The notes under the pieces: generated by a model
The model's input: the letters and a program-made list of their open reading frames with translations, nothing else
The model's database searches: none
Told to the model about the DNA's origin: nothing
Source: a virus
Taxonomy: Duplodnaviria; Caudoviricetes
DNA: 64,000 bases
Virus record (IMG/VR): IMGVR_UViG_3300043177_000122
Coordinates: 256,001 to 320,000 of that record
Direction: 5' to 3' (one strand)
Program-made: the position numbers and the translations under genes
Shown here: positions 1 through 64,000 of the stretch, one piece after another
How the letters are laid out: every line of letters starts with the position of its first letter
Numbering within the stretch: the stretch's first letter is position 1

Positions 1-10
1 TAAACCTGGC

Positions 11-1732
11 GTGGGCCACCTTGTAACTGATCGATATGATTTTCAAAAACATATCGACGGTACAGATTTTAGGCAAGATGCGGATACAGTTGATTTAAAT
101 CCATCTATTACAATTGGTTCAACTGTAATTACTGATGTCCAAACTGCTATTGCTGCTTTAGCAGGTTCTATTATTGTTCCTTCAGTTCCAGATGCAACTA
201 CAGTTAGTAAGGGTGTTATTCAATTAGGTGGGGATTTATTTGGGTCCGGAACAACAGCTACTGCTCCTAAAGTAAGTGGTTTACAGGGGTTTCCAATTAG
301 CTCAACTACACCAGCTACAAACCAGGTTTTGACTTGGAACGGTGCTACATGGGCTCCGTCTGTTATCGTTAATGCTACATCTGCTGTTTTTGGAACTATT
401 AAACTATTAGGAGATTTGAATGGTGGAACAGCCTCATCTCCAGTAGTAACTGGAATTCAAACACGCCCCGTTAGTGCTGTAGCTCCCCTTACTGGACAAG
501 CACTAGTTTGGAATGGTTCTGTATGGATTCCTACTGGTATTCCAGCTACTCCCACTGGTACTGGATTTGCTACTTTAACCTCTGGTATATATGATGCTGC
601 TGCCACAGCTAATATCAGATATTTTGGTGGCAAGCTACAAACCGATGTTAACATTCAGTACAAAAATGGCGCTATAACTGGTGATTTATCTTGGACTCCA
701 ACTGGTGTGAACAAGACTATTACATTGCCAGATATCACTGACACTATTGTTACACTAACATCTACAGATACTTTAACTAATAAAACTATCAATGCAACTA
801 CCAACACTATAACTGATACGAGTGCTACTATTGGAGATATTTTAGCAGTAGTTGCTGGTACTAAATTTACCAGGCTTGCTAAGGGAGCTAATGGAACCTT
901 TCTAGGCGTTTCTGGTGGTGTTTTAGGGTATTATACACCATCTGGAAGTACTCCCACTGGTACTGGATTTGCTACAGTTACTGGTGGTGTGTTTGATGCT
1001 GCCGCTACAGCCAACATTAGATATACTGGCGGCAAGTTCCAAAGTGATGTTGCAGTACAATTTAAAAATGGCGGTGTTACTGGAGATTTATCTTGGGCGC
1101 CTACGATTTCTAATAAAACTCTAACACTACCAAATGCTAACGATACATTAGTAGCTCAAAATACAACAGAAGCGCTTACTAATAAAACTATTGTTGCGTC
1201 CTCAAATACTATCACTGATACTGGTACTGCGGTTGGTGATTTACTTATAAGTAATGGTACAAACTTTGTACGTTTTGCTAGAGGTTCAGCTTTACAAGTT
1301 TTGAGAACAAATACTGGTGGTACCGATTTAGAATGGGCTACCGTATCATTCCCAGCTTCAGAAGTGGTTATTTCTCAATCTGGAGCCGGTCAATTAAATA
1401 ACGTAGCTACTACTGATGGATCAGGTAATCCGGCCGCTATCATTAGGTTTACTGGTGATGGTGCTGCTACTGATATTCTCCTCAGTGGTTTAGTTGCTCC
1501 AAGTAATCCAAGCTCGGCCACTACAATTAGAAAAATTACTTTAGTTGCAACAAGTACTTCAAGGTTAATCTTGTCTAACGAAGATGCCAATAGCACCTCC
1601 ACTAATAGATTGCATTTTGGTGCCGCTATTTCACAATATATTGTAGGAGATGATGGATACGGAATTAATGTAATTTGGGACACAAGCACTCAAAGATGGA
1701 GACCAGTCATTCATTCCCAATCACTACCATAA
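11..1732 (+). CDS. Tail fibre-like structural protein with internal repeats (possibly 5'-truncated by the window edge)
   Basis: T/G/A-rich. Two KGVIQLGGDL/FGTIKLLGDL...VLTWNG repeats typical of phage fibre proteins, then a 134-aa tandem duplication. The frame is open upstream of the GTG at 11. Confidence 0.65.
   Translation: MGHLVTDRYDFQKHIDGTDFRQDADTVDLNPSITIGSTVITDVQTAIAALAGSIIVPSVPDATTVSKGVIQLGGDLFGSGTTATAPKVSGLQGFPISSTTPATNQVLTWNGATWAPSVIVNATSAVFGTIKLLGDLNGGTASSPVVTGIQTRPVSAVAPLTGQALVWNGSVWIPTGIPATPTGTGFATLTSGIYDAAATANIRYFGGKLQTDVNIQYKNGAITGDLSWTPTGVNKTITLPDITDTIVTLTSTDTLTNKTINATTNTITDTSATIGDILAVVAGTKFTRLAKGANGTFLGVSGGVLGYYTPSGSTPTGTGFATVTGGVFDAAATANIRYTGGKFQSDVAVQFKNGGVTGDLSWAPTISNKTLTLPNANDTLVAQNTTEALTNKTIVASSNTITDTGTAVGDLLISNGTNFVRFARGSALQVLRTNTGGTDLEWATVSFPASEVVISQSGAGQLNNVATTDGSGNPAAIIRFTGDGAATDILLSGLVAPSNPSSATTIRKITLVATSTSRLILSNEDANSTSTNRLHFGAAISQYIVGDDGYGINVIWDTSTQRWRPVIHSQSLP
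548..1350 (+). repeat. In-frame tandem duplication, 402-nt period
   Basis: ACTCCCACTGGTACTGGATTTGCTAC occurs at 548 and 950. The TPTGTGFAT...DAAATANIRY...GDLSW...TLTLP...LTNKTI block is repeated. Confidence 0.85.
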
Positions 1733-1806
1733 TATTGTTTAAGTTTCTGTTTTCCATATCAATTCTTCCACATATCATAAAGAGTTTTACTCTTGTAAGG
1801 AGTACT

Positions 1807-2259
1807 ATGGATACGTTACTACAGGCCTTTTTAAGTTGGCAATTTCTATTTTTCTGTCTTGCAATTGGTGCCGTTGTATTTGTTGTAAGACAAGTAGTTG
1901 AATATGGTATGGAAAATTGGTGGCCATTGAAACAGTGGAAAGCCGCTAATAGAGATGCAAAGCTCTGGAGAAGCTTAATCCTTCCAATTCTACCAATCCT
2001 TCTAGGACAAGTAGGCGCCCTCTTAGCTAAAGGATATCCTTATCCTGAAGGATTTTCTTCTACTAGCGGAAGAGTGGTTTTTGGTCTAGTAGCTGGATTT
2101 ACATCTGGTTTAGTTGTTAGATTGTTTAGATCTTTCTTGGGTGATAAGATTTCGGAATTTAAAAATAATATTACAAATAGAATGAAGCAAAATAGTACTG
2201 AAGAACAATATAATTCAGATGTTCCACAAGAAGAAGTTCCACAAAGAGGTCAACCATAA
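1807..2259 (+). CDS. Membrane protein with about 3 TM helices, holin-like
   Basis: Start moved from 1675 to ATG 1807 behind AAGGAG. Hydrophobic segments FLFFCLAIGAVVFVV, LILPILPILLGQVGALLA and VVFGLVAGFTSGLVV, followed by a charged C-tail. Confidence 0.5.
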   Translation: MDTLLQAFLSWQFLFFCLAIGAVVFVVRQVVEYGMENWWPLKQWKAANRDAKLWRSLILPILPILLGQVGALLAKGYPYPEGFSSTSGRVVFGLVAGFTSGLVVRLFRSFLGDKISEFKNNITNRMKQNSTEEQYNSDVPQEEVPQRGQP

Positions 2260-2288
2260 CTAAGATTTAGTTATATAATTGGTGAAAT

Positions 2289-5200
2289 ATGAGTAACTAT
2301 CCAAACGGTTTTGATGATGACTCAACCTTACCGGTTGTAAATGACAATCTTACAGAAATTGGTGGCGATGCCATCAATGCTTTGCGAGATGCTGTCTTTC
2401 AAATAGAGCAAGCACTAGGTCTAAATATTGCTGGAGTTGCTCCATCATTAGCCGCACGTTTAGGTGTATTTATTAATCCAGATGGTACACCAAACGCATC
2501 AGTTCTAACTAGCTTAGGATTGGTTACTCTACCAATTAGAAATGACCAAATTGTTGAAGCAGCCGGTATTCCAGAATCTAAACTACGTCTTGATTTTAGA
2601 ACTCAAGACTTGTTCAACTATATTAGAGATTTATCATTAGATATTAATGCTACACTTGGTTGGATTAATACTCAAGGCATCAAACTTGAACCACATCTTA
2701 TTGGTGCAATTTATCGTCATACGATGGATCAAATTGATGTAAGTGCTAGTACTTCTGGGTTTTTGTCAAATGTGTTCCGTACACTTAGAGATAATACCCA
2801 ATCATATACTCTCGTAAAAGATATAAATGCAGAACTTCTAGCACATCAATGGGCTGACGGATCTCCGTTTGGTGTTGAAAAGAATATTGTAACCAACAAT
2901 GGTTCTATTTACACAACAGATTTTGCTCACGTTGGTAGTGGTATTTTTATCAATCCAAGTAGATTTAATAACATACCACAAACTCTAGATAACTTACAGT
3001 TATTTGCTGAATTTATTGATAGTGCAAGTATTTTCTTGTTAGGTACTAGAATTCAGAATTTATATTCTGCAGGCATCTCTAGAGTATCAGAGTCTTCCAA
3101 TTTAACTGTAGATGGATACGGACAATTCTTAGTACCACCCACTGCTGCTAGTGCATTTTTACTGAACGTTGGAAATGCAAGCGGTCCATTTGATGATATC
3201 AATACTGGTGATGACATCGTAGTATTCAATCCATCATCTGCATTACAGGCTAACAATTATTTTGATTCTTTATTTGCGTTGGTTAAACCGGGTGATATTA
3301 TCAGGGTACATTATGGTGATGGTTATAATATTGAAGTTCCATATGTAATTAGAGAAAAGAAGTATAATCCGACTGTTGGTAATAAAAAGTATGCAGTTAG
3401 AATTGCTGGCAAGAATCAAGCTTATTCACCAAATGCTATTGCTAGAATTGATAAACCTTTAGCGAACAATAATAAGTATGGAGAATTATCTATTTCTCCA
3501 GTTAATAATCAATTCAGCGCCACACCAAGCTTGATTATTAACAACCCGCGTGGAGCGCAGGCTACTGGTGTTGGATTTGCTCCAGATCAATTTGATGAGA
3601 CGCACTATTTACTATACTTAGCATTTTACCCAACTGGTCATGCTGTTGATGGTTATGTTTTCTTGCCAGGAATTGATGTAACTGGAAATCAAGGCACTAC
3701 ACCAGGAGCGTATACTCTTGAATCAATTGTTCAGGCTACAAATAATGCCTTCCGCAAAGTAGGATACAATTACAGATTTACTGCCTTTTCTTCAGGTGGT
3801 GAATTTGGTATTTGTCTGGCTGATTCTTATAACAATAGCGCATTTTCTATCATAAGCACAGCTATTGCTCCAGATGGCTCAATTGATACATTAAGTAACA
3901 ATATTAATTTCCCGAAGAATGTTATTTCCATTGTGCCAACAGTAGGAACTGTGGCTGCTGATCCATTAGGGTTTGGACCAACTGGCTCTGGTGTAGCAAG
4001 CCCTCCATTTATGACTTCTTACGGCTCATCTGCTGCCGCGTTGAACCCAACTAAATTGTTTATTCCTCTTAGAAGAAATAACTATTATGTCAATGGTTCT
4101 GAAACAGAAAGATTAGCAAAAGAAGACTCACAAGCCTTGGATGGATATGGAGATGGTTATTGGGTGGCCACCGTACAAGATATTCAGGTACAACCTGGTA
4201 GAGTACAAACTACTTATCGTATTCCTCTTAATTTAGATACCTCTGGGTTAAAAATTGGAAAAACTATCGTTGTTCAATCTCTAGGGGCTGGCAACTTAGT
4301 GGATTTTGGGCGCTATATTATTCAGTCAGTTAATATAAATTGTGCTACTAACGTTTATACAGATATTACTGTTTATGACTCTGTCCATGCTAAAGGATTT
4401 TCACCCACATCTACTTTACAGCCGTTTTCCCAAGTTGCTGTCTATTTTGGATCTGATTCTGTTTCGTTCAGCACTGAATCTTCGACCGATTACACGGTTG
4501 TTACTCCATTCAAGAGACATTTTGAAGTATATGTAGACCAGAATGGTAAAACATTTACTCATGAACGTGGCAGATTAACTCTTGCCGGTGGTAACATAAC
4601 CGTTAATGGCACTACTTTATATGGATATTCACAGCTTAACAAACTAGATATTGTAACTATCTCTCCTAAATTAAGAGGATATCAGTTCGGCTCAGTAAAC
4701 AAAATTTCTTTGAGAATGTTTAGTTTCTCAAGCACTACTGGTGTGTTTGATGGATATCTAGCATCTTATGATGGAACTAATTTTACTCATTTTGGTCCGC
4801 GTACACAGGGTAAGAAGGGTGATGTCATTAGATTTTATGATGAGACTCATGTTGACTATATTGATGTTGTTATGGACCCAAATACAGTCATTACTGATTT
4901 CTCTGATCAAATAATAGATTTCCAACTGTTCCCAACTCTTCAATTAGATACTGAATTAATGTTAATTGGAACGTGTCAAGTTAACGATACTACACAGACA
5001 GTTAGCAAAATTGTAGATAGACGACAATTTGGAAATACTAGTGAAAAAGACCTTAGTGATTCAGTGTTTGACTACATGGCAGTGCCAGAAAAACTACTAC
5101 ACTCTAATGGAGTTATTCGTGGTTTTGATATTTTCAACGTATATGATGGCGCTGCCGGTATCATTAATTTCACAGGAGGTGTAGTTCTAGTTGATGGGAA

Positions 5201-6827
5201 AATTATTGACATCAATAATGATTCACTCTCAATACCTTTTGTTCAGGAACAGTATAATTTTAACAACTATGATGTAAACTGGGCAGTCTGTATAAATAAG
5301 AGTGGTGATTATGATGCTATTCCATTATTGGACTTTGACGCCAGCCTTGGAAATCCAAGCAACACTGCCAGAACATTTACTGCATTTGATGTAGTAAGCT
5401 CTACTTCATATGTAATACCAGCAACTACATTCTCAGATTTAATTAACAAAAGAACAGATTTAACTATTCTATACATAGTATCTTCATTTGTTTCTGGTTC
5501 TGGTACATCTGCTACCATCTCATTACAATCTGTAGATGCTAGAAAGTTCATCTATAAAAAAGATTGGGGCGAGATTGCTACATTTTGTGTTGATGCAAAT
5601 AATGGTGAGTTTAGAACATTTGATGCTTTAGAAACATGGATTAACTTTAATTCAAAATACAATAGTTTAATACATGTCAAAGGTACATTTACTGATATAC
5701 CAACTTCACTTACATACAATAATCCAGTAAGATTTGTTGGTGACGGTACAACGGTATTTAGCCCAATTAACTCTCTCTCGGTTCTAAATGTTGAGTTTAG
5801 AAATATTACATTAAATGTTAACACATTTGATTTTAATGGTGCCCCAATGGATAGATGCATCATTAATTTCAATCCAACTCCAAGTGGACATTTAGTTACA
5901 TTAAACACATTAATTACTAATACCACAATTAATTTTTCTGGTAGTGGTGGCCCAATCAATTTCTTAGCTAATACTAGACTAGAGAATGTAACGATCAATA
6001 TTACGGGCTCTAATGAAATGGTTACACTAAGTGGTTGTATAGCTAAAGACTGTACATTTAATGTAACTGGTACCAACTGTACGCTAACAATTGATTCTAA
6101 TGCTATTGTTGATGCATGTACATTTAATTTGAATGTAAGTAGTACAACTTGGAGTGTTCTAGGCACCATGACTAACAGTACTGTAAACTTCAATGCTGTT
6201 GGTACTCAGCTTCCTATTACTGCAAGCAGCTCTTCTACTACAGGATTTAATTTCTCTGGGAATAGACTTATTGTTAACTCTGCCTCCACACCACCAAGCT
6301 CTATTGTATCTGTAGTAAATGGATCTAACGGCAATATAGTTGATAACTTTTTCTTTAGATCTGGAACAACGCTTACCAATGGATATATTTTAGCACCGGC
6401 AACAGGAACGGTATCTGTTGTTGGAAACTTCTTTGATAGCACCACCTATAATGGTACTGACCTTAATTTAGTTAAGAATCTACCATTAACATGGGTTTAT
6501 AGAAGTAATTTAAATACTCCAACTATGGTAAATCTACGTAGAATTACCGGTGGTAGCACATATACTGTCGTTCCAGTTGATCATGTTTTGTCTTTTGATT
6601 TAACAAGCAGTGCTATGACAGTTAATTTACCGTCAGTTAGTTTGGGCCCACCAGGTCGTACACTAGTTATTAAAGATGCTACAGGTAACGCAGATATTAG
6701 GCCAATTACATTAGTTAGAGCTAATTCAGACGAAACTATCGAAGGTTTAGCAGCAAATTATGTGTATAATATTCCATTCGGATCTATTACATTAGTAGCA
6801 GATTCTGGTGGATGGGTTATAATATGA
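2289..6827 (+). CDS. Large virion fibre/appendage protein (1512 aa)
   Basis: N-terminal YPNGFDD...GDAINALRDAVFQIEQALG motif of fibre/whisker proteins. Beta-helix-like N/T/I-rich region near the C-terminus. Fibre-tip-type end (TVNLPS...RTLVIKDATG...ITL...ETIEG). Confidence 0.65.
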   Translation: MSNYPNGFDDDSTLPVVNDNLTEIGGDAINALRDAVFQIEQALGLNIAGVAPSLAARLGVFINPDGTPNASVLTSLGLVTLPIRNDQIVEAAGIPESKLRLDFRTQDLFNYIRDLSLDINATLGWINTQGIKLEPHLIGAIYRHTMDQIDVSASTSGFLSNVFRTLRDNTQSYTLVKDINAELLAHQWADGSPFGVEKNIVTNNGSIYTTDFAHVGSGIFINPSRFNNIPQTLDNLQLFAEFIDSASIFLLGTRIQNLYSAGISRVSESSNLTVDGYGQFLVPPTAASAFLLNVGNASGPFDDINTGDDIVVFNPSSALQANNYFDSLFALVKPGDIIRVHYGDGYNIEVPYVIREKKYNPTVGNKKYAVRIAGKNQAYSPNAIARIDKPLANNNKYGELSISPVNNQFSATPSLIINNPRGAQATGVGFAPDQFDETHYLLYLAFYPTGHAVDGYVFLPGIDVTGNQGTTPGAYTLESIVQATNNAFRKVGYNYRFTAFSSGGEFGICLADSYNNSAFSIISTAIAPDGSIDTLSNNINFPKNVISIVPTVGTVAADPLGFGPTGSGVASPPFMTSYGSSAAALNPTKLFIPLRRNNYYVNGSETERLAKEDSQALDGYGDGYWVATVQDIQVQPGRVQTTYRIPLNLDTSGLKIGKTIVVQSLGAGNLVDFGRYIIQSVNINCATNVYTDITVYDSVHAKGFSPTSTLQPFSQVAVYFGSDSVSFSTESSTDYTVVTPFKRHFEVYVDQNGKTFTHERGRLTLAGGNITVNGTTLYGYSQLNKLDIVTISPKLRGYQFGSVNKISLRMFSFSSTTGVFDGYLASYDGTNFTHFGPRTQGKKGDVIRFYDETHVDYIDVVMDPNTVITDFSDQIIDFQLFPTLQLDTELMLIGTCQVNDTTQTVSKIVDRRQFGNTSEKDLSDSVFDYMAVPEKLLHSNGVIRGFDIFNVYDGAAGIINFTGGVVLVDGKIIDINNDSLSIPFVQEQYNFNNYDVNWAVCINKSGDYDAIPLLDFDASLGNPSNTARTFTAFDVVSSTSYVIPATTFSDLINKRTDLTILYIVSSFVSGSGTSATISLQSVDARKFIYKKDWGEIATFCVDANNGEFRTFDALETWINFNSKYNSLIHVKGTFTDIPTSLTYNNPVRFVGDGTTVFSPINSLSVLNVEFRNITLNVNTFDFNGAPMDRCIINFNPTPSGHLVTLNTLITNTTINFSGSGGPINFLANTRLENVTINITGSNEMVTLSGCIAKDCTFNVTGTNCTLTIDSNAIVDACTFNLNVSSTTWSVLGTMTNSTVNFNAVGTQLPITASSSSTTGFNFSGNRLIVNSASTPPSSIVSVVNGSNGNIVDNFFFRSGTTLTNGYILAPATGTVSVVGNFFDSTTYNGTDLNLVKNLPLTWVYRSNLNTPTMVNLRRITGGSTYTVVPVDHVLSFDLTSSAMTVNLPSVSLGPPGRTLVIKDATGNADIRPITLVRANSDETIEGLAANYVYNIPFGSITLVADSGGWVII

Positions 6828-6837
6828 AAGGTATAAA

Positions 6838-7932
6838 ATGAGTAGCCCTAGACTTTTCAAACAATTTTTCAGCACACCAACCTCTGTATTAGGGGCAGGG
6901 GGAATTCTTTACACAACAGTAACGTCAGCATCAAATAACGTTGTATTGCCAACTGGAACAATTAATGTTACTTCTACCTCTGGATTTCCAACTAGTGGAC
7001 AGATAGGCGTACAAGTTATCATTAATTTTTCTTATGCTTATGTGACAGTTAGTTACACTGGAATTACAGCTACTAGTTTTACGGGTTGTACAGGTGGTAC
7101 TGGTACTATGGTTACTGGTTCTCAAATTGGTGCAATTGGTTCAATTATAACTGGTACATGGACTTGTCCAGCGGGTATTAAGTATGCTATTGTTACTGGG
7201 TGTGGCGGTGGTGGAGGTGGAGGCGGTGGTGCTAGCTCATCTGGAAGAAGCATTACTTATTTTGCAGGTGGAGGCAGTGGAGGACACCCAGCACCTACGT
7301 TAACCCAAATAATTTCTGTAACACCCGGTGTTACTTATACAATTTCTGTAGGTCAGGGAGGTATCGGGGGAACTTCCAACTGTGTAGCTAATATTGTAAG
7401 CCCATCTGGTGGTGGTACAAAACCAGGAAATCCTGGTTCAGACGGATCTTCTAGTATATTCGGCTCTACTATTTTCCCTGGTGGGAAAGGTGGTAGAGAA
7501 GGTCAATTGATTTCAATCAATACTCTTACATTTCCAGTAGGGGCTGACTGTGCTAATGCGGCTTTCTCTGGTGCTACGAACCCAACTCCACAAAATATCC
7601 AAATGGCAGCAGAACGTGCACCTTTTACTCCATTCAATGCTGTACAGGGTATAGCTCATGCTGTTAACCGCGCCCCTAACCAGTATTCGTTGTCTGGCGG
7701 AGGAACTGCTGGAGGGGTATCTAACAATGTTTTGTCAACTGCTGGAAGTGGCGGACAAGGCGCACAAGGATTTGATGGATATCCATTCGCTGGCTATGGA
7801 GGTAATGGTACCTATGGTGGCGGTGGCGGTGGTGCAGGTGGTGGTGAAAACTGGGACTATAATAACACCCATGATGGTGGTCTCGGTGGCTGGGGAGGAT
7901 CCGGCTTTATTGAAGTTGCATGGATGGCATAA
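6838..7932 (+). CDS. Glycine-rich tail-fibre-associated protein
   Basis: WTCPAGIKYAIVTGCGGGGGGGG...VTPGVTYTISVGQGG...GGSGFIEVAW is the pattern of phage Gly-rich domains. Confidence 0.7.
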   Translation: MSSPRLFKQFFSTPTSVLGAGGILYTTVTSASNNVVLPTGTINVTSTSGFPTSGQIGVQVIINFSYAYVTVSYTGITATSFTGCTGGTGTMVTGSQIGAIGSIITGTWTCPAGIKYAIVTGCGGGGGGGGGASSSGRSITYFAGGGSGGHPAPTLTQIISVTPGVTYTISVGQGGIGGTSNCVANIVSPSGGGTKPGNPGSDGSSSIFGSTIFPGGKGGREGQLISINTLTFPVGADCANAAFSGATNPTPQNIQMAAERAPFTPFNAVQGIAHAVNRAPNQYSLSGGGTAGGVSNNVLSTAGSGGQGAQGFDGYPFAGYGGNGTYGGGGGGAGGGENWDYNNTHDGGLGGWGGSGFIEVAWMA

Positions 7933-8312
7933 TGAAATACATTGCATATAAAACGGCACAAAACGACCCTAATTTACCAAACGGGTTTATTACTGAGCAT
8001 TTTGAAACAGATCAAGAAACTTTAGAAGGATATAATGTTGTTTCTTTAGAAGTTTTTAATGCAATATACCAAAATAATGTTGCTCTTGTTAGAGCCGCGG
8101 AAGCAGCTAGAGGAATTGTCCCTCAGCATCCGGGCCTACCAACTCCATTAATTAGACCAGCTTCTGATGTTGAACAAGTCCCTGCAAATTTTGTTCCGCC
8201 ACCTACTCAAGCTCCAGGATTACCACAATCAGTTGATCCAAACAATCAAGAACTATTTAATCAGTTTTTGGCCTGGGTAGCTGCTGGAAAGCCTTCAGCT
8301 AGTAACACATAA
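7932..8312 (+). CDS. Hypothetical protein (possible fibre assembly factor)
   Basis: ATG overlaps the upstream stop (TAATG), so the start is moved from 7920. Pro/Gln-rich C-terminal half. Confidence 0.55.
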   Translation: MKYIAYKTAQNDPNLPNGFITEHFETDQETLEGYNVVSLEVFNAIYQNNVALVRAAEAARGIVPQHPGLPTPLIRPASDVEQVPANFVPPPTQAPGLPQSVDPNNQELFNQFLAWVAAGKPSASNT

Positions 8313-8326
8313 TTTGACATTTATAT

Positions 8327-9154
8327 ATGTCCTCTAATAATTTCTTTAGATCAGATCTCTTTGGAATATACAATATCATCCAAGCTTCGATGATTGTTTA
8401 TCCTAAAGAAATCATCATTGCAACATTGCGTGATTTCTTTTCTAAGGATAGCTATTATCACTTCTCAAAGGATCAATGGGGATTTCCTAATACAGTAGAT
8501 CACACAGATCTGCCTCCAGGAGCAGATTTACCACACGGTCCCGGTGCCCACCCGGAACTAAACCCTAATCCGATTCTACCAACTCGTCTTTTTATTGGTG
8601 AGAATTATCGTTATGACGGTATTTTTTATCCAGCAATTTTAGTTAAGAGTGGTGGCAGTCGTTATGTTCCTATTTCTATTAATCGCGATCAGGGTATGGT
8701 CAAATATGATAATATCTTATATGTTGATGGATATGGTAATGAAACAATTGTCAGAAAACCAATTGCCTTTTGTACCTCTGGTGTTTGGGAAGGGTCGATA
8801 ATTATTGATGTAATGAGTCGCAGTTTAAGAGCTAGAGATGACTTAGTAGAATTGATTGGAATGTGCTTTACAGAAGTACATTTTGATACTCTTCATGAAA
8901 TAGGAATTGTAGTCAAACCAATTTCAATTGGTGCCCCATCTGAAACAGATGACCGAGTTGATAAGTTATTTAGGCAAAGTCTAACGTTAGATATAAGAAC
9001 TGAATGGGCAAGAGAAATACCGATTTCAAATACAATCGATGCCATTCTCTTTACAGCTAGTTTTGGTGATTTGTCAGCGCCAAACAGTCCATTAGCCGCT
9101 AACTTGACGGTGAATACAGAAGTAAACACCTCAGATATGCTACTAAAACTGTAA
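8327..9154 (+). CDS. Tail terminator / neck-completion-like protein
   Basis: Lies immediately before the sheath. IIIDVMSRSLRARDDLVELI...FRQSLTLDIRTEW fits the alpha/beta pattern of tail completion proteins. Confidence 0.55.
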   Translation: MSSNNFFRSDLFGIYNIIQASMIVYPKEIIIATLRDFFSKDSYYHFSKDQWGFPNTVDHTDLPPGADLPHGPGAHPELNPNPILPTRLFIGENYRYDGIFYPAILVKSGGSRYVPISINRDQGMVKYDNILYVDGYGNETIVRKPIAFCTSGVWEGSIIIDVMSRSLRARDDLVELIGMCFTEVHFDTLHEIGIVVKPISIGAPSETDDRVDKLFRQSLTLDIRTEWAREIPISNTIDAILFTASFGDLSAPNSPLAANLTVNTEVNTSDMLLKL

Positions 9155-9234
9155 AATACTGTGGCTGAATAGGGTCAAATTGAAAAGTTTAAGACACCGT
9201 AAGTCAACAAAATGTGCTAATATAGCGTCAAGGA

Positions 9235-9248
9235 TAGTAATATTACTA
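9235..9248. promoter_or_regulatory. Perfect 14-bp palindrome upstream of the sheath gene
   Basis: TAGTAATATTACTA in the 139-nt intergenic gap. Confidence 0.35.
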
Positions 9249-9293
9249 CATTTTAGTGATACAATCCACAAAACCGAGTGAGAAGGATTTAAC

Positions 9294-12119
9294 ATGGCAA
9301 ATATACCAGGCGCAACAAATGCCTTACCAGGAGTATTCACCGACGTAATTACCCAGTCAAGTGGTGTTGCGATCCCTGGAGGTTCCCGTGTCGTAGCTAT
9401 GATCGGTCAAGGCTCGACTAGCGAAATTCTAGTTTCTCAAGCTTTAGGCAGTGGTCAAGATGGACTCAATGCTACATACACCTCAAGTTCGGGTTCTGAT
9501 GGCAGACACTTTGCTCTTGCAAATTTTCCAGTAATACAGAACCGTACAACTCTATTTAAGAATGGAGTTCCATTAGTTGGATTAGAGCTAGGCCCAATTG
9601 CTGCAAATACAACTTTTAGCTTCAAGTACGATTATCAATTAGACCCAACTACTGGACATATTCTGCTACAAGCAGCACATCTCCAAGATCAAGGTGGTTC
9701 TTTCTATACTCCGCTCAGCACAAACGTCGGTTTAGGATCAATTAATAGCTTAACTCTACAAGATAACAATTCTCCTCCTGAGACTTGGACTATCCGTTGT
9801 ATTTCTGTTCAAAGAAATCCAATGAACCAACCAATTGCTGGAACTGCAAAGTTCTTGGCTTTCGGTTCTGTATCCGGTGCTAAGTTAGATGCAAATGGTA
9901 ATCCAATTGTTTGGATTGCTAACGGCCAAACTGTAAGCAACGGTGTACTAAGCTTTAATATCACTGAAACTGCCGTATCCAACGTAGTAGTATCTCCATT
10001 CCGTGAGGGTGATGCTTTCACTATCATCGTTGCTAGTGGAGTTCTAGTTCGTGGAGACTCTCTCACTGCCACCGTTATCCCGCTACAAAATATCAACAAC
10101 CCAACTTTAGTTCAGGGCATTTCTGATATCACAAATTTCAGTGGTCCAGCCAGTTTAACCAATAACCTAAGCTTAGGTGGTCAGTTACTATTCGCTAACG
10201 GCGCATCTTCTATGATTGCTGTTCAGGCCGCTCCTCCACTACCAAGAAGAACTTCTTACGTAATGGATCCTTCTGTTGATGCTCTATCAACTAACGTAGA
10301 TGAATTTATCTTTCCATTCCCAATTGGTGTCGCTCCAGATTTGAATGCTAACATTCATTTCTTTGTAACTAATCCAACTACTCAAGTTGAAACTCAGTTA
10401 CTACCTAATAAGCACCCATATTATACTCTAGGAACCGCCGGAAATCCAACTACAACTCAGTTTGTTTTCAGCGATCTACAACCTCCTTCTGGTTACTCCT
10501 TCGGTTATAGCGTTATCCAAAGTTTTGAAACTGTGGTTACTGGGTTTGATGGTTATGTTGGTAGATTGCCTGCTTTCGGCACACAAGCAGTTTTCCATGC
10601 TGAGAGTGGAAATTTTGATTCTACTTTCGTTGGCAAATTGCTAAAGATTATTGAATCCAATAATAAAGCAAACATTGGAACTTTCCAGATTACTGGAGTT
10701 TCTAATGGTCAACTGAGTATTCAAACCATTACAACAGGTCAGCCGGGATATCCAACTCCATTTCCAAGCTCAACTGGATTCCCAGACTTTGTTTCACAAA
10801 CGAGCACAGCTTTTGAATTAATTCAAATTTCAACCGGATTACCAGTTGCTGGAAAATCTGGAACTGATGGTACTTTAGTTGCTCTATTGAATACTGCCCA
10901 GGGCACTTTAACTAGCACTGCGATAAATTTCAATATTCCTAACTTGATTACCAATTATAGGTTAAAGATTAATGGATCATCTGTTGGGAATGATGGGCTT
11001 TATGATATCATTGGATATGATGCATTTACCAATACACTTACATTGCAAATGGCTTTCGTAAGTGAGAGTAATACTAGATACGAAGTTATCGATCCTCTTG
11101 ATGTCAGCACCTACTTAGTAGTCAACCATAACGTTGTTCCAAACGGATATCAACTAAGAGTTACTATAGTAGACGCAAGAGATGCTTCCTTCTTTGATGC
11201 TGGATGGTTAAATGCTCTAGAAGTTCTAGAAACTGTTGAATGTGATATTTTAGTTCCACTACCGAACCAAACTATGTCAGTTATCTTCCAGAATTGCTTA
11301 AGCCACTGTATTACAATGAGCAATATCGCTAATAGAAAAGAGCGTGTTTTGTTCATCGGAGCAATTCAAGGGTTGACTCCAGCTAACCTCACTGGTGCAC
11401 AACCAGCAGCAGTAGAAGATATTGGTGTTCTAGAGGGAATTCAAGGAGATAACATTACCGATATTTTGGCCGGTAACGTTGAAGACCTTGCAAACTACTC
11501 TGTATCTAATTCTTATGGCTCAACATTCCGCTGTGTATACTTCTATCCAGATCAGATTGTTGTTCAAGCAGGAGCTGAAAATGTCTTGGTTGACGGCTTC
11601 TACATCGCAGCCGCTGCAGCAGGTTATGCAAACGCAGATTTAGCTCTACAGAATCCATTTACCAATAAGGTATTTAGCGGATTTACTATCTTGAGAAACA
11701 AGACCTTCTCTTCACTAACTCTAACTCAACTAGCAGAAGCTGGTGTAACAACATTACAACCAGTAGCAGGTGGTGGAAGGGTTGTTTGGGGTATCACAAC
11801 CAGCCAGTCTGGATTCCCAGAAGAACAAGAAATCTCTATTGTCTTCATCAGAGATAGAGTTGCCAAGGTTCTACGTGCTGGATTTGCTGGATTTATCGGT
11901 ACTCCAGAAAGAGTCGATACAGCAACTCAGTTGAGCACAGAAGCAGTTATCTTGTTGAATTCTTTGATCTCACAAGGACTCATTACAGCCTTCAGAGGAT
12001 TAGCAGTTCAGAGAGACTCAGTAGATCCTCGTCAGTGGAATGTTGCAGTAAGTGTACAGCCAGTTTACCCAATTAACTGGATCTATATTAAGGTAACAGT
12101 TACTAATTTGGGAGCTTGA
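9294..12119 (+). CDS. Contractile tail sheath protein with large insertion (941 aa)
   Basis: N-terminal ...LPGVFTDVI. C-terminal sheath domain (GVTTLQPVAGGGRVVWGITT...EISIVFIRDRVAKVLR...DPRQWNVAVSVQPVYPINWIYIKVTV). Confidence 0.9.
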   Translation: MANIPGATNALPGVFTDVITQSSGVAIPGGSRVVAMIGQGSTSEILVSQALGSGQDGLNATYTSSSGSDGRHFALANFPVIQNRTTLFKNGVPLVGLELGPIAANTTFSFKYDYQLDPTTGHILLQAAHLQDQGGSFYTPLSTNVGLGSINSLTLQDNNSPPETWTIRCISVQRNPMNQPIAGTAKFLAFGSVSGAKLDANGNPIVWIANGQTVSNGVLSFNITETAVSNVVVSPFREGDAFTIIVASGVLVRGDSLTATVIPLQNINNPTLVQGISDITNFSGPASLTNNLSLGGQLLFANGASSMIAVQAAPPLPRRTSYVMDPSVDALSTNVDEFIFPFPIGVAPDLNANIHFFVTNPTTQVETQLLPNKHPYYTLGTAGNPTTTQFVFSDLQPPSGYSFGYSVIQSFETVVTGFDGYVGRLPAFGTQAVFHAESGNFDSTFVGKLLKIIESNNKANIGTFQITGVSNGQLSIQTITTGQPGYPTPFPSSTGFPDFVSQTSTAFELIQISTGLPVAGKSGTDGTLVALLNTAQGTLTSTAINFNIPNLITNYRLKINGSSVGNDGLYDIIGYDAFTNTLTLQMAFVSESNTRYEVIDPLDVSTYLVVNHNVVPNGYQLRVTIVDARDASFFDAGWLNALEVLETVECDILVPLPNQTMSVIFQNCLSHCITMSNIANRKERVLFIGAIQGLTPANLTGAQPAAVEDIGVLEGIQGDNITDILAGNVEDLANYSVSNSYGSTFRCVYFYPDQIVVQAGAENVLVDGFYIAAAAAGYANADLALQNPFTNKVFSGFTILRNKTFSSLTLTQLAEAGVTTLQPVAGGGRVVWGITTSQSGFPEEQEISIVFIRDRVAKVLRAGFAGFIGTPERVDTATQLSTEAVILLNSLISQGLITAFRGLAVQRDSVDPRQWNVAVSVQPVYPINWIYIKVTVTNLGA

Positions 12120-12127
12120 TATATAAT
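12115..12127 (+). promoter_or_regulatory. CTTGATATATAAT motif, copy 1 (upstream of tube gene)
   Basis: Exact 13-mer shared with 12871 and 48035. Confidence 0.6.
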
Positions 12128-12147
12128 ATCTTAGGGAGTTAAATAAT

Positions 12148-12831
12148 ATGGTTACAGGCTATCCACAAACAGGTTCACTACTTAATCTAGGTGACGGATT
12201 TGGTACTAATACTACCAATACTGCAATTTCAACTAACATCTTATTAGCTGTTAGAACTCCAAGCGGTTATCAACCAATTGGTGCAGTTCAATCTATGGCA
12301 ATCTCTGAGAAGAGAGCAATTAAGATGATTGATGAAGTTGGAACTGATGGTCATATTGATTCTGTACCACACCAATCAACTAACGTATCTGGAACTTGCC
12401 AAAGAGTAAGATTCCAAAAGCTAAGAGTAGCAGAAGCTTTTGATAGAGGCTTTTTGCATGTCGCATCTCAAGTTTATCCTTTTGATATTATCATTTTTGA
12501 TAAACAAAAGTTTCAGGTAAATGCTCAAGTAACTACAATTATCAAGAACGTATGGATCTCTGGTATTGATTATACTTATCAAGTAAGTGATTGGGTAATT
12601 ACTGACAGCTTAACTTGGGAAGCAGAGCACATTTACAGCACAGTAAACGGTGGCCCCGCTGCTGTTGGTGGACAGAACAACTTGTACAAGCCATTTGGTG
12701 GTGCATCCAATCCAAACTGGATTGAATCTCAGACTGATACTGGTGCAGGTGGTAGAAGAGGATCTCTTGATGCTGCTGGTCTAATTGATATTGGATCTGG
12801 TCAATATCCAGGTTCTACCGGAATCTTCTAA
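12148..12831 (+). CDS. Tail tube protein
   Basis: Follows the sheath. IGAVQSMAISEKR...IDEVGTDG...VSGTCQRVRF...TTIIKNVWISGIDYTY...ITDSLTWEAE is a tube-type beta pattern. Confidence 0.8.
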   Translation: MVTGYPQTGSLLNLGDGFGTNTTNTAISTNILLAVRTPSGYQPIGAVQSMAISEKRAIKMIDEVGTDGHIDSVPHQSTNVSGTCQRVRFQKLRVAEAFDRGFLHVASQVYPFDIIIFDKQKFQVNAQVTTIIKNVWISGIDYTYQVSDWVITDSLTWEAEHIYSTVNGGPAAVGGQNNLYKPFGGASNPNWIESQTDTGAGGRRGSLDAAGLIDIGSGQYPGSTGIF

Positions 12832-12860
12832 TCCTTTCTAATATCTCAAAACTCTTCATA

Positions 12861-12905
12861 AAGTACCCTGCTTGATATATAATCATAGCAGGGTATTTAT
12901 TTTGT
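12861..12905 (+). terminator. Hairpin (TACCCTGC...GCAGGGTA) plus T-rich tail, enclosing a promoter-like motif
   Basis: 8-bp perfect arms at 12864-12871 and 12888-12895, followed by TTTATTTTG. Confidence 0.45.
12871..12883 (+). promoter_or_regulatory. CTTGATATATAAT motif, copy 2 (upstream of tail chaperone)
   Basis: Exact 13-mer, intergenic. Confidence 0.6.
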
Positions 12906-12915
12906 GGAGTTAATT

Positions 12916-13599
12916 ATGCCAAAGTTTGATAGTCCAATTGGAAGTAAACAGTTTTCAGGTCCCCCAATGAGGGAATTTAATGTGCCAGATGATAGTGGTT
13001 ATGATCAACCATCTCCAATGCCACAGCGCCCCCAACGTCATATGCATGAAACGCCTACATTTGATGAAACCTCTATGAGAGAATTCCAGGCTCAAATGCA
13101 ACCTAATTTCCCGCAACCAGTTAGAGATTTAACTGATGTAGAGAAAGATATTCTAGCTGTTAAAAAGGCCAAGAGAGAGGGCAAAGAACGATTGTCTGAT
13201 GGCGCTAGAAGACGTATTGAGATATTAATTGGTATGACGCGCCTGTCTAAAGATGTTGAAATTGGTGGGCAGATGTACAAATTACAAACATTAACATCAC
13301 AAGAGTTGCGAGATGCCGTTGTGGCCACTGCCGAATTCGATGGGTCAGTGCAATTTATCTTTGAAAATCGTAAACAGTTACTAGCTCGTTCACTAGTGGT
13401 AGTAGCAGGAGTTCGAATTGAAGAGTTTTTACATTCCTACGATTTAGAGGCTCGTTTAGAGTTCATTGAGCTGATGGACCATGCTCTGCTCCTCCGTCTC
13501 TTTACAGAATATAATAATTTAGCTATGGAAGCGCAAAATAAGTATAACCCAAAGACCGAGGAGCAGGTTAAGGAGGTTGTTGACGACTTAAAAAAATAA
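12916..13599 (+). CDS. Tail assembly chaperone (G-like)
   Basis: Lies between tube and tape measure. Start moved to ATG 12916 behind GGAG. Ends in a slippery A7 run. Confidence 0.7.
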   Translation: MPKFDSPIGSKQFSGPPMREFNVPDDSGYDQPSPMPQRPQRHMHETPTFDETSMREFQAQMQPNFPQPVRDLTDVEKDILAVKKAKREGKERLSDGARRRIEILIGMTRLSKDVEIGGQMYKLQTLTSQELRDAVVATAEFDGSVQFIFENRKQLLARSLVVVAGVRIEEFLHSYDLEARLEFIELMDHALLLRLFTEYNNLAMEAQNKYNPKTEEQVKEVVDDLKK

Positions 13600-13601
13600 T
13601 G
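13571..13601 (+). other. Putative programmed -1 ribosomal frameshift site
   Basis: AGGAGG at 13571-13576, then TTA AAA AAA TAA. The -1 frame (AAA AAA ATA ATG) is open into the next ORF. Confidence 0.65.
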
Positions 13602-13958
13602 AATGAACCGGAGCATCGTTTCATATGGCATCTATGTAAGATGTATCATAAGTTACCGATTGACCCGTTCATTACAGAGATGGACCCGGTTCTAAAATTA
13701 TGGCTTTATTATAACTGGCTGGGCGACCATCGAGATGATGCGGAACTAGCTAAAAATCACGCATATCTATTGGGGTCATTCTGGAATTCAGAAGCAGTAC
13801 AACAGCTTATAAATGATAATGTTCATGAATCCAGCGATGAAGATATGGAAGAGTCTATGAGAATGGTTACGGAAGGCTTACCTGGTGTATTTGAAGTGCA
13901 GGAAGATAAACCGCCCCCAAGAAGAAAACGCAGAGCAACTTTAAAGGAAACAAGGTAA
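13599..13958 (+). CDS. Tail assembly chaperone, T-like segment
   Basis: -1 frame relative to the upstream chaperone, directly before the tape measure gene. Confidence 0.65.
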   Translation: MNEPEHRFIWHLCKMYHKLPIDPFITEMDPVLKLWLYYNWLGDHRDDAELAKNHAYLLGSFWNSEAVQQLINDNVHESSDEDMEESMRMVTEGLPGVFEVQEDKPPPRRKRRATLKETR

Positions 13959-13963
13959 ATTAA

Positions 13964-16357
13964 ATGGCTGATCCAGTAGATCCAAATACATCGACAGATC
14001 CAAATATTGAACCATTGGATCCAGCAGTACTAAAATCATTGAATGATTTTAATGCGACTGCTGATAAATCTAGAGAAAGTATGTCTGCCTTAGAAGTTAC
14101 ATTTACAGGATCTACCAGTGCTTTAAAAACCCTATCTGAAGGATTTGTTATTGCTGGTGGAAAATTAGAAAATATTGGTAACTTGGCTTCTCAGGATGCC
14201 ACTAAATTTGGGGCGCTAACAGCCGCGGTTCTTGGCGCAAAAGAATCTTTTAATTCTTTTGCAAATGTAGATACTTCTAGATTGTCTACATTTGCTTCCC
14301 AAATAGGCGATATGCAAAATATATTAGAAAAAAGTCCAGCTTATAGCCTAGCAAAGAAGGAATTTGATGAGACGGCTAGTGCAGTTCGAAATCTTATGAT
14401 GTCTGGAGATGCTGCAAAAAAGTCACTGGGCGCAGAAATGCTAGCATCTGCTACTAAAGTATTTGCAGAAGCAAAAAATAAAATAGTCGAGTCTTCTAAG
14501 GCTATGTTAGTGGGTGCTGATAATGCACTTAAACTACAAAATGCTTTTATACAACTTACTGCTCAAGCAGGAGACACCGAAACCTTGTTTCGAGGGATCG
14601 GTAAGACTTTTGGTGGTGTCGGTAATGATTTTAAGAATCTAAATAATATTACTGCTAAATACCAAGATGTTATGTATAATGCTATGCAGGCTACTGGCAT
14701 AGAAAGTGAAGAAGTAATGGCCGGTTATATGGCCACCATTGTTAAGATGCCTGGGGGATTCAAAGAACTTATGGGCAGCATGGAGGTAGCTGGACGTTCT
14801 ACCAATATATTGACTGCTGCTGTACAATATGCAACTGGTGCTGGAAGAAATCAAAACGAAGTATTTGAAGATATGAGGAAAGCTATTTCTCAATATGGTG
14901 TATCAGTTCAAGATGCTCTTAAGTTTACAGCAAACATCACGGCCGTTTCCGAAACATTGCACGCCCAAATTGATGACGTTAGATCTGCTTTGATGGGGGC
15001 TGCGGATGCTTTTAAGTTTTTTGCTATGGGAGAAGATGGTGCTAAAAAGATGACACAAGGCATGACTGAATCTTTGAACCAGTATGTTGCTTCCCTAAGT
15101 AATGTTGGTGTCCCCGTACAAAATGCTCTGGAGATGTTTAAGAATTATACGTCCCAGATAAAAGATATGAATCAAGCTCAACAGGCTTTTGTTTCCAGAA
15201 TGTCTGGAGGGCCTGGTGGACTAATGGGTGGTTTTCAAATAGATGCCATGATTAAACGTGGAGATTTTGCCGGATTACAGAAGAAAGTAGAAGAGACAAT
15301 TAAGAAAATGACTGGTCCAATTGTGTCATTTGAAGATGCACAAAAAAGCCAAACTGCAGCCGCTCAGTATACTCGTCAAATTCAAATTTTACAACAAGGC
15401 CCACTAGGTAAAATGGCCAGAAGCAGAGAAGAGGCTGAGTCATTATTAGAATCAATGCGCGTTGGCAAAGTTGCAGAGAAAGTTAAAGATCCAACCACAA
15501 TATTAGCAGAAAATATAGAGAAGGGCGCTAAGATAGAGCAGTTATCATATACTGAGCTAAAAGAGATCAACATCAATACAAAAAGAATGCGCGGTCAAGC
15601 AGACTTAGCAAATTTGACTACCATTCAAAGAACATTTGCCGCTCGCACAGGAGACGCAGGTGGCGTGGACAAACAAGGTAGAGCAGTTAATTTACCTAAT
15701 CAGGAGGCACTACGAGATGTACAAAGAAGAGGCATGAATCCCACAGAAGGAACTCCAGCAGAAAGGGCGCTGAAAGAATTAGGTATAACTATCAGAAACT
15801 TACCAATGTCTATTCAAAGTGACATTATCAGTTTACAAGAAAGTATTTCGTCTCGTAATAAAGAAAAAACTCAACAAAGTCATGAAAAATTGATGAAATC
15901 AATTAGTGATTGGAAAACTCAAGTCGCCAATTTACCAGAGGATCAAAAAGAATCTATGGGAAGAGTAATAGCTGGAGTGCAAGCTCGCGCTAACTCTATG
16001 GTTCAAAATAGCTTGGCCCCTGTATTATTTAGGCCACCTGGTCCAACTACTACAACTTCGAATACAATGGCTGTAAATCAGAATGTTAGAGATTATAGGC
16101 CAGCAGGCAGACAGGTAGCAGCATCAGTACCAACTGGTACGACTGGAACAACCACAAATGTTCCAGGTACAGCAAATCGTGGTCCACTTGCTGCTGCCAC
16201 TAATCAACATCAAGGAGCAATTCCTGTTGCATTAGCTCCGGGGTCTGCAATTACGGTTAACATTACTGGTGTATGTCCTCACTGTGGAAGGGCTGTACAC
16301 CAAAGTCCACAAGCTAGAATTGGAAGCGCAGCAAGCACGGCAACTAACGAAGGATAA
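13964..16357 (+). CDS. Tape measure protein
   Basis: A/K/E/Q/M-rich and predicted helical, in the canonical position after tube and chaperones. Confidence 0.8.
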   Translation: MADPVDPNTSTDPNIEPLDPAVLKSLNDFNATADKSRESMSALEVTFTGSTSALKTLSEGFVIAGGKLENIGNLASQDATKFGALTAAVLGAKESFNSFANVDTSRLSTFASQIGDMQNILEKSPAYSLAKKEFDETASAVRNLMMSGDAAKKSLGAEMLASATKVFAEAKNKIVESSKAMLVGADNALKLQNAFIQLTAQAGDTETLFRGIGKTFGGVGNDFKNLNNITAKYQDVMYNAMQATGIESEEVMAGYMATIVKMPGGFKELMGSMEVAGRSTNILTAAVQYATGAGRNQNEVFEDMRKAISQYGVSVQDALKFTANITAVSETLHAQIDDVRSALMGAADAFKFFAMGEDGAKKMTQGMTESLNQYVASLSNVGVPVQNALEMFKNYTSQIKDMNQAQQAFVSRMSGGPGGLMGGFQIDAMIKRGDFAGLQKKVEETIKKMTGPIVSFEDAQKSQTAAAQYTRQIQILQQGPLGKMARSREEAESLLESMRVGKVAEKVKDPTTILAENIEKGAKIEQLSYTELKEININTKRMRGQADLANLTTIQRTFAARTGDAGGVDKQGRAVNLPNQEALRDVQRRGMNPTEGTPAERALKELGITIRNLPMSIQSDIISLQESISSRNKEKTQQSHEKLMKSISDWKTQVANLPEDQKESMGRVIAGVQARANSMVQNSLAPVLFRPPGPTTTTSNTMAVNQNVRDYRPAGRQVAASVPTGTTGTTTNVPGTANRGPLAAATNQHQGAIPVALAPGSAITVNITGVCPHCGRAVHQSPQARIGSAASTATNEG

Positions 16358-16360
16358 TAT

Positions 16361-17332
16361 ATGGCAAAATTTTCATTAGATGATGCAATTAGTGATATTG
16401 ACCAAGCACAAGCCACGCTTAATAGCTTAAATCCATTAACACAAAGTCAGTTAGCTTCCTTCCAGTCAAATGGATTTTTGGTAGCCTCCACACCATCTGC
16501 CGATGGTAATGGATTACCATATACCAAAATTAATACTGGTATCAATGGTACTATTGGTAGAAATATTATAACTTGGTTCGTACCTCAGTTTGGTACTGTG
16601 CGTATGTTTATAAATCCGCAGAACATCACATACAATCATAGAAAATTAATTACTAAAGAGAGAACTAAAGGCGGATTTACTTTACAATATTGGGGAGAAG
16701 ATTTAAGCACTTTGAATATTTCAGGAACTACCGGCAGTTCTGGTATTGAGGGCATAAATATGCTCTATGAAATTTATCGTGCAGAGCAATATGCATTTGA
16801 TGCTACAGGTCTTACGTTAGCAGCCAATAATGCAGCGGCTGATTTGGCTAATAATATTGTTCAAGGTGTTGGAGGAGCATTAGGTCAACTAATTGGTGGA
16901 AATAATGCTACTGCGGCTGCCGGTGGAGCCGGACTACTTGGAGGAATTCTAGGCATGAGTTCTCCAAACAATAATCTATCTGCTAGAAATATTCCTTCGC
17001 TTGCATCTTTGGCCTTTGCCGTTGAAATGTATTATAATGGTTGGGTTTATAGAGGATATTTTGAAAATATGACTATCACTGAAAGAGCAGATAACTTTTT
17101 ATTTGACTATCAGATGGTATTCGTAGTTACACAAAGAAGAGGATACAGAACCAACTATTTCCCATGGCACAACAACCCAAAGACGGGGCCAACTGCCAAC
17201 CATGCATTTTATCCTAATGCAGCTAACTCTTTTAATGGTAATACTCGACTAAGTACTGACAGTCCGATTAGCAATATCGGAAATCCTGGCAACGCAGGTG
17301 GTATAGTAGGAGCATTAGCAGGACTTCTATGA
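16361..17332 (+). CDS. Tail tube initiator / baseplate hub-associated protein
   Basis: MFINPQNITYNHRKLITKERTKGGFTLQYWGEDLSTLNISGTTG resembles tube-fold initiator proteins that follow TMPs. Confidence 0.6.
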   Translation: MAKFSLDDAISDIDQAQATLNSLNPLTQSQLASFQSNGFLVASTPSADGNGLPYTKINTGINGTIGRNIITWFVPQFGTVRMFINPQNITYNHRKLITKERTKGGFTLQYWGEDLSTLNISGTTGSSGIEGINMLYEIYRAEQYAFDATGLTLAANNAAADLANNIVQGVGGALGQLIGGNNATAAAGGAGLLGGILGMSSPNNNLSARNIPSLASLAFAVEMYYNGWVYRGYFENMTITERADNFLFDYQMVFVVTQRRGYRTNYFPWHNNPKTGPTANHAFYPNAANSFNGNTRLSTDSPISNIGNPGNAGGIVGALAGLL

Positions 17333-20300
17333 GTTTTTTAGGCGATTTAGCAGATCAAATTAGCAGCCAATTTAATTTTGGCGAAAATACCACTACTACT
17401 TTAGACACATTTGCAAATGAAGAGCAAACAGAAGTAATAAAGTATGGTGCTTTAGGTGATTTTGCGTCTAAATTTGACCAATCTGCTGAGCGTAAATATG
17501 TAGAAGAAGGATATCTGAGAAGAGATCCTTATAATACTGATCCAAAACAGTTTGAAATTTTGTGGCAAGAGCCAAGTGCAACTGTTCTTCTTAAGAAAAG
17601 AATGTTTTCATCAATTGCTGAAAACTATCGTCCTGATTTTATGGATGCAGATGAAAAGCTTTATTATAAAGCCATTAATATCTTATTCAAAAATAAATGT
17701 AACCAAATTTCAGCCTTAGAAAAGTTGAGTAAAATACAACAAGTAACTGCTGCTGTTGGAAATGTAACTGATCAATTAATTCCATTAATCATAACATTAG
17801 GAGACATTGCTAAAGGTACGGTATTTGATAGTGGTAGTGGTGGTATTTTTGGTGGCGGTAATAATTTATTTGGAGCACTTGGTGGAAATACAAATCCATT
17901 TAATACACCAGATGGTAATAGTTTTATCAAAACCACTGATAGATTAAAAGTTCTTTACGGGTTTAACCAAACAAATCCTACTACAACTTGGATTACTGAT
18001 ACTACCAATCTACTACAGTCTACTTTTGGTGGTGGTACTGGAGTTATTGAGTTAACTAACTTCATAAATATTAATACTAGTACTAGTGTTGATTTGAAAT
18101 CACCAGGCACATTTAATATTAGTATTGCAGACCCTTATGAAGCAATGTTGATTACAGATTATGATATTGAAGTGGCTTTAAGTGATGCTACTAACTTGTT
18201 TTACAATAAAAAAATCTTTCAGTTTGGTGTTACCAGCGCTAATGAAGTTATTACAAGACAACAGAATCAATTAAATGCCATTAGAAGTGCTAGAAATGCT
18301 AGCCCAATTACTTTTAAGATTGATCGTGATACCTTACTTGGTAAACGAGTAAGAGCCATTATTGACCGTCAAGGCGTAGAGATTCAATTTAAGTACGACC
18401 CATTAGATTCACTTAGTTTGGGCGGTAACAATGGAGTAGAGGTCAATGATGATTTCTTAAGAGACGGAGCTATTGCTGGATATGATGGTTTAGATACTGG
18501 TCCTGGATATACCGGTTTTCCATGGACAAGTAATGCAAGAAGTAAGAGCCACGGTAATTCAGAGTTGCAAGCATTTCAAATAATCATTGCCACTATTTTC
18601 CAACAACTAACTTTATTAGCAAATTCTGCTGGTAATTTTACAGCTAATAACAAATCTTACAACTACGCCCGTAAAAAGCTTCGTTTCAATTTCTCTGGTA
18701 AACTGATTGTTCAGCCTATGGATGTTATTCATATCTACATGAACTCCAAAAGTCAATTTGATAATAAGATATTAGCTGGATTGACTCAAATGTTTAGTGG
18801 CTTTGGTATTCTACAAAACATTAACAACACAATTACGTCTATTACCAATGCTAGTGACATATTGTTTAATCCTTCAGCTAACATTTCTGTAATGGCAGAA
18901 AAGGCTATGTTTGTTGGGCCTGATTTTCCTAGCTCTCTATGGGCTATGGTTAGAAAACAATTTGTGGGAGAACACGAAGGAACTCATGTTTTTGCAGGGG
19001 TAGTAGAATCAGCAGTTGATAATTGGTCAGCCGGCAGATTTGTAGTTGATGTAAGTGGCAAAGACAATACTATCTATTTCGATCAAGGCAAAGTGAATTT
19101 TAAACCGGGAGTAGATGCTTTCAATGGTTTGATTTTCGATCCATTAACTCCGTTTCAATCTAACTATGATGTAATTACTCTTAACAATTCTCCTCCTAAC
19201 AGCATCCCGCAACTACTAGAAGAAAATATGTATTTACTTTCTCAAACTGGTTCTGGCTCTATGGTTAAATATAAATTGGGAGCACTGGCTGGCGAGAAAG
19301 CTACACAGGGCAATTATATTCAAGACCAGAGTATCGATCCATTTACAGGATTACTAACGCGCGTATTCTATGCTCCTGATGGTTTAGTCTATAAGTGGAA
19401 ACAGGGAATTGGAATATTTACACAGTTTGGATCATCAAATCAAATTAATGATCCAAACTTAGTTGGTAATCCTAATATTTATGCAGAACCTTTCGCCGGC
19501 CTAGATGTAATGAATGTGCTTTCTTTACTTATCACGGGTGTCCCATATAATTTCGCTACTTATTACAAAGCTACATCAAACTTGTATGGATTTAGTGGCG
19601 ATCCACAAAGCCGTCAAGCATCTTCACATTCATTCATTCAATCATTGAAAAATGATCTTTCTAAGAATAATAGCCTTTGGGGCAATTTTATTCCGTTCAA
19701 AAACTTAGTAATGAACGAATCTGCAATTGCACAGGCTATGCAAGCGCAGTTGACAGTTGCTAATGCTAATGCTGATTTAGATAGCAAATTGAAAAAGCTG
19801 GCTGATTTACAAAATGTTGCTACCGCAATAGGCGCTGTAAATGCTTTGTCTTCAAAAATATCTAATACAGATGATCCAACACAAGCTCGCCAAGTTACCG
19901 AAGTACAAAGCCAAATAAATAATTTGGTAAATGATATTAATAGCTCCATTTCTACAATTCAAAAAAATACCAAATATTTCTATAGTCAAGTGGATAATTC
20001 TGCTGCCTATGATAGTAACCATTTTATTAATGGTAAAAATAACCCAAGTGATAGTAGTAATAGGAAGCAATTACGCAAGCAAACTAATTATTTAACACGT
20101 CGCATGTCATATGATGTCCGTGCTAATAAGGACAAAAACTTATTCATTGTTGATGATTACTATGATATCGATTATGATATTGCTGCTTTTAACAAGTCAC
20201 TTGCTGATGGTGTTAAGATGTACAGCAACGAATTTACATCAGTACGTGAAAAGATTTTAAACGTAGCTGACTTATTAAATTTGGAAGTATTTTGTGATAC

Positions 20301-22404
20301 TCAAGGTCATATTCGTGTCAGACCTCCACAGTATAATAGAATGCCTAGTTCAGTTTTTCACAGAATGATCTATTTGAAACAAGCGCTAGGAGTACAAATT
20401 TTCCCACAGTTCCTTAATTCTTTATTTACAGACCAGTTAACTACTCTTAGAACTCGTATAGAGATTATTGAAGATCAAATTAGATTAGATTGTGCCATTT
20501 TAAACAAATATTCAAGCATAGATCTATCAGGAGATCAAGAAGCTCAAAAATTTCTTACCTCAGCAAATATTACTGGCGGTATGTCTTCTACTTTCAGTTT
20601 TATTTCAGATTCTAGTGGTAGAATTACAGATATACCAAACTTGATTGATCAAGCAAACCAAGAGGCATCAGGTAATGCTCTTGGTTTAGATTTAGCTTCT
20701 TTTAAAAAAATTTCGGCTGCAGGCACATCCACTAAGCAACTATTTGCTAACTCTGAAAGATATAGTGTTCTATTTAATGCACTCCAATCTCAAAATCAAA
20801 ATCAAGATGGTATTAACGTTTCCTTAACAGCAGGTACTACTATTTTCCAAAGTACCGTTGTTCAAGACCTCATTGATAGAATTAATACAAAATCCGGGCA
20901 GCATATTGTAAGTAAAGATTATTTAACCCCAGCCCAAGCTAATCAACCAATAGAGATAGATACTGGTGAAACTATAGATCTGTTTAAGGTTACAAATGAG
21001 CTTGCTACCTATATGCAAGAATGGCAGTTTGCTGTAAAACTTTTCTATCATACTATTAAAAATTCAGCAGAATCTAGATCGCTAGATGATGGTACAACCA
21101 CTAGTAATAGTTTATTAAATCCCGGACTATTTGGTAACTCTTATATACCAGAAGTATATGAACATATGATTGAAGATGAGTCATATGATGACTATGGTCC
21201 CGGCTCTGGTAAAAGATATGTTATTAAGCGCAGCCAAATTAGAAATATAAGTATATCTGAAAATCCTCCACCTTGGACATCTGTAGAAGTACAAGGCACG
21301 CTAGAATTCTTTAAAGAAAATGAAGGCCCACCAGGATTAGATTCTTTCCCAGGTGGTGGTAATGCATTAGTGACTGCTATTGCAGTAGATTATGATATGT
21401 GGAGAAACTATGGATTCAAAAGTCCAGCAGTTGTAAAAGTTCCATTTCTAAGCGATCCGGCTTCACAATGTGGACCATACGCAAGTATGATTTTGACCCG
21501 CAATCGTTCTAATATTCTGAGAGGATCAGTTACTATTTCTGGGAATGAATATATGCAGCCGGGCGAAGTAGTCTTCATAGAAGATCGCAATTTACTATTC
21601 TATGTGAACAGTGTAAGACACTCTATGACTCAGGGATCCGGATTCACAACTACATTAGAGTTAACATATGGTCATAGTATTGGAGAATATATTCCAACTT
21701 ATATGGATACAATTGGTAAGTTAATATACAAGAATAGAGAAGTTGTAGCTACTATTATTCAAAGACAAGATTCATCTGCCCCAGAACAAAATATTGGAGT
21801 TGTACAACTAGACCCAAAAAATAAAGGCGCACCAATTACTTTTACTGGTAACAAAGGTGATTTCGTTAGTAGTTTTTCAGAATCTAATACCACAGTTATT
21901 AACAATATTTTGTATAACACAGCTTATTTAATTAGAGCTAATGGTACTAAAGGAAATAATATTAAAACTAAAGTTGAGCTTAGAGTATATCATGATTCGA
22001 AAACTGGTGTTGATAGTCAGCTACTCAAGCAAGCTAATGGTGTTATGCAAATGTTAACTGGTGTTTCACAGGGACCAGTTAATTTCTTTGGACAGAATCA
22101 GCCAGTCCAAAATTTTACACTGGATAAAAAATGGGTAGAAATAGTGAAAGTTAATATTGATGATGAAGAAGATAGACGCTCTCCATCTCAAAAAGCTATT
22201 GATGCAGCTAGAAATCAAATGGCAGGCGCGAGTACGAATACTGGTTCTATTAGTTCATCTAATCCAGTTGGTAATGATGATGGAACTAATACAAATACTA
22301 TATCTCCAGATAATAGATCATTAAGAAAAGTACTGTTTAGTTATATTATTGATTGTTGGATTACATTTACTCAAGTTTCAGATGAGGAAGCTAATTCAAT
22401 TTAA
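17329..22404 (+). CDS. Baseplate hub protein (gp27/gpD-like, 1691 aa)
   Basis: VFAGVVESAVD...VVDVSGKD; LEVFCDTQGHIRVRPP; C-terminal RGSVTISGNEYMQPGEVV...FYVNSVRHS...FTTTLELTYG. Confidence 0.7.
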   Translation: MSFLGDLADQISSQFNFGENTTTTLDTFANEEQTEVIKYGALGDFASKFDQSAERKYVEEGYLRRDPYNTDPKQFEILWQEPSATVLLKKRMFSSIAENYRPDFMDADEKLYYKAINILFKNKCNQISALEKLSKIQQVTAAVGNVTDQLIPLIITLGDIAKGTVFDSGSGGIFGGGNNLFGALGGNTNPFNTPDGNSFIKTTDRLKVLYGFNQTNPTTTWITDTTNLLQSTFGGGTGVIELTNFININTSTSVDLKSPGTFNISIADPYEAMLITDYDIEVALSDATNLFYNKKIFQFGVTSANEVITRQQNQLNAIRSARNASPITFKIDRDTLLGKRVRAIIDRQGVEIQFKYDPLDSLSLGGNNGVEVNDDFLRDGAIAGYDGLDTGPGYTGFPWTSNARSKSHGNSELQAFQIIIATIFQQLTLLANSAGNFTANNKSYNYARKKLRFNFSGKLIVQPMDVIHIYMNSKSQFDNKILAGLTQMFSGFGILQNINNTITSITNASDILFNPSANISVMAEKAMFVGPDFPSSLWAMVRKQFVGEHEGTHVFAGVVESAVDNWSAGRFVVDVSGKDNTIYFDQGKVNFKPGVDAFNGLIFDPLTPFQSNYDVITLNNSPPNSIPQLLEENMYLLSQTGSGSMVKYKLGALAGEKATQGNYIQDQSIDPFTGLLTRVFYAPDGLVYKWKQGIGIFTQFGSSNQINDPNLVGNPNIYAEPFAGLDVMNVLSLLITGVPYNFATYYKATSNLYGFSGDPQSRQASSHSFIQSLKNDLSKNNSLWGNFIPFKNLVMNESAIAQAMQAQLTVANANADLDSKLKKLADLQNVATAIGAVNALSSKISNTDDPTQARQVTEVQSQINNLVNDINSSISTIQKNTKYFYSQVDNSAAYDSNHFINGKNNPSDSSNRKQLRKQTNYLTRRMSYDVRANKDKNLFIVDDYYDIDYDIAAFNKSLADGVKMYSNEFTSVREKILNVADLLNLEVFCDTQGHIRVRPPQYNRMPSSVFHRMIYLKQALGVQIFPQFLNSLFTDQLTTLRTRIEIIEDQIRLDCAILNKYSSIDLSGDQEAQKFLTSANITGGMSSTFSFISDSSGRITDIPNLIDQANQEASGNALGLDLASFKKISAAGTSTKQLFANSERYSVLFNALQSQNQNQDGINVSLTAGTTIFQSTVVQDLIDRINTKSGQHIVSKDYLTPAQANQPIEIDTGETIDLFKVTNELATYMQEWQFAVKLFYHTIKNSAESRSLDDGTTTSNSLLNPGLFGNSYIPEVYEHMIEDESYDDYGPGSGKRYVIKRSQIRNISISENPPPWTSVEVQGTLEFFKENEGPPGLDSFPGGGNALVTAIAVDYDMWRNYGFKSPAVVKVPFLSDPASQCGPYASMILTRNRSNILRGSVTISGNEYMQPGEVVFIEDRNLLFYVNSVRHSMTQGSGFTTTLELTYGHSIGEYIPTYMDTIGKLIYKNREVVATIIQRQDSSAPEQNIGVVQLDPKNKGAPITFTGNKGDFVSSFSESNTTVINNILYNTAYLIRANGTKGNNIKTKVELRVYHDSKTGVDSQLLKQANGVMQMLTGVSQGPVNFFGQNQPVQNFTLDKKWVEIVKVNIDDEEDRRSPSQKAIDAARNQMAGASTNTGSISSSNPVGNDDGTNTNTISPDNRSLRKVLFSYIIDCWITFTQVSDEEANSI

Positions 22405-22412
22405 AGGATAAT

Positions 22413-24530
22413 ATGGTAGTTGGTAAACCACAGACCGGTATAAACTCATTAGATCCACCTCCAGGAATGATAAGGGACGGATCTATTGTTGGTTATAATG
22501 CCAGTACAAATACATTACAAGTACAGTTAACGGAAACACCATCTTTTAAGCCGGCCCTTCCTGTACCAGTAGTTGGATACTTTCCATTATTAGATAGTAA
22601 TGGTTTGTTTATTGGGTCTCTACCAGCAAAAAATACTCCCGTTACTGTAGCACAAGGTACCGGAGGGCAGTATCATATTGTTAATTATAAAACACAAAAC
22701 GTAGATCTTATTCCAGATCTAAAATTAGGAGAATTATTACTACATACTACTGACACCTCACGTATCAAAATGGATATGGATAGTAATATCAAAATAGGGT
22801 CTGACGTTAATAACATACATGTATTTCCGGGTAGCCAAGATTTTCCACAGAGTAATTATGTCACTATTAACATGGAGAATGAAAATCATTTTACACAAGG
22901 TTTTCGTTCCGTAGCTGGGATTGTTAAAAGAGATATCAATCCTAAACCACAAGCTGCTTCATTTAGTGGGCGCACAAAATTAGATGATGATAATTATGAT
23001 AGTGTTCTAATTCCTATTGGCTTAGACCCTAGAACAACTGCTAATAATACTCCAATTGGCCCAACCAAGAATCCAGCATTTGTAGAACACAGAGAGTTAG
23101 TGTATGAGTTTCAATATAAATCAAGAATTGACGATGATGCTTCAGAAGCTAATAAATATTTAACTACCTCTCAAGGCTCCAAGATTTTCACTACGCCTAA
23201 TCGTCGTATGAGTCGTGCCGATACGATGAGTTTAAGTTTGGTAGCCCCAAACTATTTGATGGAATCTATTAAAGGAACTGTAGTAGATATTTTTGGTAAC
23301 ATTTTAGATATCAATAGGCTTCCACTTCCAGTAGGTTTAACAGCAGATAATACTTTACGCACTACTGGTACAGTAGCAACTACCGACGCAAAAAAGTCCT
23401 TTATGAATATTAAGGCTCTTGAGAGAAAGAGCGTAGCTTTTCATTTTGAAATTAATGCTAGAAAAGACCCAAAGCCAACCAATCAAGGCACTAAGCTTAC
23501 TATCAATGATGATAACTATAATGCCAAAATTCAGCGAAGCAGATTTTCATTTGATGTTGATAAAGAGGGGCAGTTCAAATTAAATGTACCAGCATCCAGT
23601 GAGGCGGGTAATGTTCCTCTATTAGTAAGAGCAGAAAATTATTCTACCTTTGGAACTACAGATGGTGGTAATCCTAATCAACTTTGGTTTGCACCAAGTG
23701 GTCAACCAATTAGTCAAGATATTTTTGTTGATTCTTTTGCAGCTCCACAGTTAGATCCTAGTTCTGCTGAATATAATAGTACCTTTGCATTCAAACACGG
23801 ATCAATTCAGCTAATTGATGGCTCTGATAACCATGATGCTGGTCCACCAGATCGTATTAGTCAATTTGTAGAAAATAGTGTTTACAACATTAGACATGGT
23901 ACTGCTTATCATGATATTCTAAGAACATGCTCTCTACACCAAGATACAGATTCTATTCAGAGATACCAACTTGGTACTGTTGAAGATCCTATTGATACTA
24001 GCTATATTGAAAAGCTTGAAGATTTAGTTAGCACGAAAATTAAAGTATCTGGACAAGGTGCTAATGCAGGTGGTCGTAGCGGATCTATTAATTTAGATGG
24101 TTCTCTTGAAATGAATATTGGTGCTAATACTATTGATAGACAATCTTTTTGGTTAGATACTGCTGGAGGAGTAGTAGCTAATATCGGCAGGGATCGTAAT
24201 AATAGAAGTGCCATGGTTAATTTTGATGGTGATGTATATATTCAAGTTGGTGGATTTGGTATTGCCGCAAGTGATGAAAGATTTAAGAATAAAGATGGTG
24301 CATGGATTTCTACTTTAGACCTTAGGGTATTTGCTGGTGGTTTTGCTCATATGTTTAGAGTTGATCCTTTTGGAGTCACCGTGCTAACTCCTCAGTCTAT
24401 TAATCTATACGCAGCTCAAGGAATTAATATGAAGAGTGATGGGCCTATTTATATTGATTCTGATATGCTGTATCTAAATCATAGGCTAGTAAATCCACCA
24501 GGCGCACCTGGAGTTTCCACATCTATTTGA
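22413..24530 (+). CDS. Baseplate spike (gpV/gp5-like)
   Basis: N-terminal OB-fold-like GSIVGYNASTNTLQVQL and C-terminal short beta repeats (SINLDGSLEMNIG...QSINLYAAQGINMKSDGPIYIDS). Follows the hub. Confidence 0.6.
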   Translation: MVVGKPQTGINSLDPPPGMIRDGSIVGYNASTNTLQVQLTETPSFKPALPVPVVGYFPLLDSNGLFIGSLPAKNTPVTVAQGTGGQYHIVNYKTQNVDLIPDLKLGELLLHTTDTSRIKMDMDSNIKIGSDVNNIHVFPGSQDFPQSNYVTINMENENHFTQGFRSVAGIVKRDINPKPQAASFSGRTKLDDDNYDSVLIPIGLDPRTTANNTPIGPTKNPAFVEHRELVYEFQYKSRIDDDASEANKYLTTSQGSKIFTTPNRRMSRADTMSLSLVAPNYLMESIKGTVVDIFGNILDINRLPLPVGLTADNTLRTTGTVATTDAKKSFMNIKALERKSVAFHFEINARKDPKPTNQGTKLTINDDNYNAKIQRSRFSFDVDKEGQFKLNVPASSEAGNVPLLVRAENYSTFGTTDGGNPNQLWFAPSGQPISQDIFVDSFAAPQLDPSSAEYNSTFAFKHGSIQLIDGSDNHDAGPPDRISQFVENSVYNIRHGTAYHDILRTCSLHQDTDSIQRYQLGTVEDPIDTSYIEKLEDLVSTKIKVSGQGANAGGRSGSINLDGSLEMNIGANTIDRQSFWLDTAGGVVANIGRDRNNRSAMVNFDGDVYIQVGGFGIAASDERFKNKDGAWISTLDLRVFAGGFAHMFRVDPFGVTVLTPQSINLYAAQGINMKSDGPIYIDSDMLYLNHRLVNPPGAPGVSTSI

Positions 24531-24535
24531 TATAG

Positions 24536-24550
24536 CTGGATATATAAATA
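24536..24550 (+). promoter_or_regulatory. Degenerate motif copy CTGGATATATAAATA
   Basis: One mismatch to CTTGATATATAA. TATAAA ends 6 nt before ATG 24555 and there is no SD. Confidence 0.45.
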
Positions 24551-24554
24551 GACA

Positions 24555-26750
24555 ATGTGTCCCTGCAATCCGAATAATGTCTCATTACCATCACCATCTG
24601 GCCCTAGTGGCCCATCTATGCCAGGATTTGGTATACCTTCTTCTTTACCAATCCCAGCCATTCCATATCCTGATGGATTCCCAGAAGATTTACTAGACAT
24701 TATGAATAAGCTACAAATGCTTATTCCACCCGGAGCATTAAAGCCTCAGCTAAATCCTAATTTTTGCAAAGACATTTATGATGGCATTATGAAACTACTT
24801 GATCAGTTTATGCCATTCTTAATGTTATACAAGTTCTTTTTGCCAATTTTAAATCTTATTATTTGTATTATTGAGGTGCTATGTGCGCTAATGAATCCAT
24901 TTGCGCTAATTTCTGCTTTAAACAGATTATTCACTCAATGTATTCCAGAATTCTTGAACCTGTTCCCCATATTTGCTCTTATCTTAATGATAATTTCACT
25001 GCTATTATTGTTATTAGCTTTAATTTCATATATCATTAATCAAATTCTAAAGCTCATTAAGTCAATTTTAAGAAACATCAATGCATTATTTAAAGCCTTT
25101 AATGCGGCTAATGCTACTAGCGTATTAACTATTGCTAAAAAGCTTGGCGCCCTACTGTGTATCTTCCAAAACCTTTTTGTTCTATTAGCTCTGTTTGCGA
25201 TTATTATCCAAGTCATTAAAGATATTTTAAGCTTAATCTTCTCTATTCCTCCATGTGATGGCGGAGGCCCAGGAAGCACCGATGGTTGTTGTGCTGCAAC
25301 ATACTGCCCAACTATTGTACAAGGACAAATTAACAACAAAACGGGCACATTACAGTATTTGCCACAAGCTGGATATCAAACTAGTGTTGCACTTGGCTCT
25401 CTATTTCTAACTTCTGATTTACGAACAGAAAGTTGGCAATTATTTGATGCTCAACAAAGTCAAGCACAAGCGTTTTACAACATTGTGGATGCTTTTGATG
25501 TGTCACCAACAGTTATACCAAAGCCAGTATACTTTCCAACAGATGCCAGTTATTCTGCCACTACTCCACCAGGTCAAGCCGCTTATACAGTTGATTTAAG
25601 AATGTTCTATAATCCCGCACAATGGGGTCGCGATGGGGATCCTCAGTACATTAGATTTAAAGACTGTATAGTTTTGAAGGTTCCATCACAAACCTTAAAT
25701 ACTTACGATAATGGAACTTCCAACAGAACAACCGGAGTATTGGCTATTGCTGGAGGACTAGGATATCTAGATGATGGTAAAACAAAACTAACTGGTTTTG
25801 CACCAGATGGGATTACTCCAATTGCTGACCAAGCTACTCTGAATAATTTTATTCACAAAGAAGCTCAATTCTCTACAAATCCAGTTTTGACTCCAAATGA
25901 TGGTTACACATTCTTTGATATGGAATATACATTCAAACCAAATCTTCCGGTGCTATTACAGAAGAATTTAGTTAATGCTAGATGTATGCCATCTATTGCT
26001 CAAAATCAACAATTTTTAAGCACTGTAGTATTTTCTCAAGTAGGATTCCAAGCTGCCGCACTCGCAGACCAAGTAAATGGAAGGAATGGAAGAACATTCC
26101 CTGATCCTAATGCAGCATTGGAGTGTTTGAACACTGCAACATCTAATTTGCGTTCTAATTTAACGGTTCAAGGTGTTGCGGACTTTCAAACTAGTTGTTT
26201 AACATGTTTAGGGAAATTGGAACAAGATACAAAGGATGCTATATTTGGATTGATTGGCATTGGGTTTAATCCGTGCAAAAGTACATTTAGCATGACTCCA
26301 TTAACACAGTTTACTACGGCTCCAATTGTAGTTACTGTTAATATTAATGAAAATGGCGGATTACCAATTACCAATGGTATACCTACTGATGTCGCAGAAA
26401 ATATTGCAAGAAACATTGTGGCTACGCCAACTGTTGGTACTGTGAGCGCATTCTCATATGATGGATATCAGGCATTTACCGCCAATCTAACAAGTCCAAA
26501 TCCTGGTAAAGGAGAAATTATGGTTTCTTTCTTAAACCAAGTATTCTGTACCAATACATTTGGCACATTAAATGATGCTACAGGTGAACTAACTACGGCG
26601 CCATCTCACGTTCTTCAAAAATTGAACTATGAATTCGTCTTCTCTCCACAAGCTCCAGACAATATTCCACTCACTGGCGAAGGCGATACCACTGGTACAC
26701 AGCCACGTCGTGATGCTGGTGATTTACTTAGAGATAAGGATAATAGCTAA
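24555..26750 (+). CDS. Cys-rich, multi-TM-like protein in the baseplate module
   Basis: About 150 aa of hydrophobic helices (e.g. IFALILMIISLLLLLLALISYII), MCPC start and CCAATYC cluster. Confidence 0.6.
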   Translation: MCPCNPNNVSLPSPSGPSGPSMPGFGIPSSLPIPAIPYPDGFPEDLLDIMNKLQMLIPPGALKPQLNPNFCKDIYDGIMKLLDQFMPFLMLYKFFLPILNLIICIIEVLCALMNPFALISALNRLFTQCIPEFLNLFPIFALILMIISLLLLLLALISYIINQILKLIKSILRNINALFKAFNAANATSVLTIAKKLGALLCIFQNLFVLLALFAIIIQVIKDILSLIFSIPPCDGGGPGSTDGCCAATYCPTIVQGQINNKTGTLQYLPQAGYQTSVALGSLFLTSDLRTESWQLFDAQQSQAQAFYNIVDAFDVSPTVIPKPVYFPTDASYSATTPPGQAAYTVDLRMFYNPAQWGRDGDPQYIRFKDCIVLKVPSQTLNTYDNGTSNRTTGVLAIAGGLGYLDDGKTKLTGFAPDGITPIADQATLNNFIHKEAQFSTNPVLTPNDGYTFFDMEYTFKPNLPVLLQKNLVNARCMPSIAQNQQFLSTVVFSQVGFQAAALADQVNGRNGRTFPDPNAALECLNTATSNLRSNLTVQGVADFQTSCLTCLGKLEQDTKDAIFGLIGIGFNPCKSTFSMTPLTQFTTAPIVVTVNINENGGLPITNGIPTDVAENIARNIVATPTVGTVSAFSYDGYQAFTANLTSPNPGKGEIMVSFLNQVFCTNTFGTLNDATGELTTAPSHVLQKLNYEFVFSPQAPDNIPLTGEGDTTGTQPRRDAGDLLRDKDNS

Positions 26751-28567
26751 TGGCTGAAAGACCACAGAGTGCATTTCAAAATAACTCAAATTTTGATCCT
26801 GACATCCCAAAAATGTATAAGCACTTTGTAACTGGTGGTAGTACACCGGGTGACAATGAGGCTGGTGAGAATGTTGGTATTGATGATTTGAGAGGACAGA
26901 TTAGTATTGGTGTTACCGGCCAAACCACTAAAAATCTTATTGCCTCTCTAAATATCAGTCCAACTTCTAAGACGCCTGCACCTAGTGCTAATACTTCTAC
27001 TCCAGTACAGCTAGTACAAGAAAGTAGATGCCACACATTTTTCCGTATTTTAGGATTTCCAGTTATCAATAAAGATAAAAGCGCATTCTACAATCCTGGA
27101 CTGGACGTAGTTAAAATACCTGGTGTTACTAGAAAAATTTCCTTAGCCACTAAAATTCAAATTGCTAGTAACATAGACCCTAAGTTTGAGGCACTATCAC
27201 AAGTTAGAGAATCCTACGCTAACAATACTTTACGTGTGTTTAATGTGCCCACTTCAGTGGAAGCCGGAGTTTTATCACTAATGTCTGGTACGTATGGCGA
27301 AAATGGTGCACCTAATCTACGTAAGTTTACATCAGATTCATTTAAGAATGGGGATGATTCGTTTGATTTTGAAGTTAATAATCAAGTCAACAATATAAGT
27401 ATTTTTTCTACCTATAGTTTAGTAGGAGATAATAAGATACTATTAGCGGATTATCAAGATTCTAGCGGTAGAAAACCTAACGCTTCCATTACTAATCCTA
27501 GTGTATTTCAACAACATTTTCATATTATAAAACCATTCATGGTGGATCCTCGTATTGACTTTAGCATTTGGTCTAACGAGTCCAAAACTTCTACTGGTCT
27601 ATCAAAAAGAGTAGCAGTTCCATTTGTTCCAAATGCTAAATATCTAAAAGCAAATAGTACGTCATTTTGTGAGCGCCCGCTTCTAGAAAAAATTATTACT
27701 GAGAGATTCTCTCAGTTTAACAGTATAGATTCTGGAACGGCCACTACTAACATCGTCAATTATGTTAAAGAGGTTAAGAGTATTCAAACTATTAATATTG
27801 GTGATGTAACCATTAGTCAACTATTCAGTAATAGTATTTATAAGCTGTCTGAACAAGCCGCTTTTGCACAATACTTATCTATTATTAGGGCGATGATGTA
27901 CAAGCTGTCTAAAGCCATTCACACAATATACGCTGTACAAGGAGATTATTATTGGTTACCAGTACCATCTACACTGGGCCCTGAGAATGGTTCAGGTGCT
28001 CGCGCTGTACCACTTAATGAAAATGTATCCTTAGATTTAGTGACATCATATGATTTTGATATTGCTTTTAATCAAGCACGAGTCTTAATGTCTAATATAA
28101 ATGCTAATGTATTTCAAGCCAATACTAAACCGGACCGTGGTGGGTTTGCTTTTAACGCCTTCTTTAACCATAAGTTACCGTTTGATAGCAGCGCATCAGA
28201 TGCCCAAGGCAATGTTAGTGCGCAAACTCAAGAAACATTAGACTCTATAAGACTAAAACATCTTGATAATGCTTCTAAGGCATTGCAGGTAGTAGAAATG
28301 ATTATGGGCGAGTTTAGTGGGTTTGGCCTTTGTGATATTATTGCGATTATGGGTGCTTTATATGTAATGCCTAAAGAAGATTTATTAGGTTTTTTGGATG
28401 ATGATGCAATTGTTCGTGCTGAAAATTCTCTTAAACAACCTTTAGCGGGCCAGAGGCCTAATATTCAAGACGCTCTAGACTCTTTAACTAAGACAGTCAA
28501 AGGGTTCTATCAGATTATGGACCAGGTTTTTCAAGACCAATTTCATAATAACGGCCCAGAGATTTAA
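26750..28567 (+). CDS. Hypothetical virion/baseplate protein (605 aa)
   Basis: Long ORF coupled (TAATG) inside the baseplate module. No motif recognised. Confidence 0.55.
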   Translation: MAERPQSAFQNNSNFDPDIPKMYKHFVTGGSTPGDNEAGENVGIDDLRGQISIGVTGQTTKNLIASLNISPTSKTPAPSANTSTPVQLVQESRCHTFFRILGFPVINKDKSAFYNPGLDVVKIPGVTRKISLATKIQIASNIDPKFEALSQVRESYANNTLRVFNVPTSVEAGVLSLMSGTYGENGAPNLRKFTSDSFKNGDDSFDFEVNNQVNNISIFSTYSLVGDNKILLADYQDSSGRKPNASITNPSVFQQHFHIIKPFMVDPRIDFSIWSNESKTSTGLSKRVAVPFVPNAKYLKANSTSFCERPLLEKIITERFSQFNSIDSGTATTNIVNYVKEVKSIQTINIGDVTISQLFSNSIYKLSEQAAFAQYLSIIRAMMYKLSKAIHTIYAVQGDYYWLPVPSTLGPENGSGARAVPLNENVSLDLVTSYDFDIAFNQARVLMSNINANVFQANTKPDRGGFAFNAFFNHKLPFDSSASDAQGNVSAQTQETLDSIRLKHLDNASKALQVVEMIMGEFSGFGLCDIIAIMGALYVMPKEDLLGFLDDDAIVRAENSLKQPLAGQRPNIQDALDSLTKTVKGFYQIMDQVFQDQFHNNGPEI

Positions 28568-28614
28568 TTGGGCGATTTGCTTAATAATTTCACATCATAG
28601 AGTGGAGTATAGAT

Positions 28615-29046
28615 ATGTCTTTTGATCTGAAAATAGTGAATGGCGATTTGGTTATTAATCAGGGCGCCCTCCGGACTGTAGTGGATAGCGAAAAGCTTAT
28701 TCAAGACATTCTTAAGATTTGTTTGACTGATGTTGGAGCTAATCCATTACATCCATCCTATGGTTCATTTTTGTCCAGATCTGTTGTTGGAAATCCACTT
28801 CAGACAAATGTAGTAGTGCAAATTGCTAAATCACAATTAAATAATTGTCTTACAAATCTTCAACAATTACAACAACTACAAGTTAAATCGTTCCAAAAAG
28901 TAAGTGCGGATGAACAACTTGCAGCAATTACAGGTATATCTATAGTAAAGAGCGCTTTTGATCCTAGACTCTTTACTGTTAAGATAAGTTGTTTAACTAA
29001 GGGGTTTCAGCCAATTACCACCGCTTTTACTATCTCAACAATCTGA
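28615..29046 (+). CDS. Baseplate wedge / sheath initiator, gp25-like
   Basis: DLKIVNGDLVI...KLIQDILKICLTDVGANPLHPSYGS is the typical gp25/gpW motif. Confidence 0.8.
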   Translation: MSFDLKIVNGDLVINQGALRTVVDSEKLIQDILKICLTDVGANPLHPSYGSFLSRSVVGNPLQTNVVVQIAKSQLNNCLTNLQQLQQLQVKSFQKVSADEQLAAITGISIVKSAFDPRLFTVKISCLTKGFQPITTAFTISTI

Positions 29047-29055
29047 GGATAATTT

Positions 29056-32000
29056 ATGGTTACGATTCGCTCTGTCAATGAAATTATCGCCAGTCTAATC
29101 GATTTTTTTAGATTGGCTCAGCCCGATTTAGATACCAAGCCTGGTACAGTGGCTAGAGATTTATTCATTGAAGGTCCATCATCCCAATTATCATTACTTT
29201 ATGACCAATTACAAGGCGTTTCCAATAAGCAATCTCTTAGACTTTCTATTGGCACGGATTTAGATAACCTAGGTAAAAATTTTGGTTTGATTAGAAAACA
29301 GTCTACTCCATCGACTGGAGTGGCTTTACTTACATTCCCTTCTTTAAATTCAGTAATTAATATTAACAAAGGCGCCCCAATTTACACATTAGGCGGCTTA
29401 AGTTTTAGTGTTGTAAATGGTACTTCACTAGTTCCATCAAATATCAATTTCTATAGATCTGTAGCTACTAAGTTTGCTGCTCAATTAGCATTTGTAGGAA
29501 TTACAGATCAGTATGCTGTTCAGGTTACTGTTACTGCAAACTCTCCAGGCTCTTCTGGTAATATCGGCCAGTACAGTTTATCTAAAGTGGCTATACCTGG
29601 CATTAGCAATGTCACAAATATTGCTAGCTTCGCAGGTGGTACTGATCAAGAAACAGATGCTGCATTTAGAAATCGTATTCTTTCTACATTTAGTGGCTCT
29701 AGCGTGGGAACACAACTTGGATATTTGAATGCGGCTCTAAGTGTAACTGGAGTTCAGGATGCTGTAGTTATTGAACCAGGTAATCCACTAATGACTCGTG
29801 ACGGGTCTGTTGTAGAAACTATCAATGGAACTTTGACAATTATTCAGGAGGGTGCCGGCGGGAAAGTAGATGTAGTTGTATTAGGAACAAATGATGTAGC
29901 TAATACAGATACTTTTATCTATCAAGACAAAAGTAACAATAACGATCCAACAAGCTCTAAAAACAATTTCGTGTTAGGACAAATTGATGCAGATGCTAAT
30001 TTAAGCATTTCTCAAAAGAGAGTTAAAGACATCAAAAATGGACAATTACCTGCACAGCCAGTAAGTACTATTAATCAGGTCACAGGCTCTAGTAGTGGTT
30101 CAAATTTTATACCATATACTGTAGATCAATTTGGTCGTGGTTCCGGAAATTATTTGCTGGTTAAAGACACCGGAGTATATGGTGGTAGTTGTTTTGGATT
30201 TGATACTTTCGTATGGAAGAGCAACCAAATTGAATTTCAAGAAGATGTAATTAAGGGCCAGTCTAATGGACAAGACCCAACCACTTTTACTGAAGTACAA
30301 CAAATTTCTAATACTCAGCAGCAGTTGAGTGTAACTAACGAGAATAGTATTGTTACTAGCGATCGAACCATAATTCAACTTTTACATTATCCGGCAACTA
30401 ATGTTACAAGAGTATTTAATACGAATACTGGCGAGAGATATTTGATTGTTGATCAGAACGTTGATGATACTTCTCCAAATAATACAACTGGAAGAATTAA
30501 AATATCAGGAAATACTTTACCGGCACCAAGCGATATTTTGCAAGTAGATTATACTTGGGTAGTTGATTATGATCGATATTCTGATTTTGATGGTCTGCAA
30601 AATACACAAAATCCTAGAGCTGTTACAGATAGTGTTGATTGGGGATATCCTTCCGCTATTAAAAATGAAGTAGTTGAATTTGTTTTGAGTCCTGGAAACA
30701 ATTATTATATCGGAACTACATCACATCCGGTTGATACTATTATCTCTACAAACACATTTACACAAGTAGATGGGTATGTTCAAATTATTGGATCTGGTGT
30801 GTTCGTTAATAGGCTATCTGTTGCTCTAAATAATCTTGAAACACCATCAACCTCTGTTGACTCTATTGTTTGGAAGAACAACGGAACAGAACTTTATAAA
30901 ACAGACCAGCTAGACGGATCATTTTCCAATGTGGCCACGGTGGTTGGAATTAATATTTTATACAATACGACCGTTATTTTACCAACAGACACTCCAGCGC
31001 AAGTGGGAGATAGAGTTTCTGCTATTTTGAATGCCACTAATATTTTTCAGTCAAATACGCTTCAAGGAAGTAGTAACGGCACACAAGTTACCATTCCATC
31101 ATCATTGGTTAATTCATCTGCTGATAGAATTAATTTGCTAGTAAATTATATTGCAAATGTCAATGACTTATTCTCTTCAGCAATAATAAATTTGCCAACA
31201 AGCAGGTTGGGTAATGGATTTTCTCTTTCCAACAACAGTGGATTTAATAACTTTAGTATCGCTAACATTTCTAGAAGAGAAAACCGGATTGTTCGGTTAA
31301 ATCTAAGCAACCAATTCTTTGTTGAGTTAAATCTCCCCAACACTGATTATACCTTATTGACTGACAATATTCTTTCAGTTGTTAGATTATCTGATGGCAA
31401 AGAATTATGGAATCCAGATAATAAAGGAACAGTTACTGTAGGAGTAAGTGGTAATTATCAACTTATTCTAACTGGATTTAATACTCCATTAACTGCCGAT
31501 CGTGTATTAGTTATCTACTATGCAACGGATATTAGAAGATTCCAGCCATTTAGTTTTAGTAATAGAATCATCAAGACTCGCATTAATAGTTTAGGCGAAG
31601 ACCCTATTACAAAAAACTTTACTGTTCCACTCGTTGAGTTTACGGCCCAATCAAGCGGATTAAAATTTGATGTAGTTGAACAAAACAGTGACACAGTTTT
31701 GTTTAGCGTCACTGATGGGTACTTAACCCCAATAAATAGTACGCAAGCATTTATAAATAGTTTATCTGTTAATTTTTCTAGTTTACCAGATTTAACAAAT
31801 AAGCGTATCAAAATTACAGGCGCAGTTGCTCCAAATAATGATGGCTACTTTGATATTGTATCGTACAGTATTGGCACAAATAATATTACTATCACTAGTA
31901 TGTTAAACCACATTACTGCAAATAATATTTCTATAGTCAGATTATTAGATGGTAAAGAATTATGGAATTATTCTGGAACTATAGATCAAGCCAATAACAG

Positions 32001-33150
32001 ATTGATTATTCCAAAATCTACAAATGCGGTTCCAGGAGATTTTGTCTACGTTATGTTCTTTAACTTTAGCAATTTACGTAAAGCTCCAACTCGCATTACT
32101 GGAAGCATTGTAGATCAAGTCGTTAATACTGGTGTAGTATCAGTTATTGGAACTACTATGGCTTTAGCTTCTGATGTAATTTTTACAGCAACTAGTACTG
32201 GGTTACGGCAAAACTTACAAGAAGCTTTACGTAAAGCTTTAAATCTCAGCTCAACTGCTAGTATACCAAGCACAATAAAGATAGCTAAGATAGTAAAAGC
32301 TGAAAAGGTAACTACCTTTTCAACAGGCAGCGATGTGGTAACCAATATACTTACTACTTATGATACTGTTGGTAGCACTATTGCAAACAACCTATTTTTT
32401 GCTGATACTATGAGGGCAAATCCACTGCTATCAGGTGTAGATTTTGTTTTACCAGCTACAACCAACAACACTTTAACTGGCTCTACAAATAACTTACCTA
32501 CTGTGGGAGATTTAATTAGGATTACTTTCTATTATACAAATGAAAATGATTCTGAAAATCTTGCATATACTAGAATTGGTTCGTTATATACAAATAAGAA
32601 GTTTGCTTTAATAAATCAGATTTATGTAAATAGTGGATTTCAATCCTCTCAGGCAACTAAATTTACAGCAACCTCTTTTACTAAACCTAGTGTGGGTGCT
32701 AGATATACGATTTTCTACAACTATCTAGCTCCAAAACAGAATGAAAGAATTCTGATACAGTATAATTACAATAAGCTAATATCAGATACTACTTTTGCTA
32801 TCGAAAACAGTCGTCCAATTAATGCAGACGTTTTAGTTAAATCTGCTAAGCTAATTTTGATTGATTTAACTATGAACGTAGTAATTAATCAAAACTTCCT
32901 AACTACATCCTCTACTGTTCTACAAAATCTACGTAACCAATTAGTAGCCGCTCTTACAAGCACTCAACTTGGACAAACAATAGATCAAATCACGTTAATT
33001 AACATAGCACAGGGCGTACAGGGTATAGATAGGGCTAGAATACTATTCTTCAATAAGTCTGGGTTACCAGGTCAAGTACTAAGTATTACCGCTGCTGAAG
33101 ATGAGTATTTCCAATCAAATACCATCAATATTAACACTGAAACCAGATGA
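29056..33150 (+). CDS. Baseplate J-like wedge protein with about 900-aa insertion
   Basis: N-terminal DTKPGTVARDLF...GTDLDNLG...GNIG...TNIASFAGGTDQETDAAFRNRIL...SVTGVQDAVV, with the J C-terminal domain at the end. Confidence 0.85.
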   Translation: MVTIRSVNEIIASLIDFFRLAQPDLDTKPGTVARDLFIEGPSSQLSLLYDQLQGVSNKQSLRLSIGTDLDNLGKNFGLIRKQSTPSTGVALLTFPSLNSVININKGAPIYTLGGLSFSVVNGTSLVPSNINFYRSVATKFAAQLAFVGITDQYAVQVTVTANSPGSSGNIGQYSLSKVAIPGISNVTNIASFAGGTDQETDAAFRNRILSTFSGSSVGTQLGYLNAALSVTGVQDAVVIEPGNPLMTRDGSVVETINGTLTIIQEGAGGKVDVVVLGTNDVANTDTFIYQDKSNNNDPTSSKNNFVLGQIDADANLSISQKRVKDIKNGQLPAQPVSTINQVTGSSSGSNFIPYTVDQFGRGSGNYLLVKDTGVYGGSCFGFDTFVWKSNQIEFQEDVIKGQSNGQDPTTFTEVQQISNTQQQLSVTNENSIVTSDRTIIQLLHYPATNVTRVFNTNTGERYLIVDQNVDDTSPNNTTGRIKISGNTLPAPSDILQVDYTWVVDYDRYSDFDGLQNTQNPRAVTDSVDWGYPSAIKNEVVEFVLSPGNNYYIGTTSHPVDTIISTNTFTQVDGYVQIIGSGVFVNRLSVALNNLETPSTSVDSIVWKNNGTELYKTDQLDGSFSNVATVVGINILYNTTVILPTDTPAQVGDRVSAILNATNIFQSNTLQGSSNGTQVTIPSSLVNSSADRINLLVNYIANVNDLFSSAIINLPTSRLGNGFSLSNNSGFNNFSIANISRRENRIVRLNLSNQFFVELNLPNTDYTLLTDNILSVVRLSDGKELWNPDNKGTVTVGVSGNYQLILTGFNTPLTADRVLVIYYATDIRRFQPFSFSNRIIKTRINSLGEDPITKNFTVPLVEFTAQSSGLKFDVVEQNSDTVLFSVTDGYLTPINSTQAFINSLSVNFSSLPDLTNKRIKITGAVAPNNDGYFDIVSYSIGTNNITITSMLNHITANNISIVRLLDGKELWNYSGTIDQANNRLIIPKSTNAVPGDFVYVMFFNFSNLRKAPTRITGSIVDQVVNTGVVSVIGTTMALASDVIFTATSTGLRQNLQEALRKALNLSSTASIPSTIKIAKIVKAEKVTTFSTGSDVVTNILTTYDTVGSTIANNLFFADTMRANPLLSGVDFVLPATTNNTLTGSTNNLPTVGDLIRITFYYTNENDSENLAYTRIGSLYTNKKFALINQIYVNSGFQSSQATKFTATSFTKPSVGARYTIFYNYLAPKQNERILIQYNYNKLISDTTFAIENSRPINADVLVKSAKLILIDLTMNVVINQNFLTTSSTVLQNLRNQLVAALTSTQLGQTIDQITLINIAQGVQGIDRARILFFNKSGLPGQVLSITAAEDEYFQSNTININTETR

Positions 33151-36100
33151 CAATACTAAGAATCGTTAATGTAGTAATAAACAGCAGCACTAGCATAGAT
33201 GTTTCTTTTACAGAAACATTGACCGGTAATTTGTTGCCTACCAACGCTTCAATAATTTCTCAAACAGAAAATATTCCTAACTCGAAAGTTTTGGAAGTAT
33301 CTATAACTGGTAATGTATTTTCTATTACTTGCCAGCCGCTTACTCCATATGCTGCATACTATTTGCAATTTCAATCTACAGAAAGCCACCCTTTCACATC
33401 ATTAAACGGTGATGTAAAACTATCTGAAGATGGTGTTTCTAATAGAATGATCATTACTGGACCACTGCCCAATGATAATCCTGTCAATGATTATTTGCAG
33501 TCTTTTTATCAAAACAATATATATAAAGCTAGCGATAGTACCACTGTAATTAACAAATATATTCAATCTATAGCAATTAATTTTTCTAGAGCTTTGTATG
33601 ATATTAGGCAGCTAGCAAATGAGAATTATCTTTCTTTTACTGTAGTAGATGAGTTGCATACAAAAGGTGAAACGCCATTTGAAAGATTGTATGAAGAAGC
33701 CGTATATGAAGTATTTAGGGTAGGATTCGGCGCTACTGCGGCCCCAGTTCCTAACACTTTTGTATTTGACAGTTTTCCTTCTTTCCCAGTAACATTACAG
33801 AGACAATCTGCTGTTGAAATTGTGCAACCATCATCTAATGACGACAATGGTACTTTCAACATCAATAATCTTATTTTTAACCTGAGTAATAAGCCAGTTA
33901 CTAAGGTTAACAAGATAACTTTTACTCTAACCACATCTAATCCGGTTTTTGATTATGATATTTCTAGACTAGGATATCAATTATTGGATTCTACTTTTGA
34001 TCAAGATTATGCTTCCAGTTATTTGTTGCTAAAAAATAATCAAGTCAAAATAAATGAGTCTATACTCGATGATCCTAACTTTTCACTCGATAAAATTTTT
34101 CATGTTACAGTAGAGTATGAATACAAAGGGCTAGGTATTCAAATAGATCCTGATTCAGTAAGTACGTATACTACTTTACAGTCTGTTCGAGAGGTTTTAC
34201 CACCAATCATTAACATATTTAGTTTGGCACATGCGCCAATAACTGATGCAACTAATAATATTCCAGTTACTGGTGGGGTTACATTTATAGATCCAAATTC
34301 TGGAACAGGTGCTCCTCATCCGGCCTTTTTAACTGAAATTCCATTTAGTTTAAGTGCGCTACCATCTTCTCCAGGAATTTATGCCATTGATTATGAGACA
34401 GGCACAGTATATGTGTATGGAGAGAATAGTAATAATGATGGTACAGGCCCATCACCGCCATTAGCTACTTACTATTACAAGTTTACTTTTACTCCAGAAA
34501 CTGATTATGTATATGACAGTGATTTAGTAGAGATAGTTGCATTGCCGCTAGGAAATCTAGTTGGGCAAGCTGGTACTATTGCATTTAACTATGAACAAGT
34601 ATTAGTGCCTGGTGTAGATTATGAGGCTAACATACATAAAGAAGCTATTAATGAAAGAGTGGGTAATAGATTAACAGCGCTTAATTCTCTCAAAACCATT
34701 AATTCACCAATAACTAATGTCTTTCAGATTTTTAATGAAACATCGGGCGAGATCTATCTTCTAGATAGGTGGAATGAAGATACTGTTTATTTTAAGTTTA
34801 ACAAGCCTCCACGAATATTACAGCGTACAGGAGAAAATACTACTTTTGAAACAGTTACCAATGAGCTTTTAGGAATAAATACAACAAGTATAAATACCAG
34901 TAGCTTACGTATTTTTACAATATTTTTAATGAACAATACCATCATTAATTCTTCACAGGATGGTATTGGTGCATCATTTAACTCTAGTGTTACATTTACT
35001 AATGGAAATGTTTTTGTCACAGAAATGTGGTATGACCAGGAGTTTGATGCAGCATCAAATATTAATGGTTTACAAAATGTTGGTGAATATACCATTGACT
35101 ATAAAAATGGAATTGTATATGTTGCCGTATCATCAACCCAGAGCAATGATATTGGAACTGTTACCTACAAGAAAAATAGTATTGTTCCAAATTTTCCTCA
35201 TGTAGTTAGTGTTGATGATATTTACTATCGTGTTAGTATTTTAAATCCAAAAAACAAGCAATTTTCTTATGTATCATTTGAAGATGGATCAATTGTTCCA
35301 GATGGCCTAGAAGCTTCTGATGAGGCATTTTTAAACGGCTCAATATCTGCTCCTTATCAAATTTATCAGAATCAAATTGGTGCATTTGTTGATTCTACAT
35401 TTGTTCCTGGCGTAACTAATGCTGTTAAGTTTGTTAGAAGTGTTTATGAATTTAACGATTTGTCTAACAGTAGTAATCCAATCAATTTTGGATTTGTTAG
35501 TACTGCCAACAACTTTAATATTACAGTAAGAACAATCAATAAGCAATCTTTCGAAAGTGTTCAGTTTGATGGCTCAAATTATTTTGTAGTACTCAATGAA
35601 AATATTCCTTATTTATCACCTGGTATCGAGTATACTTTCAGTGTAGTTAGAACTGTAGATTCACAATCATTGTGGAATGGCTCCGGAATTGTTGTTCCTG
35701 GTAATCCTCTTAAACTAGTACTATCTGGCATTGGATCTCCACAAGTAGGAGATGTGGTTAGTGTTACATATTCATTTACTATAATGCCATTCCAAAGAGT
35801 AATAGTAGATTATAATAAGGGCGATTTATTCTCTGATTATACTTATGTTGCTGATGAAATTGTAGTTAGTTATGAGTATGGTGATAATGTTATTGATTTT
35901 CGTAAGAATTTAACTCTGCCAACGGGTGCGGACTATTATGTATCTTACAAGGCCGGCGCCCTTCGTGATTCTTTACTTAAGAATTTTGGAACTTTGGTAA
36001 ATGTCCCTACACTCTCTAATTTTGATCTTTCATTAGATAGAGAAAGATATCGTGAAGCGCTACAAGCAGCATTATCATCCTTTGTACAAGGACCAACTGT

Positions 36101-39100
36101 AGCTGCCATCAAAAATATTGGACAGATTATTACGCACGTAGAACCAGAAGTTATTGAATCTGCTTTTGAGATTTGGTCACTAGGTAGTAGTTTATTGTTT
36201 CCAATTGATGTAGAAACAACTGGAGAGTTTCAGTTACTGCCAGCTCACTATGGTAATGGAGTATTAATTGATCAGCCAGATCAAACCATTACAATACCAG
36301 TTAATTCTAATCTAAGATTAGAAGAGGGAACTTTTGAAACTTGGGTACTCCCTCAGTGGAATGGTATTGATAATGATGCTGAATTGACTTTTATCATTAC
36401 AAGAGATGGTTATGCTATTGATCCATATAGAGTGCTTATTGGAGGATCAGAGTATCACCCTACTATAGATTTAAAAAACCAATTTACCCTGGATAAAACG
36501 TCAAATGTCACTGGCCGCCCTAACAAAAATAAAGACGGTGTTTTCATTTATTATGATAAAGATATTTCGGGTAGCTTCTATCGTTGGTACGTGGCAGTTG
36601 TCGATGGATATGTGGCTCCTAACTATCATACTTACCAACTCCAAATTCTCTCCACAGGTAAATTCTATGATGTTAAATCTATTAGTCCAATTAAGCCGGC
36701 TAATATGAGCACTTTTACTGGTACTAATAAAGTTAACTTTACTCTTCGACCAAGAGTAGATGGGTATGGTATTGACGAAGGTATCACATTTATTTCTGAT
36801 GTAGAGCATTATATTTTGGACTTTGGAAAAACTAAAGATTCCAGCCGATTGTCTATTTTCAAAGATGTAAGCGGTTACATAAACTTCAGAGTTTATGATA
36901 GAGAACATAAAATGTGGAACATCAGTGCAGACGTTTCTTCTTGGAAAGTTAATGTTCCACACATGGTTGCTGCATCTTGGAAATTAAACACTAGAAACAA
37001 TCGCGATGAAATGCATCTATTCATTGATGGCTTAGAAGTTACTAATATTATCAAATATGGTCAAAAACTACAACCATATTTGCATGAGAAATTTAGAACT
37101 GTTAATCCGGAAGAGATAGTAGGGTTAGCCGCTCGTGATATTGTGGGCTCTAATGATCTAGTGACTACAAGCGGATCTTCATTAGTTACATCTAGTATAA
37201 ACTTTAGCCAGTATGATATTTTTGTAGGTGATACAATTTTCATTAATGAAAATGGATTTTCACCAGTAGGATATACCATTGTAGACATTGATGGTCAAGA
37301 ATTAACATTAAGTTCAGTTCTACCAATTACCATGACTGGTGGCAGATTCTCTATTAATCAAACTGACTACTCTGTAACTTCCGATATTAATATCGCTCCA
37401 AATATCGCAGTTACAACTATTCATACTTTTGTGGAAGGTACAGGTTTAGTAACCAATTCAGGATCAAATGTAGTATCCTCTTCTAGTCATAATTTTACTA
37501 CATTAAATGTTAAGCCAGGATATCTATTAAGAATAGATAATTCATCTTTTGCTCTTACTTACAGTATTGTACAAGTTAGCGGAAATACATTAACTATAAC
37601 TGATCCTGCACCACTTAGTTTGTCAGGGGCTACCTTCTATATTTACTCTAACACTGAAAATGAAATTTCTGGTGTTAGGGCGCTTAATCCATCTTATAGT
37701 ATTAATCAAGATAGTAATTTTAATAACATTCTAACAGTCTCGAATAATGTATTTGCTAATGATTTAATTCTAATAAGAACACTAGGTCTTAACTATAAAG
37801 ATGTTAAGAGGCAATATTATGTCTGGAGTTCTCAGTTGGAGAATATTTTACAGACTCAACTACCGCCTCCAATTAATTTAGATGAAGCTAATATCACCAG
37901 AATAATTACGCCCACTACAGCCATTGGTCCGACTAACTCAACTTTAATGAGTGGAATGTTTGTTTCTAATTATCTTCCTACCGCAGCACCCTCTAATGCT
38001 CAAATTGGAAGAACCATTCAAGCTACCATTAGTGGAACTAATGTTGATTTTTCAACACCAGTTCAAGTAACTATTAATGGTGTTTCCGGAATAAATACTA
38101 TTAGCGAAACTATCACATTCACCAACTACGGTACTCTTGATTTTACTAACACATTTGTTTCTTTAAATTATATGTGGGTAAACGTTAAACCAATTAATAC
38201 AAGTAAAAATGCATTAGCAGTAGAGCTGCGAGAGAAATACCCTATTACACACAGCGAATCAAGCGGGCTTGTTCCAGTAGTTAGATATAGTTATCATATT
38301 AATGGTGGATATACTCTTTCTGGTAATGGTATTGATAATGTAGTGACGGATCCAAATAATACTTTCAGCGCCTTGGATGTTGGAAATACTTTGATAATTC
38401 ATACCCCGCCAACAGTAGCAGGGTTTTATCAAATTACAGGACTATCATCAGATAGACATTCCTTAACTATTGCTCCAACTGCCGCTTCGTTCCCTGTTCC
38501 ACTACCAAGTTTTGCTAATGCAAAATATCAAGTATTAAATACTACACAATATCGTAGTGGATTACAAAATGGATTCTTTACTTTAGAAGCAAGTGTTCTG
38601 CCAAGTCAACAATATTTCTTAGATCAAGGATTTTATGAGCTTGAGTATTCTACATATGCTAGAATAAAATTCGATTCACTCAATAGTAAAATGTACTTTG
38701 GTAGTGATTTCCAGGGTAATAATCAAGCTAATGCAATCATTGACCATGTCACTATCTATTCTATTATGTTAACTGATACTAGAATAGGTGAGGTTGTTGC
38801 ACTCAATAAGAGATCTGTAACTAAAGATTATAATACACTTAAAACAACAAAGCCTGATGCAAATACATTAGTGTTAGTTGATTTTGATAGTACGCCATTT
38901 TCTAATGAAGCTAAATTCTATGCTAGCACAAATAATGACCATAAACATTTCCAGTCTGACTTTACTGTTAGTGATAATTTTAGTGAAAGTATGGTAATAC
39001 TAGATGAACCAATTGTGATGTCTAATGATGGAATTTTAGATACTAGAAATCAAGGAACTATTGAATTTTGGATGAGTCCACTTTTTGATACTGCTAATGA

Positions 39101-40298
39101 TCCTAACTTGAGATATTATTTCGATGGGTTTGGCGCAGTTACAGAAACAGTTACAAGTATCAATAATGTGTCTGTTAAAATTTCCTCGCCAGCCTCTGAA
39201 ATACTTAGTGTTACATTAGCTGCGGGAGATCCAAAGATCGATTATTTTGTTGGTGGTAAATTAGAAGTTGATACTCAACACGCTTTACAAGAAGATGCTA
39301 TAGTTATGGGCACTTCTGTGGTTGTAGTTTCTCAGCCAATACTACAAGTAATTTCTGTTAAGGCTATTGGTGATTTTACTGAAAAAGATTACTATGCTGG
39401 TGGAACAGTAGGAGCTGATCGTAAAACCATTTTCCTAGGCACAGGTCTACCACAACCAAACATGCAAGTTTTGGTTACTTATCAAACAACAAATAACAAT
39501 AATGTTACAATTAACACCCAGGTTATTAGATTAAACAGAAGATTGCCTGCTCAAAATTCTAAAGTTGTTGTAACTTACCTTCCAACTGGACTTCAGGGCG
39601 ACCGTATCTCAATTTATAAGGATCTCTATGGTTACATTAATTTCCAGATCAGAGCATCCGGGTTTGACTATGTAGTTCGAGGCCCAACTCGTTGGGCTAG
39701 AAATACTTGGCATCGTGTTAAGGCTAGCTACAAAATCAACGGCGGAGTTGGAAACGATGAAATGAGACTGTTCCTTGATGGGTATCAGTATACTGATGTT
39801 CTGTATGGTCAAGGTCTTCAATTTGGTAAGTTTCCTATGGTTTATGGTTCTGTATCTGTTGGTGATGGATATGGTTTGATTGGAAGTATTCCATTCAAAG
39901 ACCCGATTAACATTTTGAATATTGGTGCTGATTACAAAAAGAACAACTCAATATTCACTTTACTAGATAACTTTAGAGTAAGCAACATATCCAGGCCAAT
40001 TTATGCGCCATACGGTGAGCCTTTAGATGCTAACTTCAGCAGCAATTTAAGTACCGTCTTCCCTGTTACTAAAGACCTATATACTACTTTGTTGTTAGAT
40101 TTTGATAGGTTGAATGCCTTAAATACGAATTTTGCTACATTGATCAATAGAGCAACTGGAGCATTTGATTTTACTGTAAATATCTTCGATTCTTTTGGTA
40201 TAGTAAGTAGTAGTGCTAAAGTTAAAGAAGTACTTGAAAACCTTATCAATATCCTGAAGCCAGCCAACTCCAGGGTGTTTATCAAGTATATTACCTGA
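33147..40298 (+). CDS. Very large baseplate wedge/fibre-attachment protein with LamG-like domains (2383 aa)
   Basis: SLLKNFG...DRERYREALQAALSSFVQGPTVAAIK is gpI/gp7-like. There are two concanavalin/LamG signatures (GTFETWV...HMVAASW...MHLFIDG; GTIEFWM...WHRVKASY...MRLFLDG). The C-terminus is KEVLENLINILKPANSRVFIKY. Confidence 0.7.
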   Translation: MTILRIVNVVINSSTSIDVSFTETLTGNLLPTNASIISQTENIPNSKVLEVSITGNVFSITCQPLTPYAAYYLQFQSTESHPFTSLNGDVKLSEDGVSNRMIITGPLPNDNPVNDYLQSFYQNNIYKASDSTTVINKYIQSIAINFSRALYDIRQLANENYLSFTVVDELHTKGETPFERLYEEAVYEVFRVGFGATAAPVPNTFVFDSFPSFPVTLQRQSAVEIVQPSSNDDNGTFNINNLIFNLSNKPVTKVNKITFTLTTSNPVFDYDISRLGYQLLDSTFDQDYASSYLLLKNNQVKINESILDDPNFSLDKIFHVTVEYEYKGLGIQIDPDSVSTYTTLQSVREVLPPIINIFSLAHAPITDATNNIPVTGGVTFIDPNSGTGAPHPAFLTEIPFSLSALPSSPGIYAIDYETGTVYVYGENSNNDGTGPSPPLATYYYKFTFTPETDYVYDSDLVEIVALPLGNLVGQAGTIAFNYEQVLVPGVDYEANIHKEAINERVGNRLTALNSLKTINSPITNVFQIFNETSGEIYLLDRWNEDTVYFKFNKPPRILQRTGENTTFETVTNELLGINTTSINTSSLRIFTIFLMNNTIINSSQDGIGASFNSSVTFTNGNVFVTEMWYDQEFDAASNINGLQNVGEYTIDYKNGIVYVAVSSTQSNDIGTVTYKKNSIVPNFPHVVSVDDIYYRVSILNPKNKQFSYVSFEDGSIVPDGLEASDEAFLNGSISAPYQIYQNQIGAFVDSTFVPGVTNAVKFVRSVYEFNDLSNSSNPINFGFVSTANNFNITVRTINKQSFESVQFDGSNYFVVLNENIPYLSPGIEYTFSVVRTVDSQSLWNGSGIVVPGNPLKLVLSGIGSPQVGDVVSVTYSFTIMPFQRVIVDYNKGDLFSDYTYVADEIVVSYEYGDNVIDFRKNLTLPTGADYYVSYKAGALRDSLLKNFGTLVNVPTLSNFDLSLDRERYREALQAALSSFVQGPTVAAIKNIGQIITHVEPEVIESAFEIWSLGSSLLFPIDVETTGEFQLLPAHYGNGVLIDQPDQTITIPVNSNLRLEEGTFETWVLPQWNGIDNDAELTFIITRDGYAIDPYRVLIGGSEYHPTIDLKNQFTLDKTSNVTGRPNKNKDGVFIYYDKDISGSFYRWYVAVVDGYVAPNYHTYQLQILSTGKFYDVKSISPIKPANMSTFTGTNKVNFTLRPRVDGYGIDEGITFISDVEHYILDFGKTKDSSRLSIFKDVSGYINFRVYDREHKMWNISADVSSWKVNVPHMVAASWKLNTRNNRDEMHLFIDGLEVTNIIKYGQKLQPYLHEKFRTVNPEEIVGLAARDIVGSNDLVTTSGSSLVTSSINFSQYDIFVGDTIFINENGFSPVGYTIVDIDGQELTLSSVLPITMTGGRFSINQTDYSVTSDINIAPNIAVTTIHTFVEGTGLVTNSGSNVVSSSSHNFTTLNVKPGYLLRIDNSSFALTYSIVQVSGNTLTITDPAPLSLSGATFYIYSNTENEISGVRALNPSYSINQDSNFNNILTVSNNVFANDLILIRTLGLNYKDVKRQYYVWSSQLENILQTQLPPPINLDEANITRIITPTTAIGPTNSTLMSGMFVSNYLPTAAPSNAQIGRTIQATISGTNVDFSTPVQVTINGVSGINTISETITFTNYGTLDFTNTFVSLNYMWVNVKPINTSKNALAVELREKYPITHSESSGLVPVVRYSYHINGGYTLSGNGIDNVVTDPNNTFSALDVGNTLIIHTPPTVAGFYQITGLSSDRHSLTIAPTAASFPVPLPSFANAKYQVLNTTQYRSGLQNGFFTLEASVLPSQQYFLDQGFYELEYSTYARIKFDSLNSKMYFGSDFQGNNQANAIIDHVTIYSIMLTDTRIGEVVALNKRSVTKDYNTLKTTKPDANTLVLVDFDSTPFSNEAKFYASTNNDHKHFQSDFTVSDNFSESMVILDEPIVMSNDGILDTRNQGTIEFWMSPLFDTANDPNLRYYFDGFGAVTETVTSINNVSVKISSPASEILSVTLAAGDPKIDYFVGGKLEVDTQHALQEDAIVMGTSVVVVSQPILQVISVKAIGDFTEKDYYAGGTVGADRKTIFLGTGLPQPNMQVLVTYQTTNNNNVTINTQVIRLNRRLPAQNSKVVVTYLPTGLQGDRISIYKDLYGYINFQIRASGFDYVVRGPTRWARNTWHRVKASYKINGGVGNDEMRLFLDGYQYTDVLYGQGLQFGKFPMVYGSVSVGDGYGLIGSIPFKDPINILNIGADYKKNNSIFTLLDNFRVSNISRPIYAPYGEPLDANFSSNLSTVFPVTKDLYTTLLLDFDRLNALNTNFATLINRATGAFDFTVNIFDSFGIVSSSAKVKEVLENLINILKPANSRVFIKYIT

Positions 40299-40306
40299 GA
40301 GATATA

Positions 40307-43300
40307 ATGACAAAGCGAGCCCCCGTATCTATACAAAGACCAATCTGGTATGATGCCCAGCAGGTAGATGAAACAGACCTATCTACTGAGCAAATGGCTA
40401 ATGATACCATTGATGCTGCCATCATTAATAACCACATTGGTGGCGGAGTTCTCCCAGAAAATTTAGTCGCTAAAGTTTTATTTGATTCTAGTAAGGCAAT
40501 CGGATTTCTAGATGGTCTTGCTATCGAAACTCAAGATCAGCCATCTGATAATAATTTAGGAAATCAGCTTTCTATTTCACTAACGGATTCGAAAGCTTCA
40601 GGGCATCGTCGTGTTAAAGTTGGTATTATTGGATTAGATTTCCAGTCCAATTTACAATTTGAGACATTTTACTTTAAGAATAACGAAACTCAGACAAGCA
40701 GAAAACACTTCACAAGAATTCTAGTTTTACTATTCAACGATTTTATTGGAGACCCAGAAATCTCTTTTAATCTAGGTGGAAAGATAGTTATCTCAGAAGC
40801 TCTACCAATGACAGTTTCTAGAGATGTTGTTATGATTGCCCAAGATCAGCAACCAAATTTATTTTTCAGAGATTTCTTTTTAGACTCTTCTGTTAACAAT
40901 CTCTCTATCGAAGCTATGTTGCAAAATGCTTTGCCACTTTACAACATTGATAGTTTGAATATTTTATCTGCTCCAGTAGATTTGCTACCAATTTTAAGTG
41001 GTGACGTTACTACGCAGATTGGTCAAAAGTTTCAGGCAACAACTAATAGCGTCCAAAAAATTTCTCTATTACTTGCAGTAAGAAACCAAGTTGCAGGACA
41101 ACAAGATAATTTAGTTTGGAACGGAGATATCGTTGTTAGTATCTATCCATTACAAACAAGTATTGATTGTCCAACCGACTTTTTACCAAATCTTCCGATA
41201 GATTTCTCTCCATCCAATATCCCAATTGCCCAGATTAGTTACAACTATAATAGTTTAAAAGATGCTGGAATACTTTTAGATTCTGTTCCACAACCGGTTG
41301 ACTTTGTGTTTAGTAATAGTCCAATTGCAGGTGGAAATGTTATGGTTCCAGGACAATATTATGCTTTAGCTATTAAACGTTCTGGTTCAGCTAATCAATG
41401 CGATATCTTAATTGCAACTGGTCAAAATCTAATTGACAATTCTAGAATTACTACTTTTACTGGAGCTTTATGGGTAGATATTCCAGACCAGGATTTATGG
41501 TTTGTGGTTTGGACAGACGCCGCCAAGATTTCTGACGGCCAAGCTTATGATCAGGGTCATGGTGTTACTATTCCAAAAACCACTACAGATCCAACTTCGC
41601 TGGCAACCATTGATAATTTATTCGGTGCTAAACAATTTGTAGGTAATGATGTTTTCCGTGCCGTACTTCAAGCAGTAACAGAAGTTTCTAGTCCAGTACC
41701 GGATCAAAGAACGGGTAATCCAGTAGACTCTCGTCAACAATATGTTCCTCAAGTTACATTGATGAATTCAATTGATATTGTTAATTTAGAGAAAACCTCT
41801 GAACCTCTCATTCTAGGGGCAATATCTGACAAAAATATCAAATTTTTTGATACCAGTCAGCAAAATATTAATTCCACATTGTACAGCGCTACAATGGTAA
41901 GAGATGAGCTTGTTATTAGAATTGTTGATGACCCAACAGATACTGTTAGATTTGATCTAGCAGTTAGTGGGTTAGCAACCAGTTTACTCAATGGTGATTT
42001 AGTCGGGGCAATAATTAGACCAGATGCCGCCGCTCCATTCACAGCATATCGTATTGCTGATGCAAGACTATGTTCTATGATTTTAGGAGATGTAGATGGT
42101 AATGGAATTATTGATGAGAATGATCTTTCACTTCTAAATAAATTTATTGGTTACAATATGAATGTTGGCTTGCCACTTCATACAAATATCGTAACAGACG
42201 GATATTCTACTGTTGTTCAAAATGGATATCAAACACTAACACAACCATTTGCTAATTTATTTGGTATTAGTTTCCAACTACTAAATCCTAATGATGGGTA
42301 TGTGGTAGCTTCAGCTTCCGATGGAGTTTTAGTTGCTAATCCAAATGATCCTTCTTTGGCTCAATTTACTAGTGCTACCATTCAATTCAACACAATCGTA
42401 GGTTTAAGCACTTACAAACTAGTTATCTTAGATAGCGGTTCAAATGAAGCAGATTGGGGATCTTGGAACATTGTCGCTCTAGATTCAGGTCTAGACGTTT
42501 TGACTATTCAAAAAATTTACTTGACTGGCGATGTATTTGCTCAAATGATGAGAGCAGATATTAATGGAGATTTTGCTATTACTACAGCAGATGGATACCT
42601 ATTAAATAGCTACATTGATAGATTGCCAACTACCGCAATACCTCATGCTACTTATCCTGCACCAAGCACTAATCCATATACTAAAATTGGTACTCGTTTC
42701 AATGTTATTAGATTAAGAGTTGAGGGCCTTGTAGATAGATCGGATGATTACACTGCGGATCCAGCTAACCGCGCTGATACAGTACATCCATTACAAGACA
42801 TATTCTTAGGAAATGGATATCTAACAAGTCATGATTTCTACAACTCTCCAATCCAATTATCATTTACTAAACAGTTAGTTTGGGATCCTTCTTTAGTTAT
42901 AACTACTGCACATCCAAAACTAGTTCCAAGCGTATTCACTTCTGAATCAGGAGTTGTACATAATATTTGTGAAATTGAAGGTATACAGTGTAATGTTTAT
43001 CCAGTACCGCAAACATTCGATCCTGGTAAGGTAGATTTCTTTGTTCCTAATAATCTTATCATTGGAGATGGTGAATTACAGAGACCTGATGGTTACTTCT
43101 ATAAAGTAGATTTTGAAGTTGGTACTGTCGTTCTAGAAATCCCAGATGGTTTATTTGGTTCTGAAAGAACTATTGATATTATGAACGATTTCATTGCAGA
43201 TTATACTGGTAACGGAGCTACTCGTCTTGGATTTCCATCCATGAGATTCGCTGACTGTTCATATGTTCAAAGGGACGCGCTTTCCAAAGATCAAATTAGA

Positions 43301-44332
43301 TTCTCGGTTTCTGTACAGTCTTTCTCTCCAAATACAAATGGCTTGAGTCCAGATGGATATACTGGGGCCATTGTAGATGGTAAGATGGGTGTAAGCGTAG
43401 ACTTTGAAACCGGTTTACTTACTTTGAACTTCACTAATTTGTACCAAGATGCTACATTGAGAACTTTGAGCACGAAGATTCAGGTTCACGTCTTTTTAAA
43501 GAAGGGTGGATTCAATAACGAGCCGCTCTTTGTTAATGCTACTAAGGTACAAAATATGCTGAGCTTAATTAGCGTATTTAGCGGCGCTAATGATGGCGGC
43601 CCATCAGCTTTAGTTGATCTGGGTAATGATGTTACTGGTATTCTACCAATTCTAAATGGTGGTACTGGACTAAATGATGTAGGATCATTTGGTACAGTTC
43701 TAACGAGTAATGGAAGCGGTTTAAGTTATCAATTTGTTAACACGCTACTTAATGTTATACCATTTTCTACTGGTATTCCAGACGCTGATAAAGTGCCCAA
43801 ACTAGATGGTTATGGATTCTTAGACCCAAGCTTTATGTACAAACAACCAATGTACATTCCAATTGTGTCTGGATCTTATTCAAATGATGGATATACTCCT
43901 GCTGCTATTGGTGCTTGCATCTTTAGATTTGATAGTTTCATTTTAGAAGGCCTTGACAGTATTAAATTAGAATGTATAGTAGAAAGCACAAATACAGCTA
44001 ACACCGCAGCTATTAGACTCTACAATGTAAATACTAATAGCTATGTACTACTGAACGGTATTAGCCCTGTATTGACGACTAATAATACTCAAGCTACTTA
44101 TCTAGTTTCTCAGGATCTAAAGTCGCTTCTATCAGCCGGAGCTACGAATTGGATTTATGAAGTTCATTTGAATTCTGATCCTGGTGGCAGCTTAGATACT
44201 TCTATTTGCAAAATGGCGAGATTGGTAATGACATACAATAACTTGACACTAAACGGTTCGGCCCAGATTGCTCCTCCATTAGCTCACAGTTATAACTTTG
44301 TACCATTCCTACCAAGCCCAACTCCAGTATAA
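40307..44332 (+). CDS. Virion protein with split dockerin-like EF-hand pair (1341 aa)
   Basis: N-terminal WYDAQQVDETDLSTEQ resembles fibre-attachment trimer motifs. GDVDGNGIIDENDLSLL and ADINGDFAITTADGYLL. Confidence 0.6.
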   Translation: MTKRAPVSIQRPIWYDAQQVDETDLSTEQMANDTIDAAIINNHIGGGVLPENLVAKVLFDSSKAIGFLDGLAIETQDQPSDNNLGNQLSISLTDSKASGHRRVKVGIIGLDFQSNLQFETFYFKNNETQTSRKHFTRILVLLFNDFIGDPEISFNLGGKIVISEALPMTVSRDVVMIAQDQQPNLFFRDFFLDSSVNNLSIEAMLQNALPLYNIDSLNILSAPVDLLPILSGDVTTQIGQKFQATTNSVQKISLLLAVRNQVAGQQDNLVWNGDIVVSIYPLQTSIDCPTDFLPNLPIDFSPSNIPIAQISYNYNSLKDAGILLDSVPQPVDFVFSNSPIAGGNVMVPGQYYALAIKRSGSANQCDILIATGQNLIDNSRITTFTGALWVDIPDQDLWFVVWTDAAKISDGQAYDQGHGVTIPKTTTDPTSLATIDNLFGAKQFVGNDVFRAVLQAVTEVSSPVPDQRTGNPVDSRQQYVPQVTLMNSIDIVNLEKTSEPLILGAISDKNIKFFDTSQQNINSTLYSATMVRDELVIRIVDDPTDTVRFDLAVSGLATSLLNGDLVGAIIRPDAAAPFTAYRIADARLCSMILGDVDGNGIIDENDLSLLNKFIGYNMNVGLPLHTNIVTDGYSTVVQNGYQTLTQPFANLFGISFQLLNPNDGYVVASASDGVLVANPNDPSLAQFTSATIQFNTIVGLSTYKLVILDSGSNEADWGSWNIVALDSGLDVLTIQKIYLTGDVFAQMMRADINGDFAITTADGYLLNSYIDRLPTTAIPHATYPAPSTNPYTKIGTRFNVIRLRVEGLVDRSDDYTADPANRADTVHPLQDIFLGNGYLTSHDFYNSPIQLSFTKQLVWDPSLVITTAHPKLVPSVFTSESGVVHNICEIEGIQCNVYPVPQTFDPGKVDFFVPNNLIIGDGELQRPDGYFYKVDFEVGTVVLEIPDGLFGSERTIDIMNDFIADYTGNGATRLGFPSMRFADCSYVQRDALSKDQIRFSVSVQSFSPNTNGLSPDGYTGAIVDGKMGVSVDFETGLLTLNFTNLYQDATLRTLSTKIQVHVFLKKGGFNNEPLFVNATKVQNMLSLISVFSGANDGGPSALVDLGNDVTGILPILNGGTGLNDVGSFGTVLTSNGSGLSYQFVNTLLNVIPFSTGIPDADKVPKLDGYGFLDPSFMYKQPMYIPIVSGSYSNDGYTPAAIGACIFRFDSFILEGLDSIKLECIVESTNTANTAAIRLYNVNTNSYVLLNGISPVLTTNNTQATYLVSQDLKSLLSAGATNWIYEVHLNSDPGGSLDTSICKMARLVMTYNNLTLNGSAQIAPPLAHSYNFVPFLPSPTPV

Positions 44333-44344
44333 TATTTGAAACCC

Positions 44345-44372
44345 TTGACATCCTAATTTTTCGAACTATGAT
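44345..44372 (+). promoter_or_regulatory. Sigma70-type promoter
   Basis: TTGACA (44345-44350), N16, TATGAT (44367-44372), at the boundary between structural and accessory modules. Confidence 0.65.
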
Positions 44373-44415
44373 GCTCCTCTAGTAAGGCGCGGTTTATCCG
44401 CAGAATTTTGGAAAA

Positions 44416-45111
44416 ATGTTAAGAGAAAAATTATGGAAAATTTTCCAACTACCCTCCCCTAAGGAATTAGGCTGGTCTGATAGCAATGCTTTACCTGTAG
44501 CACTGTTTAAGCAGGCCAATAATGATACTCCCACTTGGGAAGATTGGGATAACAAGATGCGCAAGGAATATCCAATAAGATATTTCTTTGCCGAAACATT
44601 GCCCTTTTGGTTTAAAACTAAGATTCGTCGTCATGTGAAAGACATAATCTATTTTCTTAAGTGTCATCTGTTACCTAGTCATAGATATCATTTTTTGGAT
44701 TTGAGGCAGCCAAAAAAGAAGGGTAAGTATAGCTATCGTTGGGGATGGTTAGATTCTGATAGTAAGATGATTTATGCTCTGTTCAATATTTTGAATACAT
44801 TTGTTGAAGAAGAGTTACCAAACATGTATTGTCCCTCTGAAGAGGATGTTAATGCAAATCCGTACATGGCCTCACAGCGCAATCATTATCTAGAAATAAA
44901 AGCAATTCATTATTGGTGGAATATTGAAAGAGAACGTCATGTTCAATTACACGATGATTTACTAAATAGATGGTTAACAGCCAAACAGACACACGATCCC
45001 GCCGAGCATCAACTCTTGGATGAGCTTCAGAAAATGGAAGCGGCAGCAGAAATTAAAGAAGATGAAATGATTAGCAGGCTTATCAAGATCCGCCGTTCAC
45101 TCTGGACCTGA
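44416..45111 (+). CDS. Hypothetical phage protein (W/Y-rich)
   Basis: 231-aa ORF downstream of the sigma70-like promoter. No function recognised. Confidence 0.6.
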   Translation: MLREKLWKIFQLPSPKELGWSDSNALPVALFKQANNDTPTWEDWDNKMRKEYPIRYFFAETLPFWFKTKIRRHVKDIIYFLKCHLLPSHRYHFLDLRQPKKKGKYSYRWGWLDSDSKMIYALFNILNTFVEEELPNMYCPSEEDVNANPYMASQRNHYLEIKAIHYWWNIERERHVQLHDDLLNRWLTAKQTHDPAEHQLLDELQKMEAAAEIKEDEMISRLIKIRRSLWT

Positions 45112-45124
45112 TATAGATGGGTTC

Positions 45125-46270
45125 ATGAAAGTTTGTTGGTTTGGATTCCTCGCTAAAAATCACAGTTGGTCAATCGTTGCTCAAAATCTATCTAGAGAAT
45201 TCATTAAATTGGGACACCAGGTAGATTTATTTTCTACTAATGGTACACAGCATTTTCCAGAAGACCTTAAACCTAATTTGAAAGGTTTTGTTACTGAGGA
45301 AGAAGGGGTGACACCAGATCAGTATGTTGAGAAGATTGCCTCTAAACTAGATGCTAATTATGATATGCAAATGTCGTACACAGCACTCCGTAATTTCTGT
45401 AATTATTTTGTAAGGGGGAACAAGAATAGATTTGGTATTTGGAATTATGAAACCACTAAATTACCAACAGCATTTTCTAAACATGCCAAATGTGTTGACT
45501 TAGTTTTGCCATCTTCTCAATTTTCTAGAAAAGTATTTACTGATAATGGTATGTCACCTGAAGTACAAGTTGTTGTACCTCATGGCATTCACTTAGAGAG
45601 ATTTGCTAATTTAGGTAAGTATCCATTAAAGACTAATAAGAAATATAAGATATTGGTCAATATAGCGCAGCCTCATTTGCGCAAGAATATACCTGGCCTA
45701 CTTAAAGCTTTTGGTAAAGCTTTTACTAAAGCAGATGATGTGTGTTTAGTATTAAAGGTATCTCGTAAGAGTGCCAACAATAATCTAATGGCATTTGACG
45801 TGTCTTTTAATGATATTTATTCTCGTTGGCAAAAAGAATATCCACAACATGCCGAAGTAGAAATCATTGATAAGTTTATCGTTGATATTGAGACTTTATA
45901 CAATGCATGTGATATTGTATTCACAATGACACATGCGGAGTGTTTTTGGATGCCTGGGCTAGAAGGGTTTGCTGCGAATAAAATTGTGGTAGCACCAAGA
46001 TATGGTGGACAATTAGATTATATGAATGATGATAATTCTATTCTAATAGATGGTAAAATTATTAGAGCAGATATGAGAATGCAGTATTGGGAGCCCTCTC
46101 CATATGCAGAGGTATTTGATCCCGATCAGGAGCAAGCTGCGGCTAAGTTAAAAGATTTAGTTGCTAACTATGATGATTATTTAAAGAAATTTTCTCCAGG
46201 CATGCAAGAAATGGCCCATAAGTTTACTTGGGAAAATGCAGCTAAACAGATTATAGGACTATGTAAATGA
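45125..46270 (+). CDS. GT-B glycosyltransferase, GT4 family
   Basis: VLPSSQFSR...VVVPHGI...RKNIPGLLKAF...LYNACDIV...ECFWMPGLE (E-x7-E)...YGGQLDY. Confidence 0.9.
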   Translation: MKVCWFGFLAKNHSWSIVAQNLSREFIKLGHQVDLFSTNGTQHFPEDLKPNLKGFVTEEEGVTPDQYVEKIASKLDANYDMQMSYTALRNFCNYFVRGNKNRFGIWNYETTKLPTAFSKHAKCVDLVLPSSQFSRKVFTDNGMSPEVQVVVPHGIHLERFANLGKYPLKTNKKYKILVNIAQPHLRKNIPGLLKAFGKAFTKADDVCLVLKVSRKSANNNLMAFDVSFNDIYSRWQKEYPQHAEVEIIDKFIVDIETLYNACDIVFTMTHAECFWMPGLEGFAANKIVVAPRYGGQLDYMNDDNSILIDGKIIRADMRMQYWEPSPYAEVFDPDQEQAAAKLKDLVANYDDYLKKFSPGMQEMAHKFTWENAAKQIIGLCK

Positions 46271-46980
46271 CAACTGACCCAAACTATAAGGCACTAAGCA
46301 TTGTTATTCCAGTCTTCAATAAATGGAATTTTACCAAGTCTTGTTTAAAGGATTTAGTACAATTGCCAAGCGATCATGAAATCATCATTATTGATAATGC
46401 CAGTACTGATGAGACTAATGTTGAAATCAACAAGTTCTGTGATGAATTATTCAAAACTAATCCTACTGGATGTGGCGTTGCATATATTCAGAATAAAGAA
46501 AATACTTTTCACTCAAAAGCTTGTAATCAGGGTGCCCGAATTGCGATGGGTGAACGCATCTTATTTCTGAACAATGACATAAGGGTTCGTGCCAACCATT
46601 CTACATGGACTAAGCAAATCATTGAAACTTGTGATGCTACTCAAGGACTAGTTGGACCAACCATGGGGCTTCTGGATAAGAACCTTAATTTCGTTAAAGA
46701 GGCCAACGAACAATTAGATGGTAATAGTTATCTTGGTGGTTGGTGTATTGCTGCACGCAAAGAAGTTTGGGAAAAGGTTGGATATTGGAATGAAGAATTT
46801 CCTTTCTATTTCAATGATACTGATCTAAGTTTTCGTGCTCGTCAAAAACAGATTCCTATTACTGTTGTGAAGCTGTTAGATGTTACCCATTTTGGTAAAG
46901 TCTCAGCGCAACAAATTAATATTCCGAAATTGTATCAAGAAGGAAGGAAAGTCTTCCTTAAACATTGGTCTAAAAAGTGA
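46267..46980 (+). CDS. GT-A glycosyltransferase, GT2 family
   Basis: LSIVIPVFN...EIIIIDNASTD...ACNQGA...ILFLNND...FYFNDTDLSFR. Confidence 0.9.
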   Translation: MTTDPNYKALSIVIPVFNKWNFTKSCLKDLVQLPSDHEIIIIDNASTDETNVEINKFCDELFKTNPTGCGVAYIQNKENTFHSKACNQGARIAMGERILFLNNDIRVRANHSTWTKQIIETCDATQGLVGPTMGLLDKNLNFVKEANEQLDGNSYLGGWCIAARKEVWEKVGYWNEEFPFYFNDTDLSFRARQKQIPITVVKLLDVTHFGKVSAQQINIPKLYQEGRKVFLKHWSKK

Positions 46981-47375
46981 ATGATTACATTATTGATGCT
47001 GCAATCTTGTACCGAGATGCTCTAAAGGAGAATCAAGTGGAATTATTAGTTCCATTAAATGATTTGAGAATTGTTTATGTGCCCAATATGCCACATTCTC
47101 ATAGAACTATATAGATTCGGATGGACCTTATTCTATTTTACAAAACAGAAAATTCTGATGATTGGGCTGATTTTCTTAGAGTTAGCAATTCTCCTATTGG
47201 AACTCAACGAGGCGTTTATTTTATCGGGATAAAAGATGATGATATCGATTATTATGTGACTAAAATGGCGTGCGATAATATGCAGCAAACTTATTCTCGC
47301 TCTCTACGCCCAACTTATTTTGAAATAAATCCCGATTATTTATTAAAGATACCGAAACTATTAGCATTTGCCTAA
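46977..47375 (+). pseudogene. Single reading frame split by in-frame TAG at 47112-47114 (or two small genes)
   Basis: GTG 46977 overlaps the GT2 stop. After 45 codons comes TAG, then ATT CGG ATG in the same frame as the 84-aa ORF at 47121. Confidence 0.35.
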
Positions 47376-48034
47376 TCATCAAACCTAAATTGATGTGTTT
47401 CACAATATGATTTGAATAATTCATATTTCCTACTCAAATAGATAGTGGCATCTTGATAAATCCAATCAAGAATTTTTTTGACCTGACGACTGCCGCCACT
47501 ATCTAGCCTATACGTATTGTTTGCGTATCTCTTTGGGCGGCTAACATAAGAATTTATTCCTAACTCCGATTTAAGTACATTTTGAATAGTTTCAATCATC
47601 TCTTTAGTTGATACCATCTGAACATTCATTTGATCATCTGATTTATTAATATGCAAACAGCCATCTCCATCAAAATATCCTCTAATAAAATGTCGTATCA
47701 GTTTTTTATCTAACCAATTAGGAAAAATTGTATTAAAACTTTTTGTCTGATGGCATCCTAGTGAGGCTAATGTTTTTGTAAGATGTTTACTATTCAATTC
47801 CAATCTATACGCAATGTATTTTCCTCCATTTTTGTTTTGTACGAAAGGCTCACGTGGTTGGCCAAAGAAACGCGCACATTTATATAAATGTTCTTTGTCT
47901 CGTTCTTGTAACTCAACAACTAATCTTCCAAGTTTTTCGTTATTATATGCGTTGGCATAAAAGAAACCAAGCCAATATGCTTTTTCTTCAGTGTCGATGT
48001 TATCCATTAAATTTTTATTTATCGAGTACTTCAT
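47372..48034 (-). mobile_element. Free-standing LAGLIDADG homing endonuclease gene
   Basis: DTEEKAYWLGFFYANAY and HFIRGYFDGDG motifs. The only substantial minus-strand gene. Start moved to ATG 48034. Confidence 0.8.
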
Positions 48035-48052
48035 CTTGATATATAATATATC
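48035..48052. promoter_or_regulatory. CTTGATATATAAT motif, copy 3, within palindrome TGATATATAATATATCA (possibly bidirectional)
   Basis: Lies between the divergent LAGLIDADG and Nei genes. 8-bp arms around a central A. Confidence 0.55.
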
Positions 48053-48104
48053 ATGAAATGCCCGAATTGACAGAAGTAGCATTCAGAAAGTGTTTAGGTG
48101 TAAA

Positions 48105-48941
48105 ATTCCGGAAGGTCCTGAAGTAAAATTAAGCGCCGATTTAATTAGACCATTAGTTATAGGTAAGAGGGTAATTAATGCATTTCCAGGTAAGAAAAGT
48201 AGATACGCAACTAGTCCCCCAGATGGGTTTTCTAGTTTTTTGGATACAATCACCAAAGAAGAAGTAAGAGTTATTGAAGTAGATGTCAAAGGTAAATTTA
48301 TGTACTGGAAGTTTAGTAACGGATGGTACATGATGAATTCTTTTGGTATGAGTGGTCAATGGTCTCCTAAAGAAGGTAAACACCCTTGTTTTGTTTTTTA
48401 TTTTAGTGAGAATTGGCCCGTCGTGGAAGAGACTATGTACTTCAATGACCCGCGGCACTTTGGAACCATAAAGTTCACAAATTCTGAAAAAGAGTTTAAC
48501 AAAAAACTTGATGAATTAGGATGGGATCCCTTATCGATGCCGCTTGACAAAAGCGTACGATGGATTACATTTCAACTCTCTAAATCTAAGAAACCTATTG
48601 CTGAAGTTTTGATGGATCAGGGACTTTTTTCTGGGGTCGGAAACTATATTAGGGCTGAAGCGTTATATGCATGTAAGCTTTCACCATGGCGGGCTTCTAA
48701 TACGCTTTCCAAGGATGAAATTCAATTGTTATGTCAGGCCATTGTTGATGTTATGCAAGAATCATACCAGCACCAAGGCGCTACTATTCATACCTACAAA
48801 ACCGCTTATGGTGATGAAGGTCATTACTCAACTAAGTTCAAGGTATATGGTCAGAAGCAAGACCCACTTGGTCATAAAATTGTGAAGCAGCAGACAGCAG
48901 ATAAAAGAACTATTTACTGGTGTCCTGACGTTCAAGTATAA
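48105..48941 (+). CDS. nei: Fpg/Nei-family DNA glycosylase/AP lyase, zincless-finger type; probable ATT start
   Basis: PEGPEV catalytic N-terminus, VDVKGKFMY, FGMSG, H2TH region LMDQGLFSGVGNYIRAEALY and RTIYWCP end. Confidence 0.85.
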   Translation: MPEGPEVKLSADLIRPLVIGKRVINAFPGKKSRYATSPPDGFSSFLDTITKEEVRVIEVDVKGKFMYWKFSNGWYMMNSFGMSGQWSPKEGKHPCFVFYFSENWPVVEETMYFNDPRHFGTIKFTNSEKEFNKKLDELGWDPLSMPLDKSVRWITFQLSKSKKPIAEVLMDQGLFSGVGNYIRAEALYACKLSPWRASNTLSKDEIQLLCQAIVDVMQESYQHQGATIHTYKTAYGDEGHYSTKFKVYGQKQDPLGHKIVKQQTADKRTIYWCPDVQV

Positions 48942-48950
48942 GGTATTATT

Positions 48951-49943
48951 ATGTCTCCTACATTAGTAAAAATTTTAGTTGCTATTGGTGCCGTCCTCAC
49001 GATTGGCGTTTTGATTTTTATCATCTACATGCAGTTACAAATTAAGGCCCAGCAAACTGCTATTCAAACTCAGCTCGTTGAGCAAAAACAATTAGTAGAT
49101 GGAATCATGCGTAGTCAGAGCCAATATGCGACTAAACAAGATATTGATAAGTTTGCTAAAGATAACAATGTCAATCTAAAAGCAATTCAAGATGATTTAG
49201 ATAAGTTGAATGCTCAAGTTACTTCTATTAATGTAGTCATTGCTGCTAGCCGAGGGCAACATGGAACTAACATCCCGAGCACTCCGCCTGGTCCTAATAA
49301 TCCAACTAATCCAAATCCGGTAGATCCTAGCAATCCCGATCCATTTGGATATATGAAGACACAGCAAAATCTTGCTCTAAATGAAGATTTTGGTACTGTC
49401 AAAGTTCCATTTGGTCAAGTTGGATTTTCTGCCTGGAAGGATAAGCCTTGGTCAGTTGATATCTCTCAAAGAGATTATAATCTGGTTACAGTTGTTGGAA
49501 CTGATGAGAATCAAAGGCAGTATTTTTACAACAAGTTTAGTATAACGACTGGCGGCAAGACATACGATGTTCCAATCAAGATAGCTTCTACTAAACAAGA
49601 ATATCCAAGTCCAAAGTTTAGTTGGTGGAACCCAAGGCTATTGATGGGGCTGGATGGTGGGGTCAATATTACACACGGAAAAGGCGAGTTTACCCCAAGT
49701 GTTAATGTAGGAATTATGTCTTATGGGCAATATAAAACTACACCAGACCTATCGATTCTAGAAGTTGGTGTAGGTTATGGAACTATTAACAAGACTCCTC
49801 AAGTATTAATCACGCCAGTAGCTTATAATATTGGCAAGAATCTCTTTTCACCATTAATGAATAACACATATATAGGCCCAAGTTTTCAAGTTAGTACAGA
49901 TGGTTCTCTTGGGGCGGGTGCGGGCCTAAGGGTAGGTTTTTGA
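48951..49943 (+). CDS. N-terminally membrane-anchored protein with coiled coil and C-terminal beta-strand domain ending in Phe
   Basis: TM segment ILVAIGAVLTIGVLIFIIY, Q-rich coil, and C-terminus ...YIGPSFQVSTDGSLGAGAGLRVGF. Confidence 0.65.
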   Translation: MSPTLVKILVAIGAVLTIGVLIFIIYMQLQIKAQQTAIQTQLVEQKQLVDGIMRSQSQYATKQDIDKFAKDNNVNLKAIQDDLDKLNAQVTSINVVIAASRGQHGTNIPSTPPGPNNPTNPNPVDPSNPDPFGYMKTQQNLALNEDFGTVKVPFGQVGFSAWKDKPWSVDISQRDYNLVTVVGTDENQRQYFYNKFSITTGGKTYDVPIKIASTKQEYPSPKFSWWNPRLLMGLDGGVNITHGKGEFTPSVNVGIMSYGQYKTTPDLSILEVGVGYGTINKTPQVLITPVAYNIGKNLFSPLMNNTYIGPSFQVSTDGSLGAGAGLRVGF

Positions 49944-50782
49944 TGCTACATATTCTCACTTTGACATGGAACGCTGCTGATAAGATTACCAAGTTGTATG
50001 AATCACTCATGCCAGCTTTGGAAGGAATTGATTACCACTGGTGGATTAAGGACAACGCCTCTAAAGATGATACTGTTGCCCGAGCCAATACCTGGGGTGA
50101 TAAAGTTCATTGTATTGCATATAAGGATAATCGTCAGAACTTTTCAGAAGGCTGCAATTTTCTTTTCAATGAAGCAAAACCAAATGATAGTGACTATGTA
50201 ATGTTACTTAACAACGATATTATCTTTAAAGATAAAGAGTCTATCAAAAAGATGATCTCTATTATCGAGAAAGATGATTCGGTAGGTATGGTTGGTGCCA
50301 GGTTACTTTATACTGATACCGATCAGTTGCAGCACGCTGGTGTTGTTTTTAATCCTACTTATAAAACCCCTATGCACTTCCGTGCTGGTCAGCAAACAGA
50401 TGCTGATGCTGAACGCGATCGTGAATTCCAGGTAGTTACTGGTGCTGTTTGTATCACCAAGGGAGAATATTTCCGTAACGCAAACCCACAGACTAAATCT
50501 GGTATTGCTGGAATGGACGAAAGCTATCATTGGGCATTTGATGATGTAGATTTATGTCTTTCTATTAAGTACAATCTAGGTAAGAAGATTGTTTATTGTG
50601 GTGGAACCAATATCTTCCATGAGGAAAGCGCCTCTCTCAAAAAGAATCAGGTTAATAAACTCTTCTTACCACACAACTTGCAATATCTTTTCAAGAAGTG
50701 GCAAGGCCGTTATGCCATTGATCAAGAAGCTTATACAAAAGATTCCAGACTTAATTTATATCGAGGGACAAATGTCGGTTGA
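49943..50782 (+). CDS. GT-A glycosyltransferase, GT2 family
   Basis: ILTLTWN...IKDNASKD...YVMLLNND...VGARLLY...LQHAG...VVTGAV...MDESY...FDDVDLCL. Confidence 0.9.
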   Translation: MLHILTLTWNAADKITKLYESLMPALEGIDYHWWIKDNASKDDTVARANTWGDKVHCIAYKDNRQNFSEGCNFLFNEAKPNDSDYVMLLNNDIIFKDKESIKKMISIIEKDDSVGMVGARLLYTDTDQLQHAGVVFNPTYKTPMHFRAGQQTDADAERDREFQVVTGAVCITKGEYFRNANPQTKSGIAGMDESYHWAFDDVDLCLSIKYNLGKKIVYCGGTNIFHEESASLKKNQVNKLFLPHNLQYLFKKWQGRYAIDQEAYTKDSRLNLYRGTNVG

Positions 50783-51047
50783 AGTAGGGTATTATAAACA
50801 CTTCAAAGGTAATATTTACCAAGTTCTTGGAGTTGGTAAACACTCTGAAACTGGTGAAGAGCTAGTTGTATATTTAGGGTTATATGATGTCCCTCATGTT
50901 TTTGGTGCTATGTGGATTAGACCCGTTTCAATGTTTCTAGAAACCATTGAGAGAGATGGAAAGGTAATGCGACGTTTTGCACCAATCTCTTACAGAGAAG
51001 CAATGAGGGAGTTGTATCCTTCGCCACTTAATGCTGATAAGGTATAA
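50772..51047 (+). CDS. DUF1653-like small protein
   Basis: YYKHFKGNIYQVLGVGKHSETGEELVVY...MWIRPVSMF...RRF. Start moved to ATG 50772. Confidence 0.8.
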   Translation: MSVEVGYYKHFKGNIYQVLGVGKHSETGEELVVYLGLYDVPHVFGAMWIRPVSMFLETIERDGKVMRRFAPISYREAMRELYPSPLNADKV

Positions 51048-52019
51048 ATGAAAAAAGTTCTTGTTACAGGTACATGTGGTTTTATCTTTGGAAACTTTAT
51101 TCGCAAAGCCATCTATGATCAAAATCAAAAAAGGTCCCAGGATAAAGGGTACGTGTTTTCTAGTGTGGATCGTGTTACCTATGAAGGTAACTCCATGTAC
51201 TGGAACAAAAACCATACTTTCTACCCGGCTGATATCCGCGATCAACACATTATGGATGCCATTTTCAAATTTGAAAAACCAGATATCGTAATTCATGGGG
51301 CGGCCGAAACCTTCGTAGATACGTCATTGAAAGATCCGAACTCTTTCGTCACATCCAATGTGTTGGGAACTCAAGTTATCATTAACAATTGTCTAAAGCA
51401 CAAGGTAGAGAGGTTGATTTATATTTCCACAGATGAGGTGTATGGCCATCTTACCAGCGAGTCTGACCCGCCCTGGAAAGAGGATGCTCCACTTAATCCT
51501 AGAAATCCCTATTCAGCTTCTAAGGCTGCCGGAGAACTAATGGTTAAAGCTGCCCACCAGACTCATGGGTTAATTTATAACATTACCAGAAGTTCTAACT
51601 GCTATGGACCTCGCCAGTATGCTGAAAAGCTAGTCCCAAAGGCTATTAAGTGTATTATGGAGGGTCAGAAAATTCCTATCTATGGCCAAGGTTTACAGAT
51701 TAGGGATTGGACCTATGTGGCAGATAATTGTACAGCCATTATGGCTATCCTTGATCGAGGCGCCCCAAATGAGATATACAATATTTCAGCCAATCAAGAA
51801 TTCACTAACATTGAAACTATTAATTTGGTTTGCAATGCAATGGGTAAAGGGCATGATTTAATTTCTTTTATTCCAGATCCAAGGACCGGGCATGATTTTA
51901 GGTATGCGATTGATACCGCCAAGGTTCGTGAATTGGGCTGGAAGCCAACTTATAAATTCAAGGATGGCATCAGAGATACAGTACAATGGTATCTAGATAA
52001 TCCATGGTTTTTGAAGTGA
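51048..52019 (+). CDS. rmlB: dTDP-glucose 4,6-dehydratase-like NAD-dependent epimerase/dehydratase
   Basis: VLVTGTCGFIFGNF, YISTDEVYG, NPYSASK, NCYGPRQYAEKLVP, IYGQGLQIRDW, DPRTGHDFRYAID. Confidence 0.85.
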   Translation: MKKVLVTGTCGFIFGNFIRKAIYDQNQKRSQDKGYVFSSVDRVTYEGNSMYWNKNHTFYPADIRDQHIMDAIFKFEKPDIVIHGAAETFVDTSLKDPNSFVTSNVLGTQVIINNCLKHKVERLIYISTDEVYGHLTSESDPPWKEDAPLNPRNPYSASKAAGELMVKAAHQTHGLIYNITRSSNCYGPRQYAEKLVPKAIKCIMEGQKIPIYGQGLQIRDWTYVADNCTAIMAILDRGAPNEIYNISANQEFTNIETINLVCNAMGKGHDLISFIPDPRTGHDFRYAIDTAKVRELGWKPTYKFKDGIRDTVQWYLDNPWFLK

Positions 52020-52058
52020 TATATGTAGGCGAGGAATATACAATTTAAAAGGAAAATA

Positions 52059-53420
52059 ATGTCAGCAACATCTAAAACAGAAACAAACGAAAAAGAAGAA
52101 ATGGTAGACGATATTACAAAAGAAAAAGTTGAAGCGTCTGAAAATGCAGTTGATATGTCAAAACTTGCTGCACTTAAAGCGAAAAGCCAAGCTAAACAAG
52201 AGGAGACGAAAATGGCAGCAAAAATTGTATCAAAGAAAGATAGAAGCATTGTCCTAGGTGTATTAGGATCGGGACAAGCTGGTTCAAGGATTGCCGAAGC
52301 CTTTTATAAGCTAGGGTATGATGCTGTTGCGGTAAATACTGCAATTCAAGATTTGAAGTTTATTGATATCCCAGATTCCAACAAGCTATTACTTGAACAT
52401 GGTTTGGGTGGGGCTGCTAAGGAAATTGAAATTGGTAAAGCTGCCGCCGAAACTCATCGTGGTGAAATTCTTCAACTCATTAATGAAAAACTCCAGCACT
52501 CTCAAATCAATGTTCTTTGTTTAAGTTTGGGCGGTGGCTCTGGTGCCGGTTCATGTGAGACTTTGGTAGATATTTTATCAAATACTGGTAAGCCATTAGT
52601 TGTTATTACTGTTCTGCCAATGGATACTGAAGATGCCCAAACTAAATCTAATGCATTAGAGACTCTATCAAAATTAGCCAAATTAACCCAAACCAAAAGA
52701 GTCAATAATCTAATCGTAGTAGATAATGCTAAGATTGAAGCAATCTATCATAATGTAAGTCAGGTTGATTTCTATGGTACTGCTAACAAAGCCATTGTAG
52801 ATCCAATTGATGTTTTTAATACTCTTTCATCTATGCCATCTTCTGTTAAGGGCCTAGATCCAATGGAATGGGGAAAACTTTTCACTGATGGTGAAGGCTT
52901 AACTGTTTATGGTGAGTTGACAGTAGATAACTTTGCAGAAGATACTGCTATTGCAGAGGCTGTTGTCAATAACCTAAATGGCAATTTGCTTGCAGGCGGA
53001 TTTGATCTAAAACAATCTAGATATGTTGGTGTAATTATTGCAGCCAATAAAGATATTTGGGCAAAGATTCCCAGCTCAAGTATTACCTATGCTATGGCAA
53101 TGGTTAATGATCAGTGTGGAACTCCAAAGGGAGTATTTAAAGGCATCTACACTATAGATACACCAGATCCGGTCGTTAAGGTCTATTCTATGTTTACTGG
53201 GCTTGGTTTGCCAGACAGTCGTGTAACTCAACTAAAGAAAGAGGCTCAGGAACATATGCAGAATGTTAAGGGCAAAGATGAACAGCGCAATCTTAATCTA
53301 AACCTAGACACCGGAACCAATGAAACTGTTTCCGCAGCCCAAAAAGTTAAGGAAAAGATGGCTCAGAAAGCTTCCGCATTTGGTAAGCTAGTTGGTGGCG
53401 TAGTAGATAGGCGCAAGTAA
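52059..53420 (+). CDS. Tubulin/FtsZ-family GTPase (PhuZ/TubZ/CetZ-like)
   Basis: GVLGSGQAGSRI, AVNTAIQDL, SLGGGSGAG signature, VITVLP, IVVDNAK. Confidence 0.9.
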   Translation: MSATSKTETNEKEEMVDDITKEKVEASENAVDMSKLAALKAKSQAKQEETKMAAKIVSKKDRSIVLGVLGSGQAGSRIAEAFYKLGYDAVAVNTAIQDLKFIDIPDSNKLLLEHGLGGAAKEIEIGKAAAETHRGEILQLINEKLQHSQINVLCLSLGGGSGAGSCETLVDILSNTGKPLVVITVLPMDTEDAQTKSNALETLSKLAKLTQTKRVNNLIVVDNAKIEAIYHNVSQVDFYGTANKAIVDPIDVFNTLSSMPSSVKGLDPMEWGKLFTDGEGLTVYGELTVDNFAEDTAIAEAVVNNLNGNLLAGGFDLKQSRYVGVIIAANKDIWAKIPSSSITYAMAMVNDQCGTPKGVFKGIYTIDTPDPVVKVYSMFTGLGLPDSRVTQLKKEAQEHMQNVKGKDEQRNLNLNLDTGTNETVSAAQKVKEKMAQKASAFGKLVGGVVDRRK

Positions 53421-53680
53421 TGACTGAAATTGATGTATGGTATGGCGATAGTGATAGAAGGTCCCTTGAACCGATCAAGGACCTTCTACTCAAGTTTAAT
53501 CAAAACGGCCCGTCTGAGATTCAAATTACTGATAAGGTTTGGCTAGATAACATGGGCCTTGATGAGGACTATAAATATATTGTGACATACGAGAAATTAC
53601 CTGATGATTATTTTGTTAGTTATGATGCTTATGCTTGGTGTTATCCTGGTGAATGTAGTTTAAATACTAAATGGTGGTAA
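53420..53680 (+). CDS. Hypothetical acidic protein
   Basis: 86-aa ORF coupled to the tubulin gene (TAATG). Confidence 0.55.
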   Translation: MTEIDVWYGDSDRRSLEPIKDLLLKFNQNGPSEIQITDKVWLDNMGLDEDYKYIVTYEKLPDDYFVSYDAYAWCYPGECSLNTKWW

Positions 53681-53983
53681 ATGGAAACAGATATTCTAAA
53701 ACACTTCATTGGTAAGGATGTAGAAGTCCTTGTCTCTGGTGTTTGGATTGAAGGTCGTATGCATCCAATCTCAAAAGGAATAGTTACATTGATGCCTATT
53801 GATGTGACTGCTGCTTTTTATGGGCCAACCGCCATGAAGACAGAGGTAATCCAAGCTATTAGACAAATCAAAAAGAATGGACAAGTAGTATCAGATCCGG
53901 TACCAGAAGCAAATCAGCCACCTGTTGTTAGATCAAGTTTAGACCAGGTAACACCTGGTCAACGTTTTAAGAGGAATCAATGA
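53681..53983 (+). CDS. Small protein with possible Sm-like fold
   Basis: LKHFIGKDVEVLVSGVWIEGRMHPISKGIVTL fits the Sm/LSm helix-plus-beta pattern. Confidence 0.45.
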   Translation: METDILKHFIGKDVEVLVSGVWIEGRMHPISKGIVTLMPIDVTAAFYGPTAMKTEVIQAIRQIKKNGQVVSDPVPEANQPPVVRSSLDQVTPGQRFKRNQ

Positions 53984-54345
53984 AAAAGACTAAGAGACTT
54001 ACTCGTAGACAACTTAAGAACGCACAACAATTTTTGTCTGATTTAGATCAGCCAAAAAAGAGTCGTAGAAATACAAAATTAGTGCATGCTCTAAAGAAAC
54101 ACCTAACTAGTGTAGTAGAGAAGACTGCTCTTAAAGTTGCTAAAGTTGAACCAATTTTTAGCTTGGCAAACTATTTTGCTAAGAAAGCACAAAAGAGGCT
54201 AGAGAAACTTACTCAGCGCGAGGAAGATCGTCAAGCTAAGGCGGATAAGATTGCTGTCAGGGCCAAGTTGAAGGCAGCCAAGAAAGCGGCCCGTGAAGCA
54301 AGAGAAGCTAAAAGAGCTGCTAGATTAGCTAGAGAACAAGAATAA
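53980..54345 (+). CDS. Highly basic K/R/A-rich helical protein
   Basis: KAAKKAAREAREAKRAARLARE tail. Possibly nucleic-acid binding. Confidence 0.55.
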   Translation: MKKTKRLTRRQLKNAQQFLSDLDQPKKSRRNTKLVHALKKHLTSVVEKTALKVAKVEPIFSLANYFAKKAQKRLEKLTQREEDRQAKADKIAVRAKLKAAKKAAREAREAKRAARLAREQE

Positions 54346-54354
54346 GGCGGTTAC

Positions 54355-55221
54355 ATGGCAGAGTTGATTAAAGGAATTGATGTATCTGTTTACCAAGGCG
54401 ATAATATCAATTGGAAAGCAGTCGCAGCGGCAGGTTACAAATTCGTTATTTGTCGTTGCGGTGTAGGTAATGGTTCTAAAGATAAGAATTATGCAAAGAA
54501 TATAGCTGGTGCTAAAGCCGTAGGACTTAAAGTGGCAGCTTACCATTTTGTTTATCCGCTTCCTACTATTCCAAATCAACCATTACGCGATCCAAAAGCG
54601 CAAGCTAAGTTACATGCTGATTGGGCAGGCAAAGATATTTTAGCTGCATGTGACTTGGAGTGGCCTGAACCAGAAAATTGGAGCAAATGGGGTTGTACTG
54701 CTCAGCAAATAATTGATTGGACCGTAACTTATTTAGAAGAGTATGAAAGGCTAACTGGTATCCGACCAGTTGTTTATACTTATCCATACTTTGCTAAAGC
54801 TATTAATCTTCCAACATCATTTGCTCAGAAATGGCAGTTGTGGATTGCTAGCTATACGGCTAATCCAACTATTCCTAAACCTTGGACTGACTGGCTGCTT
54901 TGGCAAGACTCTGGCGGTAAAACTACAAATTTACCTGGTGGTGGGCCTGTGGATACCAATAAAGCCCGCGATCTGTCATGGTGGGAAAATTTTGAAAAGC
55001 GCAATGCTACACCAGAACCACCTCCACCAGAGCCGGTGCCAGAACCAACTCCTACACCAGAACCACCTCCACCAGAGCCGGTGCCAGAACCAACTCCTAC
55101 TCCAGTAGTTCCACCGCTCCCGCCGCCTCCAGTTCAGCCTACTGGTAATTCAAATTTCTTTGTTGCTTTTATTCAGGAAGTGATCGATTTGTTGAAAAAA
55201 GTATTTAAATTCAAGAAGTAA
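54355..55221 (+). CDS. GH25 muramidase (endolysin) with Pro-rich linker and amphipathic C-terminal helix
   Basis: KGIDVSVYQG, AAYHF, CDLEW (DxE), PVVYTY, LWIASY, WLLWQ, VDTN. Confidence 0.9.
   Translation: MAELIKGIDVSVYQGDNINWKAVAAAGYKFVICRCGVGNGSKDKNYAKNIAGAKAVGLKVAAYHFVYPLPTIPNQPLRDPKAQAKLHADWAGKDILAACDLEWPEPENWSKWGCTAQQIIDWTVTYLEEYERLTGIRPVVYTYPYFAKAINLPTSFAQKWQLWIASYTANPTIPKPWTDWLLWQDSGGKTTNLPGGGPVDTNKARDLSWWENFEKRNATPEPPPPEPVPEPTPTPEPPPPEPVPEPTPTPVVPPLPPPPVQPTGNSNFFVAFIQEVIDLLKKVFKFKK
55007..55100 (+). repeat. Perfect 45-bp tandem duplication encoding PEPPPPEPVPEPTPT
   Basis: CTACACCAGAACCACCTCCACCAGAGCCGGTGCCAGAACCAACTC x2, starting at 55007 and 55052. Confidence 0.9.
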
Positions 55222-55267
55222 TCGCGCTACAGTTACTGCAATTAGCATGTAAGATTTGTCGAGAAAA

Positions 55268-55291
55268 AGGTATCAGTTATATATGATACCT
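55268..55291 (+). promoter_or_regulatory. Inverted repeat AGGTATCA-GTTATATA-TGATACCT just before the helicase start
   Basis: 8-bp perfect arms with a TATA-rich loop, ending 2 nt before ATG 55294. Confidence 0.4.
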
Positions 55292-55293
55292 GC

Positions 55294-56820
55294 ATGGCGA
55301 AGATCGTAATCAAAGGCAACACGTCGCAAATTATCGAAGAAGCAGATGTTGAGCACATTCTTGCTTTGGATAAGCATTTGTCGTTTTACGTACAAGGTGC
55401 CGAACATACTGCTGCATTCAAGGGATATCTCAATCGTGATGGGGATTGGGTTAAGTGGGATGGCTTTAAAAAGCTACTCACTCCAACTCTTCAATTTCCA
55501 AGTGGGCTCGTAGAAAGAGTCAAAGACTTCTACCATACTGCTGGCAAAGATATTGAAGTAATAGACAAGAGAATTGCAAAGAGTCCTGGTAAGCCGCGCG
55601 ACATTCTTACAAATTTAAAAAAGATTGGCAAAGAACCGTACCCGTATCAAACGGAAATTCTTGATGTCATTGACAAATATGATCGAGGAATTATCAAAGT
55701 AGCTACAGGGGGTGGCAAGTCTCTCATCGCTGCTTTAATTGCTGCAAAATTAGGCAAGAAAACTATTATTTACGTAATTGGCAAAGATTTACTCTACCAA
55801 TTCCACGAGTTTTTCTCGCAATGTTTCGACGAACCAATTGGTATCATTGGAGATGGACAATGTCAAATTCATGATATCAATATCGCTAGTATTTGGACGG
55901 TAGGCCAAGCTATTGGTATGAAGAAGAATGAGATTCTTCTTGATTCGGATGACGATGAGAAGCTCATCAATAAGACTAAGTATGCTGATATTCTAAAAAT
56001 GATGAAAGAAGCGAAAGTCTCTATCATTGATGAATGTCACATGTCAGCTTGTGAAACTATTCAACAGATATTTAAACAATCAGCCACTGAGTATCTTTAC
56101 GGACTTAGTGGATCTCCTTGGAGAGATGATGGTGCCGATCTTCTAATTGAGTCTATTCTTGGTAAGTATATTGTTAATATTCCAGCTTCCAGATTAATTA
56201 GAGAAGGATATCTAGCCCAACCATTTATCAAATTCCGAGTTACACCACCGTACCCTTATGAATTGGAAAAGAATTATCAATCAATCTATAAGAACTATGT
56301 CGTAGAAAATGATGTTCGTAATGGCTTGGTATTAGATGCTGCAAAAACATTGGTCAAGAAGGGATATCAAACCTTAGTATTATTTAGTAGTATCAAACAT
56401 GGAAAGATTTTGTATGAACTATTTAAAGAACACATGAACTGTGCTATTCTAGACGGCTCCAACGATAAAGATGAAAGAGAAAAAGTCAAGAAGGACCTCA
56501 TGGCTCATAAAATTGATTGTGTTCTAGCATCACGTATCTTTGATATAGGCGTCGATATCCCAAGTCTATCGGGTCTAGTCATTGCTTGCGGAGGCAAATC
56601 AACAGTTAAAGCTTTACAGAGGGTTGGCCGAGTTATTCGTAAATATCCGGGTAAAAAGTTTGCTGTGATAGTAGATTTTGCCGATCAGGTTACGTTCTTA
56701 GATAATCACTCTCGTATACGACATAGTATTTATTCATCTGAAGATGGATTTAATGTGTCATGGCCTGTAGAAGTAAAGCAAACAAGGAAGAGGAAAAAGA
56801 AGAATGAACAAGAAGAATGA
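55294..56820 (+). CDS. Superfamily 2 helicase (UvsW/XPB-like)
   Basis: VATGGGKS, IIDECH, GLSGSP, FDIGVDIP, LQRVGRVIR. Confidence 0.9.
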   Translation: MAKIVIKGNTSQIIEEADVEHILALDKHLSFYVQGAEHTAAFKGYLNRDGDWVKWDGFKKLLTPTLQFPSGLVERVKDFYHTAGKDIEVIDKRIAKSPGKPRDILTNLKKIGKEPYPYQTEILDVIDKYDRGIIKVATGGGKSLIAALIAAKLGKKTIIYVIGKDLLYQFHEFFSQCFDEPIGIIGDGQCQIHDINIASIWTVGQAIGMKKNEILLDSDDDEKLINKTKYADILKMMKEAKVSIIDECHMSACETIQQIFKQSATEYLYGLSGSPWRDDGADLLIESILGKYIVNIPASRLIREGYLAQPFIKFRVTPPYPYELEKNYQSIYKNYVVENDVRNGLVLDAAKTLVKKGYQTLVLFSSIKHGKILYELFKEHMNCAILDGSNDKDEREKVKKDLMAHKIDCVLASRIFDIGVDIPSLSGLVIACGGKSTVKALQRVGRVIRKYPGKKFAVIVDFADQVTFLDNHSRIRHSIYSSEDGFNVSWPVEVKQTRKRKKKNEQEE

Positions 56821-57406
56821 TGATGGAGGGGCATTATCGCCTATTCCAAATGACAAATACAAAAAGTTCTTCGAAAAGTTTGCTGAGATAGATACCCTGG
56901 ATGTGTCGCAATGGAAGGTTGTCCACATCCTTGGTTATTTCTGCAAGAAGTATAAGCAGACTTACGGAATTGATTATTCTTGGAAGTTCAATAACCAAAG
57001 TCCCACTAAATGCTTTGAAGTATGGCAAGCTAACACACTAGCAGCCAAACTATCTGCAAACCCCAAGATTCTGCGAGATTACATCGATTGGGTTTTCGTA
57101 AACCACGTGCCAAAGACCAAAGCACGTTTCAGATCCGTCTCATTCATTACTAAAGATGAAATAGTGCAAGACTATAAAATGAATGTACTTCTTGCGGGGC
57201 AGAAAAACCTACAAGTAGATCGTTCAACACTTTTGCCGTCAAACTACGTGGACATTATCAAAGAGCTGGCGAATCTTAATGTTTCTACATATGGTGATTT
57301 GGCGTTCATTTCACAAATGGATCCAATGCCGGACAATATTACCAAAGCGTTAGCAAAATTGTCAGAATTTGGTTTAGATCAAGATGTATTGAAGAGGATT
57401 GTATGA
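56804..57406 (+). CDS. Hypothetical protein in replication operon
   Basis: 200-aa ORF overlapping both neighbours. Confidence 0.6.
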   Translation: MNKKNDDGGALSPIPNDKYKKFFEKFAEIDTLDVSQWKVVHILGYFCKKYKQTYGIDYSWKFNNQSPTKCFEVWQANTLAAKLSANPKILRDYIDWVFVNHVPKTKARFRSVSFITKDEIVQDYKMNVLLAGQKNLQVDRSTLLPSNYVDIIKELANLNVSTYGDLAFISQMDPMPDNITKALAKLSEFGLDQDVLKRIV

Positions 57407-57939
57407 ACTTAGGGCCACTTTCTATTGTTTCTAGAGGCAGCCATGTCAAGTATTTTCTACGCAGCGGAATGGTGCTAGAGGGAATTGTAGAAGAAGATAC
57501 CGCATCGCAGGTAGTATTAAGATCATTAGATGGCGAAAGCTTAATGATTATACACCGCCCCACGGAAGATATAATGCTAACCAAGGTAATACTCAGGACC
57601 ACACCCGAGGAAGCTCAGGTTGAACTAGAAAAACCACCAATTCGACCACTTGAAAAACAGGAACAAATCAAGGAAAAATTGCACGAAGCGCTACAAACTC
57701 CAGATGATCCTGAACTTCAAAAGAAGAGTATTGCAGAATTACGTCAGCTTGTTCACGAGCAAGAGCGTCAAATTATTGCGCAGAAAAGACGTGAGCATTT
57801 TGGCGTCCCCGGCTCAACTAAGATGACTCAGTATAGTTCACCCTATATGCTGAGAGTGCATCCTAGATCTAATACTGCACGATATCAACCCGGCAAATTG
57901 CCTAATTGGGTTTATGGCCGCTCACCGGAGAAAAAGTAA
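57403..57939 (+). CDS. Hypothetical protein (N-terminal Sm-like beta pattern, coiled C-half)
   Basis: VKYFLRSGMVLEGIVEEDTASQVVLRSLDG. ATGA coupling with the upstream gene. Confidence 0.5.
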   Translation: MNLGPLSIVSRGSHVKYFLRSGMVLEGIVEEDTASQVVLRSLDGESLMIIHRPTEDIMLTKVILRTTPEEAQVELEKPPIRPLEKQEQIKEKLHEALQTPDDPELQKKSIAELRQLVHEQERQIIAQKRREHFGVPGSTKMTQYSSPYMLRVHPRSNTARYQPGKLPNWVYGRSPEKK

Positions 57940-58640
57940 TGGAACCAATTGATTTTACTAGAAGCCGCGCCCTTAACAATGTACCTGGCAAAAAGCTTCA
58001 GGAAAGACTTGATAGTATCAATAATAGCTCCGATGAAGACCAGGTCAAACGTGTTAAGCTAATTGCTTACAACAGATATGCTGAAAGTAATATTCCAATT
58101 GAGTACTGGGATCTCAAGATGGAGAAAGATTTTGTTGGCGATGAACGTTTAAAGAAAAAGTATGAAGAGTATGTAGCGGACTTGAAAGCATCTCATCAGT
58201 CTGGATCTTCTTTTTGTCTTGCCGGAGGCCATGGTGTTGGTAAAACAATGACTATGACTTGTATTCTCAAAAAGGCAAGTCAGAAGGGTTATTCTTGTTT
58301 ATATACTACGCTTAGCGATATTGTCAGTGTATTAACTCAAGCACCGGCTGAAGAGAGATTCCTAGCGCGTCAAGAATTGATTAAGGTTGATTTTCTAGTC
58401 ATAGATGAGTTTGATCCGAGATTTATGGCTTCAGAAAATGCTGCTGACTTGTATGCTAGAACGTTAGAAAGTATTTTCCGCACTCGCAGCGCTAATAAAC
58501 AACCAACATTAATGTGTACAAATAGTCCAAATGTTATTGAGAGCTTCGGTGGTGCTTTGAAAGCTAGTATTGGTAGTTTAATGAAAGGCTACACTAAGAT
58601 ATTTCCAGTATTGGGCGAAGATGTTAGGGGTAAGAAATGA
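57939..58640 (+). CDS. DnaC/IstB-like AAA+ helicase loader
   Basis: Walker A GGHGVGKT, Walker B FLVIDE, TLMCTN. Directly upstream of DnaB. Start moved to 57939. Confidence 0.85.
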   Translation: MEPIDFTRSRALNNVPGKKLQERLDSINNSSDEDQVKRVKLIAYNRYAESNIPIEYWDLKMEKDFVGDERLKKKYEEYVADLKASHQSGSSFCLAGGHGVGKTMTMTCILKKASQKGYSCLYTTLSDIVSVLTQAPAEERFLARQELIKVDFLVIDEFDPRFMASENAADLYARTLESIFRTRSANKQPTLMCTNSPNVIESFGGALKASIGSLMKGYTKIFPVLGEDVRGKK

Positions 58641-60082
58641 GTTTTGATGATTTGGAAATGAGAGTGCTTAAGACCATTACTTCAAATAAGAAGTTTGGTC
58701 TTGACTTTGCAAATGAGAATGATCCAAAACTCTTTTCTGGTGAGTTATGGAATTTTGCTAACGTAGTAGTTGGCTATATCAAAACCCACAAAGACTTGCC
58801 CACCATTCGTGTAATTAATGAAAAACTTGCCAAAGGCAACAACGACAATCTGCTTAAAAAAATTAACTCTGTGTGGAATGCATTGCAGAAGGTCCAAGCA
58901 GATGATAAAGAATATAAACACGATTTAGATAGGCTTAAGAAACGTTTTGCTGAAAAGCAAATACTCGATACTTCTGGTATGCTCAGCAAACTAGAACCTG
59001 GTAGTATAGACGTAAACAAAACTGTCGTTGAGCTACAGAAAACTATTCAATCTATCAAGGGACTTAACCAAACCCGCTCATATGAACGCAGAACTTTAAA
59101 AGATGAAGTTCCTCATTTCCGTGATGAATACAATGCTAAGTTAGAAGATCCAAACTTTGATGCAGGTATTAAAACCGGTTATTCTTTTTTGGATTATGTA
59201 ACTGATGGTTTGCGTGGCGGAGAAATGTTGCTCATTGGTGGTGAATCTGGTGGCGGTAAATCTATGCTTCTAATGAACATGGCGCTCCAAATTTGGCTGC
59301 AAGAAAATCAAGCATTGCTAGAAGAATATTTGCAATCGCCGGCTAGTGAGTTTGATTTCACTAAACTTAAACCGGGCAGTAACGTAATGTATTTTTCATT
59401 AGAAATGCCATTCAAGCCATGTCGCAACCGTGTGCTTGGTAGATTATCTACTAATCCCACGAAACTAATTCGTACAGCCAAGTTGAATGGCGAGGAAGCG
59501 ACCAAGCTAAAGAAAGTTCTCAAGTTTGTTCAACACTATCAATCTCAATTTGAAATCATTGATATCCCTCGTGGCGCTACAATGGAAAGTCTTGAGATGA
59601 TATATGAGGAAGCCAAAGTTCTGTATGACCCAAAGATCATCGTCATCGACTATCTCGGGTTGATGGACTATGAAGGCGGCAAAGATATGGACGATTGGTT
59701 GAAGCTTGGTAAAATTGCCGAGCGTATCCATGAGTTCGCCCGTGTACATAATGTAATTGTATTGAGTGCAGTTCAGCTTAATAGAAATAAGGGAACTAAG
59801 GAAGAAGATAAAATTGGTTTGCATCGTATTGGTCGTTCCGCTTTGATTATGCAGAATGCTAACATTGCGGTTCAAATTGAGACTCGTGCTAACGAAAAGA
59901 ACTTCCCAGATATGAAGTATCATATTATCAAAAATCGTGATGGCGAGTTAGGTGATGGGCGCCTCATTAAAAATCTGGCTTGTGGCACACTTTTAGACGA
60001 AAAAACCGAAGAAGATCCAACTACTTTTGAGATGCGTGATATAGATGATATTTCTGAAAAGATTGAATTGCTTGATATATAA
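58637..60082 (+). CDS. dnaB: DnaB-like replicative helicase
   Basis: GIKTGY...LLIGGESGGGKS, YFSLEM, IVIDYL, LSAVQLNR, IIKNRDG. Confidence 0.92.
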   Translation: MSFDDLEMRVLKTITSNKKFGLDFANENDPKLFSGELWNFANVVVGYIKTHKDLPTIRVINEKLAKGNNDNLLKKINSVWNALQKVQADDKEYKHDLDRLKKRFAEKQILDTSGMLSKLEPGSIDVNKTVVELQKTIQSIKGLNQTRSYERRTLKDEVPHFRDEYNAKLEDPNFDAGIKTGYSFLDYVTDGLRGGEMLLIGGESGGGKSMLLMNMALQIWLQENQALLEEYLQSPASEFDFTKLKPGSNVMYFSLEMPFKPCRNRVLGRLSTNPTKLIRTAKLNGEEATKLKKVLKFVQHYQSQFEIIDIPRGATMESLEMIYEEAKVLYDPKIIVIDYLGLMDYEGGKDMDDWLKLGKIAERIHEFARVHNVIVLSAVQLNRNKGTKEEDKIGLHRIGRSALIMQNANIAVQIETRANEKNFPDMKYHIIKNRDGELGDGRLIKNLACGTLLDEKTEEDPTTFEMRDIDDISEKIELLDI

Positions 60083-60083
60083 A
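60071..60083 (+). promoter_or_regulatory. CTTGATATATAA motif copy upstream of HNH gene
   Basis: Exact 12-mer overlapping the dnaB stop. TATAAA ends 5 nt before ATG 60089. Confidence 0.5.
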
Positions 60084-60088
60084 ATGGT

Positions 60089-60886
60089 ATGGAAACCAAA
60101 AAATGTACGGGTAAATGTGGGCAAATTAAATCTATAACCGAATTCTCTACTCGTAGTGATAATGGCAAAGCCTATAATAAATGTAGGCAGTGTGTTAAAG
60201 AATACTACGAGAACTATAGAAAAGAAAAAGCAGACAAGATAAAACAGCAAAAGCTTAATCACTACCTAAATAATAAAAACTCTATACTTGAAGAGAAAAA
60301 ACAATATTACAAAAAGAATAAAGAGCGTATACTTCATAACTCGCAAAAATATTATGAAGACAATAAAGAAGAACTTAAAATTCAACATAGGGCGTACTAT
60401 CTCAAAAACAGGAATAAGATTTTAAGAGATAAAAAGTTGTATAGTAAGAGAAATCAAAAGAAGATATCCAGGTATACCGTTCAATATTTTAAGTTGAGGC
60501 GTTCTAAAGACCCATCATTTGCATTAAGATGTGACTTATCAACTACAATAGGGAGGGCACTTAGATTAGACATTAGCTCCAAAAATGGTAAATCTATAAC
60601 CGAATACCTGCCTTACACTATTGATGAACTCAAAGTTCATCTTGAGGCTCAGTTCGAGCCATGGATGAATTGGGATAACAGAGGCAAATATAATGAAATG
60701 TCTTGGAACGATAATGATCCAACCACTTGGACGTGGCAGATCGATCACATCATACCACACAGCAAATTCCACTATACCTCAATGACAGATCAGGCATTCC
60801 AAGACTGTTGGGCTCTAAGCAATTTGCGACCTCTCAGCGCAAAACAAAATCAAGCAGATGGCGCTAGTAAAACGAGACATAAATAG
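60089..60886 (+). mobile_element. Free-standing HNH homing endonuclease
   Basis: N-terminal CxxxC...CxxC, K/Y-rich helical repeats, WQIDHIIP...CWALSNLRPL. Confidence 0.8.
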
Positions 60887-60905
60887 ACATATAATAGAGG
60901 TCAAA

Positions 60906-61076
60906 ATGCAGGATAAAGTAGTGGCAGAAGCCGTCAGAATAGAATACGAAGAAAAGACCGGAAAACTGTTTATTGTATTTGAGGTCAAGGACGAAAAGTA
61001 TAAGCAAGATATCAAAGCCAATTGGACAAAAGATATAGAATTTAGGCTAGTAGACAAATCTTTGGTGACAGGATGA
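60906..61076 (+). CDS. Small hypothetical protein
   Basis: Start moved to ATG 60906 behind GAGG. Confidence 0.5.
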   Translation: MQDKVVAEAVRIEYEEKTGKLFIVFEVKDEKYKQDIKANWTKDIEFRLVDKSLVTG

Positions 61077-61420
61077 GAAAGAAAGAAATTAGTAACCTGA
61101 GAGAAATAATTGATGCAGGTTACCCGCACATTTGTATCAACCTTGACGACTTCAACCAATTTATACAAATCCCATGGGAAGCCAAGCGCTTTTACCCTAT
61201 GAGAGGTCGTGGTAATTGGTATGAGAAAAAGGGGTTCTTTCATAATGGCAAAACTGCTGTCTGGGCAACACTCAGCATACAACAGAATCATATCAAGATT
61301 GCCGATAAAGAAATTCCAACTCTCTCGACTGGGGCTTATTGGTCTAGAAATTTTTCATTTGAAGAAGAAGGTAGCCCACGGATCATTCAGAAGATGATGA
61401 AATTGAAAGCGTTTTGGTAA
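61073..61420 (+). CDS. Hypothetical protein
   Basis: 115-aa ORF with ATGA coupling. Confidence 0.5.
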   Translation: MRKKEISNLREIIDAGYPHICINLDDFNQFIQIPWEAKRFYPMRGRGNWYEKKGFFHNGKTAVWATLSIQQNHIKIADKEIPTLSTGAYWSRNFSFEEEGSPRIIQKMMKLKAFW

Positions 61421-61431
61421 GAGGAAATATC

Positions 61432-61740
61432 ATGCCAACTTATGAACATCGATGTGATACTTGTAAACACGAATGGGAAGATTCTTACTCTATTAAGGCT
61501 GACCCGCCTAAACAATGCCCTGAGTGTAAAGCAGAAACTGTAACAAGACTTATCTCTGGTACTGCTAAAGGGGTAGTTGAGCTATACGGGCAGGAGCTAG
61601 TAGATAAGATTAAGGCTGACGCTCAGAAAACAAAAGCTGAGGCTGCTAAAGATGAAAAAGTATATGCAAATCTATTAGGGGAAGATAGATATCAAAGCAT
61701 ACAAACTCAAATGGATAAACGTAGACGCGAGCGCCGATGA
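61432..61740 (+). CDS. FmdB-family zinc ribbon protein with helical extension
   Basis: MPTYEHRCDTCKHEWE...CPECK...VTRLIS. Confidence 0.8.
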   Translation: MPTYEHRCDTCKHEWEDSYSIKADPPKQCPECKAETVTRLISGTAKGVVELYGQELVDKIKADAQKTKAEAAKDEKVYANLLGEDRYQSIQTQMDKRRRERR

Positions 61741-61964
61741 ATGAGGACCGCCAACTTCAATTATCCAGTGATATGTTAGTCTGTAAATATACAGTCAAGA
61801 AATTATTGCGTAGAATTTTTGATTTAGAATTAGATACCGAAACTTCTTCAGAAGAGAAGATGGCAGAAATCAAAAAGATTAAGGATGAAATGATGAAAGT
61901 TGGTGCGGAAATTGACAAGGTAAAAAAAGAGATTAGATTATTAGGAAACTACAACGTAAATTGA
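61737..61964 (+). CDS. Small coiled-coil protein
   Basis: 75-aa E/K-rich ORF. Confidence 0.5.
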   Translation: MNEDRQLQLSSDMLVCKYTVKKLLRRIFDLELDTETSSEEKMAEIKKIKDEMMKVGAEIDKVKKEIRLLGNYNVN

Positions 61965-61970
61965 GGATAA

Positions 61971-62165
61971 ATGCCGACGTATCTTTACGAGTGCCCCGAA
62001 CATGGGGAGTTTGAACATCAACATTCAATTAATGATGAGTTGGAATTTTGCCCTAGATGTCAGGAAGAAAAATCTGCCACTCTACATAAGGTAAAAAGAC
62101 TTATTGCTGGTGGAAGTGGTTTTATACTGAATGGCGGCGGCTGGGCCAAAGAAGGATATTCATGA
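61971..62165 (+). CDS. FmdB-family zinc ribbon protein
   Basis: MPTYLYECPEHGEFE...CPRC...VKRLI...GFILNGGGW. Confidence 0.8.
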   Translation: MPTYLYECPEHGEFEHQHSINDELEFCPRCQEEKSATLHKVKRLIAGGSGFILNGGGWAKEGYS

Positions 62166-62794
62166 GCGCAGGAGATAAGCTTATAGGAAATAGATTTGGT
62201 AAATTAGTTGTATTGGGAGAATATGAACCCAGTCGCCAAGCTATTAATAATCTAAACCATTACTCTGCAAGAGTATATGCGTCCGTTCTTTGTCAATGTG
62301 ATTGTGGAAATACTAAGAGAATTCCCGTTCATGATTTAAGAAAAGGCTCAACTAAATCATGTGGTTGTTTTAGGAGTGAAAATTCATCTAAAATGTGGAA
62401 GGAGCTAGGTAAAATTGGAGGAAGAAAAAGGCGTAAGTATTCAACAAAAGAGTCGAGCGCCAGGGACTTATTCCAAAAATACCTGAAAAGACATCCTGGT
62501 GATTTGACTTTCGAAGAGTTTTATAAATTAACACAACTTGAATGTCATCATTGCGGTGCAAATCCGCACCAAATATATCTGGTAAAGAACGCAACGGATG
62601 ATGATAAAACAAGCCAATTTATTTACAATGGATTGGATAGAGTTGATATTTCAAGAGGATATGATAAAGATAATGTAGTTCCATGTTGCGGTACGTGTAA
62701 TTTTATGAGGCATAAATTATCATTGTCCGATTTTTATATGCACATAACTAAAATCGTTAAGCATCGTGGTTGGGATTTACCAAAACACGGCTAA
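62162..62794 (+). mobile_element. Free-standing HNH homing endonuclease (second family)
   Basis: GNRFGKLVVL...CQCDCGN...LRKGSTKSCGC; CHHCG...NGLDRVD...NVVPCCGTCN. Confidence 0.8.
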
Positions 62795-62795
62795 C

Positions 62796-62948
62796 ATGAA
62801 AAACAAGGGTGGCAGAGAAAACGATAAACATAAGTTAGAGCATGTAGTTGAATTGCTCAAGTTTGCCCTATCTCTTGACGATGAAGAGATAATGAAGTCC
62901 ACCGTTGAATCCGTTATTGAAATATTAGAAGAAGAAATTAGTAAGTGA
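62796..62948 (+). CDS. Small hypothetical protein
   Basis: 50-aa helical ORF from ATG 62796. Confidence 0.4.
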   Translation: MKNKGGRENDKHKLEHVVELLKFALSLDDEEIMKSTVESVIEILEEEISK

Positions 62949-63040
62949 ATCGACGAGTTGTAGCGGTCAACAATCTAATTTTGGAAGCCGTATCAATAAT
63001 GGAGTATAACATTACTTTCGACTAAAGTGAGAGAAGACTA

Positions 63041-63670
63041 ATGCTGACAGAACAAGAAGCACATGACCTAATGAATAAGCTAATTGATCTTAGAATCCAG
63101 GCTAAAGAGACTGGAGACTCTAAGATTATAGCCCAATTAAAGCGTCATGAACAAGAATGCATCGAGAAATTTAGATATCTTGTCACCATGAAAACTGGCC
63201 GTTACAAGGCGTTCAGTAATTATGAAGACTTGAATCAAGAGGGCTTTGAAGCTCTGATCAAAGCAATGAAAACCTTCAAACCAAACAAGGGATCTTTTTT
63301 TGCGTGGGCACATAACTATATTGGTACTCGTATTTCGAGAAGTGCCAATTTGCACACGACTATTCGTTTCCCTTTGAAGGTAGCTAAAGCCAACACCCCG
63401 CACAAAGAATCTATTATGCCTGTGCAGGTTGAGGAACGTTATTGCCCTGATAAGGAGCTTGAAGAATCTCAAGTTACTCATGCCGTGCAAGATGCTTTGT
63501 CTGTCCTCTCAAAAGAACAGAAGGAGATCATCAGTTTGGCATATGGCTTTGACGGTGACAAGCCCATGTCCATTAATAAGATATGTAAAAAATTAAACAT
63601 ATCTCGATTAAGTTGTATTAAAACAATCAACAGCGCTCTTTCTTCTATGAAAGAGAATATCAAAATCTAA
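63041..63670 (+). CDS. Phage-encoded sigma70-family RNA polymerase sigma factor
   Basis: Region 2 EDLNQEGFEALIKAMKTFKPNKGSFFAWAHNYI. Region 4 LSVLSKEQKEIISLAYG...MSINKICKKLNISR. Confidence 0.88.
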   Translation: MLTEQEAHDLMNKLIDLRIQAKETGDSKIIAQLKRHEQECIEKFRYLVTMKTGRYKAFSNYEDLNQEGFEALIKAMKTFKPNKGSFFAWAHNYIGTRISRSANLHTTIRFPLKVAKANTPHKESIMPVQVEERYCPDKELEESQVTHAVQDALSVLSKEQKEIISLAYGFDGDKPMSINKICKKLNISRLSCIKTINSALSSMKENIKI

Positions 63671-63727
63671 TCAGTAGATTTTTGATTTACAAACTAAATT
63701 TAACTAACTTAATTCTAAGGACGGATT

Positions 63728-64000
63728 ATGCAGGATACTTTTATCTTAAGCTCTAAAGAAAAGTTGGAAAGGGCTAAAGAAGAAAAACGAAAATATGATC
63801 AGGTATATCGTGCTAAAAATAAATTGAAGCTATCAGAACAGTGGAAAAGTTATGATCAACGAAACAAAGTAGAAGTTAGGGCGCGTAAAAGAAAGTACGT
63901 TAAACAGCGTAGAGCTACTGATCCTATTTTTAGATTACGACATAATGTGTCAAAATCTATTAGGGCCATGATGAAATTAAATAAAAATGATAATTCATGT
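63728..64000 (+). mobile_element. Probable HNH endonuclease, truncated by window end
   Basis: Translates MQDTF...RKYVKQRRATDPIFRLRHNVSKSIR, paralleling ...KLRRSKDPSFALRCDLSTTIGRALR of the 60089 HNH. Confidence 0.6.

Follow-up and report, generated by a model that had tools for sequence, protein, structure and literature searches.

Here we show that the tripeptide Asp-Gly-Tyr (DGY) is heavily over-represented in outer tail proteins of a 359-kb freshwater huge phage, of which the window (the whole stretch of DNA that was analysed) covers 64,000 nt. We propose, with a confidence that stops a little short of even, that DGY may be a tag at exposed beta-hairpin turns that is read by a phage factor, its likeliest role being that of a sequon for Tyr glycosylation.

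The structural module of the window (14,649 aa) contains 27 DGY among 98 DG dipeptides, distributed over nine ORFs, against 2.2 DGY expected (highest value 9) when the proteins are shuffled one by one (n = 2000; z = 16.8; Poisson P ~1e-20), which amounts to an excess over chance of ~12-fold. The first-order Markov expectation is 5.5, and the next tripeptide at a comparable count in the window yields z < 6. The first-pass annotation had claimed that DG is followed by Tyr far above expectation; its counts for each of the nine ORFs were reproduced exactly, the tandem DGYGDGYW that it reported in ORF 2289 is present at nt 4140/4152, and the enrichment is seen in the window, the genome and the relatives. 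In the whole 359-kb genome DGY is the top over-represented tripeptide (74 observed, 15.7 expected). Because DG followed by residues other than Tyr (71 observed, ~68 expected from composition) and GY preceded by residues other than Asp (38 observed, ~39 expected) both stand at their expectation in the window, DGY represents an extra population of sites rather than a DG or GY bias. DGF, DGW, NGY, EGY, DAY and DSY are all at or below expectation, indicating that D, G and the Tyr hydroxyl each count, and no flanking consensus was found around 1318 unique DGY sites. At the DNA level, the pattern GAYGGNTAY occurs in the window in frame 0 of plus-strand ORFs in 27 of 27 cases and does not occur on the minus strand; the Gly wobble base of these 27 DGY codons can be A, T, G or C. 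As no site is out of frame and the wobble base of Gly is free, the signal lies at the protein level. The tail, baseplate and fibre genes of the window are the following:

11..1732, + strand: fibre-like protein (DUF5907 repeat), 1 DGY (nt 1652) among 4 DG; orthologues 5/11
2289..6827, + strand: 1512-aa core virion protein, 6 DGY (nt 3111, 3318, 3648, 4140, 4152, 4749) among 13 DG
6838..7932, + strand: glycine-rich protein (Gly_rich_2), 1 DGY (nt 7774) among 3 DG
8327..9154, + strand: 275-aa protein, 1 DGY (nt 8726), kept in 12/14 orthologues
9294..12119, + strand: tail sheath, 1 DGY (nt 10548, residue 419) in the inserted middle part
12148..24530, + strand: inner block of tube, two chaperone-like ORFs, tape measure, ORF 16361, 1691-aa hub and spike, 0 DGY among 21 DG
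24555..26750, + strand: 731-aa baseplate protein, 2 DGY (nt 25899, 26460) among 9 DG; in orthologues 110/408 DG are DGY
26750..29046, + strand: two DGY-free ORFs of 605 aa and 143 aa, 0 DG in the window; in orthologues 3/63 and 0/5 DG are DGY, respectively
29056..33150, + strand: Baseplate J-like protein, 1364 aa (Pfam Baseplate_J at residues 68-282), 3 DGY (nt 30769, 31714, 31840); in 62 orthologues 114/505 DG are DGY
33147..40298, + strand: 2383-aa fibre or wedge protein, 5 DGY (nt 36405, 36603, 36759, 39777, 39864) among 16 DG; in orthologues 329/813 DG are DGY
40307..44332, + strand: 1341-aa fibre protein, 7 DGY (nt 42197, 42293, 42590, 43088, 43352, 43805, 43886) among 15 DG; in orthologues 158/476 DG are DGY

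The sheath was identified from weak, sub-cutoff Pfam matches to sheath C-terminal domains and from tblastn matches to the sheaths of LE2-3 and phage G, and the 143-aa protein is one that we take, on its position only, to be gp25-like. The 1512-aa protein has orthologues in 26/26 relatives.

Examination of the distribution of DGY among these proteins supports the earlier claim that it occurs on outer and not on inner tail parts, both in the window (27/76 of DG as DGY in outer ORFs versus 0/22 in inner ORFs; Fisher P = 3e-4) and in 13 relatives, where the outer tail families show 297/915 and the inner families (tube, chaperones, tape measure, hub and spike) 0/249. In these 13 relatives the tube has 0/25 and the seven families of the 12148..24530 block 0/231, and in 57-58 relatives the values are 0/182 for the hub and 2/262 for the spike. 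As had been noted, the tube, the chaperones, the tape measure, the hub (8 DG) and the spike (7 DG) of the window have no DGY, and neither do the 23 non-structural ORFs between 44.4 and 64 kb. Compared with the 2.6% background, inner proteins are modestly depleted (P ~0.001-0.008, kinship not being corrected for). The partition is also found within single proteins: in 73 sheaths, 125/292 DG of the middle part are DGY, compared with 0/83 in the C-terminal core and 4/141 in the N-terminal part, and the three sites of baseplate J all lie, by alignment columns, past its conserved N-terminal core. The major capsid protein (genome 230225-231238, phrog_2522) has one DG and no DGY, so that the attribution of the motif to virion proteins in general was too broad, although it holds for peripheral tail, neck, baseplate and fibre proteins. 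As far as models allow exposure to be judged, DGY is located on exposed outer tail parts, namely the neck/1512-aa protein, the sheath insertion, the peripheral baseplate and the fibres.

The protein richest in DGY, a Kelch propeller that is not a known virion component, has its gene far away from the structural module, with a second GT4 glycosyltransferase and a pyruvyl transferase encoded nearby:

Genome ORF 69016-70266: Kelch beta-propeller, Pfam Kelch families above cutoff

In 120 Kelch orthologues of the clade, 523/570 DG are DGY. Its AF2 model (pLDDT 91.4, pTM 0.91) consists mainly of beta strands, plus a single helix at the C-terminus; D-G forms a two-residue turn at residues 99 and 144, where Tyr begins the next strand, while at residue 198 the entire DGY is within a three-residue turn joining two strands. 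Designed consensus Kelch proteins (SAKe) have N/D/G-G-H/L at this position. In the AF2 model of ORF 2289 (pLDDT 67) the sites are at loop-to-strand junctions. In the predicted structures, then, DGY sits at tight beta-hairpin turns and loop-to-strand junctions; the location in turns that had been anticipated is borne out by these two models, with surface exposure being model-based only.

Nearly all of the 62 relatives examined (GC 26-48%) show DGY enrichment, which is lineage-specific and does not depend on base composition or host. Five whole relatives have the pattern 76-101 times on the tail-gene strand versus 19-48 times for the reversed pattern. The structural blocks of phage G, LE2-3, T4 and phiKZ, pooled as controls, have 19/356 DG as DGY (~5%), significantly below the 27/98 of the window (P = 6e-9). 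Among them phiKZ has 0/62 and T4 10/69; glycosylation of virion proteins is not known in T4, so its mild excess suggests that a general preference for turns may contribute to the effect. An artefact of composition, codon usage, a DNA motif or miscalled ORFs has a practically negligible probability, the shuffle and Markov expectations being exceeded many-fold by sites that are all in frame with a free Gly wobble, that are enriched across GC 26-48% and that are strand-biased in five relatives.

Sites in the relatives are gained and lost at a high rate. By parsimony there were 346 gains or losses. Divided by the expected number of occurrences this is 5.7, against 0.2-1.2 in 15 tripeptides used for comparison, a turnover 5-20x that of comparable tripeptides, and 88 of the 154 DGY alignment columns are confined to single lineages. 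Where DG is kept and Tyr is lost, Phe accounts for 3.8% of the replacements, compared with 39.5% at other Tyr columns, the replacing residues being V/T/I/S. These substitution patterns indicate that the DGY Tyr is not acting as a structural aromatic. The recurrent gains show that selection re-creates DGY on outer tail parts again and again. Other sites are strongly kept, including residue 134 of ORF 8327, 419 of the sheath and 572 of baseplate J; sites 275, 454, 618 and 622 of ORF 2289 are kept in 15-23 of 27 sequences, alongside many lineage-specific ones. Some sites are kept in >80% of orthologues, and a single protein may contain up to 19. Two repeat families, the Kelch blade and a 'DGYVLTW' hairpin, account for only ~15 of the 74 genome sites, and the proteins with DGY (among them sheath, baseplate J, Kelch and fibres) have folds that are not related, so the motif was not inherited with a single shared domain. 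Taken as a whole, the statistics make it quite possible, at slightly under an even chance, that DGY is a short recognition tag and not a by-product of composition, ancestry or fold. We found nothing in the literature on a DGY motif of this kind.

Directly behind the last fibre gene lie the glycosyltransferases that the first-pass annotation had described as adjoining the structural module, an arrangement conserved in 40-48 of 48 loci:

45125..46270, + strand: clade-specific GT4, EX7E (Pfam Glycos_transf_1, 31.5 bits versus a cutoff of 26.4)
46267..46980, + strand: GT2 glycosyltransferase (Pfam), in 7/10 complete relatives and 40/48 loci
49940..50782, + strand: second GT2 glycosyltransferase (Pfam), in 41/48 loci
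51048..52019, + strand: dTDP-glucose 4,6-dehydratase-like (RmlB-like) enzyme (NCBIfam TIGR01181, 345.6 bits, below the cutoff of 365), in 10/10 complete relatives

The GT4 is a core gene, found in 21/26 records including every complete one, and 12 orthologues with 39-95% identity all keep its E272 and E280, which are spaced by eight residues. Its best PDB match has E = 2e-3, with no close characterised relative. In the 48 loci it always follows the fibre genes, with 567/1415 DG as DGY upstream (40%) and 14/533 downstream (2.6%). Homologues at 32-35% identity have the same arrangement behind DGY-rich fibre genes, and in four deep loci the GT4 is the sole constant member of variable glycan islands (34/122 DGY in the upstream proteins). 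The anticipated co-occurrence of motif and island thus stands insofar as the GT4 tracks DGY-rich fibre genes even in deep relatives, but it does not discriminate: DGY and GT4 occur together in all clade members in which the region is present, so the association is inseparable from shared ancestry. We therefore regard the GT4 as a candidate reader or writer of the tag, linked to it by synteny and co-inheritance in one clade. The genome as a whole encodes at least four glycosyltransferases, the RmlB-like enzyme and a pyruvyl transferase, and the glycan islands of relatives also contain methyltransferases and RgpF-like proteins. No known Tyr-directed transferase family was found, GT8 being absent. 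The island also encodes an Fpg/Nei DNA glycosylase, so the sugars could instead be destined for DNA or the host envelope.

Under the glycosylation reading, a phage-encoded factor common to the clade, most likely the GT4 behind the last fibre gene, would read the tag in the cytoplasm, once the proteins have folded, and attach an initial sugar to the hydroxyl of its Tyr. Its variable neighbours (the GT2s and the RmlB-like enzyme, joined in relatives by methyltransferases and RgpF-like proteins) would build on this sugar to form a lineage-specific glycan coat over the tail. The inner parts, which are buried or ejected, are free of the tag. That a clade of huge freshwater and soil phages coats its tails with glycans through the Tyr of D-G-Y, by a new kind of GT4 that reads hairpins, is a more tentative suggestion.

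Could the motif act unmodified? One unlikely reading is that the Asp carboxylate and the Tyr ring at hairpin tips bind a polysaccharide (capsule, EPS) or a metal, making the tail surface and the Kelch propeller multivalently sticky through many weak sites. The outer location, the many sites per protein, their high turnover and the need for the Tyr hydroxyl and for Asp rather than Asn would agree with it, as would the fact that Kelch propellers, which here carry DGY on blade hairpins 99, 144 and 198, often bind sugars; yet three residues on unrelated folds would hardly make a defined pocket, a ligand shared by hosts as different as those of this clade (GC 26-48%) is hard to name, inner proteins below background are left without a reason, and no other phage group tested shows the enrichment. 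A structural cap, in which an Asp-Tyr side-chain hydrogen bond across the Gly turn stiffens hairpins against proteases or harsh water chemistry with no reader at all, also has a low probability in our view. Such an intra-motif bond fits the requirement for D, G and the Tyr hydroxyl, the tight hairpins of the models, the mild excess in T4 and the sites kept in >80% of orthologues. Its benefit, however, should be general to beta-rich virion proteins, and the controls stand at 5% of DG with phiKZ at 0/62, the hub (0/182) and the spike (2/262) lack it despite normal DG numbers, consensus Kelch proteins have H/L in place of Tyr, and lost sites become V/T/I/S with no sign of cost.

Two further readings keep a recognising partner. 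Phosphorylation, sulfation, nucleotidylation, ADP-ribosylation or oxidative cross-linking of the Tyr would share all the motif statistics with glycosylation, but a search for protein kinases gave none above cutoff, and no enzyme of that sort was found beside the tail genes, where the GT4 always is; we consider this group quite improbable. If DGY hairpins were docking sites for a decoration or cement protein or for an assembly chaperone, this would explain the restriction to outer proteins and the few strongly conserved sites (ORF 8327 residue 134, sheath 419, baseplate J 572). Docking sites should nevertheless be few and fixed, whereas DGY has been gained and lost independently hundreds of times and reaches 19 copies in one protein, and no candidate partner was identified, making this reading very unlikely.

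If a phage enzyme reads DGY, three hairpin-turn residues would suffice for a new and very simple protein-tagging code, transferable to other proteins as an engineering handle. Tyr glycosylation, if true, would make DGY the first sequon to target Tyr and give the first example of a bacteriophage glycosylation code that spans a proteome, with consequences for how hosts are recognised, how particles survive in water and soil, and how they evade grazers, proteases or host receptors. Even without modification, the outer/inner split offers a sequence-only guide to the outward-facing parts of unannotated virion proteins in a clade that is very poorly annotated.

Known sequons include Asn-X-Ser/Thr, also used by the cytoplasmic HMW1C/NGT enzymes, and the D-(S/T)-(A/I/L/V/M/T) of Bacteroidota O-glycosylation. 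DGY resembles them in having three residues with the acceptor inside, little flank information and free gain and loss on surfaces that are probably exposed, and it would likewise be read by one transferase. Here the acceptor would be Tyr, in another motif, and the target set a phage tail. In bacterial S-layers, O-glycosylated Tyr is found as beta-Glc-Tyr and beta-Gal-Tyr, carrying cores that contain rhamnose (PMC2943079). There Tyr anchors the glycan through a stable O-glycosidic bond to a surface protein that assembles itself, as it would here, and the 6-deoxyhexose of the cores has a parallel in the RmlB-like enzyme of the phage; S-layer glycans, however, are built on a lipid carrier and transferred by an O-oligosaccharyltransferase outside the membrane to two to four sites, for which no DGY context is reported, whereas phage tails fold in the cytoplasm. 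Because tails assemble there, en bloc transfer from a lipid carrier is unlikely for them. Another parallel to the role proposed for the GT4 is EarP, a cytoplasmic GT-B enzyme that rhamnosylates an Arg at the beta-hairpin tip of EF-P from a dTDP-6-deoxyhexose donor. Both would act in the cytoplasm on a hairpin-tip residue of a folded protein, EarP differing in its single substrate and site, its Arg acceptor and its GT family.

Among phages, the targets in mycobacteriophages are capsid and tail-tube subunits, modified at Ser/Thr-rich C-termini with no tripeptide sequon. These virions are reportedly glycosylated by phage-encoded glycosyltransferases, work attributed to Freeman et al. 2023, cited for example in PMC11256854. 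The likeness lies in glycosyltransferase genes beside structural genes and in the inferred target, the surface of the phage's own particle, which is put together in the cytoplasm; the difference is that the putative modification would here fall on D-G-Y at hairpin turns of the outer tail. The capsid and the tail tube, being the mycobacteriophage targets, carry no DGY in this phage, an observation that counts against glycosylation. Giant viruses make glycosylated fibrils by virus-encoded pathways; their hosts are eukaryotes, and they are not known to use a short sequon. They share with this phage the situation of a large virus with many glycosyltransferases and sugar-nucleotide enzymes of its own, and if our reading is true, huge phages, like giant viruses, would dress their particles with self-made glycans.

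Here we translated the ORFs of the window, 20 of them structural (11-44332) and 23 further downstream, and examined the tripeptide DGY (Asp-Gly-Tyr) against the dipeptide DG (fractions of the form x/y give DGY per DG). The count of the first-pass annotation, 27 DGY in nine ORFs, proved exact, among 98 DG, and translation bore out its claim that the tube, the chaperone-like ORFs, the tape measure, the hub, the spike and the region 44.4-64 kb have none. The proposed enrichment also held against shuffled proteins (each protein shuffled 2000 times; mean 2.2, maximum 9, z = 16.8), with no other tripeptide of comparable count near this excess; an excess of KMY and MYK in the shuffles was dismissed as chance, their contexts being unrelated. 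Tyr follows DG 27 times (runner-up Ser, 12), Asp precedes GY 27 times (runner-up, 5) and Gly stands between D and Y 27 times (runner-up, 4), and because DG and GY without the DGY cases both lie at composition expectation, DGY is a separate, extra population. The nucleotide pattern GAYGGNTAY matches 27 times in the window, all in frame on the coding strand and never elsewhere, and all four bases occur at the wobble position of the Gly codon. The signal is therefore one of the protein level: a DNA-level motif is ruled out by these same observations, and a footprint of DGR mutagenesis by Gly codons not confined to GGY. Separately, a 605-aa protein of the baseplate region (26750-28567) has zero DG despite 6% Asp and 6% Gly, and its 13 orthologues hold 10 DG in 7415 aa.

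The source is a single virus contig of 358,993 bp and 38% GC, the window being its bases 256001-320000; the window sequence is present in freshwater metagenome DNA runs, and no RNA run is listed among those containing it. Over the whole genome DGY is the most over-represented tripeptide (74 against 15.7 expected), PPP coming second (57 against 10). The sites outside the window fall in three clusters:

Genome 229-256 kb: further structural genes
Genome 340-359 kb: fibre-like genes, including one for a 982-aa protein with 10 DGY in 12 DG
Genome 52 and 69 kb: two Kelch-repeat proteins, that at 69 kb with 5/5

Genome 62679-64934, 5 kb before the Kelch gene at 69 kb, encodes a polysaccharide pyruvyl transferase together with a second GT4-type glycosyltransferase. 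A UvrD-like helicase with an intein lies at genome 66509-68998, and near it are a LAGLIDADG protein, a phage EF-Ts (54753-55655) and a PTH2 peptidyl-tRNA hydrolase (70321-70812). The tag marks the tail side of the particle and not virion proteins at large: the single DG of the major capsid protein (230225-231238 of the genome; phrog_2522 match, E = 5e-80) is not followed by Tyr.

All-against-all comparison of 83-residue windows around the 74 genome sites yielded two real families, a Kelch blade (hDGYIYhFGG) and a small hairpin module (PPTDGYVLTW..G.W.P). Together they cover about 15/74 sites, the others being unrelated, which rules out a single repeated domain spread among virion proteins. The flanks of 1318 distinct sites of the clade show no preference greater than about two-fold at any position, with the sole exception of a rare Trp at -6 (five-fold, 4% of sites); the information resides in the three DGY residues. 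Pfam and PHROGs provided almost no names for the DGY proteins.

Grouping the orthologues in the complete tail modules of 13 relatives by family (ORFs named by their start in the window) separated two sets:

DGY-positive: ORFs 11, 2289, 6838 and 8327, sheath, 24555, baseplate J, 33147 and 40307; 297/915
DGY-free: ORFs 1675 and 7920, tube, two chaperone-like ORFs, tape measure, 16361, hub, spike, 26750 and 28615; 0/249

In a larger set of 57-62 relatives the values were 0/182 for the hub, 2/262 for the spike and 3/63 for ORF 26750, and 110/408 for 24555, 114/505 for baseplate J, 329/813 for 33147 and 158/476 for 40307. Given that DGY makes up 2.6% of DG in the non-structural neighbours (14/533), the inner proteins match the background or fall somewhat short of it (P about 0.001-0.008, relatedness ignored). 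The partition extends within proteins. Counts over 73 sheaths were 125/292 in the middle insertion (residues 100-600), 4/141 in the N-terminal part and 0/83 in the C-terminal core, where Pfam sheath matches are weak and below cutoff. The terminal parts of contractile sheaths form the inner layer and insertions face outward; by this analogy the DGY-bearing insertion probably does so too. In the alignment of baseplate J every DGY column lies beyond the conserved J core.

Some sites are old (baseplate J 572, sheath 419, ORF 8327 134, and ORF 2289 275 and 622), and most are not: in five families 88 of the 154 alignment columns with DGY have it in a single sequence. After scaling by composition, DGY singletons come to 1.45 per expected occurrence and those of 18 comparator tripeptides to 0.12-0.27. 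On FastTree trees, Fitch parsimony, which allows for relatedness, gave 346 events of gain or loss for DGY against 19-140 for the comparators, or 5.7 against 0.2-1.2 per expected occurrence. Where Tyr is lost and D-G kept, the replacements are V, T, I, S or L, with Phe at 3.8%, whereas in the remaining Tyr columns of these proteins Phe makes up 39.5% of the replacements (binomial P of the contrast about 1e-62). Because Phe is so rare, the Tyr of DGY is not retained as an aromatic packing residue; its position is an ordinary strand start which selection repeatedly converts to Tyr after D-G.

The predicted structure of the Kelch protein at 69 kb (pLDDT 91.4, pTM 0.91) places D-G of residues 99 and 144 in a two-residue turn between strands, Tyr starting the second strand; at residue 198 a turn of three residues linking two strands holds the entire DGY. 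The SAKe proteins in the PDB, which are designed consensus Kelch proteins, carry N/D/G-G-H/L at that very position, and in 120 Kelch orthologues of the clade 523 of 570 DG are DGY. The model of residues 230-870 of ORF 2289, a 1512-aa virion protein, is weaker (pLDDT 67); five of its six sites lie in strand-adjacent loops or turns or within the opening residues of a strand, and the sixth in a segment below pLDDT 50. A Foldseek search of the PDB with this model returned generic beta-barrel pieces only.

Searching IMG/VR with baseplate J retrieved 62 loci (43-87% identity, contigs up to 480 kb, GC 26 to 48%), in nearly all of which DGY accounts for 12-51% of DG in the 24-kb neighbourhood (expectation about 1.3 DGY per locus); the few exceptions (L048, L053, L066), which are short or deep loci, stay close to background. 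Five whole relatives have 76-101 matches to the nucleotide pattern on the tail-gene strand against 19-48 for the reversed pattern. One relative (G005; L067:8765-12397, minus strand) encodes a 1211-aa fibre protein with 19 DGY in 25 DG. The protein includes a series of tandem repeats, each about 95 aa long and containing three DGY, one of them directly after the fibre motif '...DAATRNYVD'. Structural blocks of control phages average DGY at 5% of DG:

Bacillus phage G: 4/53
Eggerthella phage LE2-3: 5/172
T4 (L022, 75-125 kb): 10/69, a mild excess over 2.8 expected and a caveat; sites in gp7, gp8, gp12, gp18 and gp27
phiKZ: 0/62

When IMG/VR was scanned with profiles from alignments of baseplate J, GT4 and sheath, only the same clade came back (39-96% identity) and no sister clade devoid of the tag. 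Full-text literature searches turned up no publication describing a DGY motif in phages, and nothing relevant for 'Asp-Gly-Tyr'.

An island of glycan genes follows the last fibre gene:

45125-46270 (+): GT4, a clade-specific glycosyltransferase
46267-46980: GT2
49940-50782: second GT2
51048-52019: dTDP-glucose 4,6-dehydratase-like (RmlB-like) enzyme

Of 26 records 21 have GT4, among them all whose completeness reaches 90%; those without a match are five fragments, two of which (G008 and G014) stop about 6 kb past baseplate J, before the GT4 position. Both EX7E glutamates are invariant among its orthologues. Among the database representatives, one homologue (P0145; 36% identity over its N-terminal 276 residues) is interrupted by an intein that includes a LAGLIDADG endonuclease, in keeping with a conserved gene. 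In 48 loci GT4 stands exactly at the DGY boundary (567/1415 in upstream genes against 14/533 downstream), and the order fibre, GT4, GT2, (Nei), membrane-anchored ORF, GT2, RmlB-like, tubulin recurs in 40-48 of them. The membrane-anchored ORF (48951-49943; 41/48 loci) encodes a 330-aa protein in which an N-terminal anchor is combined with a coiled coil, a linker rich in Pro and a C-terminal domain rich in beta structure. A GH25 lysozyme (54355-55221) is encoded downstream of this ORF, whose product may belong to the lysis system. The TubZ/PhuZ-like tubulin (52059-53420; Pfam Tubulin and TubZ-like_C) directly follows the island and has the same position in 42/48 relatives.

A search of 1.8 billion representatives extended the single-domain homologues of GT4 down to about 30% identity. 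The four at 32-35% identity with sufficient context all follow giant fibre-like proteins (34 DGY in 122 DG), and the genes after them vary, from up to six GT2s, or RgpF-like, methyltransferase, 2OG oxygenase and nucleotidyltransferase genes, to none. On the evidence of these four deep loci GT4 is the only enzyme that always accompanies the tagged proteins, the other glycan genes being variable. Such a pattern would be expected of an initiating transferase with lineage-specific extension, and shared ancestry alone could give the same. The nearest multi-domain relatives are giant bacterial-type proteins in which TPR repeats are combined with several domains of the GT4 and GT2 types (P0154, P0162 and about 70 other matches, of 1000-5000 aa), and these have no DGY excess (13/412).

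The lineage-specific enrichment, its independence of host GC, the strict split between outer and inner proteins, the requirement for the Tyr hydroxyl and Asp, and the constant independent gains argue for a clade-encoded factor that would read D-G-Y on presumably exposed hairpins. That DGY is a direct binding motif with no modification seems unlikely to us, and that it is a self-contained turn cap we regard as improbable; either would account for the residue specificity, but neither explains why the enrichment is missing from the other phage groups tested or why hub and spike avoid DGY. We give a slightly lower weight to a Tyr modification other than glycosylation, and a docking site appears very unlikely. 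Among enzyme families known to act on Tyr, GT8 (glycogenin family) is absent and protein kinases gave no match above cutoff.

In its simplest concrete form the reader would be GT4, glycosylating the Tyr of DGY as the initiating transferase, with the variable neighbouring enzymes providing lineage-specific extension; we propose this putative glycosylation as the explanation of DGY tentatively, at slightly less than even confidence. Alternatively, DNA or the host envelope could be the target of the island, since a Fpg/Nei-type DNA glycosylase (48090-48941) is encoded between the glycosyltransferase genes in the window and is found in 22/48 related loci, which hints at a role in DNA modification or repair too. 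Glycosylation of Tyr by GT4 would have a counterpart in bacterial surface layers, as Tyr-linked glycans are known on S-layers (PMC2943079).

Follow-up and report, generated by a model that had tools for sequence, protein, structure and literature searches.

A conserved sugar locus tied to the tail module of a huge freshwater myovirus, with virion proteins as candidate acceptors

Known viral glycosylation systems and the present locus

In chloroviruses, cytoplasmic glycosyltransferases (GTs) encoded by the virus build rhamnose-containing glycans on its own structural protein (PBCV-1 A064R). In mimivirus, the dehydratase R141 lies inside a GT cluster and L780 elsewhere in the genome, and R141 supplies the rhamnose as well as the viosamine branch of fibril-glycan synthesis (PMC9614988). 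Mycobacteriophages that encode a methyltransferase and tandem GTs add glycans to their capsid and tail-tube proteins (Freeman 2023, as cited in PMC11600133 and PMC12619734).

The locus described here belongs to a 359-kb freshwater myovirus, an uncultured huge phage whose genome is 83% complete. Like mimivirus (R141, GTs L137-L142, L780, L136; PMC9614988), it carries its own nucleotide-sugar pathways and several GTs, with a 4,6-dehydratase within the GT cluster and a bifunctional 3,5-epimerase/4-reductase elsewhere; in both, the dehydratase product can lead to rhamnose as well as to a 4-amino-6-deoxy sugar (here with DegT and other genes at 125-137 kb). However, mimivirus is a eukaryotic giant virus, whereas this is a tailed bacterial phage with a predicted glycan. 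The first step here is a bacterial RmlA-type thymidylyltransferase and therefore dTDP-sugars are likely, rather than UDP-sugars. With mycobacteriophages of the Che8/Corndog/Myrna type, the locus shares tandem soluble GTs, the lack of lipid-carrier genes and a GT number that differs between phages, and its GTs would likewise work in the cytoplasm on structural proteins. In contrast, those phages have Actinobacteria hosts, siphovirus virions and capsid and tail-tube C-termini as targets, and are not known to carry rhamnose-type nucleotide-sugar synthesis genes; in the present phage, GT4 is fixed at the end of the baseplate/tail-fibre block. The likeness to chloroviruses is that the NY-2A GT4 (3oy2) is the top-ranked PDB fold match of our GT4 (E 1e-13, TM 0.71, 16% identity), although bacterial GT4 enzymes match at least as well, and A064R, a multi-domain GT-A/novel-GT/methyltransferase protein, has no counterpart here.

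Gene content and conservation

The features are listed in Table 1. Pfam, PHROG and NCBIfam searches located within 45125-52019 the GT4, the two GT2s and the RmlB-like enzyme named in the earlier note, and the interleaved Nei-like gene and membrane-anchored protein are also present; a LAGLIDADG endonuclease, an 84-aa ORF and a DUF1653 gene had been overlooked in that inventory. By position, the tail genes do lie immediately upstream: the block runs from the gp25-like gene through Baseplate_J to two giant proteins, which have sub-threshold domain matches only, and ends at 44332.

Table 1. Features of the locus and of the distant sugar genes. Positions refer to the window, i.e. the whole stretch of DNA analysed (64,000 nucleotides), unless marked contig.
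Feature	Position	Strand	Evidence or remark
gp25-like gene	28615-29046		start of baseplate/tail block
Baseplate_J gene	29056-33150		baseplate/tail block, after gp25-like gene
Last giant baseplate/tail gene	40307..44332	+	1341 aa; DGY-rich; anchor of conserved linkage
231-aa protein, accessory gene between tail gene and GT4	44416..45111	+	12/64 relatives
GATATAG box, promoter-like element	45110..45116	+	8 nt ahead of GT4 ATG; overlaps TGA stop of upstream gene
GT4 (GT-B, retaining type)	45125..46270	+	Pfam and PHROG match; invariant core of module
GT2a, a GT2 (GT-A)	46267..46980	+	PF00535, 69 bits
84-aa ORF	47121..47375	+	tail-to-tail with endonuclease; only in window
Free-standing LAGLIDADG homing endonuclease	47372..48082	-	PF14528, 49.8 bits; phrog_4645, 2e-49
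Second box, GATATAT-N8-ATG	48038..48055	+	opens 5-codon ORF only; ~50 nt ahead of fpg
Fpg/Nei-family DNA glycosylase	48090/48105-48941	+	H2TH, N-terminal and C-terminal Pfam domains above cut-off
330-aa envelope protein	48951..49943	+	N-terminal TM helix, helical stalk, Pro/Asn linker, beta-rich C-terminal domain
GT2b, a GT2 (GT-A)	49940/49943-50782	+	PF00535, 41 bits
DUF1653 small protein, 91 aa, accessory	50772..51047	+	PF07866, 85.3 bits; 7/64 relatives
RmlB-type NDP-glucose 4,6-dehydratase, 4-keto-6-deoxyhexose supply	51048..52019	+	TIGR01181 and PDB matches
RmlA-type nucleotidyltransferase	contig 147334-148071		PDB 3hl3 at 2e-53
Plant/mimivirus-type 3,5-epimerase/4-reductase (NRS/ER), bifunctional	contig 148112-148969		PDB matches

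GT4 scored 31.5 bits against Pfam Glycos_transf_1 (cut-off 26.4), and its AF2 model (pLDDT 83) has the GT-B fold, the best PDB matches all being GT4 enzymes. These matches score alike (E 1e-13 to 1e-10), and the acceptor is not readable from the modelled fold. At least 95% of 66 homologues keep residue E272, and the 13 closest all share the motif E272-x7-E280. GT4 and GT2a have 4 nt in common, and the ATG of GT2b overlaps the stop of the preceding gene, which encodes the 330-aa protein. D48, N102-N103-D104 and D184 of GT2a and D43, N91-N92-D93 and D202 of GT2b are each retained by 95% or more of 51 homologues.

Relatives were found via the tail protein alone and not via the GTs. This yielded 80 viral contigs, and the 64 with at least 7 kb downstream were counted. 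Tail-protein identity among the relatives is 35-93%. GT4 follows the tail gene in every one of the 64, often after a gap of 13-100 nt, and the locus contains GT2a in 54, GT2b in 53 and RmlB in 48. The clustering of sugar genes, for which the earlier note had called on synteny across relatives, is far beyond chance and recurs in 64/64. The comparison supports a glycosylation locus that is conserved together with the tail module. Relatives differ in GT number (from 1 to ~6), and the suggestion that several GTs make an oligosaccharide is likewise supported.

The transcript from the GATATAG box before GT4 would be near-leaderless. Genome-wide, 22 sites have GATATA[AGT] 7-9 nt ahead of an ATG that starts a frame of 40 codons or more, against a background of ~1 per spacing. 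The box before GT4 is conserved in 26 of the 64 distinct relatives, and GATATA-N8-ATG, as found at GT4, also heads RmlA and, in the other glycan island, the first GT. The second box of the locus may act as an internal promoter behind the inserted endonuclease.

The Fpg/Nei, endonuclease, DUF1653, 231-aa, 84-aa and 330-aa genes are unrelated passengers in an insertion-tolerant operon. The endonuclease is inserted between GT2a and fpg, which lie ~3 nt apart in close relatives without it; five of the 80 relatives carry a homologue at this site, each time beside fpg (6 loci including the window). The Fpg/Nei sequence lacks the zinc-finger CxxC pair, and its gene starts with ATT-CCG after an AGGTG box in the window versus ATG-CCN-GAA (MPEG...) in relatives. 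Given its presence in only 21/64 relatives, the endonuclease shadowing it in 6 loci and the ATT start, a role for the Nei-like enzyme in the system, as had been proposed, is not borne out. The membrane-anchored protein also loses its place as a module component. It lies inside the module in 48/64 relatives, but among five distant homologues none has GT neighbours and three are near lysozyme or SLT genes. Its C-terminus, GLRVGF, resembles an outer-membrane beta-signal (model pLDDT 67), and a protein named 'OMP beta-barrel domain' matched it in AFDB (E 4e-11). The family of the 330-aa protein has 493 representatives. It is an independent envelope or lysis-type gene and no glycan enzyme. The DUF1653 gene is concealed within a longer TTG-started frame. 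No family match was obtained for the 84-aa ORF (Pfam, PHROG), which has no homologue in the relatives' loci, or for the 231-aa protein (Pfam, PHROG, NCBIfam).

Sugar supply

The RmlB-like protein scored 345.6 bits against TIGR01181, slightly below the cut-off of 365.1, and both T128-D129-E130 and Y155-xxx-K159 are present. In PDB, dTDP-glucose 4,6-dehydratases match its sequence best (E 7e-71), with mimivirus R141 (6vlo) at 2e-46. The RmlA and NRS/ER genes sit 107-109 kb ahead of the window start. Only Arabidopsis NRS/ER (4qqr, 1e-41) and mimivirus L780 (7jid, 2e-24) were found as PDB matches of the latter, 'RmlD-like' gene, and RmlC is missing because this gene encodes a bifunctional NRS/ER-type enzyme. 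Judged by these matches, RmlB takes the middle position in an L-rhamnose pathway that the phage encodes and that RmlA and NRS/ER complete. Its product can also enter the branch to 4-amino-6-deoxy sugars in the second glycan island (125-137 kb), which has DegT, acyltransferase and methyltransferase genes. The whole genome holds at least six GT-type genes and three nucleotide-sugar routes.

In whole-genome profiles, RmlA and/or NRS/ER were confined to genomes with the GT2 pair (7/7). Four genomes, three of them complete and one 81% complete, have no GT2a/GT2b anywhere, no RmlA and no NRS/ER; these four all retain GT4 and RmlB. The association of the GT2 pair with NRS/ER is marginal (one-sided Fisher p = 0.05, shared ancestry ignored).

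Candidate acceptors

Our tentative preference is to view the island as a cytoplasmic module that glycosylates virion proteins with a rhamnose-type glycan, a reading with somewhat under an even chance of being right. GT4 would attach the first sugar straight to an acceptor encoded by the phage, most likely the exposed, DGY-rich baseplate and tail-fibre proteins, and the GT2 pair would then lengthen the chain with rhamnose-type residues. The outcome would be a glycan-coated virion, comparable to mimivirus fibrils and to mycobacteriophage capsids and tails. GT4 is conserved across the clade (40-95% identity) while receptor-binding proteins diverge widely, and a clade-constant acceptor therefore seems to be needed; a phage protein would fit this conservation better than strain-specific host glycans.

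Remodelling of the host envelope is an unlikely alternative. The soluble GTs would then work on the cytoplasmic side of the membrane and modify host O-antigen, capsule or S-layer glycan intermediates carried on undecaprenyl phosphate, with dTDP-sugars made by the phage and with the initiating transferase, flippase and ligase borrowed from the host. The altered surface of the infected cell would block superinfection, or keep progeny from sticking to debris. GT4/GT2 enzymes of such size (240-380 aa) are the usual ones where O-antigen and capsule are built on lipid carriers; some homologues carry the JGI name 'O-antigen biosynthesis mannosyltransferase', the N-terminal part of GT2a weakly matches GtrB-like and EPS transferases, and an envelope-spanning protein lies within the module in most relatives. 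As in Gtr serotype conversion and O-antigen clusters, phage-borne GT2-family genes border the tail module. Module ends also harbour accessory genes, for instance P22 gtr, and a position behind the tail gene is not diagnostic of the target, a counterpoint to the virion reading. However, no initiating phosphoglycosyl transferase (PF02397, PF00953) was found in the genome or in two 100%-complete relatives, nor a Wzx flippase or Wzy/ligase in this genome at 83% completeness. GT4, GT2a and GT2b have no membrane segments, and there is therefore no Gtr-type system; the GtrA flippase and membrane-embedded GtrB/GtrC of such clusters have no equivalent here. The 330-aa protein is unlinked to GTs outside the subclade, a clade-wide GT4 would require the same host acceptor across many hosts, and so large a set of GTs and sugar routes is hard to justify for the doomed cell of a presumably lytic virus.

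Some other cytoplasmic acceptor is less probable still: a host protein (translation factor or defence protein), a small molecule, or a free oligosaccharide or glycolipid that would serve takeover or protection of the infected cell. EarP rhamnosylates EF-P, a translation factor. Soluble enzymes with no carrier-lipid machinery would suit such an acceptor, and BshA, MshA and GlgM, GT4s with small-molecule acceptors, are among the best fold matches of GT4. Yet the universal linkage to the tail block and the promoter-like box common to three sugar loci would be left without explanation, and three to six GTs exceed the need of a single regulatory modification.

Phage DNA, another target raised in the earlier note, is very improbable. 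The GTs would glycosylate modified phage bases against restriction, with Fpg/Nei processing or tolerating such bases, and a glycosylase gene does lie within the island in this window. Phage GTs can build mono- to oligosaccharides on 5-hydroxymethylpyrimidines (Pyle 2024, as cited in PMC12619734). The phage-encoded GTs of T4-type systems can likewise act sequentially. However, dTDP-6-deoxyhexoses are not known as donors for DNA glycosylation, no thymidylate-synthase-family hydroxymethylase was found in the genome or in five relatives (two complete), a Tet_JBP profile search for a TET/JBP gene gave no match while its control was also silent, and no T4-type DNA alpha-/beta-glucosyltransferase is among the top 50 fold matches of GT4, nor is there a sequence link to DNA GTs. 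Fpg is confined to a minority of relatives and travels with the homing endonuclease, and the module lies among structural genes, not the nucleotide-metabolism genes of T4-type systems.

Virion proteins, which the earlier note had proposed via the DGY motif, are the most plausible target. None of the 64 relatives lacks GT4, so the DGY-GT4 link has no contrast group, and two relatives (L065, L079) have a tail homologue without DGY yet keep all three GTs. The neighbouring 1341-aa tail protein contains seven DGY (~0.2 expected), and the median density in its homologues is 3.75 per 1000 aa.

Gene order and genome setting

The contig carrying the window is single and viral, with a length of 358,993 bp, 38% G+C, 57 tRNA genes and a completeness estimate of 83%. 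Two tRNAs with a CTA anticodon (called 'Pyl' by ARAGORN; 144353-144426 of this genome, and the next tRNA) lie among the 57 and may be amber suppressors. The island is preceded by a contractile-tail/baseplate block and followed by genes for a TubZ/PhuZ-like tubulin, an endolysin and replication helicases. All the genes that the earlier note had named in the island were recovered by profile and family matches. Its gene list was three short: the LAGLIDADG homing endonuclease, the 84-aa ORF and the DUF1653 gene had been overlooked.

Features of the tail block, the island and the sugar loci. Positions are those of the window unless marked genome; loci are those with the gene among 64 loci having at least 7 kb 3′ of the tail gene.
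Feature	Position	Strand	Loci	Remarks
Sheath gene	9294-12119			contractile-tail/baseplate block 5′ of the island
gp25-like gene	28615-29046			tail/baseplate block
Baseplate_J gene	29056-33150			tail/baseplate block
Two giant proteins, 2383 aa and 1341 aa	end at 44332			close the tail/baseplate block
231-aa ORF			12	
GT4	45125-46270		64	PF00534, 31.5 bits (cut-off 26.4)
GT2a	46267-46980		54	PF00535, 69.1 bits (cut-off 23.3); short GT-A enzyme
LAGLIDADG homing endonuclease	47372-48082	minus	5	
84-aa ORF				
Fpg			21	
330-aa protein	48951-49943		48	
GT2b	49943-50782		53	PF00535, 41.2 bits (cut-off 23.3); short GT-A enzyme
DUF1653 gene	50772-51047		7	inside a longer TTG frame
RmlB-type 4,6-dehydratase	51048-52019		48	TIGR01181, 345.6 bits (equivalog cut-off 365.1, not reached)
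Additional GT4-like gene	63645-64934 (genome)			
Second glycan island	125-137 kb (genome)	minus		Gmd, Fcl-like enzyme, O-methyltransferase, DegT aminotransferase, FabG-like reductase, AMP-ligase, hexapeptide acyltransferase, methyltransferase-containing 596-aa protein, two more GTs
RmlA-type thymidylyltransferase	147334-148071 (genome)			3hl3 2e-53; GalU-type enzymes ~1e-14
NRS/ER-type bifunctional enzyme	148112-148969 (genome)			adjoins RmlA; 4qqr 1e-41, 7jid 2e-24

In a first survey, 15 viral contigs found through GT4 all had one gene order: tail gene, (231-aa ORF), GT4, GT2a, (Fpg), 330-aa protein, GT2b, (DUF1653), RmlB and tubulin, brackets denoting variable presence. To avoid the circularity of a GT4-based survey, the search was repeated from the tail protein (1341 aa, encoded at the end of the tail block), with its N-terminal 615 residues as query, and gave 80 loci at 35-93% identity; presence was counted in the 64 with sufficient downstream sequence. 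Conserved clustering, the absence of which the earlier note had named as grounds for rejection, was seen, with GT4 lying 3′ of the tail gene at every one of these loci. A distant subgroup (L020:13048-19228, also L021; tail protein ~40% identical) carries an expanded run 3′ of the tail gene, consisting of GT4, GT2a, GT2b, a 303-aa unknown protein, GT2, a 700-aa unknown protein, GT2 and GT11 (fucosyltransferase-family). Here the two added GT2 genes and the GT11-like gene replace RmlB and the 330-aa protein. Thus, what stays constant is GT4 at the 3′ edge of the tail block, and the set of glycosyltransferases that come after it varies. Some relatives encode a 726-aa protein between the tail gene and GT4 (L012:7768-9948). 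Its GDSL/SGNH-hydrolase match stays below threshold (28.3 vs 32.9 bits); it may be a tail protein that deacetylates glycans.

The phage is uncultured. Its island occurred only in freshwater DNA metagenomes (three runs, two of them possibly its source), and no RNA datasets containing it were listed. Against 50,697 phage records, megablast with the island returned only a 44-nt chance-like match, and the one phage that tblastn matched to GT4 was Microcystis phage Mel-JY01 (23% identity); these comparisons showed no cultured relative among the phage records. Metagenomes yielded 964 homologues of GT4, the longest contig reaching 490 kb.

Glycosyltransferases, sugar supply and promoter-like elements

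The AF2 model of GT4 (pLDDT 83, pTM 0.84) has the two Rossmann domains of a GT-B fold. The E272-x7-E280 motif of its C-terminal domain does not vary among 13 close homologues, and E272 is kept in at least 95% of 66 homologues. Among the top 50 Foldseek matches in the PDB all were GT-B sugar-nucleotide transferases, the best being GT4 enzymes at TM 0.6-0.75. The modelled fold, the motif and the HMM score place the protein in the CAZy GT4/Glycos_transf_1 family. The first-ranked fold match was the chlorovirus NY-2A glycosyltransferase (3oy2), with no real margin over GlgM, HepE, BshA, MshA and PglA. The type of acceptor could not be read from fold or profile, as the matches span lipid, protein-glycan, small-molecule and polysaccharide acceptors.

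Of the 51 homologues of either GT2 protein, at least 95% retain the nucleotide-binding Asp (D48 in GT2a, D43 in GT2b). At the place where DxD is expected, both predicted enzymes have a conserved N-N-D (residues 102-104 and 91-93), in which the last Asp alone is retained. Sequence comparison with the PDB gave generic GT2 enzymes for GT2a, including S. parasanguinis GalT1, and zero matches for GT2b. The GT2b homologue of the complete 428-kb genome G016 (C1:126668-127477) has a single in-frame TGA; the gene may be a pseudogene or recoded, or the sequence may contain an error.

For the RmlB-type protein, TIGR01181 was by far the best-scoring model and its cut-off was narrowly missed. The catalytic motifs T128-D129-E130 and Y155-S-A-S-K159 are intact, and the N-terminal NAD-binding Gly motif (G8-T-C-G11-F-I-F-G15) is a one-residue variant of GxxGxxG. 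The best PDB matches were all dTDP-glucose 4,6-dehydratases, and mimivirus R141 matched at 2e-46. Elsewhere in the genome, an RmlA-type gene adjoins one for a plant/mimivirus-type bifunctional 3,5-epimerase/4-reductase (NRS/ER). The only solved relatives of the latter are Arabidopsis NRS/ER (4qqr) and mimivirus L780 (7jid); no bacterial RmlD was matched among PDB sequences, and RmlC is absent from the genome. Together with the RmlB of the window, these two genes make up a complete predicted NDP-L-rhamnose route of mixed bacterial/giant-virus type. In mimivirus, the dehydratase R141 lies in a glycosyltransferase cluster, feeding rhamnose and viosamine, and L780 is encoded elsewhere (PMC9614988). 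The layout in the phage is alike, with the dehydratase inside the cluster and the epimerase/reductase elsewhere.

The modularity of the system was profiled over 15 clade genomes. RmlA and NRS/ER occur together in six (G000, which contains the window, G001, G006, G007, G009 and G016) and NRS/ER alone in G013; all seven carry both GT2a and GT2b. The complete genomes G002, G012 and G014 and the 81%-complete G008 are without GT2a and GT2b anywhere and also without RmlA and NRS/ER, while GT4 and RmlB are retained. The association of the GT2 pair with RmlA/NRS-ER is suggestive only (one-sided Fisher p = 0.05, phylogeny ignored). The distribution fits a base unit of GT4 and RmlB to which the GT2 pair adds a rhamnose-dependent extension. 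As testable assignments from the comparative data, GT4 would be the initiating enzyme, the GT2 pair would carry out the extension and RmlB would be the branch-point supplier.

A promoter-like GATATAG box (45110-45116) lies 8 nt 5′ of the GT4 ATG, overlapping the stop codon of the preceding gene, and is conserved in 26 of 64 distinct relatives. GATATA[AGT] occurs at 22 sites genome-wide at a distance of 7-9 nt (mostly 8) from a downstream ATG that opens a frame of 40 or more codons, vs ~1 per spacing elsewhere; these include genome positions 136665(-), 146853, 147334, 280555 and 316089. Such boxes precede GT4, RmlA and the ORF before it, the first glycosyltransferase of the minus-strand island and several ORFs after tRNA genes. 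The element is therefore common to all three sugar loci. The spacing suggests near-leaderless mRNAs. A second copy (48038-48055), just 3′ of the endonuclease insertion, may re-start transcription toward fpg, GT2b and RmlB. In a promoter/terminator scan, site counts were not above shuffled expectation. A single near-consensus sigma-70-type site (TTGACA-16-TATGAT, 11/12; 44345-44372), to which no weight is given, falls within the 84 nt that separate the last tail gene from the 231-aa ORF.

Target of glycosylation

Virion proteins are the favoured target of the island, at slightly less than an even chance. None of GT4, GT2a and GT2b has a hydrophobic (membrane) segment, and soluble glycosyltransferases with sugar-nucleotide enzymes and without lipid-carrier genes are, as predicted here, the gene content expected of virus-encoded virion glycosylation of the mimivirus, chlorovirus or mycobacteriophage kind. 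Gtr-type serotype conversion, in contrast, employs the membrane-embedded GtrA, GtrB and GtrC; the sole link to it was GT2a, whose N-terminus weakly matches phrog_841 (3e-6). Modification of host lipid-linked glycans is unlikely: initiating phosphoglycosyl transferases (PF02397, PF00953) are absent from the genome and from two complete relatives, and Wzx and Wzy/ligase are absent from the genome, so that assembly on a lipid carrier would rest entirely on the host. Less likely still is another cytoplasmic acceptor, and part of the probability is given to none of the targets considered. Phage DNA, which the earlier note had offered as a target, is very improbable. The dCMP/dUMP hydroxymethylase (PF00303) that would supply a hydroxylated base is absent from the genome and five relatives, TET/JBP (PF12851) gave no matches in five genomes, a weak negative as control genomes were silent too, and no DNA-glycosyltransferase-like fold was among the top 50 matches of GT4.

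Within the reading of virion proteins as target, a sequon can be proposed. The motif Asp-Gly-Tyr (DGY) occurs 7 times in the tail protein vs ~0.2 expected, and 71 times vs 15 expected in the genome. Its median in homologues of the tail protein is 3.75 per 1000 aa, with zero in two relatives; none of the 64 relatives is without GT4, hence there is no negative set for comparing DGY with glycosyltransferase presence. Exposed DGY turns, which the clade's baseplate and tail-fibre proteins contain ~25-35x more often than expected, would be the acceptors, and GT4 would act as a cytoplasmic sequon-directed protein glycosyltransferase adding the first sugar to the Tyr or a neighbour. Exchangeable add-on modules would go on to vary the glycan, here through the GT2 pair together with RmlA and the mimivirus-type rhamnose synthase, in other lineages through further GT2 and GT11 enzymes. 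This DGY mechanism is quite unlikely as a whole. If true, phages would have their own equivalent of the fibril glycosylation of giant viruses, and for phages of diderm bacteria it would be the first case of virion glycosylation based on a sequon.

Virus-encoded glycosylation is known in chloroviruses and mycobacteriophages. It is also described in mimiviruses (PMC9614988, PMC4691112), and glycosyltransferases are core genes of other large aquatic phages, where no role was assigned to them (PMC12619734). New here are the universal linkage of GT4 to the tail gene, the suggested modular pairing of the GT2 genes with a giant-virus-type rhamnose synthase and the promoter-like box of the sugar loci. 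If the virion is the target, a very abundant freshwater huge-phage clade would cover its tail apparatus in a glycan that it makes itself and that varies between lineages. A coat of this kind would matter for host recognition, for resistance to proteases and grazing and for evasion of host receptors or decoys. The 'autonomous viral glycosylation' of giant eukaryotic viruses and mycobacteriophages would then extend to tailed phages of probably Gram-negative hosts.

Predicted envelope protein, Fpg/Nei gene and mobile endonucleases

The comparative data also newly clear two genes, those of the membrane-anchored protein and the Nei-like enzyme, of a part in the pathway. In the 330-aa protein, an N-terminal membrane helix is followed by a helical stalk, a Pro/Asn linker and a C-terminal domain rich in beta structure. 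This domain ends in G-L-R-V-G-F, resembling an outer-membrane beta-signal, and 14 relatives have F, L or M as the last residue. In structure, the protein is best matched by predicted proteins of an AFDB 'OMP beta-barrel domain' cluster (E 4e-11; model of modest confidence, pLDDT 67), and the fold had no significant match in the PDB. Many beta-barrel proteins occur in huge phages according to a recent preprint (10.64898/2026.10.24.761521). The family has 493 representatives at 50% clustering. No glycosyltransferase genes were found near five distant members, and lysozyme or lytic-transglycosylase genes lie next to or near three of these; the protein is therefore treated as an independent envelope/lysis-type gene. 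As a candidate it could span the envelope and serve in lysis or exclusion, with no link to the glycosyltransferases; its gene is lodged in the operon in one subclade.

The Fpg/Nei gene, present at about a third of the loci, showed no tie to the sugar enzymes. The N-terminal, H2TH and C-terminal-finger Pfam domains of its product all score above cut-off; the equivalog score does not reach its cut-off (152.9 vs 212), and the CxxC pair is absent, leaving a finger without zinc-binding cysteines. Relatives free of the endonuclease begin fpg with ATG-Pro-Glu-Gly in 17 of 18 cases, a start that exposes the catalytic N-terminal proline. In the window ATT, not ATG, precedes the Pro codon, with an AGGTG box 5′ of it. 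All six endonuclease-bearing loci have a non-ATG start (GTG in four, TTG in one, ATT in the window; Fisher p = 5e-5 for association with the endonuclease). Because of the AGGTG box and the non-ATG starts of all endonuclease-bearing relatives, ATT is a plausible weak start of fpg rather than a lesion. The LAGLIDADG endonuclease lies directly 5′ of fpg wherever present (window 47372-48108; L036, L037, L043, L046, L090). The fpg start codon probably lies within the homing site, and the non-ATG starts fit immunity changes in invaded genomes. A GIY-YIG/NUMOD3 homing endonuclease was observed between RmlB and tubulin at two other loci (L012:16410-17132, L014:15240-15962). For mobile endonucleases of more than one family, the island is a hotspot.

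Follow-up and report, generated by a model that had tools for sequence, protein, structure and literature searches.

Human NEIL1 is a zincless-finger Nei enzyme akin to mimivirus Nei1, and to our knowledge the genes of both start with ATG. The Nei protein described below resembles mimivirus Nei1 in its N-terminal Pro-Glu, its H2TH motif and its single-Cys zincless finger, whereas its gene comes from a huge tailed phage and not from a giant virus of eukaryotes. Phage T4 provides known cases (mobA/gene 60, Seg and I-TevI) of free-standing homing endonucleases whose target gene carries linked changes, and I-TevI represses its own expression at an operator that resembles its homing site. At the present locus, too, an endonuclease gene lies beside a conserved gene, the endonuclease-bearing allele differs at a short 5′ stretch and, as in I-TevI, a target-like sequence is found upstream of the endonuclease's own gene. 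Unlike in the T4 systems, the endonuclease is of the LAGLIDADG type and divergently oriented, its cleavage site is putative, and the linked change concerns a start codon instead of a coding gap, with no bypass needed.

With respect to near-cognate initiation, the pcnB gene has an AUU start, and IF3 is the factor that discriminates AUU. The infC gene of E. coli also uses an AUU start (PMC5499595). On a phage lysin mRNA in E. coli, AUU, AUC and AUA starts gave 5–7.5% of the AUG output (PMC5499595), and mutants of T4 rIIB and of the murein hydrolase of phage HB-3, in which AUG was changed to AUA, AUU or AUC, had an output between a few and 15% of that with AUG (PMC5499595). The gene under study, nei, resembles infC and pcnB in that a near-cognate AUU would act as an initiator placed by a Shine-Dalgarno sequence, with IF3 discrimination and a lower output to be expected. 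Unlike infC, it is a phage DNA glycosylase gene with no autoregulatory loop known; ATT, ATC and ATA interchange across Nei lineages, the codon is part of a mobile 23-nt block beside an endonuclease gene, and the phage brings an IF3 of its own. Unlike the laboratory mutants of T4 rIIB and HB-3, the putative AUH start of nei is natural, conserved and recurrent.

The window, by which we mean the whole stretch of 64,000 nucleotides that was analysed, comprises bases 256001-320000 of a 358,993-base virus record (a phage of about 359 kb). Its plus strand carries densely packed genes in the style of a huge tailed phage. The features around the start of nei are:

48108..48941, plus strand: coding sequence of nei, Pro2 to stop; Pfam and NCBIfam matches make the product a zincless-finger Fpg/Nei glycosylase.
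48105..48107, plus strand: ATT, proposed as the initiator of nei and immediately followed by the Pro codon; the same codon occurs in five other assemblies (L011, L012, L013, L316 and L174).
48096..48100, plus strand: Shine-Dalgarno-like AGGTG, a 5-nt complement match to the anti-Shine-Dalgarno sequence, aligned spacing 6.
48090..48092, plus strand: in-frame GTG, the start chosen by the gene caller (MFRCKI-PEG...), judged not to be the real start; no Shine-Dalgarno sequence upstream, GGG in L316, and no equivalent in the other lineages of the ATH type (ATT, ATC or ATA before Pro).
48085..48107, plus strand: conserved 23-nt initiation block AGAAAGTGTTTAGGTGTAAAATT, with a mean pairwise identity of 89% in five genomes.

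The open frame of nei ends with TAA at 48939-48941. From the Pro onward, its product matches the Fapy_DNA_glyco N-terminal domain (PF01149, E 7e-12), the H2TH domain (PF06831, E 7e-20) and the zincless C-terminal domain (PF21025, 30.6 bits against a cut-off of 27), which together correspond to a complete enzyme. With Ile kept as residue 1, the Pro at residue 2 aligns to position 2 of the Pfam profile; the NCBIfam models for fpg and Nei also match from residue 1, at sub-threshold scores. A single Cys (WCP) assigns the protein to the zincless-finger type. The best solved relatives are the chains 3A45, 3VK7 and 4NRW (E 1e-38, about 30% identity, aligned from Pro2, which faces residue 2 of the chains, to the C-terminus); we take these, together with 3A46, to be mimivirus Nei1, the PDB titles saying only formamidopyrimidine-DNA glycosylase. 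Across 45 homologues, 14 of which are ATH-type, the alignment has about 60 invariant columns, and these include Pro2, Glu3, Lys64 of the GKF motif and Arg268. With the N-terminal Pro-Glu, the Lys, the H2TH motif and the finger Arg all present, the window gene belongs by sequence to the Fpg/Nei family of DNA glycosylases/AP lyases. The first-pass annotation, made from the letters of the window, had argued that nei has to be initiated at the codon adjoining Pro on its 5′ side and that a start at GTG 48090 would bury the catalytic Pro behind MFRCKI, and this argument holds.

From 48090 onward the sequence reads GTG TTT AGG TGT AAA ATT CCG GAA GGT CCT GAA GTA, and the earlier description of an ATT before PEGPEV with AGGTG 4 nt upstream is correct to the base on re-reading. 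The spacer between AGGTG and ATT is TAAA (48101-48104). A set of 166 gene starts from the whole genome, each picked for carrying a Shine-Dalgarno match, displays a broad range of aligned spacings with a peak at 4-5, and the spacing of 6 at ATT 48105 lies inside this range. An anti-Shine-Dalgarno scan found no such match upstream of GTG 48090 or of an out-of-frame ATG at 48058. The GTG, five codons upstream, is the sole canonical in-frame start ahead of the Pro codon.

As the record is a metagenome assembly, an assembly or sequencing error that hides a true ATG has to be considered; nothing else was found in favour of it, and we regard its probability as negligible. A 69.9-kb Logan contig from a public run has 0 mismatches to the window over 6852 bases, and the site itself is spanned by contigs of two freshwater runs with identical bases at word depths of 13.8 and 25.9 (14 and 26 in round figures), with no variant listed. 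These two runs may be the source samples; they bear on an assembler slip and are silent on population polymorphism. In the contigs of both runs the codon that the first-pass annotation wanted confirmed reads ATT and, with the same ATT in five other assemblies, an assembly slip is an unlikely origin of the codon. Two soil runs (X3 and X4) hold short pieces of relatives only, and one X4 contig displays an ATG-type junction that is devoid of an endonuclease gene; no RNA data set is listed as holding this part of the window.

The bases in front of the Pro codon are conserved far beyond the start codon itself. The block AGAAAGNGTTNAGGTGTANNATT directly precedes the Pro codon (CCN-GAA-GG) in L011, L012, L013 and L316. 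Among these four genomes and the window its mean identity is 89%, against 63% for nei overall and 44% at third codon positions. Recurrence of the same ATT in the same 23-nt context in divergent relatives makes the pattern more than chance. In L012 and L013, the ATT block follows directly after a small ORF and has no 22-codon ORF upstream of it (such an ORF is found in the window, see below); hence the block stands alone. An exact-pattern scan of viral contigs for the window's own 5′ block gave no match.

These data bear on the alternative that translation starts at GTG 48090, which would place an MFRCKI leader before Pro and leave the enzyme either inactive as a glycosylase or dependent on processing. 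This GTG is a canonical start, it is in frame, it is conserved in four of the five sequenced copies of the block (window, L011, L012 and L013), and gene callers choose it; moreover, the Nei homologues of L210 and L220 possess a conserved 9-residue extension. However, the GTG has no Shine-Dalgarno sequence of its own, since the one present lies downstream of it, and with GGG at this position in L316 it is not a constant feature of the block. Other variants of the block would begin elsewhere (MRCNI, LRCNI, MCVI), and other lineages are devoid of any upstream start. We know of no protease that cuts before Pro to free the nucleophile of an Fpg/Nei enzyme. Taken together, a start at the GTG seems very unlikely.

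Inspection of homologues, as proposed by the first-pass annotation, displays ATG-CCN-GAA-GG in most relatives. Among 61 viral loci, a homology-based sample of Nei genes on viral contigs, the codon before Pro is ATG in 43, GTG in 7, TTG in 4, ATT in 2 and ATC in 2, and 3 have a longer extension. Close relatives vary as well, with ATG, GTG, TTG or ATC before Pro. Ile precedes Pro-Glu-Gly in 15 of 116 close homologues, and in 12 of these 15 the reading is FRCxI or RCxI, called as an N-terminal extension. A pattern scan listed 13 full-length Nei loci (near-duplicate pairs included) that belong to several other phage groups and in which ATT, ATC or ATA stands before Pro, and the homology sample contributed two more ATH-type loci (L194 and L198). 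Nine loci (L014, L020, L021, L035, L040, L044, L046, L194 and L198) lack ATG, GTG and TTG altogether in the interval from the upstream in-frame stop to Pro, which for L014 holds within the stretch read; in such genes the ATH start is the sole route to the enzyme. The Pfam N-terminal domain begins at profile position 2 on residue 1 in all eight ATH-type genes that were scanned. The outcome that all relatives carry ATG did not occur: most of them do, yet a recurrent, conserved and selected class with ATT, ATC or ATA exists. As to cultured close relatives, megablast returned nothing useful, and tblastn of a phage collection returned only matches of at most 31% identity.

The frame behind the ATT is under purifying selection. 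The closest ATG-type relatives are L233 and L234, the Nei proteins of which are 84-87% identical to that of the window. Between the window and these two (dS 0.7-0.9), dN/dS is 0.10, equal to the value for the L233-L234 pair, and a three-way subtraction of distances yields about 0.09 for the window branch, values that are measured over a long branch and cannot date the loss of ATG. The terminal branch of the window on the Nei protein tree is not long. The intact frame and this constraint argue against an old pseudogene.

Based on this comparison, AUU at 48105 as the start of nei is the best explanation and a probable one, in agreement with the reading of the first-pass annotation: a Shine-Dalgarno sequence stands at a workable distance, the block is conserved, and ATH codons recur in relatives. 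GTG or TTG, both accepted start codons, occupy the position of the ATT in homologous cassettes, which supports this assignment further. On the other hand, the in-frame GTG five codons upstream in four of the five block copies counts against an AUU start, as does the weakness of near-cognate starts in E. coli. Moreover, mildly harmful, short-lived alleles that a selfish element spreads would leave the same scatter of ATT alleles as is described below. In the mechanism that we propose, AGGTG would place the ribosome at AUU 48105, and initiator tRNA would insert fMet at this codon. Peptide deformylase and methionine aminopeptidase of the phage would then expose Pro1, the catalytic nucleophile. 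The outcome would be an active zincless-finger Nei at a level set by the near-cognate start. The sequence and its recurrence, the purifying selection, the polyphyly of the ATT alleles and their association with the endonuclease (see below) are observations, and we infer from them AUU initiation, the removal of Met and any reason for the ATT.

Both a methionine aminopeptidase of type I (TIGR00500, 224 bits) and a peptide deformylase are encoded in the genome, and these would serve the removal of Met that Nei needs. The genome also encodes an IF3 homologue at 146.2-146.8 kb, with a match to IF3_C and an open frame that, by eye, resembles the N-terminal region of IF3 too. Sensitivity of the AUU start to IF3, a plausible property, gains interest from the phage having its own IF3. 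A link between phage IF3 and ATT was considered and rejected: IF3 occurs in three of five related complete genomes and is absent from the ATT-type L174.

Upstream of nei, comparison with the closest ATG-type relatives defines an insert with the following features:

46981..48107, no strand: 1.13-kb insert that the closest ATG-type relatives lack, made up of small ORFs, the gene for the endonuclease, a pseudo-5′ end of nei and the ATT block.
47121..47375, plus strand: small ORF of 84 aa upstream of the gene for the endonuclease, similar in position and in its C-terminal motif to the small ORF that precedes nei in relatives.
47372..48034, minus strand: free-standing LAGLIDADG homing endonuclease gene, 220 aa (Pfam LAGLIDADG_3 and LAGLIDADG_1).
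48045..48073, minus strand: match to a sigma-70-like promoter, CTGTCA-17-TATATT with TG, which points towards the endonuclease gene and shares bases with the pseudo-5′ end.
48058..48126, plus strand: out-of-frame ORF of 22 codons, beginning as a degenerate copy of the nei 5′ end (ATG CCC GAA TTG ACA GAA GTA, MPELTEV).

In L233 and L234 the insert is absent, and the GT2 stop is followed by TC-ATG-CCG (see also L002). The endonuclease matches PF14528 (E 4e-13) and PF00961 (E 2e-5) and has two LAGLIDADG motifs, WLGFFYADA and IRGYFDGDG, which are kept in five homologues. Endonuclease homologues (59-76% identical) occupy the same place in the same orientation in L011, L316, L179/180, L185/186 and L192, and the start codon beside them is ATT in L011 and L316, GTG in L179/180 and L185/186, and TTG in L192. 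Six distinct loci hence have an endonuclease gene upstream of nei and 17 related ones have none, a presence/absence polymorphism at one site. All six endonuclease-bearing loci have a non-ATG start, compared with 3 of the 17 without. In an unbiased, de-duplicated sample of the clade, the counts are 3/3 with the endonuclease versus 3/17 without it (Fisher p 0.018, a test weakened by the shared ancestry of the cassettes); L316 was found via the endonuclease alone, and adding it gives 4/4. While this association is an observation, the loss of ATG itself may be tied to the selfish element. A recent transfer of the cassette between the window and L011 was rejected, as the cassettes are 62-85% identical per 100 nt and no more similar than the flanking genes.

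All six endonuclease-bearing loci keep the ATG-CCN of the pseudo-5′ end, 46-49 nt upstream of the real start, and the 3′ part of the 22-codon ORF (23 nt adjoining the block) is 91-96% identical among the window, L011 and L316. This conservation, along with an SD-like element before the landing codon, might suggest that nei depends on the 22-codon ORF, either by a hop from CCC-GAA to CCG-GAA 47 nt further on, by a -1 slip at A-AAA, or by termination and reinitiation. The T4 mobA/gene 60 cassette reportedly pairs a homing endonuclease with a 50-nt bypass. We consider such a route exceedingly improbable: the 22-codon ORF has no Shine-Dalgarno sequence, and L012 and L013 carry the ATT block without it. 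Hopping in particular would have to proceed without a nascent-peptide signal after 2-3 codons, without a stop after the take-off codon and without a conserved RNA structure, and the landing Pro always follows a codon that can serve as a start (ATT, GTG or TTG), which is needless for hopping. A -1 slip would add an extension of 17 residues. The spacer that separates the pseudo-5′ end from the nei start folds weakly as a single sequence (-7 to -15 kcal/mol), and its alignment fold displays 2 invariant pairs and no covariation; a conserved RNA structure was therefore rejected.

On the Nei tree, the ATH alleles require 13 changes for 15 rows and are scattered as tips, and their monophyly is rejected (lnL difference 725, AU p 8e-82); the ATT alleles are polyphyletic. 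Upstream sequences of ATG-type relatives are varied. Together with the polyphyly, this indicates that block and ATT travel as one piece with respect to the gene body. In our reading with an AUU start, the 23-nt ATT block would move horizontally among related huge phages and, in the window genome, would have come with or adjoin the reverse-strand LAGLIDADG cassette. Co-conversion driven by the endonuclease is a plausible vehicle of the block.

These observations may suggest, as a doubtful though not far-fetched idea, that loss of ATG is a by-product of a conflict with the endonuclease, and that immunity to the selfish element, not tuning of expression, fixes near-cognate starts. The putative endonuclease site would include the invariant nei 5′ end, ATG-CCN-GAA-GG, and ATT, GTG or TTG in place of ATG would render the genome uncleavable while nei could still be translated. 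The ATT block would spread by co-conversion and outlast the endonuclease gene, as in L174, L012 and L013; of these, L174 has the ATT and a relic of the pseudo-5′ end, and no endonuclease gene. However, ATH starts also occur in lineages with no endonuclease gene in the flanks read. Given these lineages and the variable codons of close relatives, tuning of expression is a possible reason too. Deliberate translational throttling of a potentially genotoxic glycosylase/lyase, which the first-pass annotation proposed, is a conjectural motive, and linkage or immunity to the selfish element offers a different or further cause. In the clade of the window, linkage to a selfish element explains the ATT at least as well as expression tuning does.

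The same linkage could have a less benign consequence, namely that the ATT block was spread by co-conversion or immunity and that nei has little or no expression, as a pseudogene too young to have decayed. The tip-like scatter of ATH alleles with rejected monophyly, the position of the block within a 1.1-kb endonuclease-bearing insert that is missing from the closest relatives, and the notion that selfish elements can carry mildly harmful linked changes are in line with this view. Against it, the nei frame is intact (dN/dS 0.10), the cassettes of the window and L011 have diverged by about 25% in DNA with both nei genes intact, and the ATT-type L012 and L013 keep all invariant residues. Furthermore, other lineages have ATH-type Nei without an alternative start and without an endonuclease in the flanks read, and sister cassettes have GTG and TTG at the same site. 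A silent nei thus appears unlikely, and we retain AUU as the probable start.

The requirement of Fpg/Nei enzymes for Pro directly after the initiator makes the true start position certain, and the family is therefore a natural reporter of start-codon identity. ATH starts, none of which a gene caller can call, make up about 7% of the Nei genes in the homology-based sample from viral contigs and 13% of close homologues. These shares point to under-annotation of near-cognate initiation in phages and to false N-terminal extensions or truncations in many database entries for Nei. Since Nei is one of few families in which an ATH start is recognisable at all, the 7-13% may be a sign of under-annotation in general and not of an excess specific to Nei. 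The near-cognate start itself is of a known kind; what is new is that the initiation block is mobile and associated with a homing endonuclease. We found no report of AUH-initiated Fpg/Nei genes or of endonuclease-linked start codons in the literature, in a search of incomplete coverage that does not prove novelty. If causal, the tie between endonuclease and non-ATG starts would represent a novel means by which selfish DNA shapes translation signals.

Further observations concern the insert itself. A group I or group II intron or another known RNA was rejected: Rfam gave no match with E up to 1 for 46700-48400 on both strands, and the junction bases of the insert do not fit the splice-site rules of group I or II introns. 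Sigma-70-like matches in the region are not above shuffled expectation, and the one at 48045..48073 is a lead only. Homology of the 84-aa small ORF was judged by eye, tblastn being not significant; L003, L005, L012, L013 and L174 have small ORFs of 105-132 aa at the corresponding place. The pseudo-5′ end resembles the 5′ end of nei (ATG-CCN...GAA-GTN-AAA) and, by eye, also the 3′ end of the small upstream ORF.

A degenerate copy of the 5' end of nei, the Fpg/Nei glycosylase gene, opens a 22-codon ORF from window position 48058. The 3' part of this pseudo-5' end (the 23 nt directly left of the conserved block at 48085-48107, which carries the proposed ATT start) displays 91-96% identity among the homologous endonuclease cassettes of the window, L011 and L316 (window 48058-48084 and equivalents); the LAGLIDADG endonuclease proteins of the same three cassettes are only about 75% identical. 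In the first seven codons, compared across five loci, variation avoids the second codon positions in the plus-strand frame. A promoter-like match facing the endonuclease gene overlaps the pseudo-5' end (48058-48084). The element might serve as an operator or promoter, encode a small peptide, or be a relic.

The LAGLIDADG family of the window endonuclease is large, with more than 500 relatives in viral contigs and more than 500 in metagenome contigs (loci L236-L395). Among the matches listed, only relatives with at least 58% identity adjoin nei, and those with 44% identity or less showed no Nei gene beside them in the flanks that were read. A second type of homing endonuclease is found at this locus in the relative L011:

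L011:6663-6852, GIY-YIG/NUMOD3 endonuclease gene, after the epimerase gene in the same glycosylation cluster

Homing endonucleases of at least two types are thus drawn to the locus. Between GT2, the gene upstream of nei, and nei itself, relatives carry a single small ORF of 105-132 aa. This interval holds two ORFs both in the window (45 and 84 aa, 46977-47375) and in L011 (91 and 81 aa). The small ORFs of the window, a region for which no Pfam match was found, may represent a split or rearranged gene.

In another phage group, the stop codon of the upstream gene overlaps the nei start in L008 (TGATG) and in L014 (ATCCCTGA), and lies 13-18 nt before it in L040 and L044. Translational coupling of nei to the upstream gene is therefore possible in this group, where nei starts with ATG in L008 and with ATC in L014, L040 and L044. 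In the Nei homologues of L210, L220 and L221 (about 1470-1510), the codon preceding Pro is not start-like. Pro-Glu-Gly is preceded in L210 and L220 by a 9-residue extension, M....D[K/E]PP, whereas their close relatives display ATG-Pro-Glu-Gly. They may form a subclass of Nei that bears a leader or is inactive.

Three genes outside the window, elsewhere in the phage genome (G000:C1), are implicated in translation initiation or N-terminal processing:

146479-146730 (locus L396, ORF about 1219-1770), IF3 homologue, Pfam IF3_C match, 93 bits
168658-169080, peptide deformylase, PF01327, 94 bits
325305-325991 (L235:1423-2226), type I methionine aminopeptidase, TIGR00500, 224 bits, exceeding the cut-off

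Peptide deformylase and methionine aminopeptidase would act in N-terminal processing, by which Pro1 of Nei would be exposed. The open frame of the IF3 homologue, which probably starts with ATG, also resembles the IF3 N-terminal region as judged by eye, and IF3 was found in three of five related complete huge phages.
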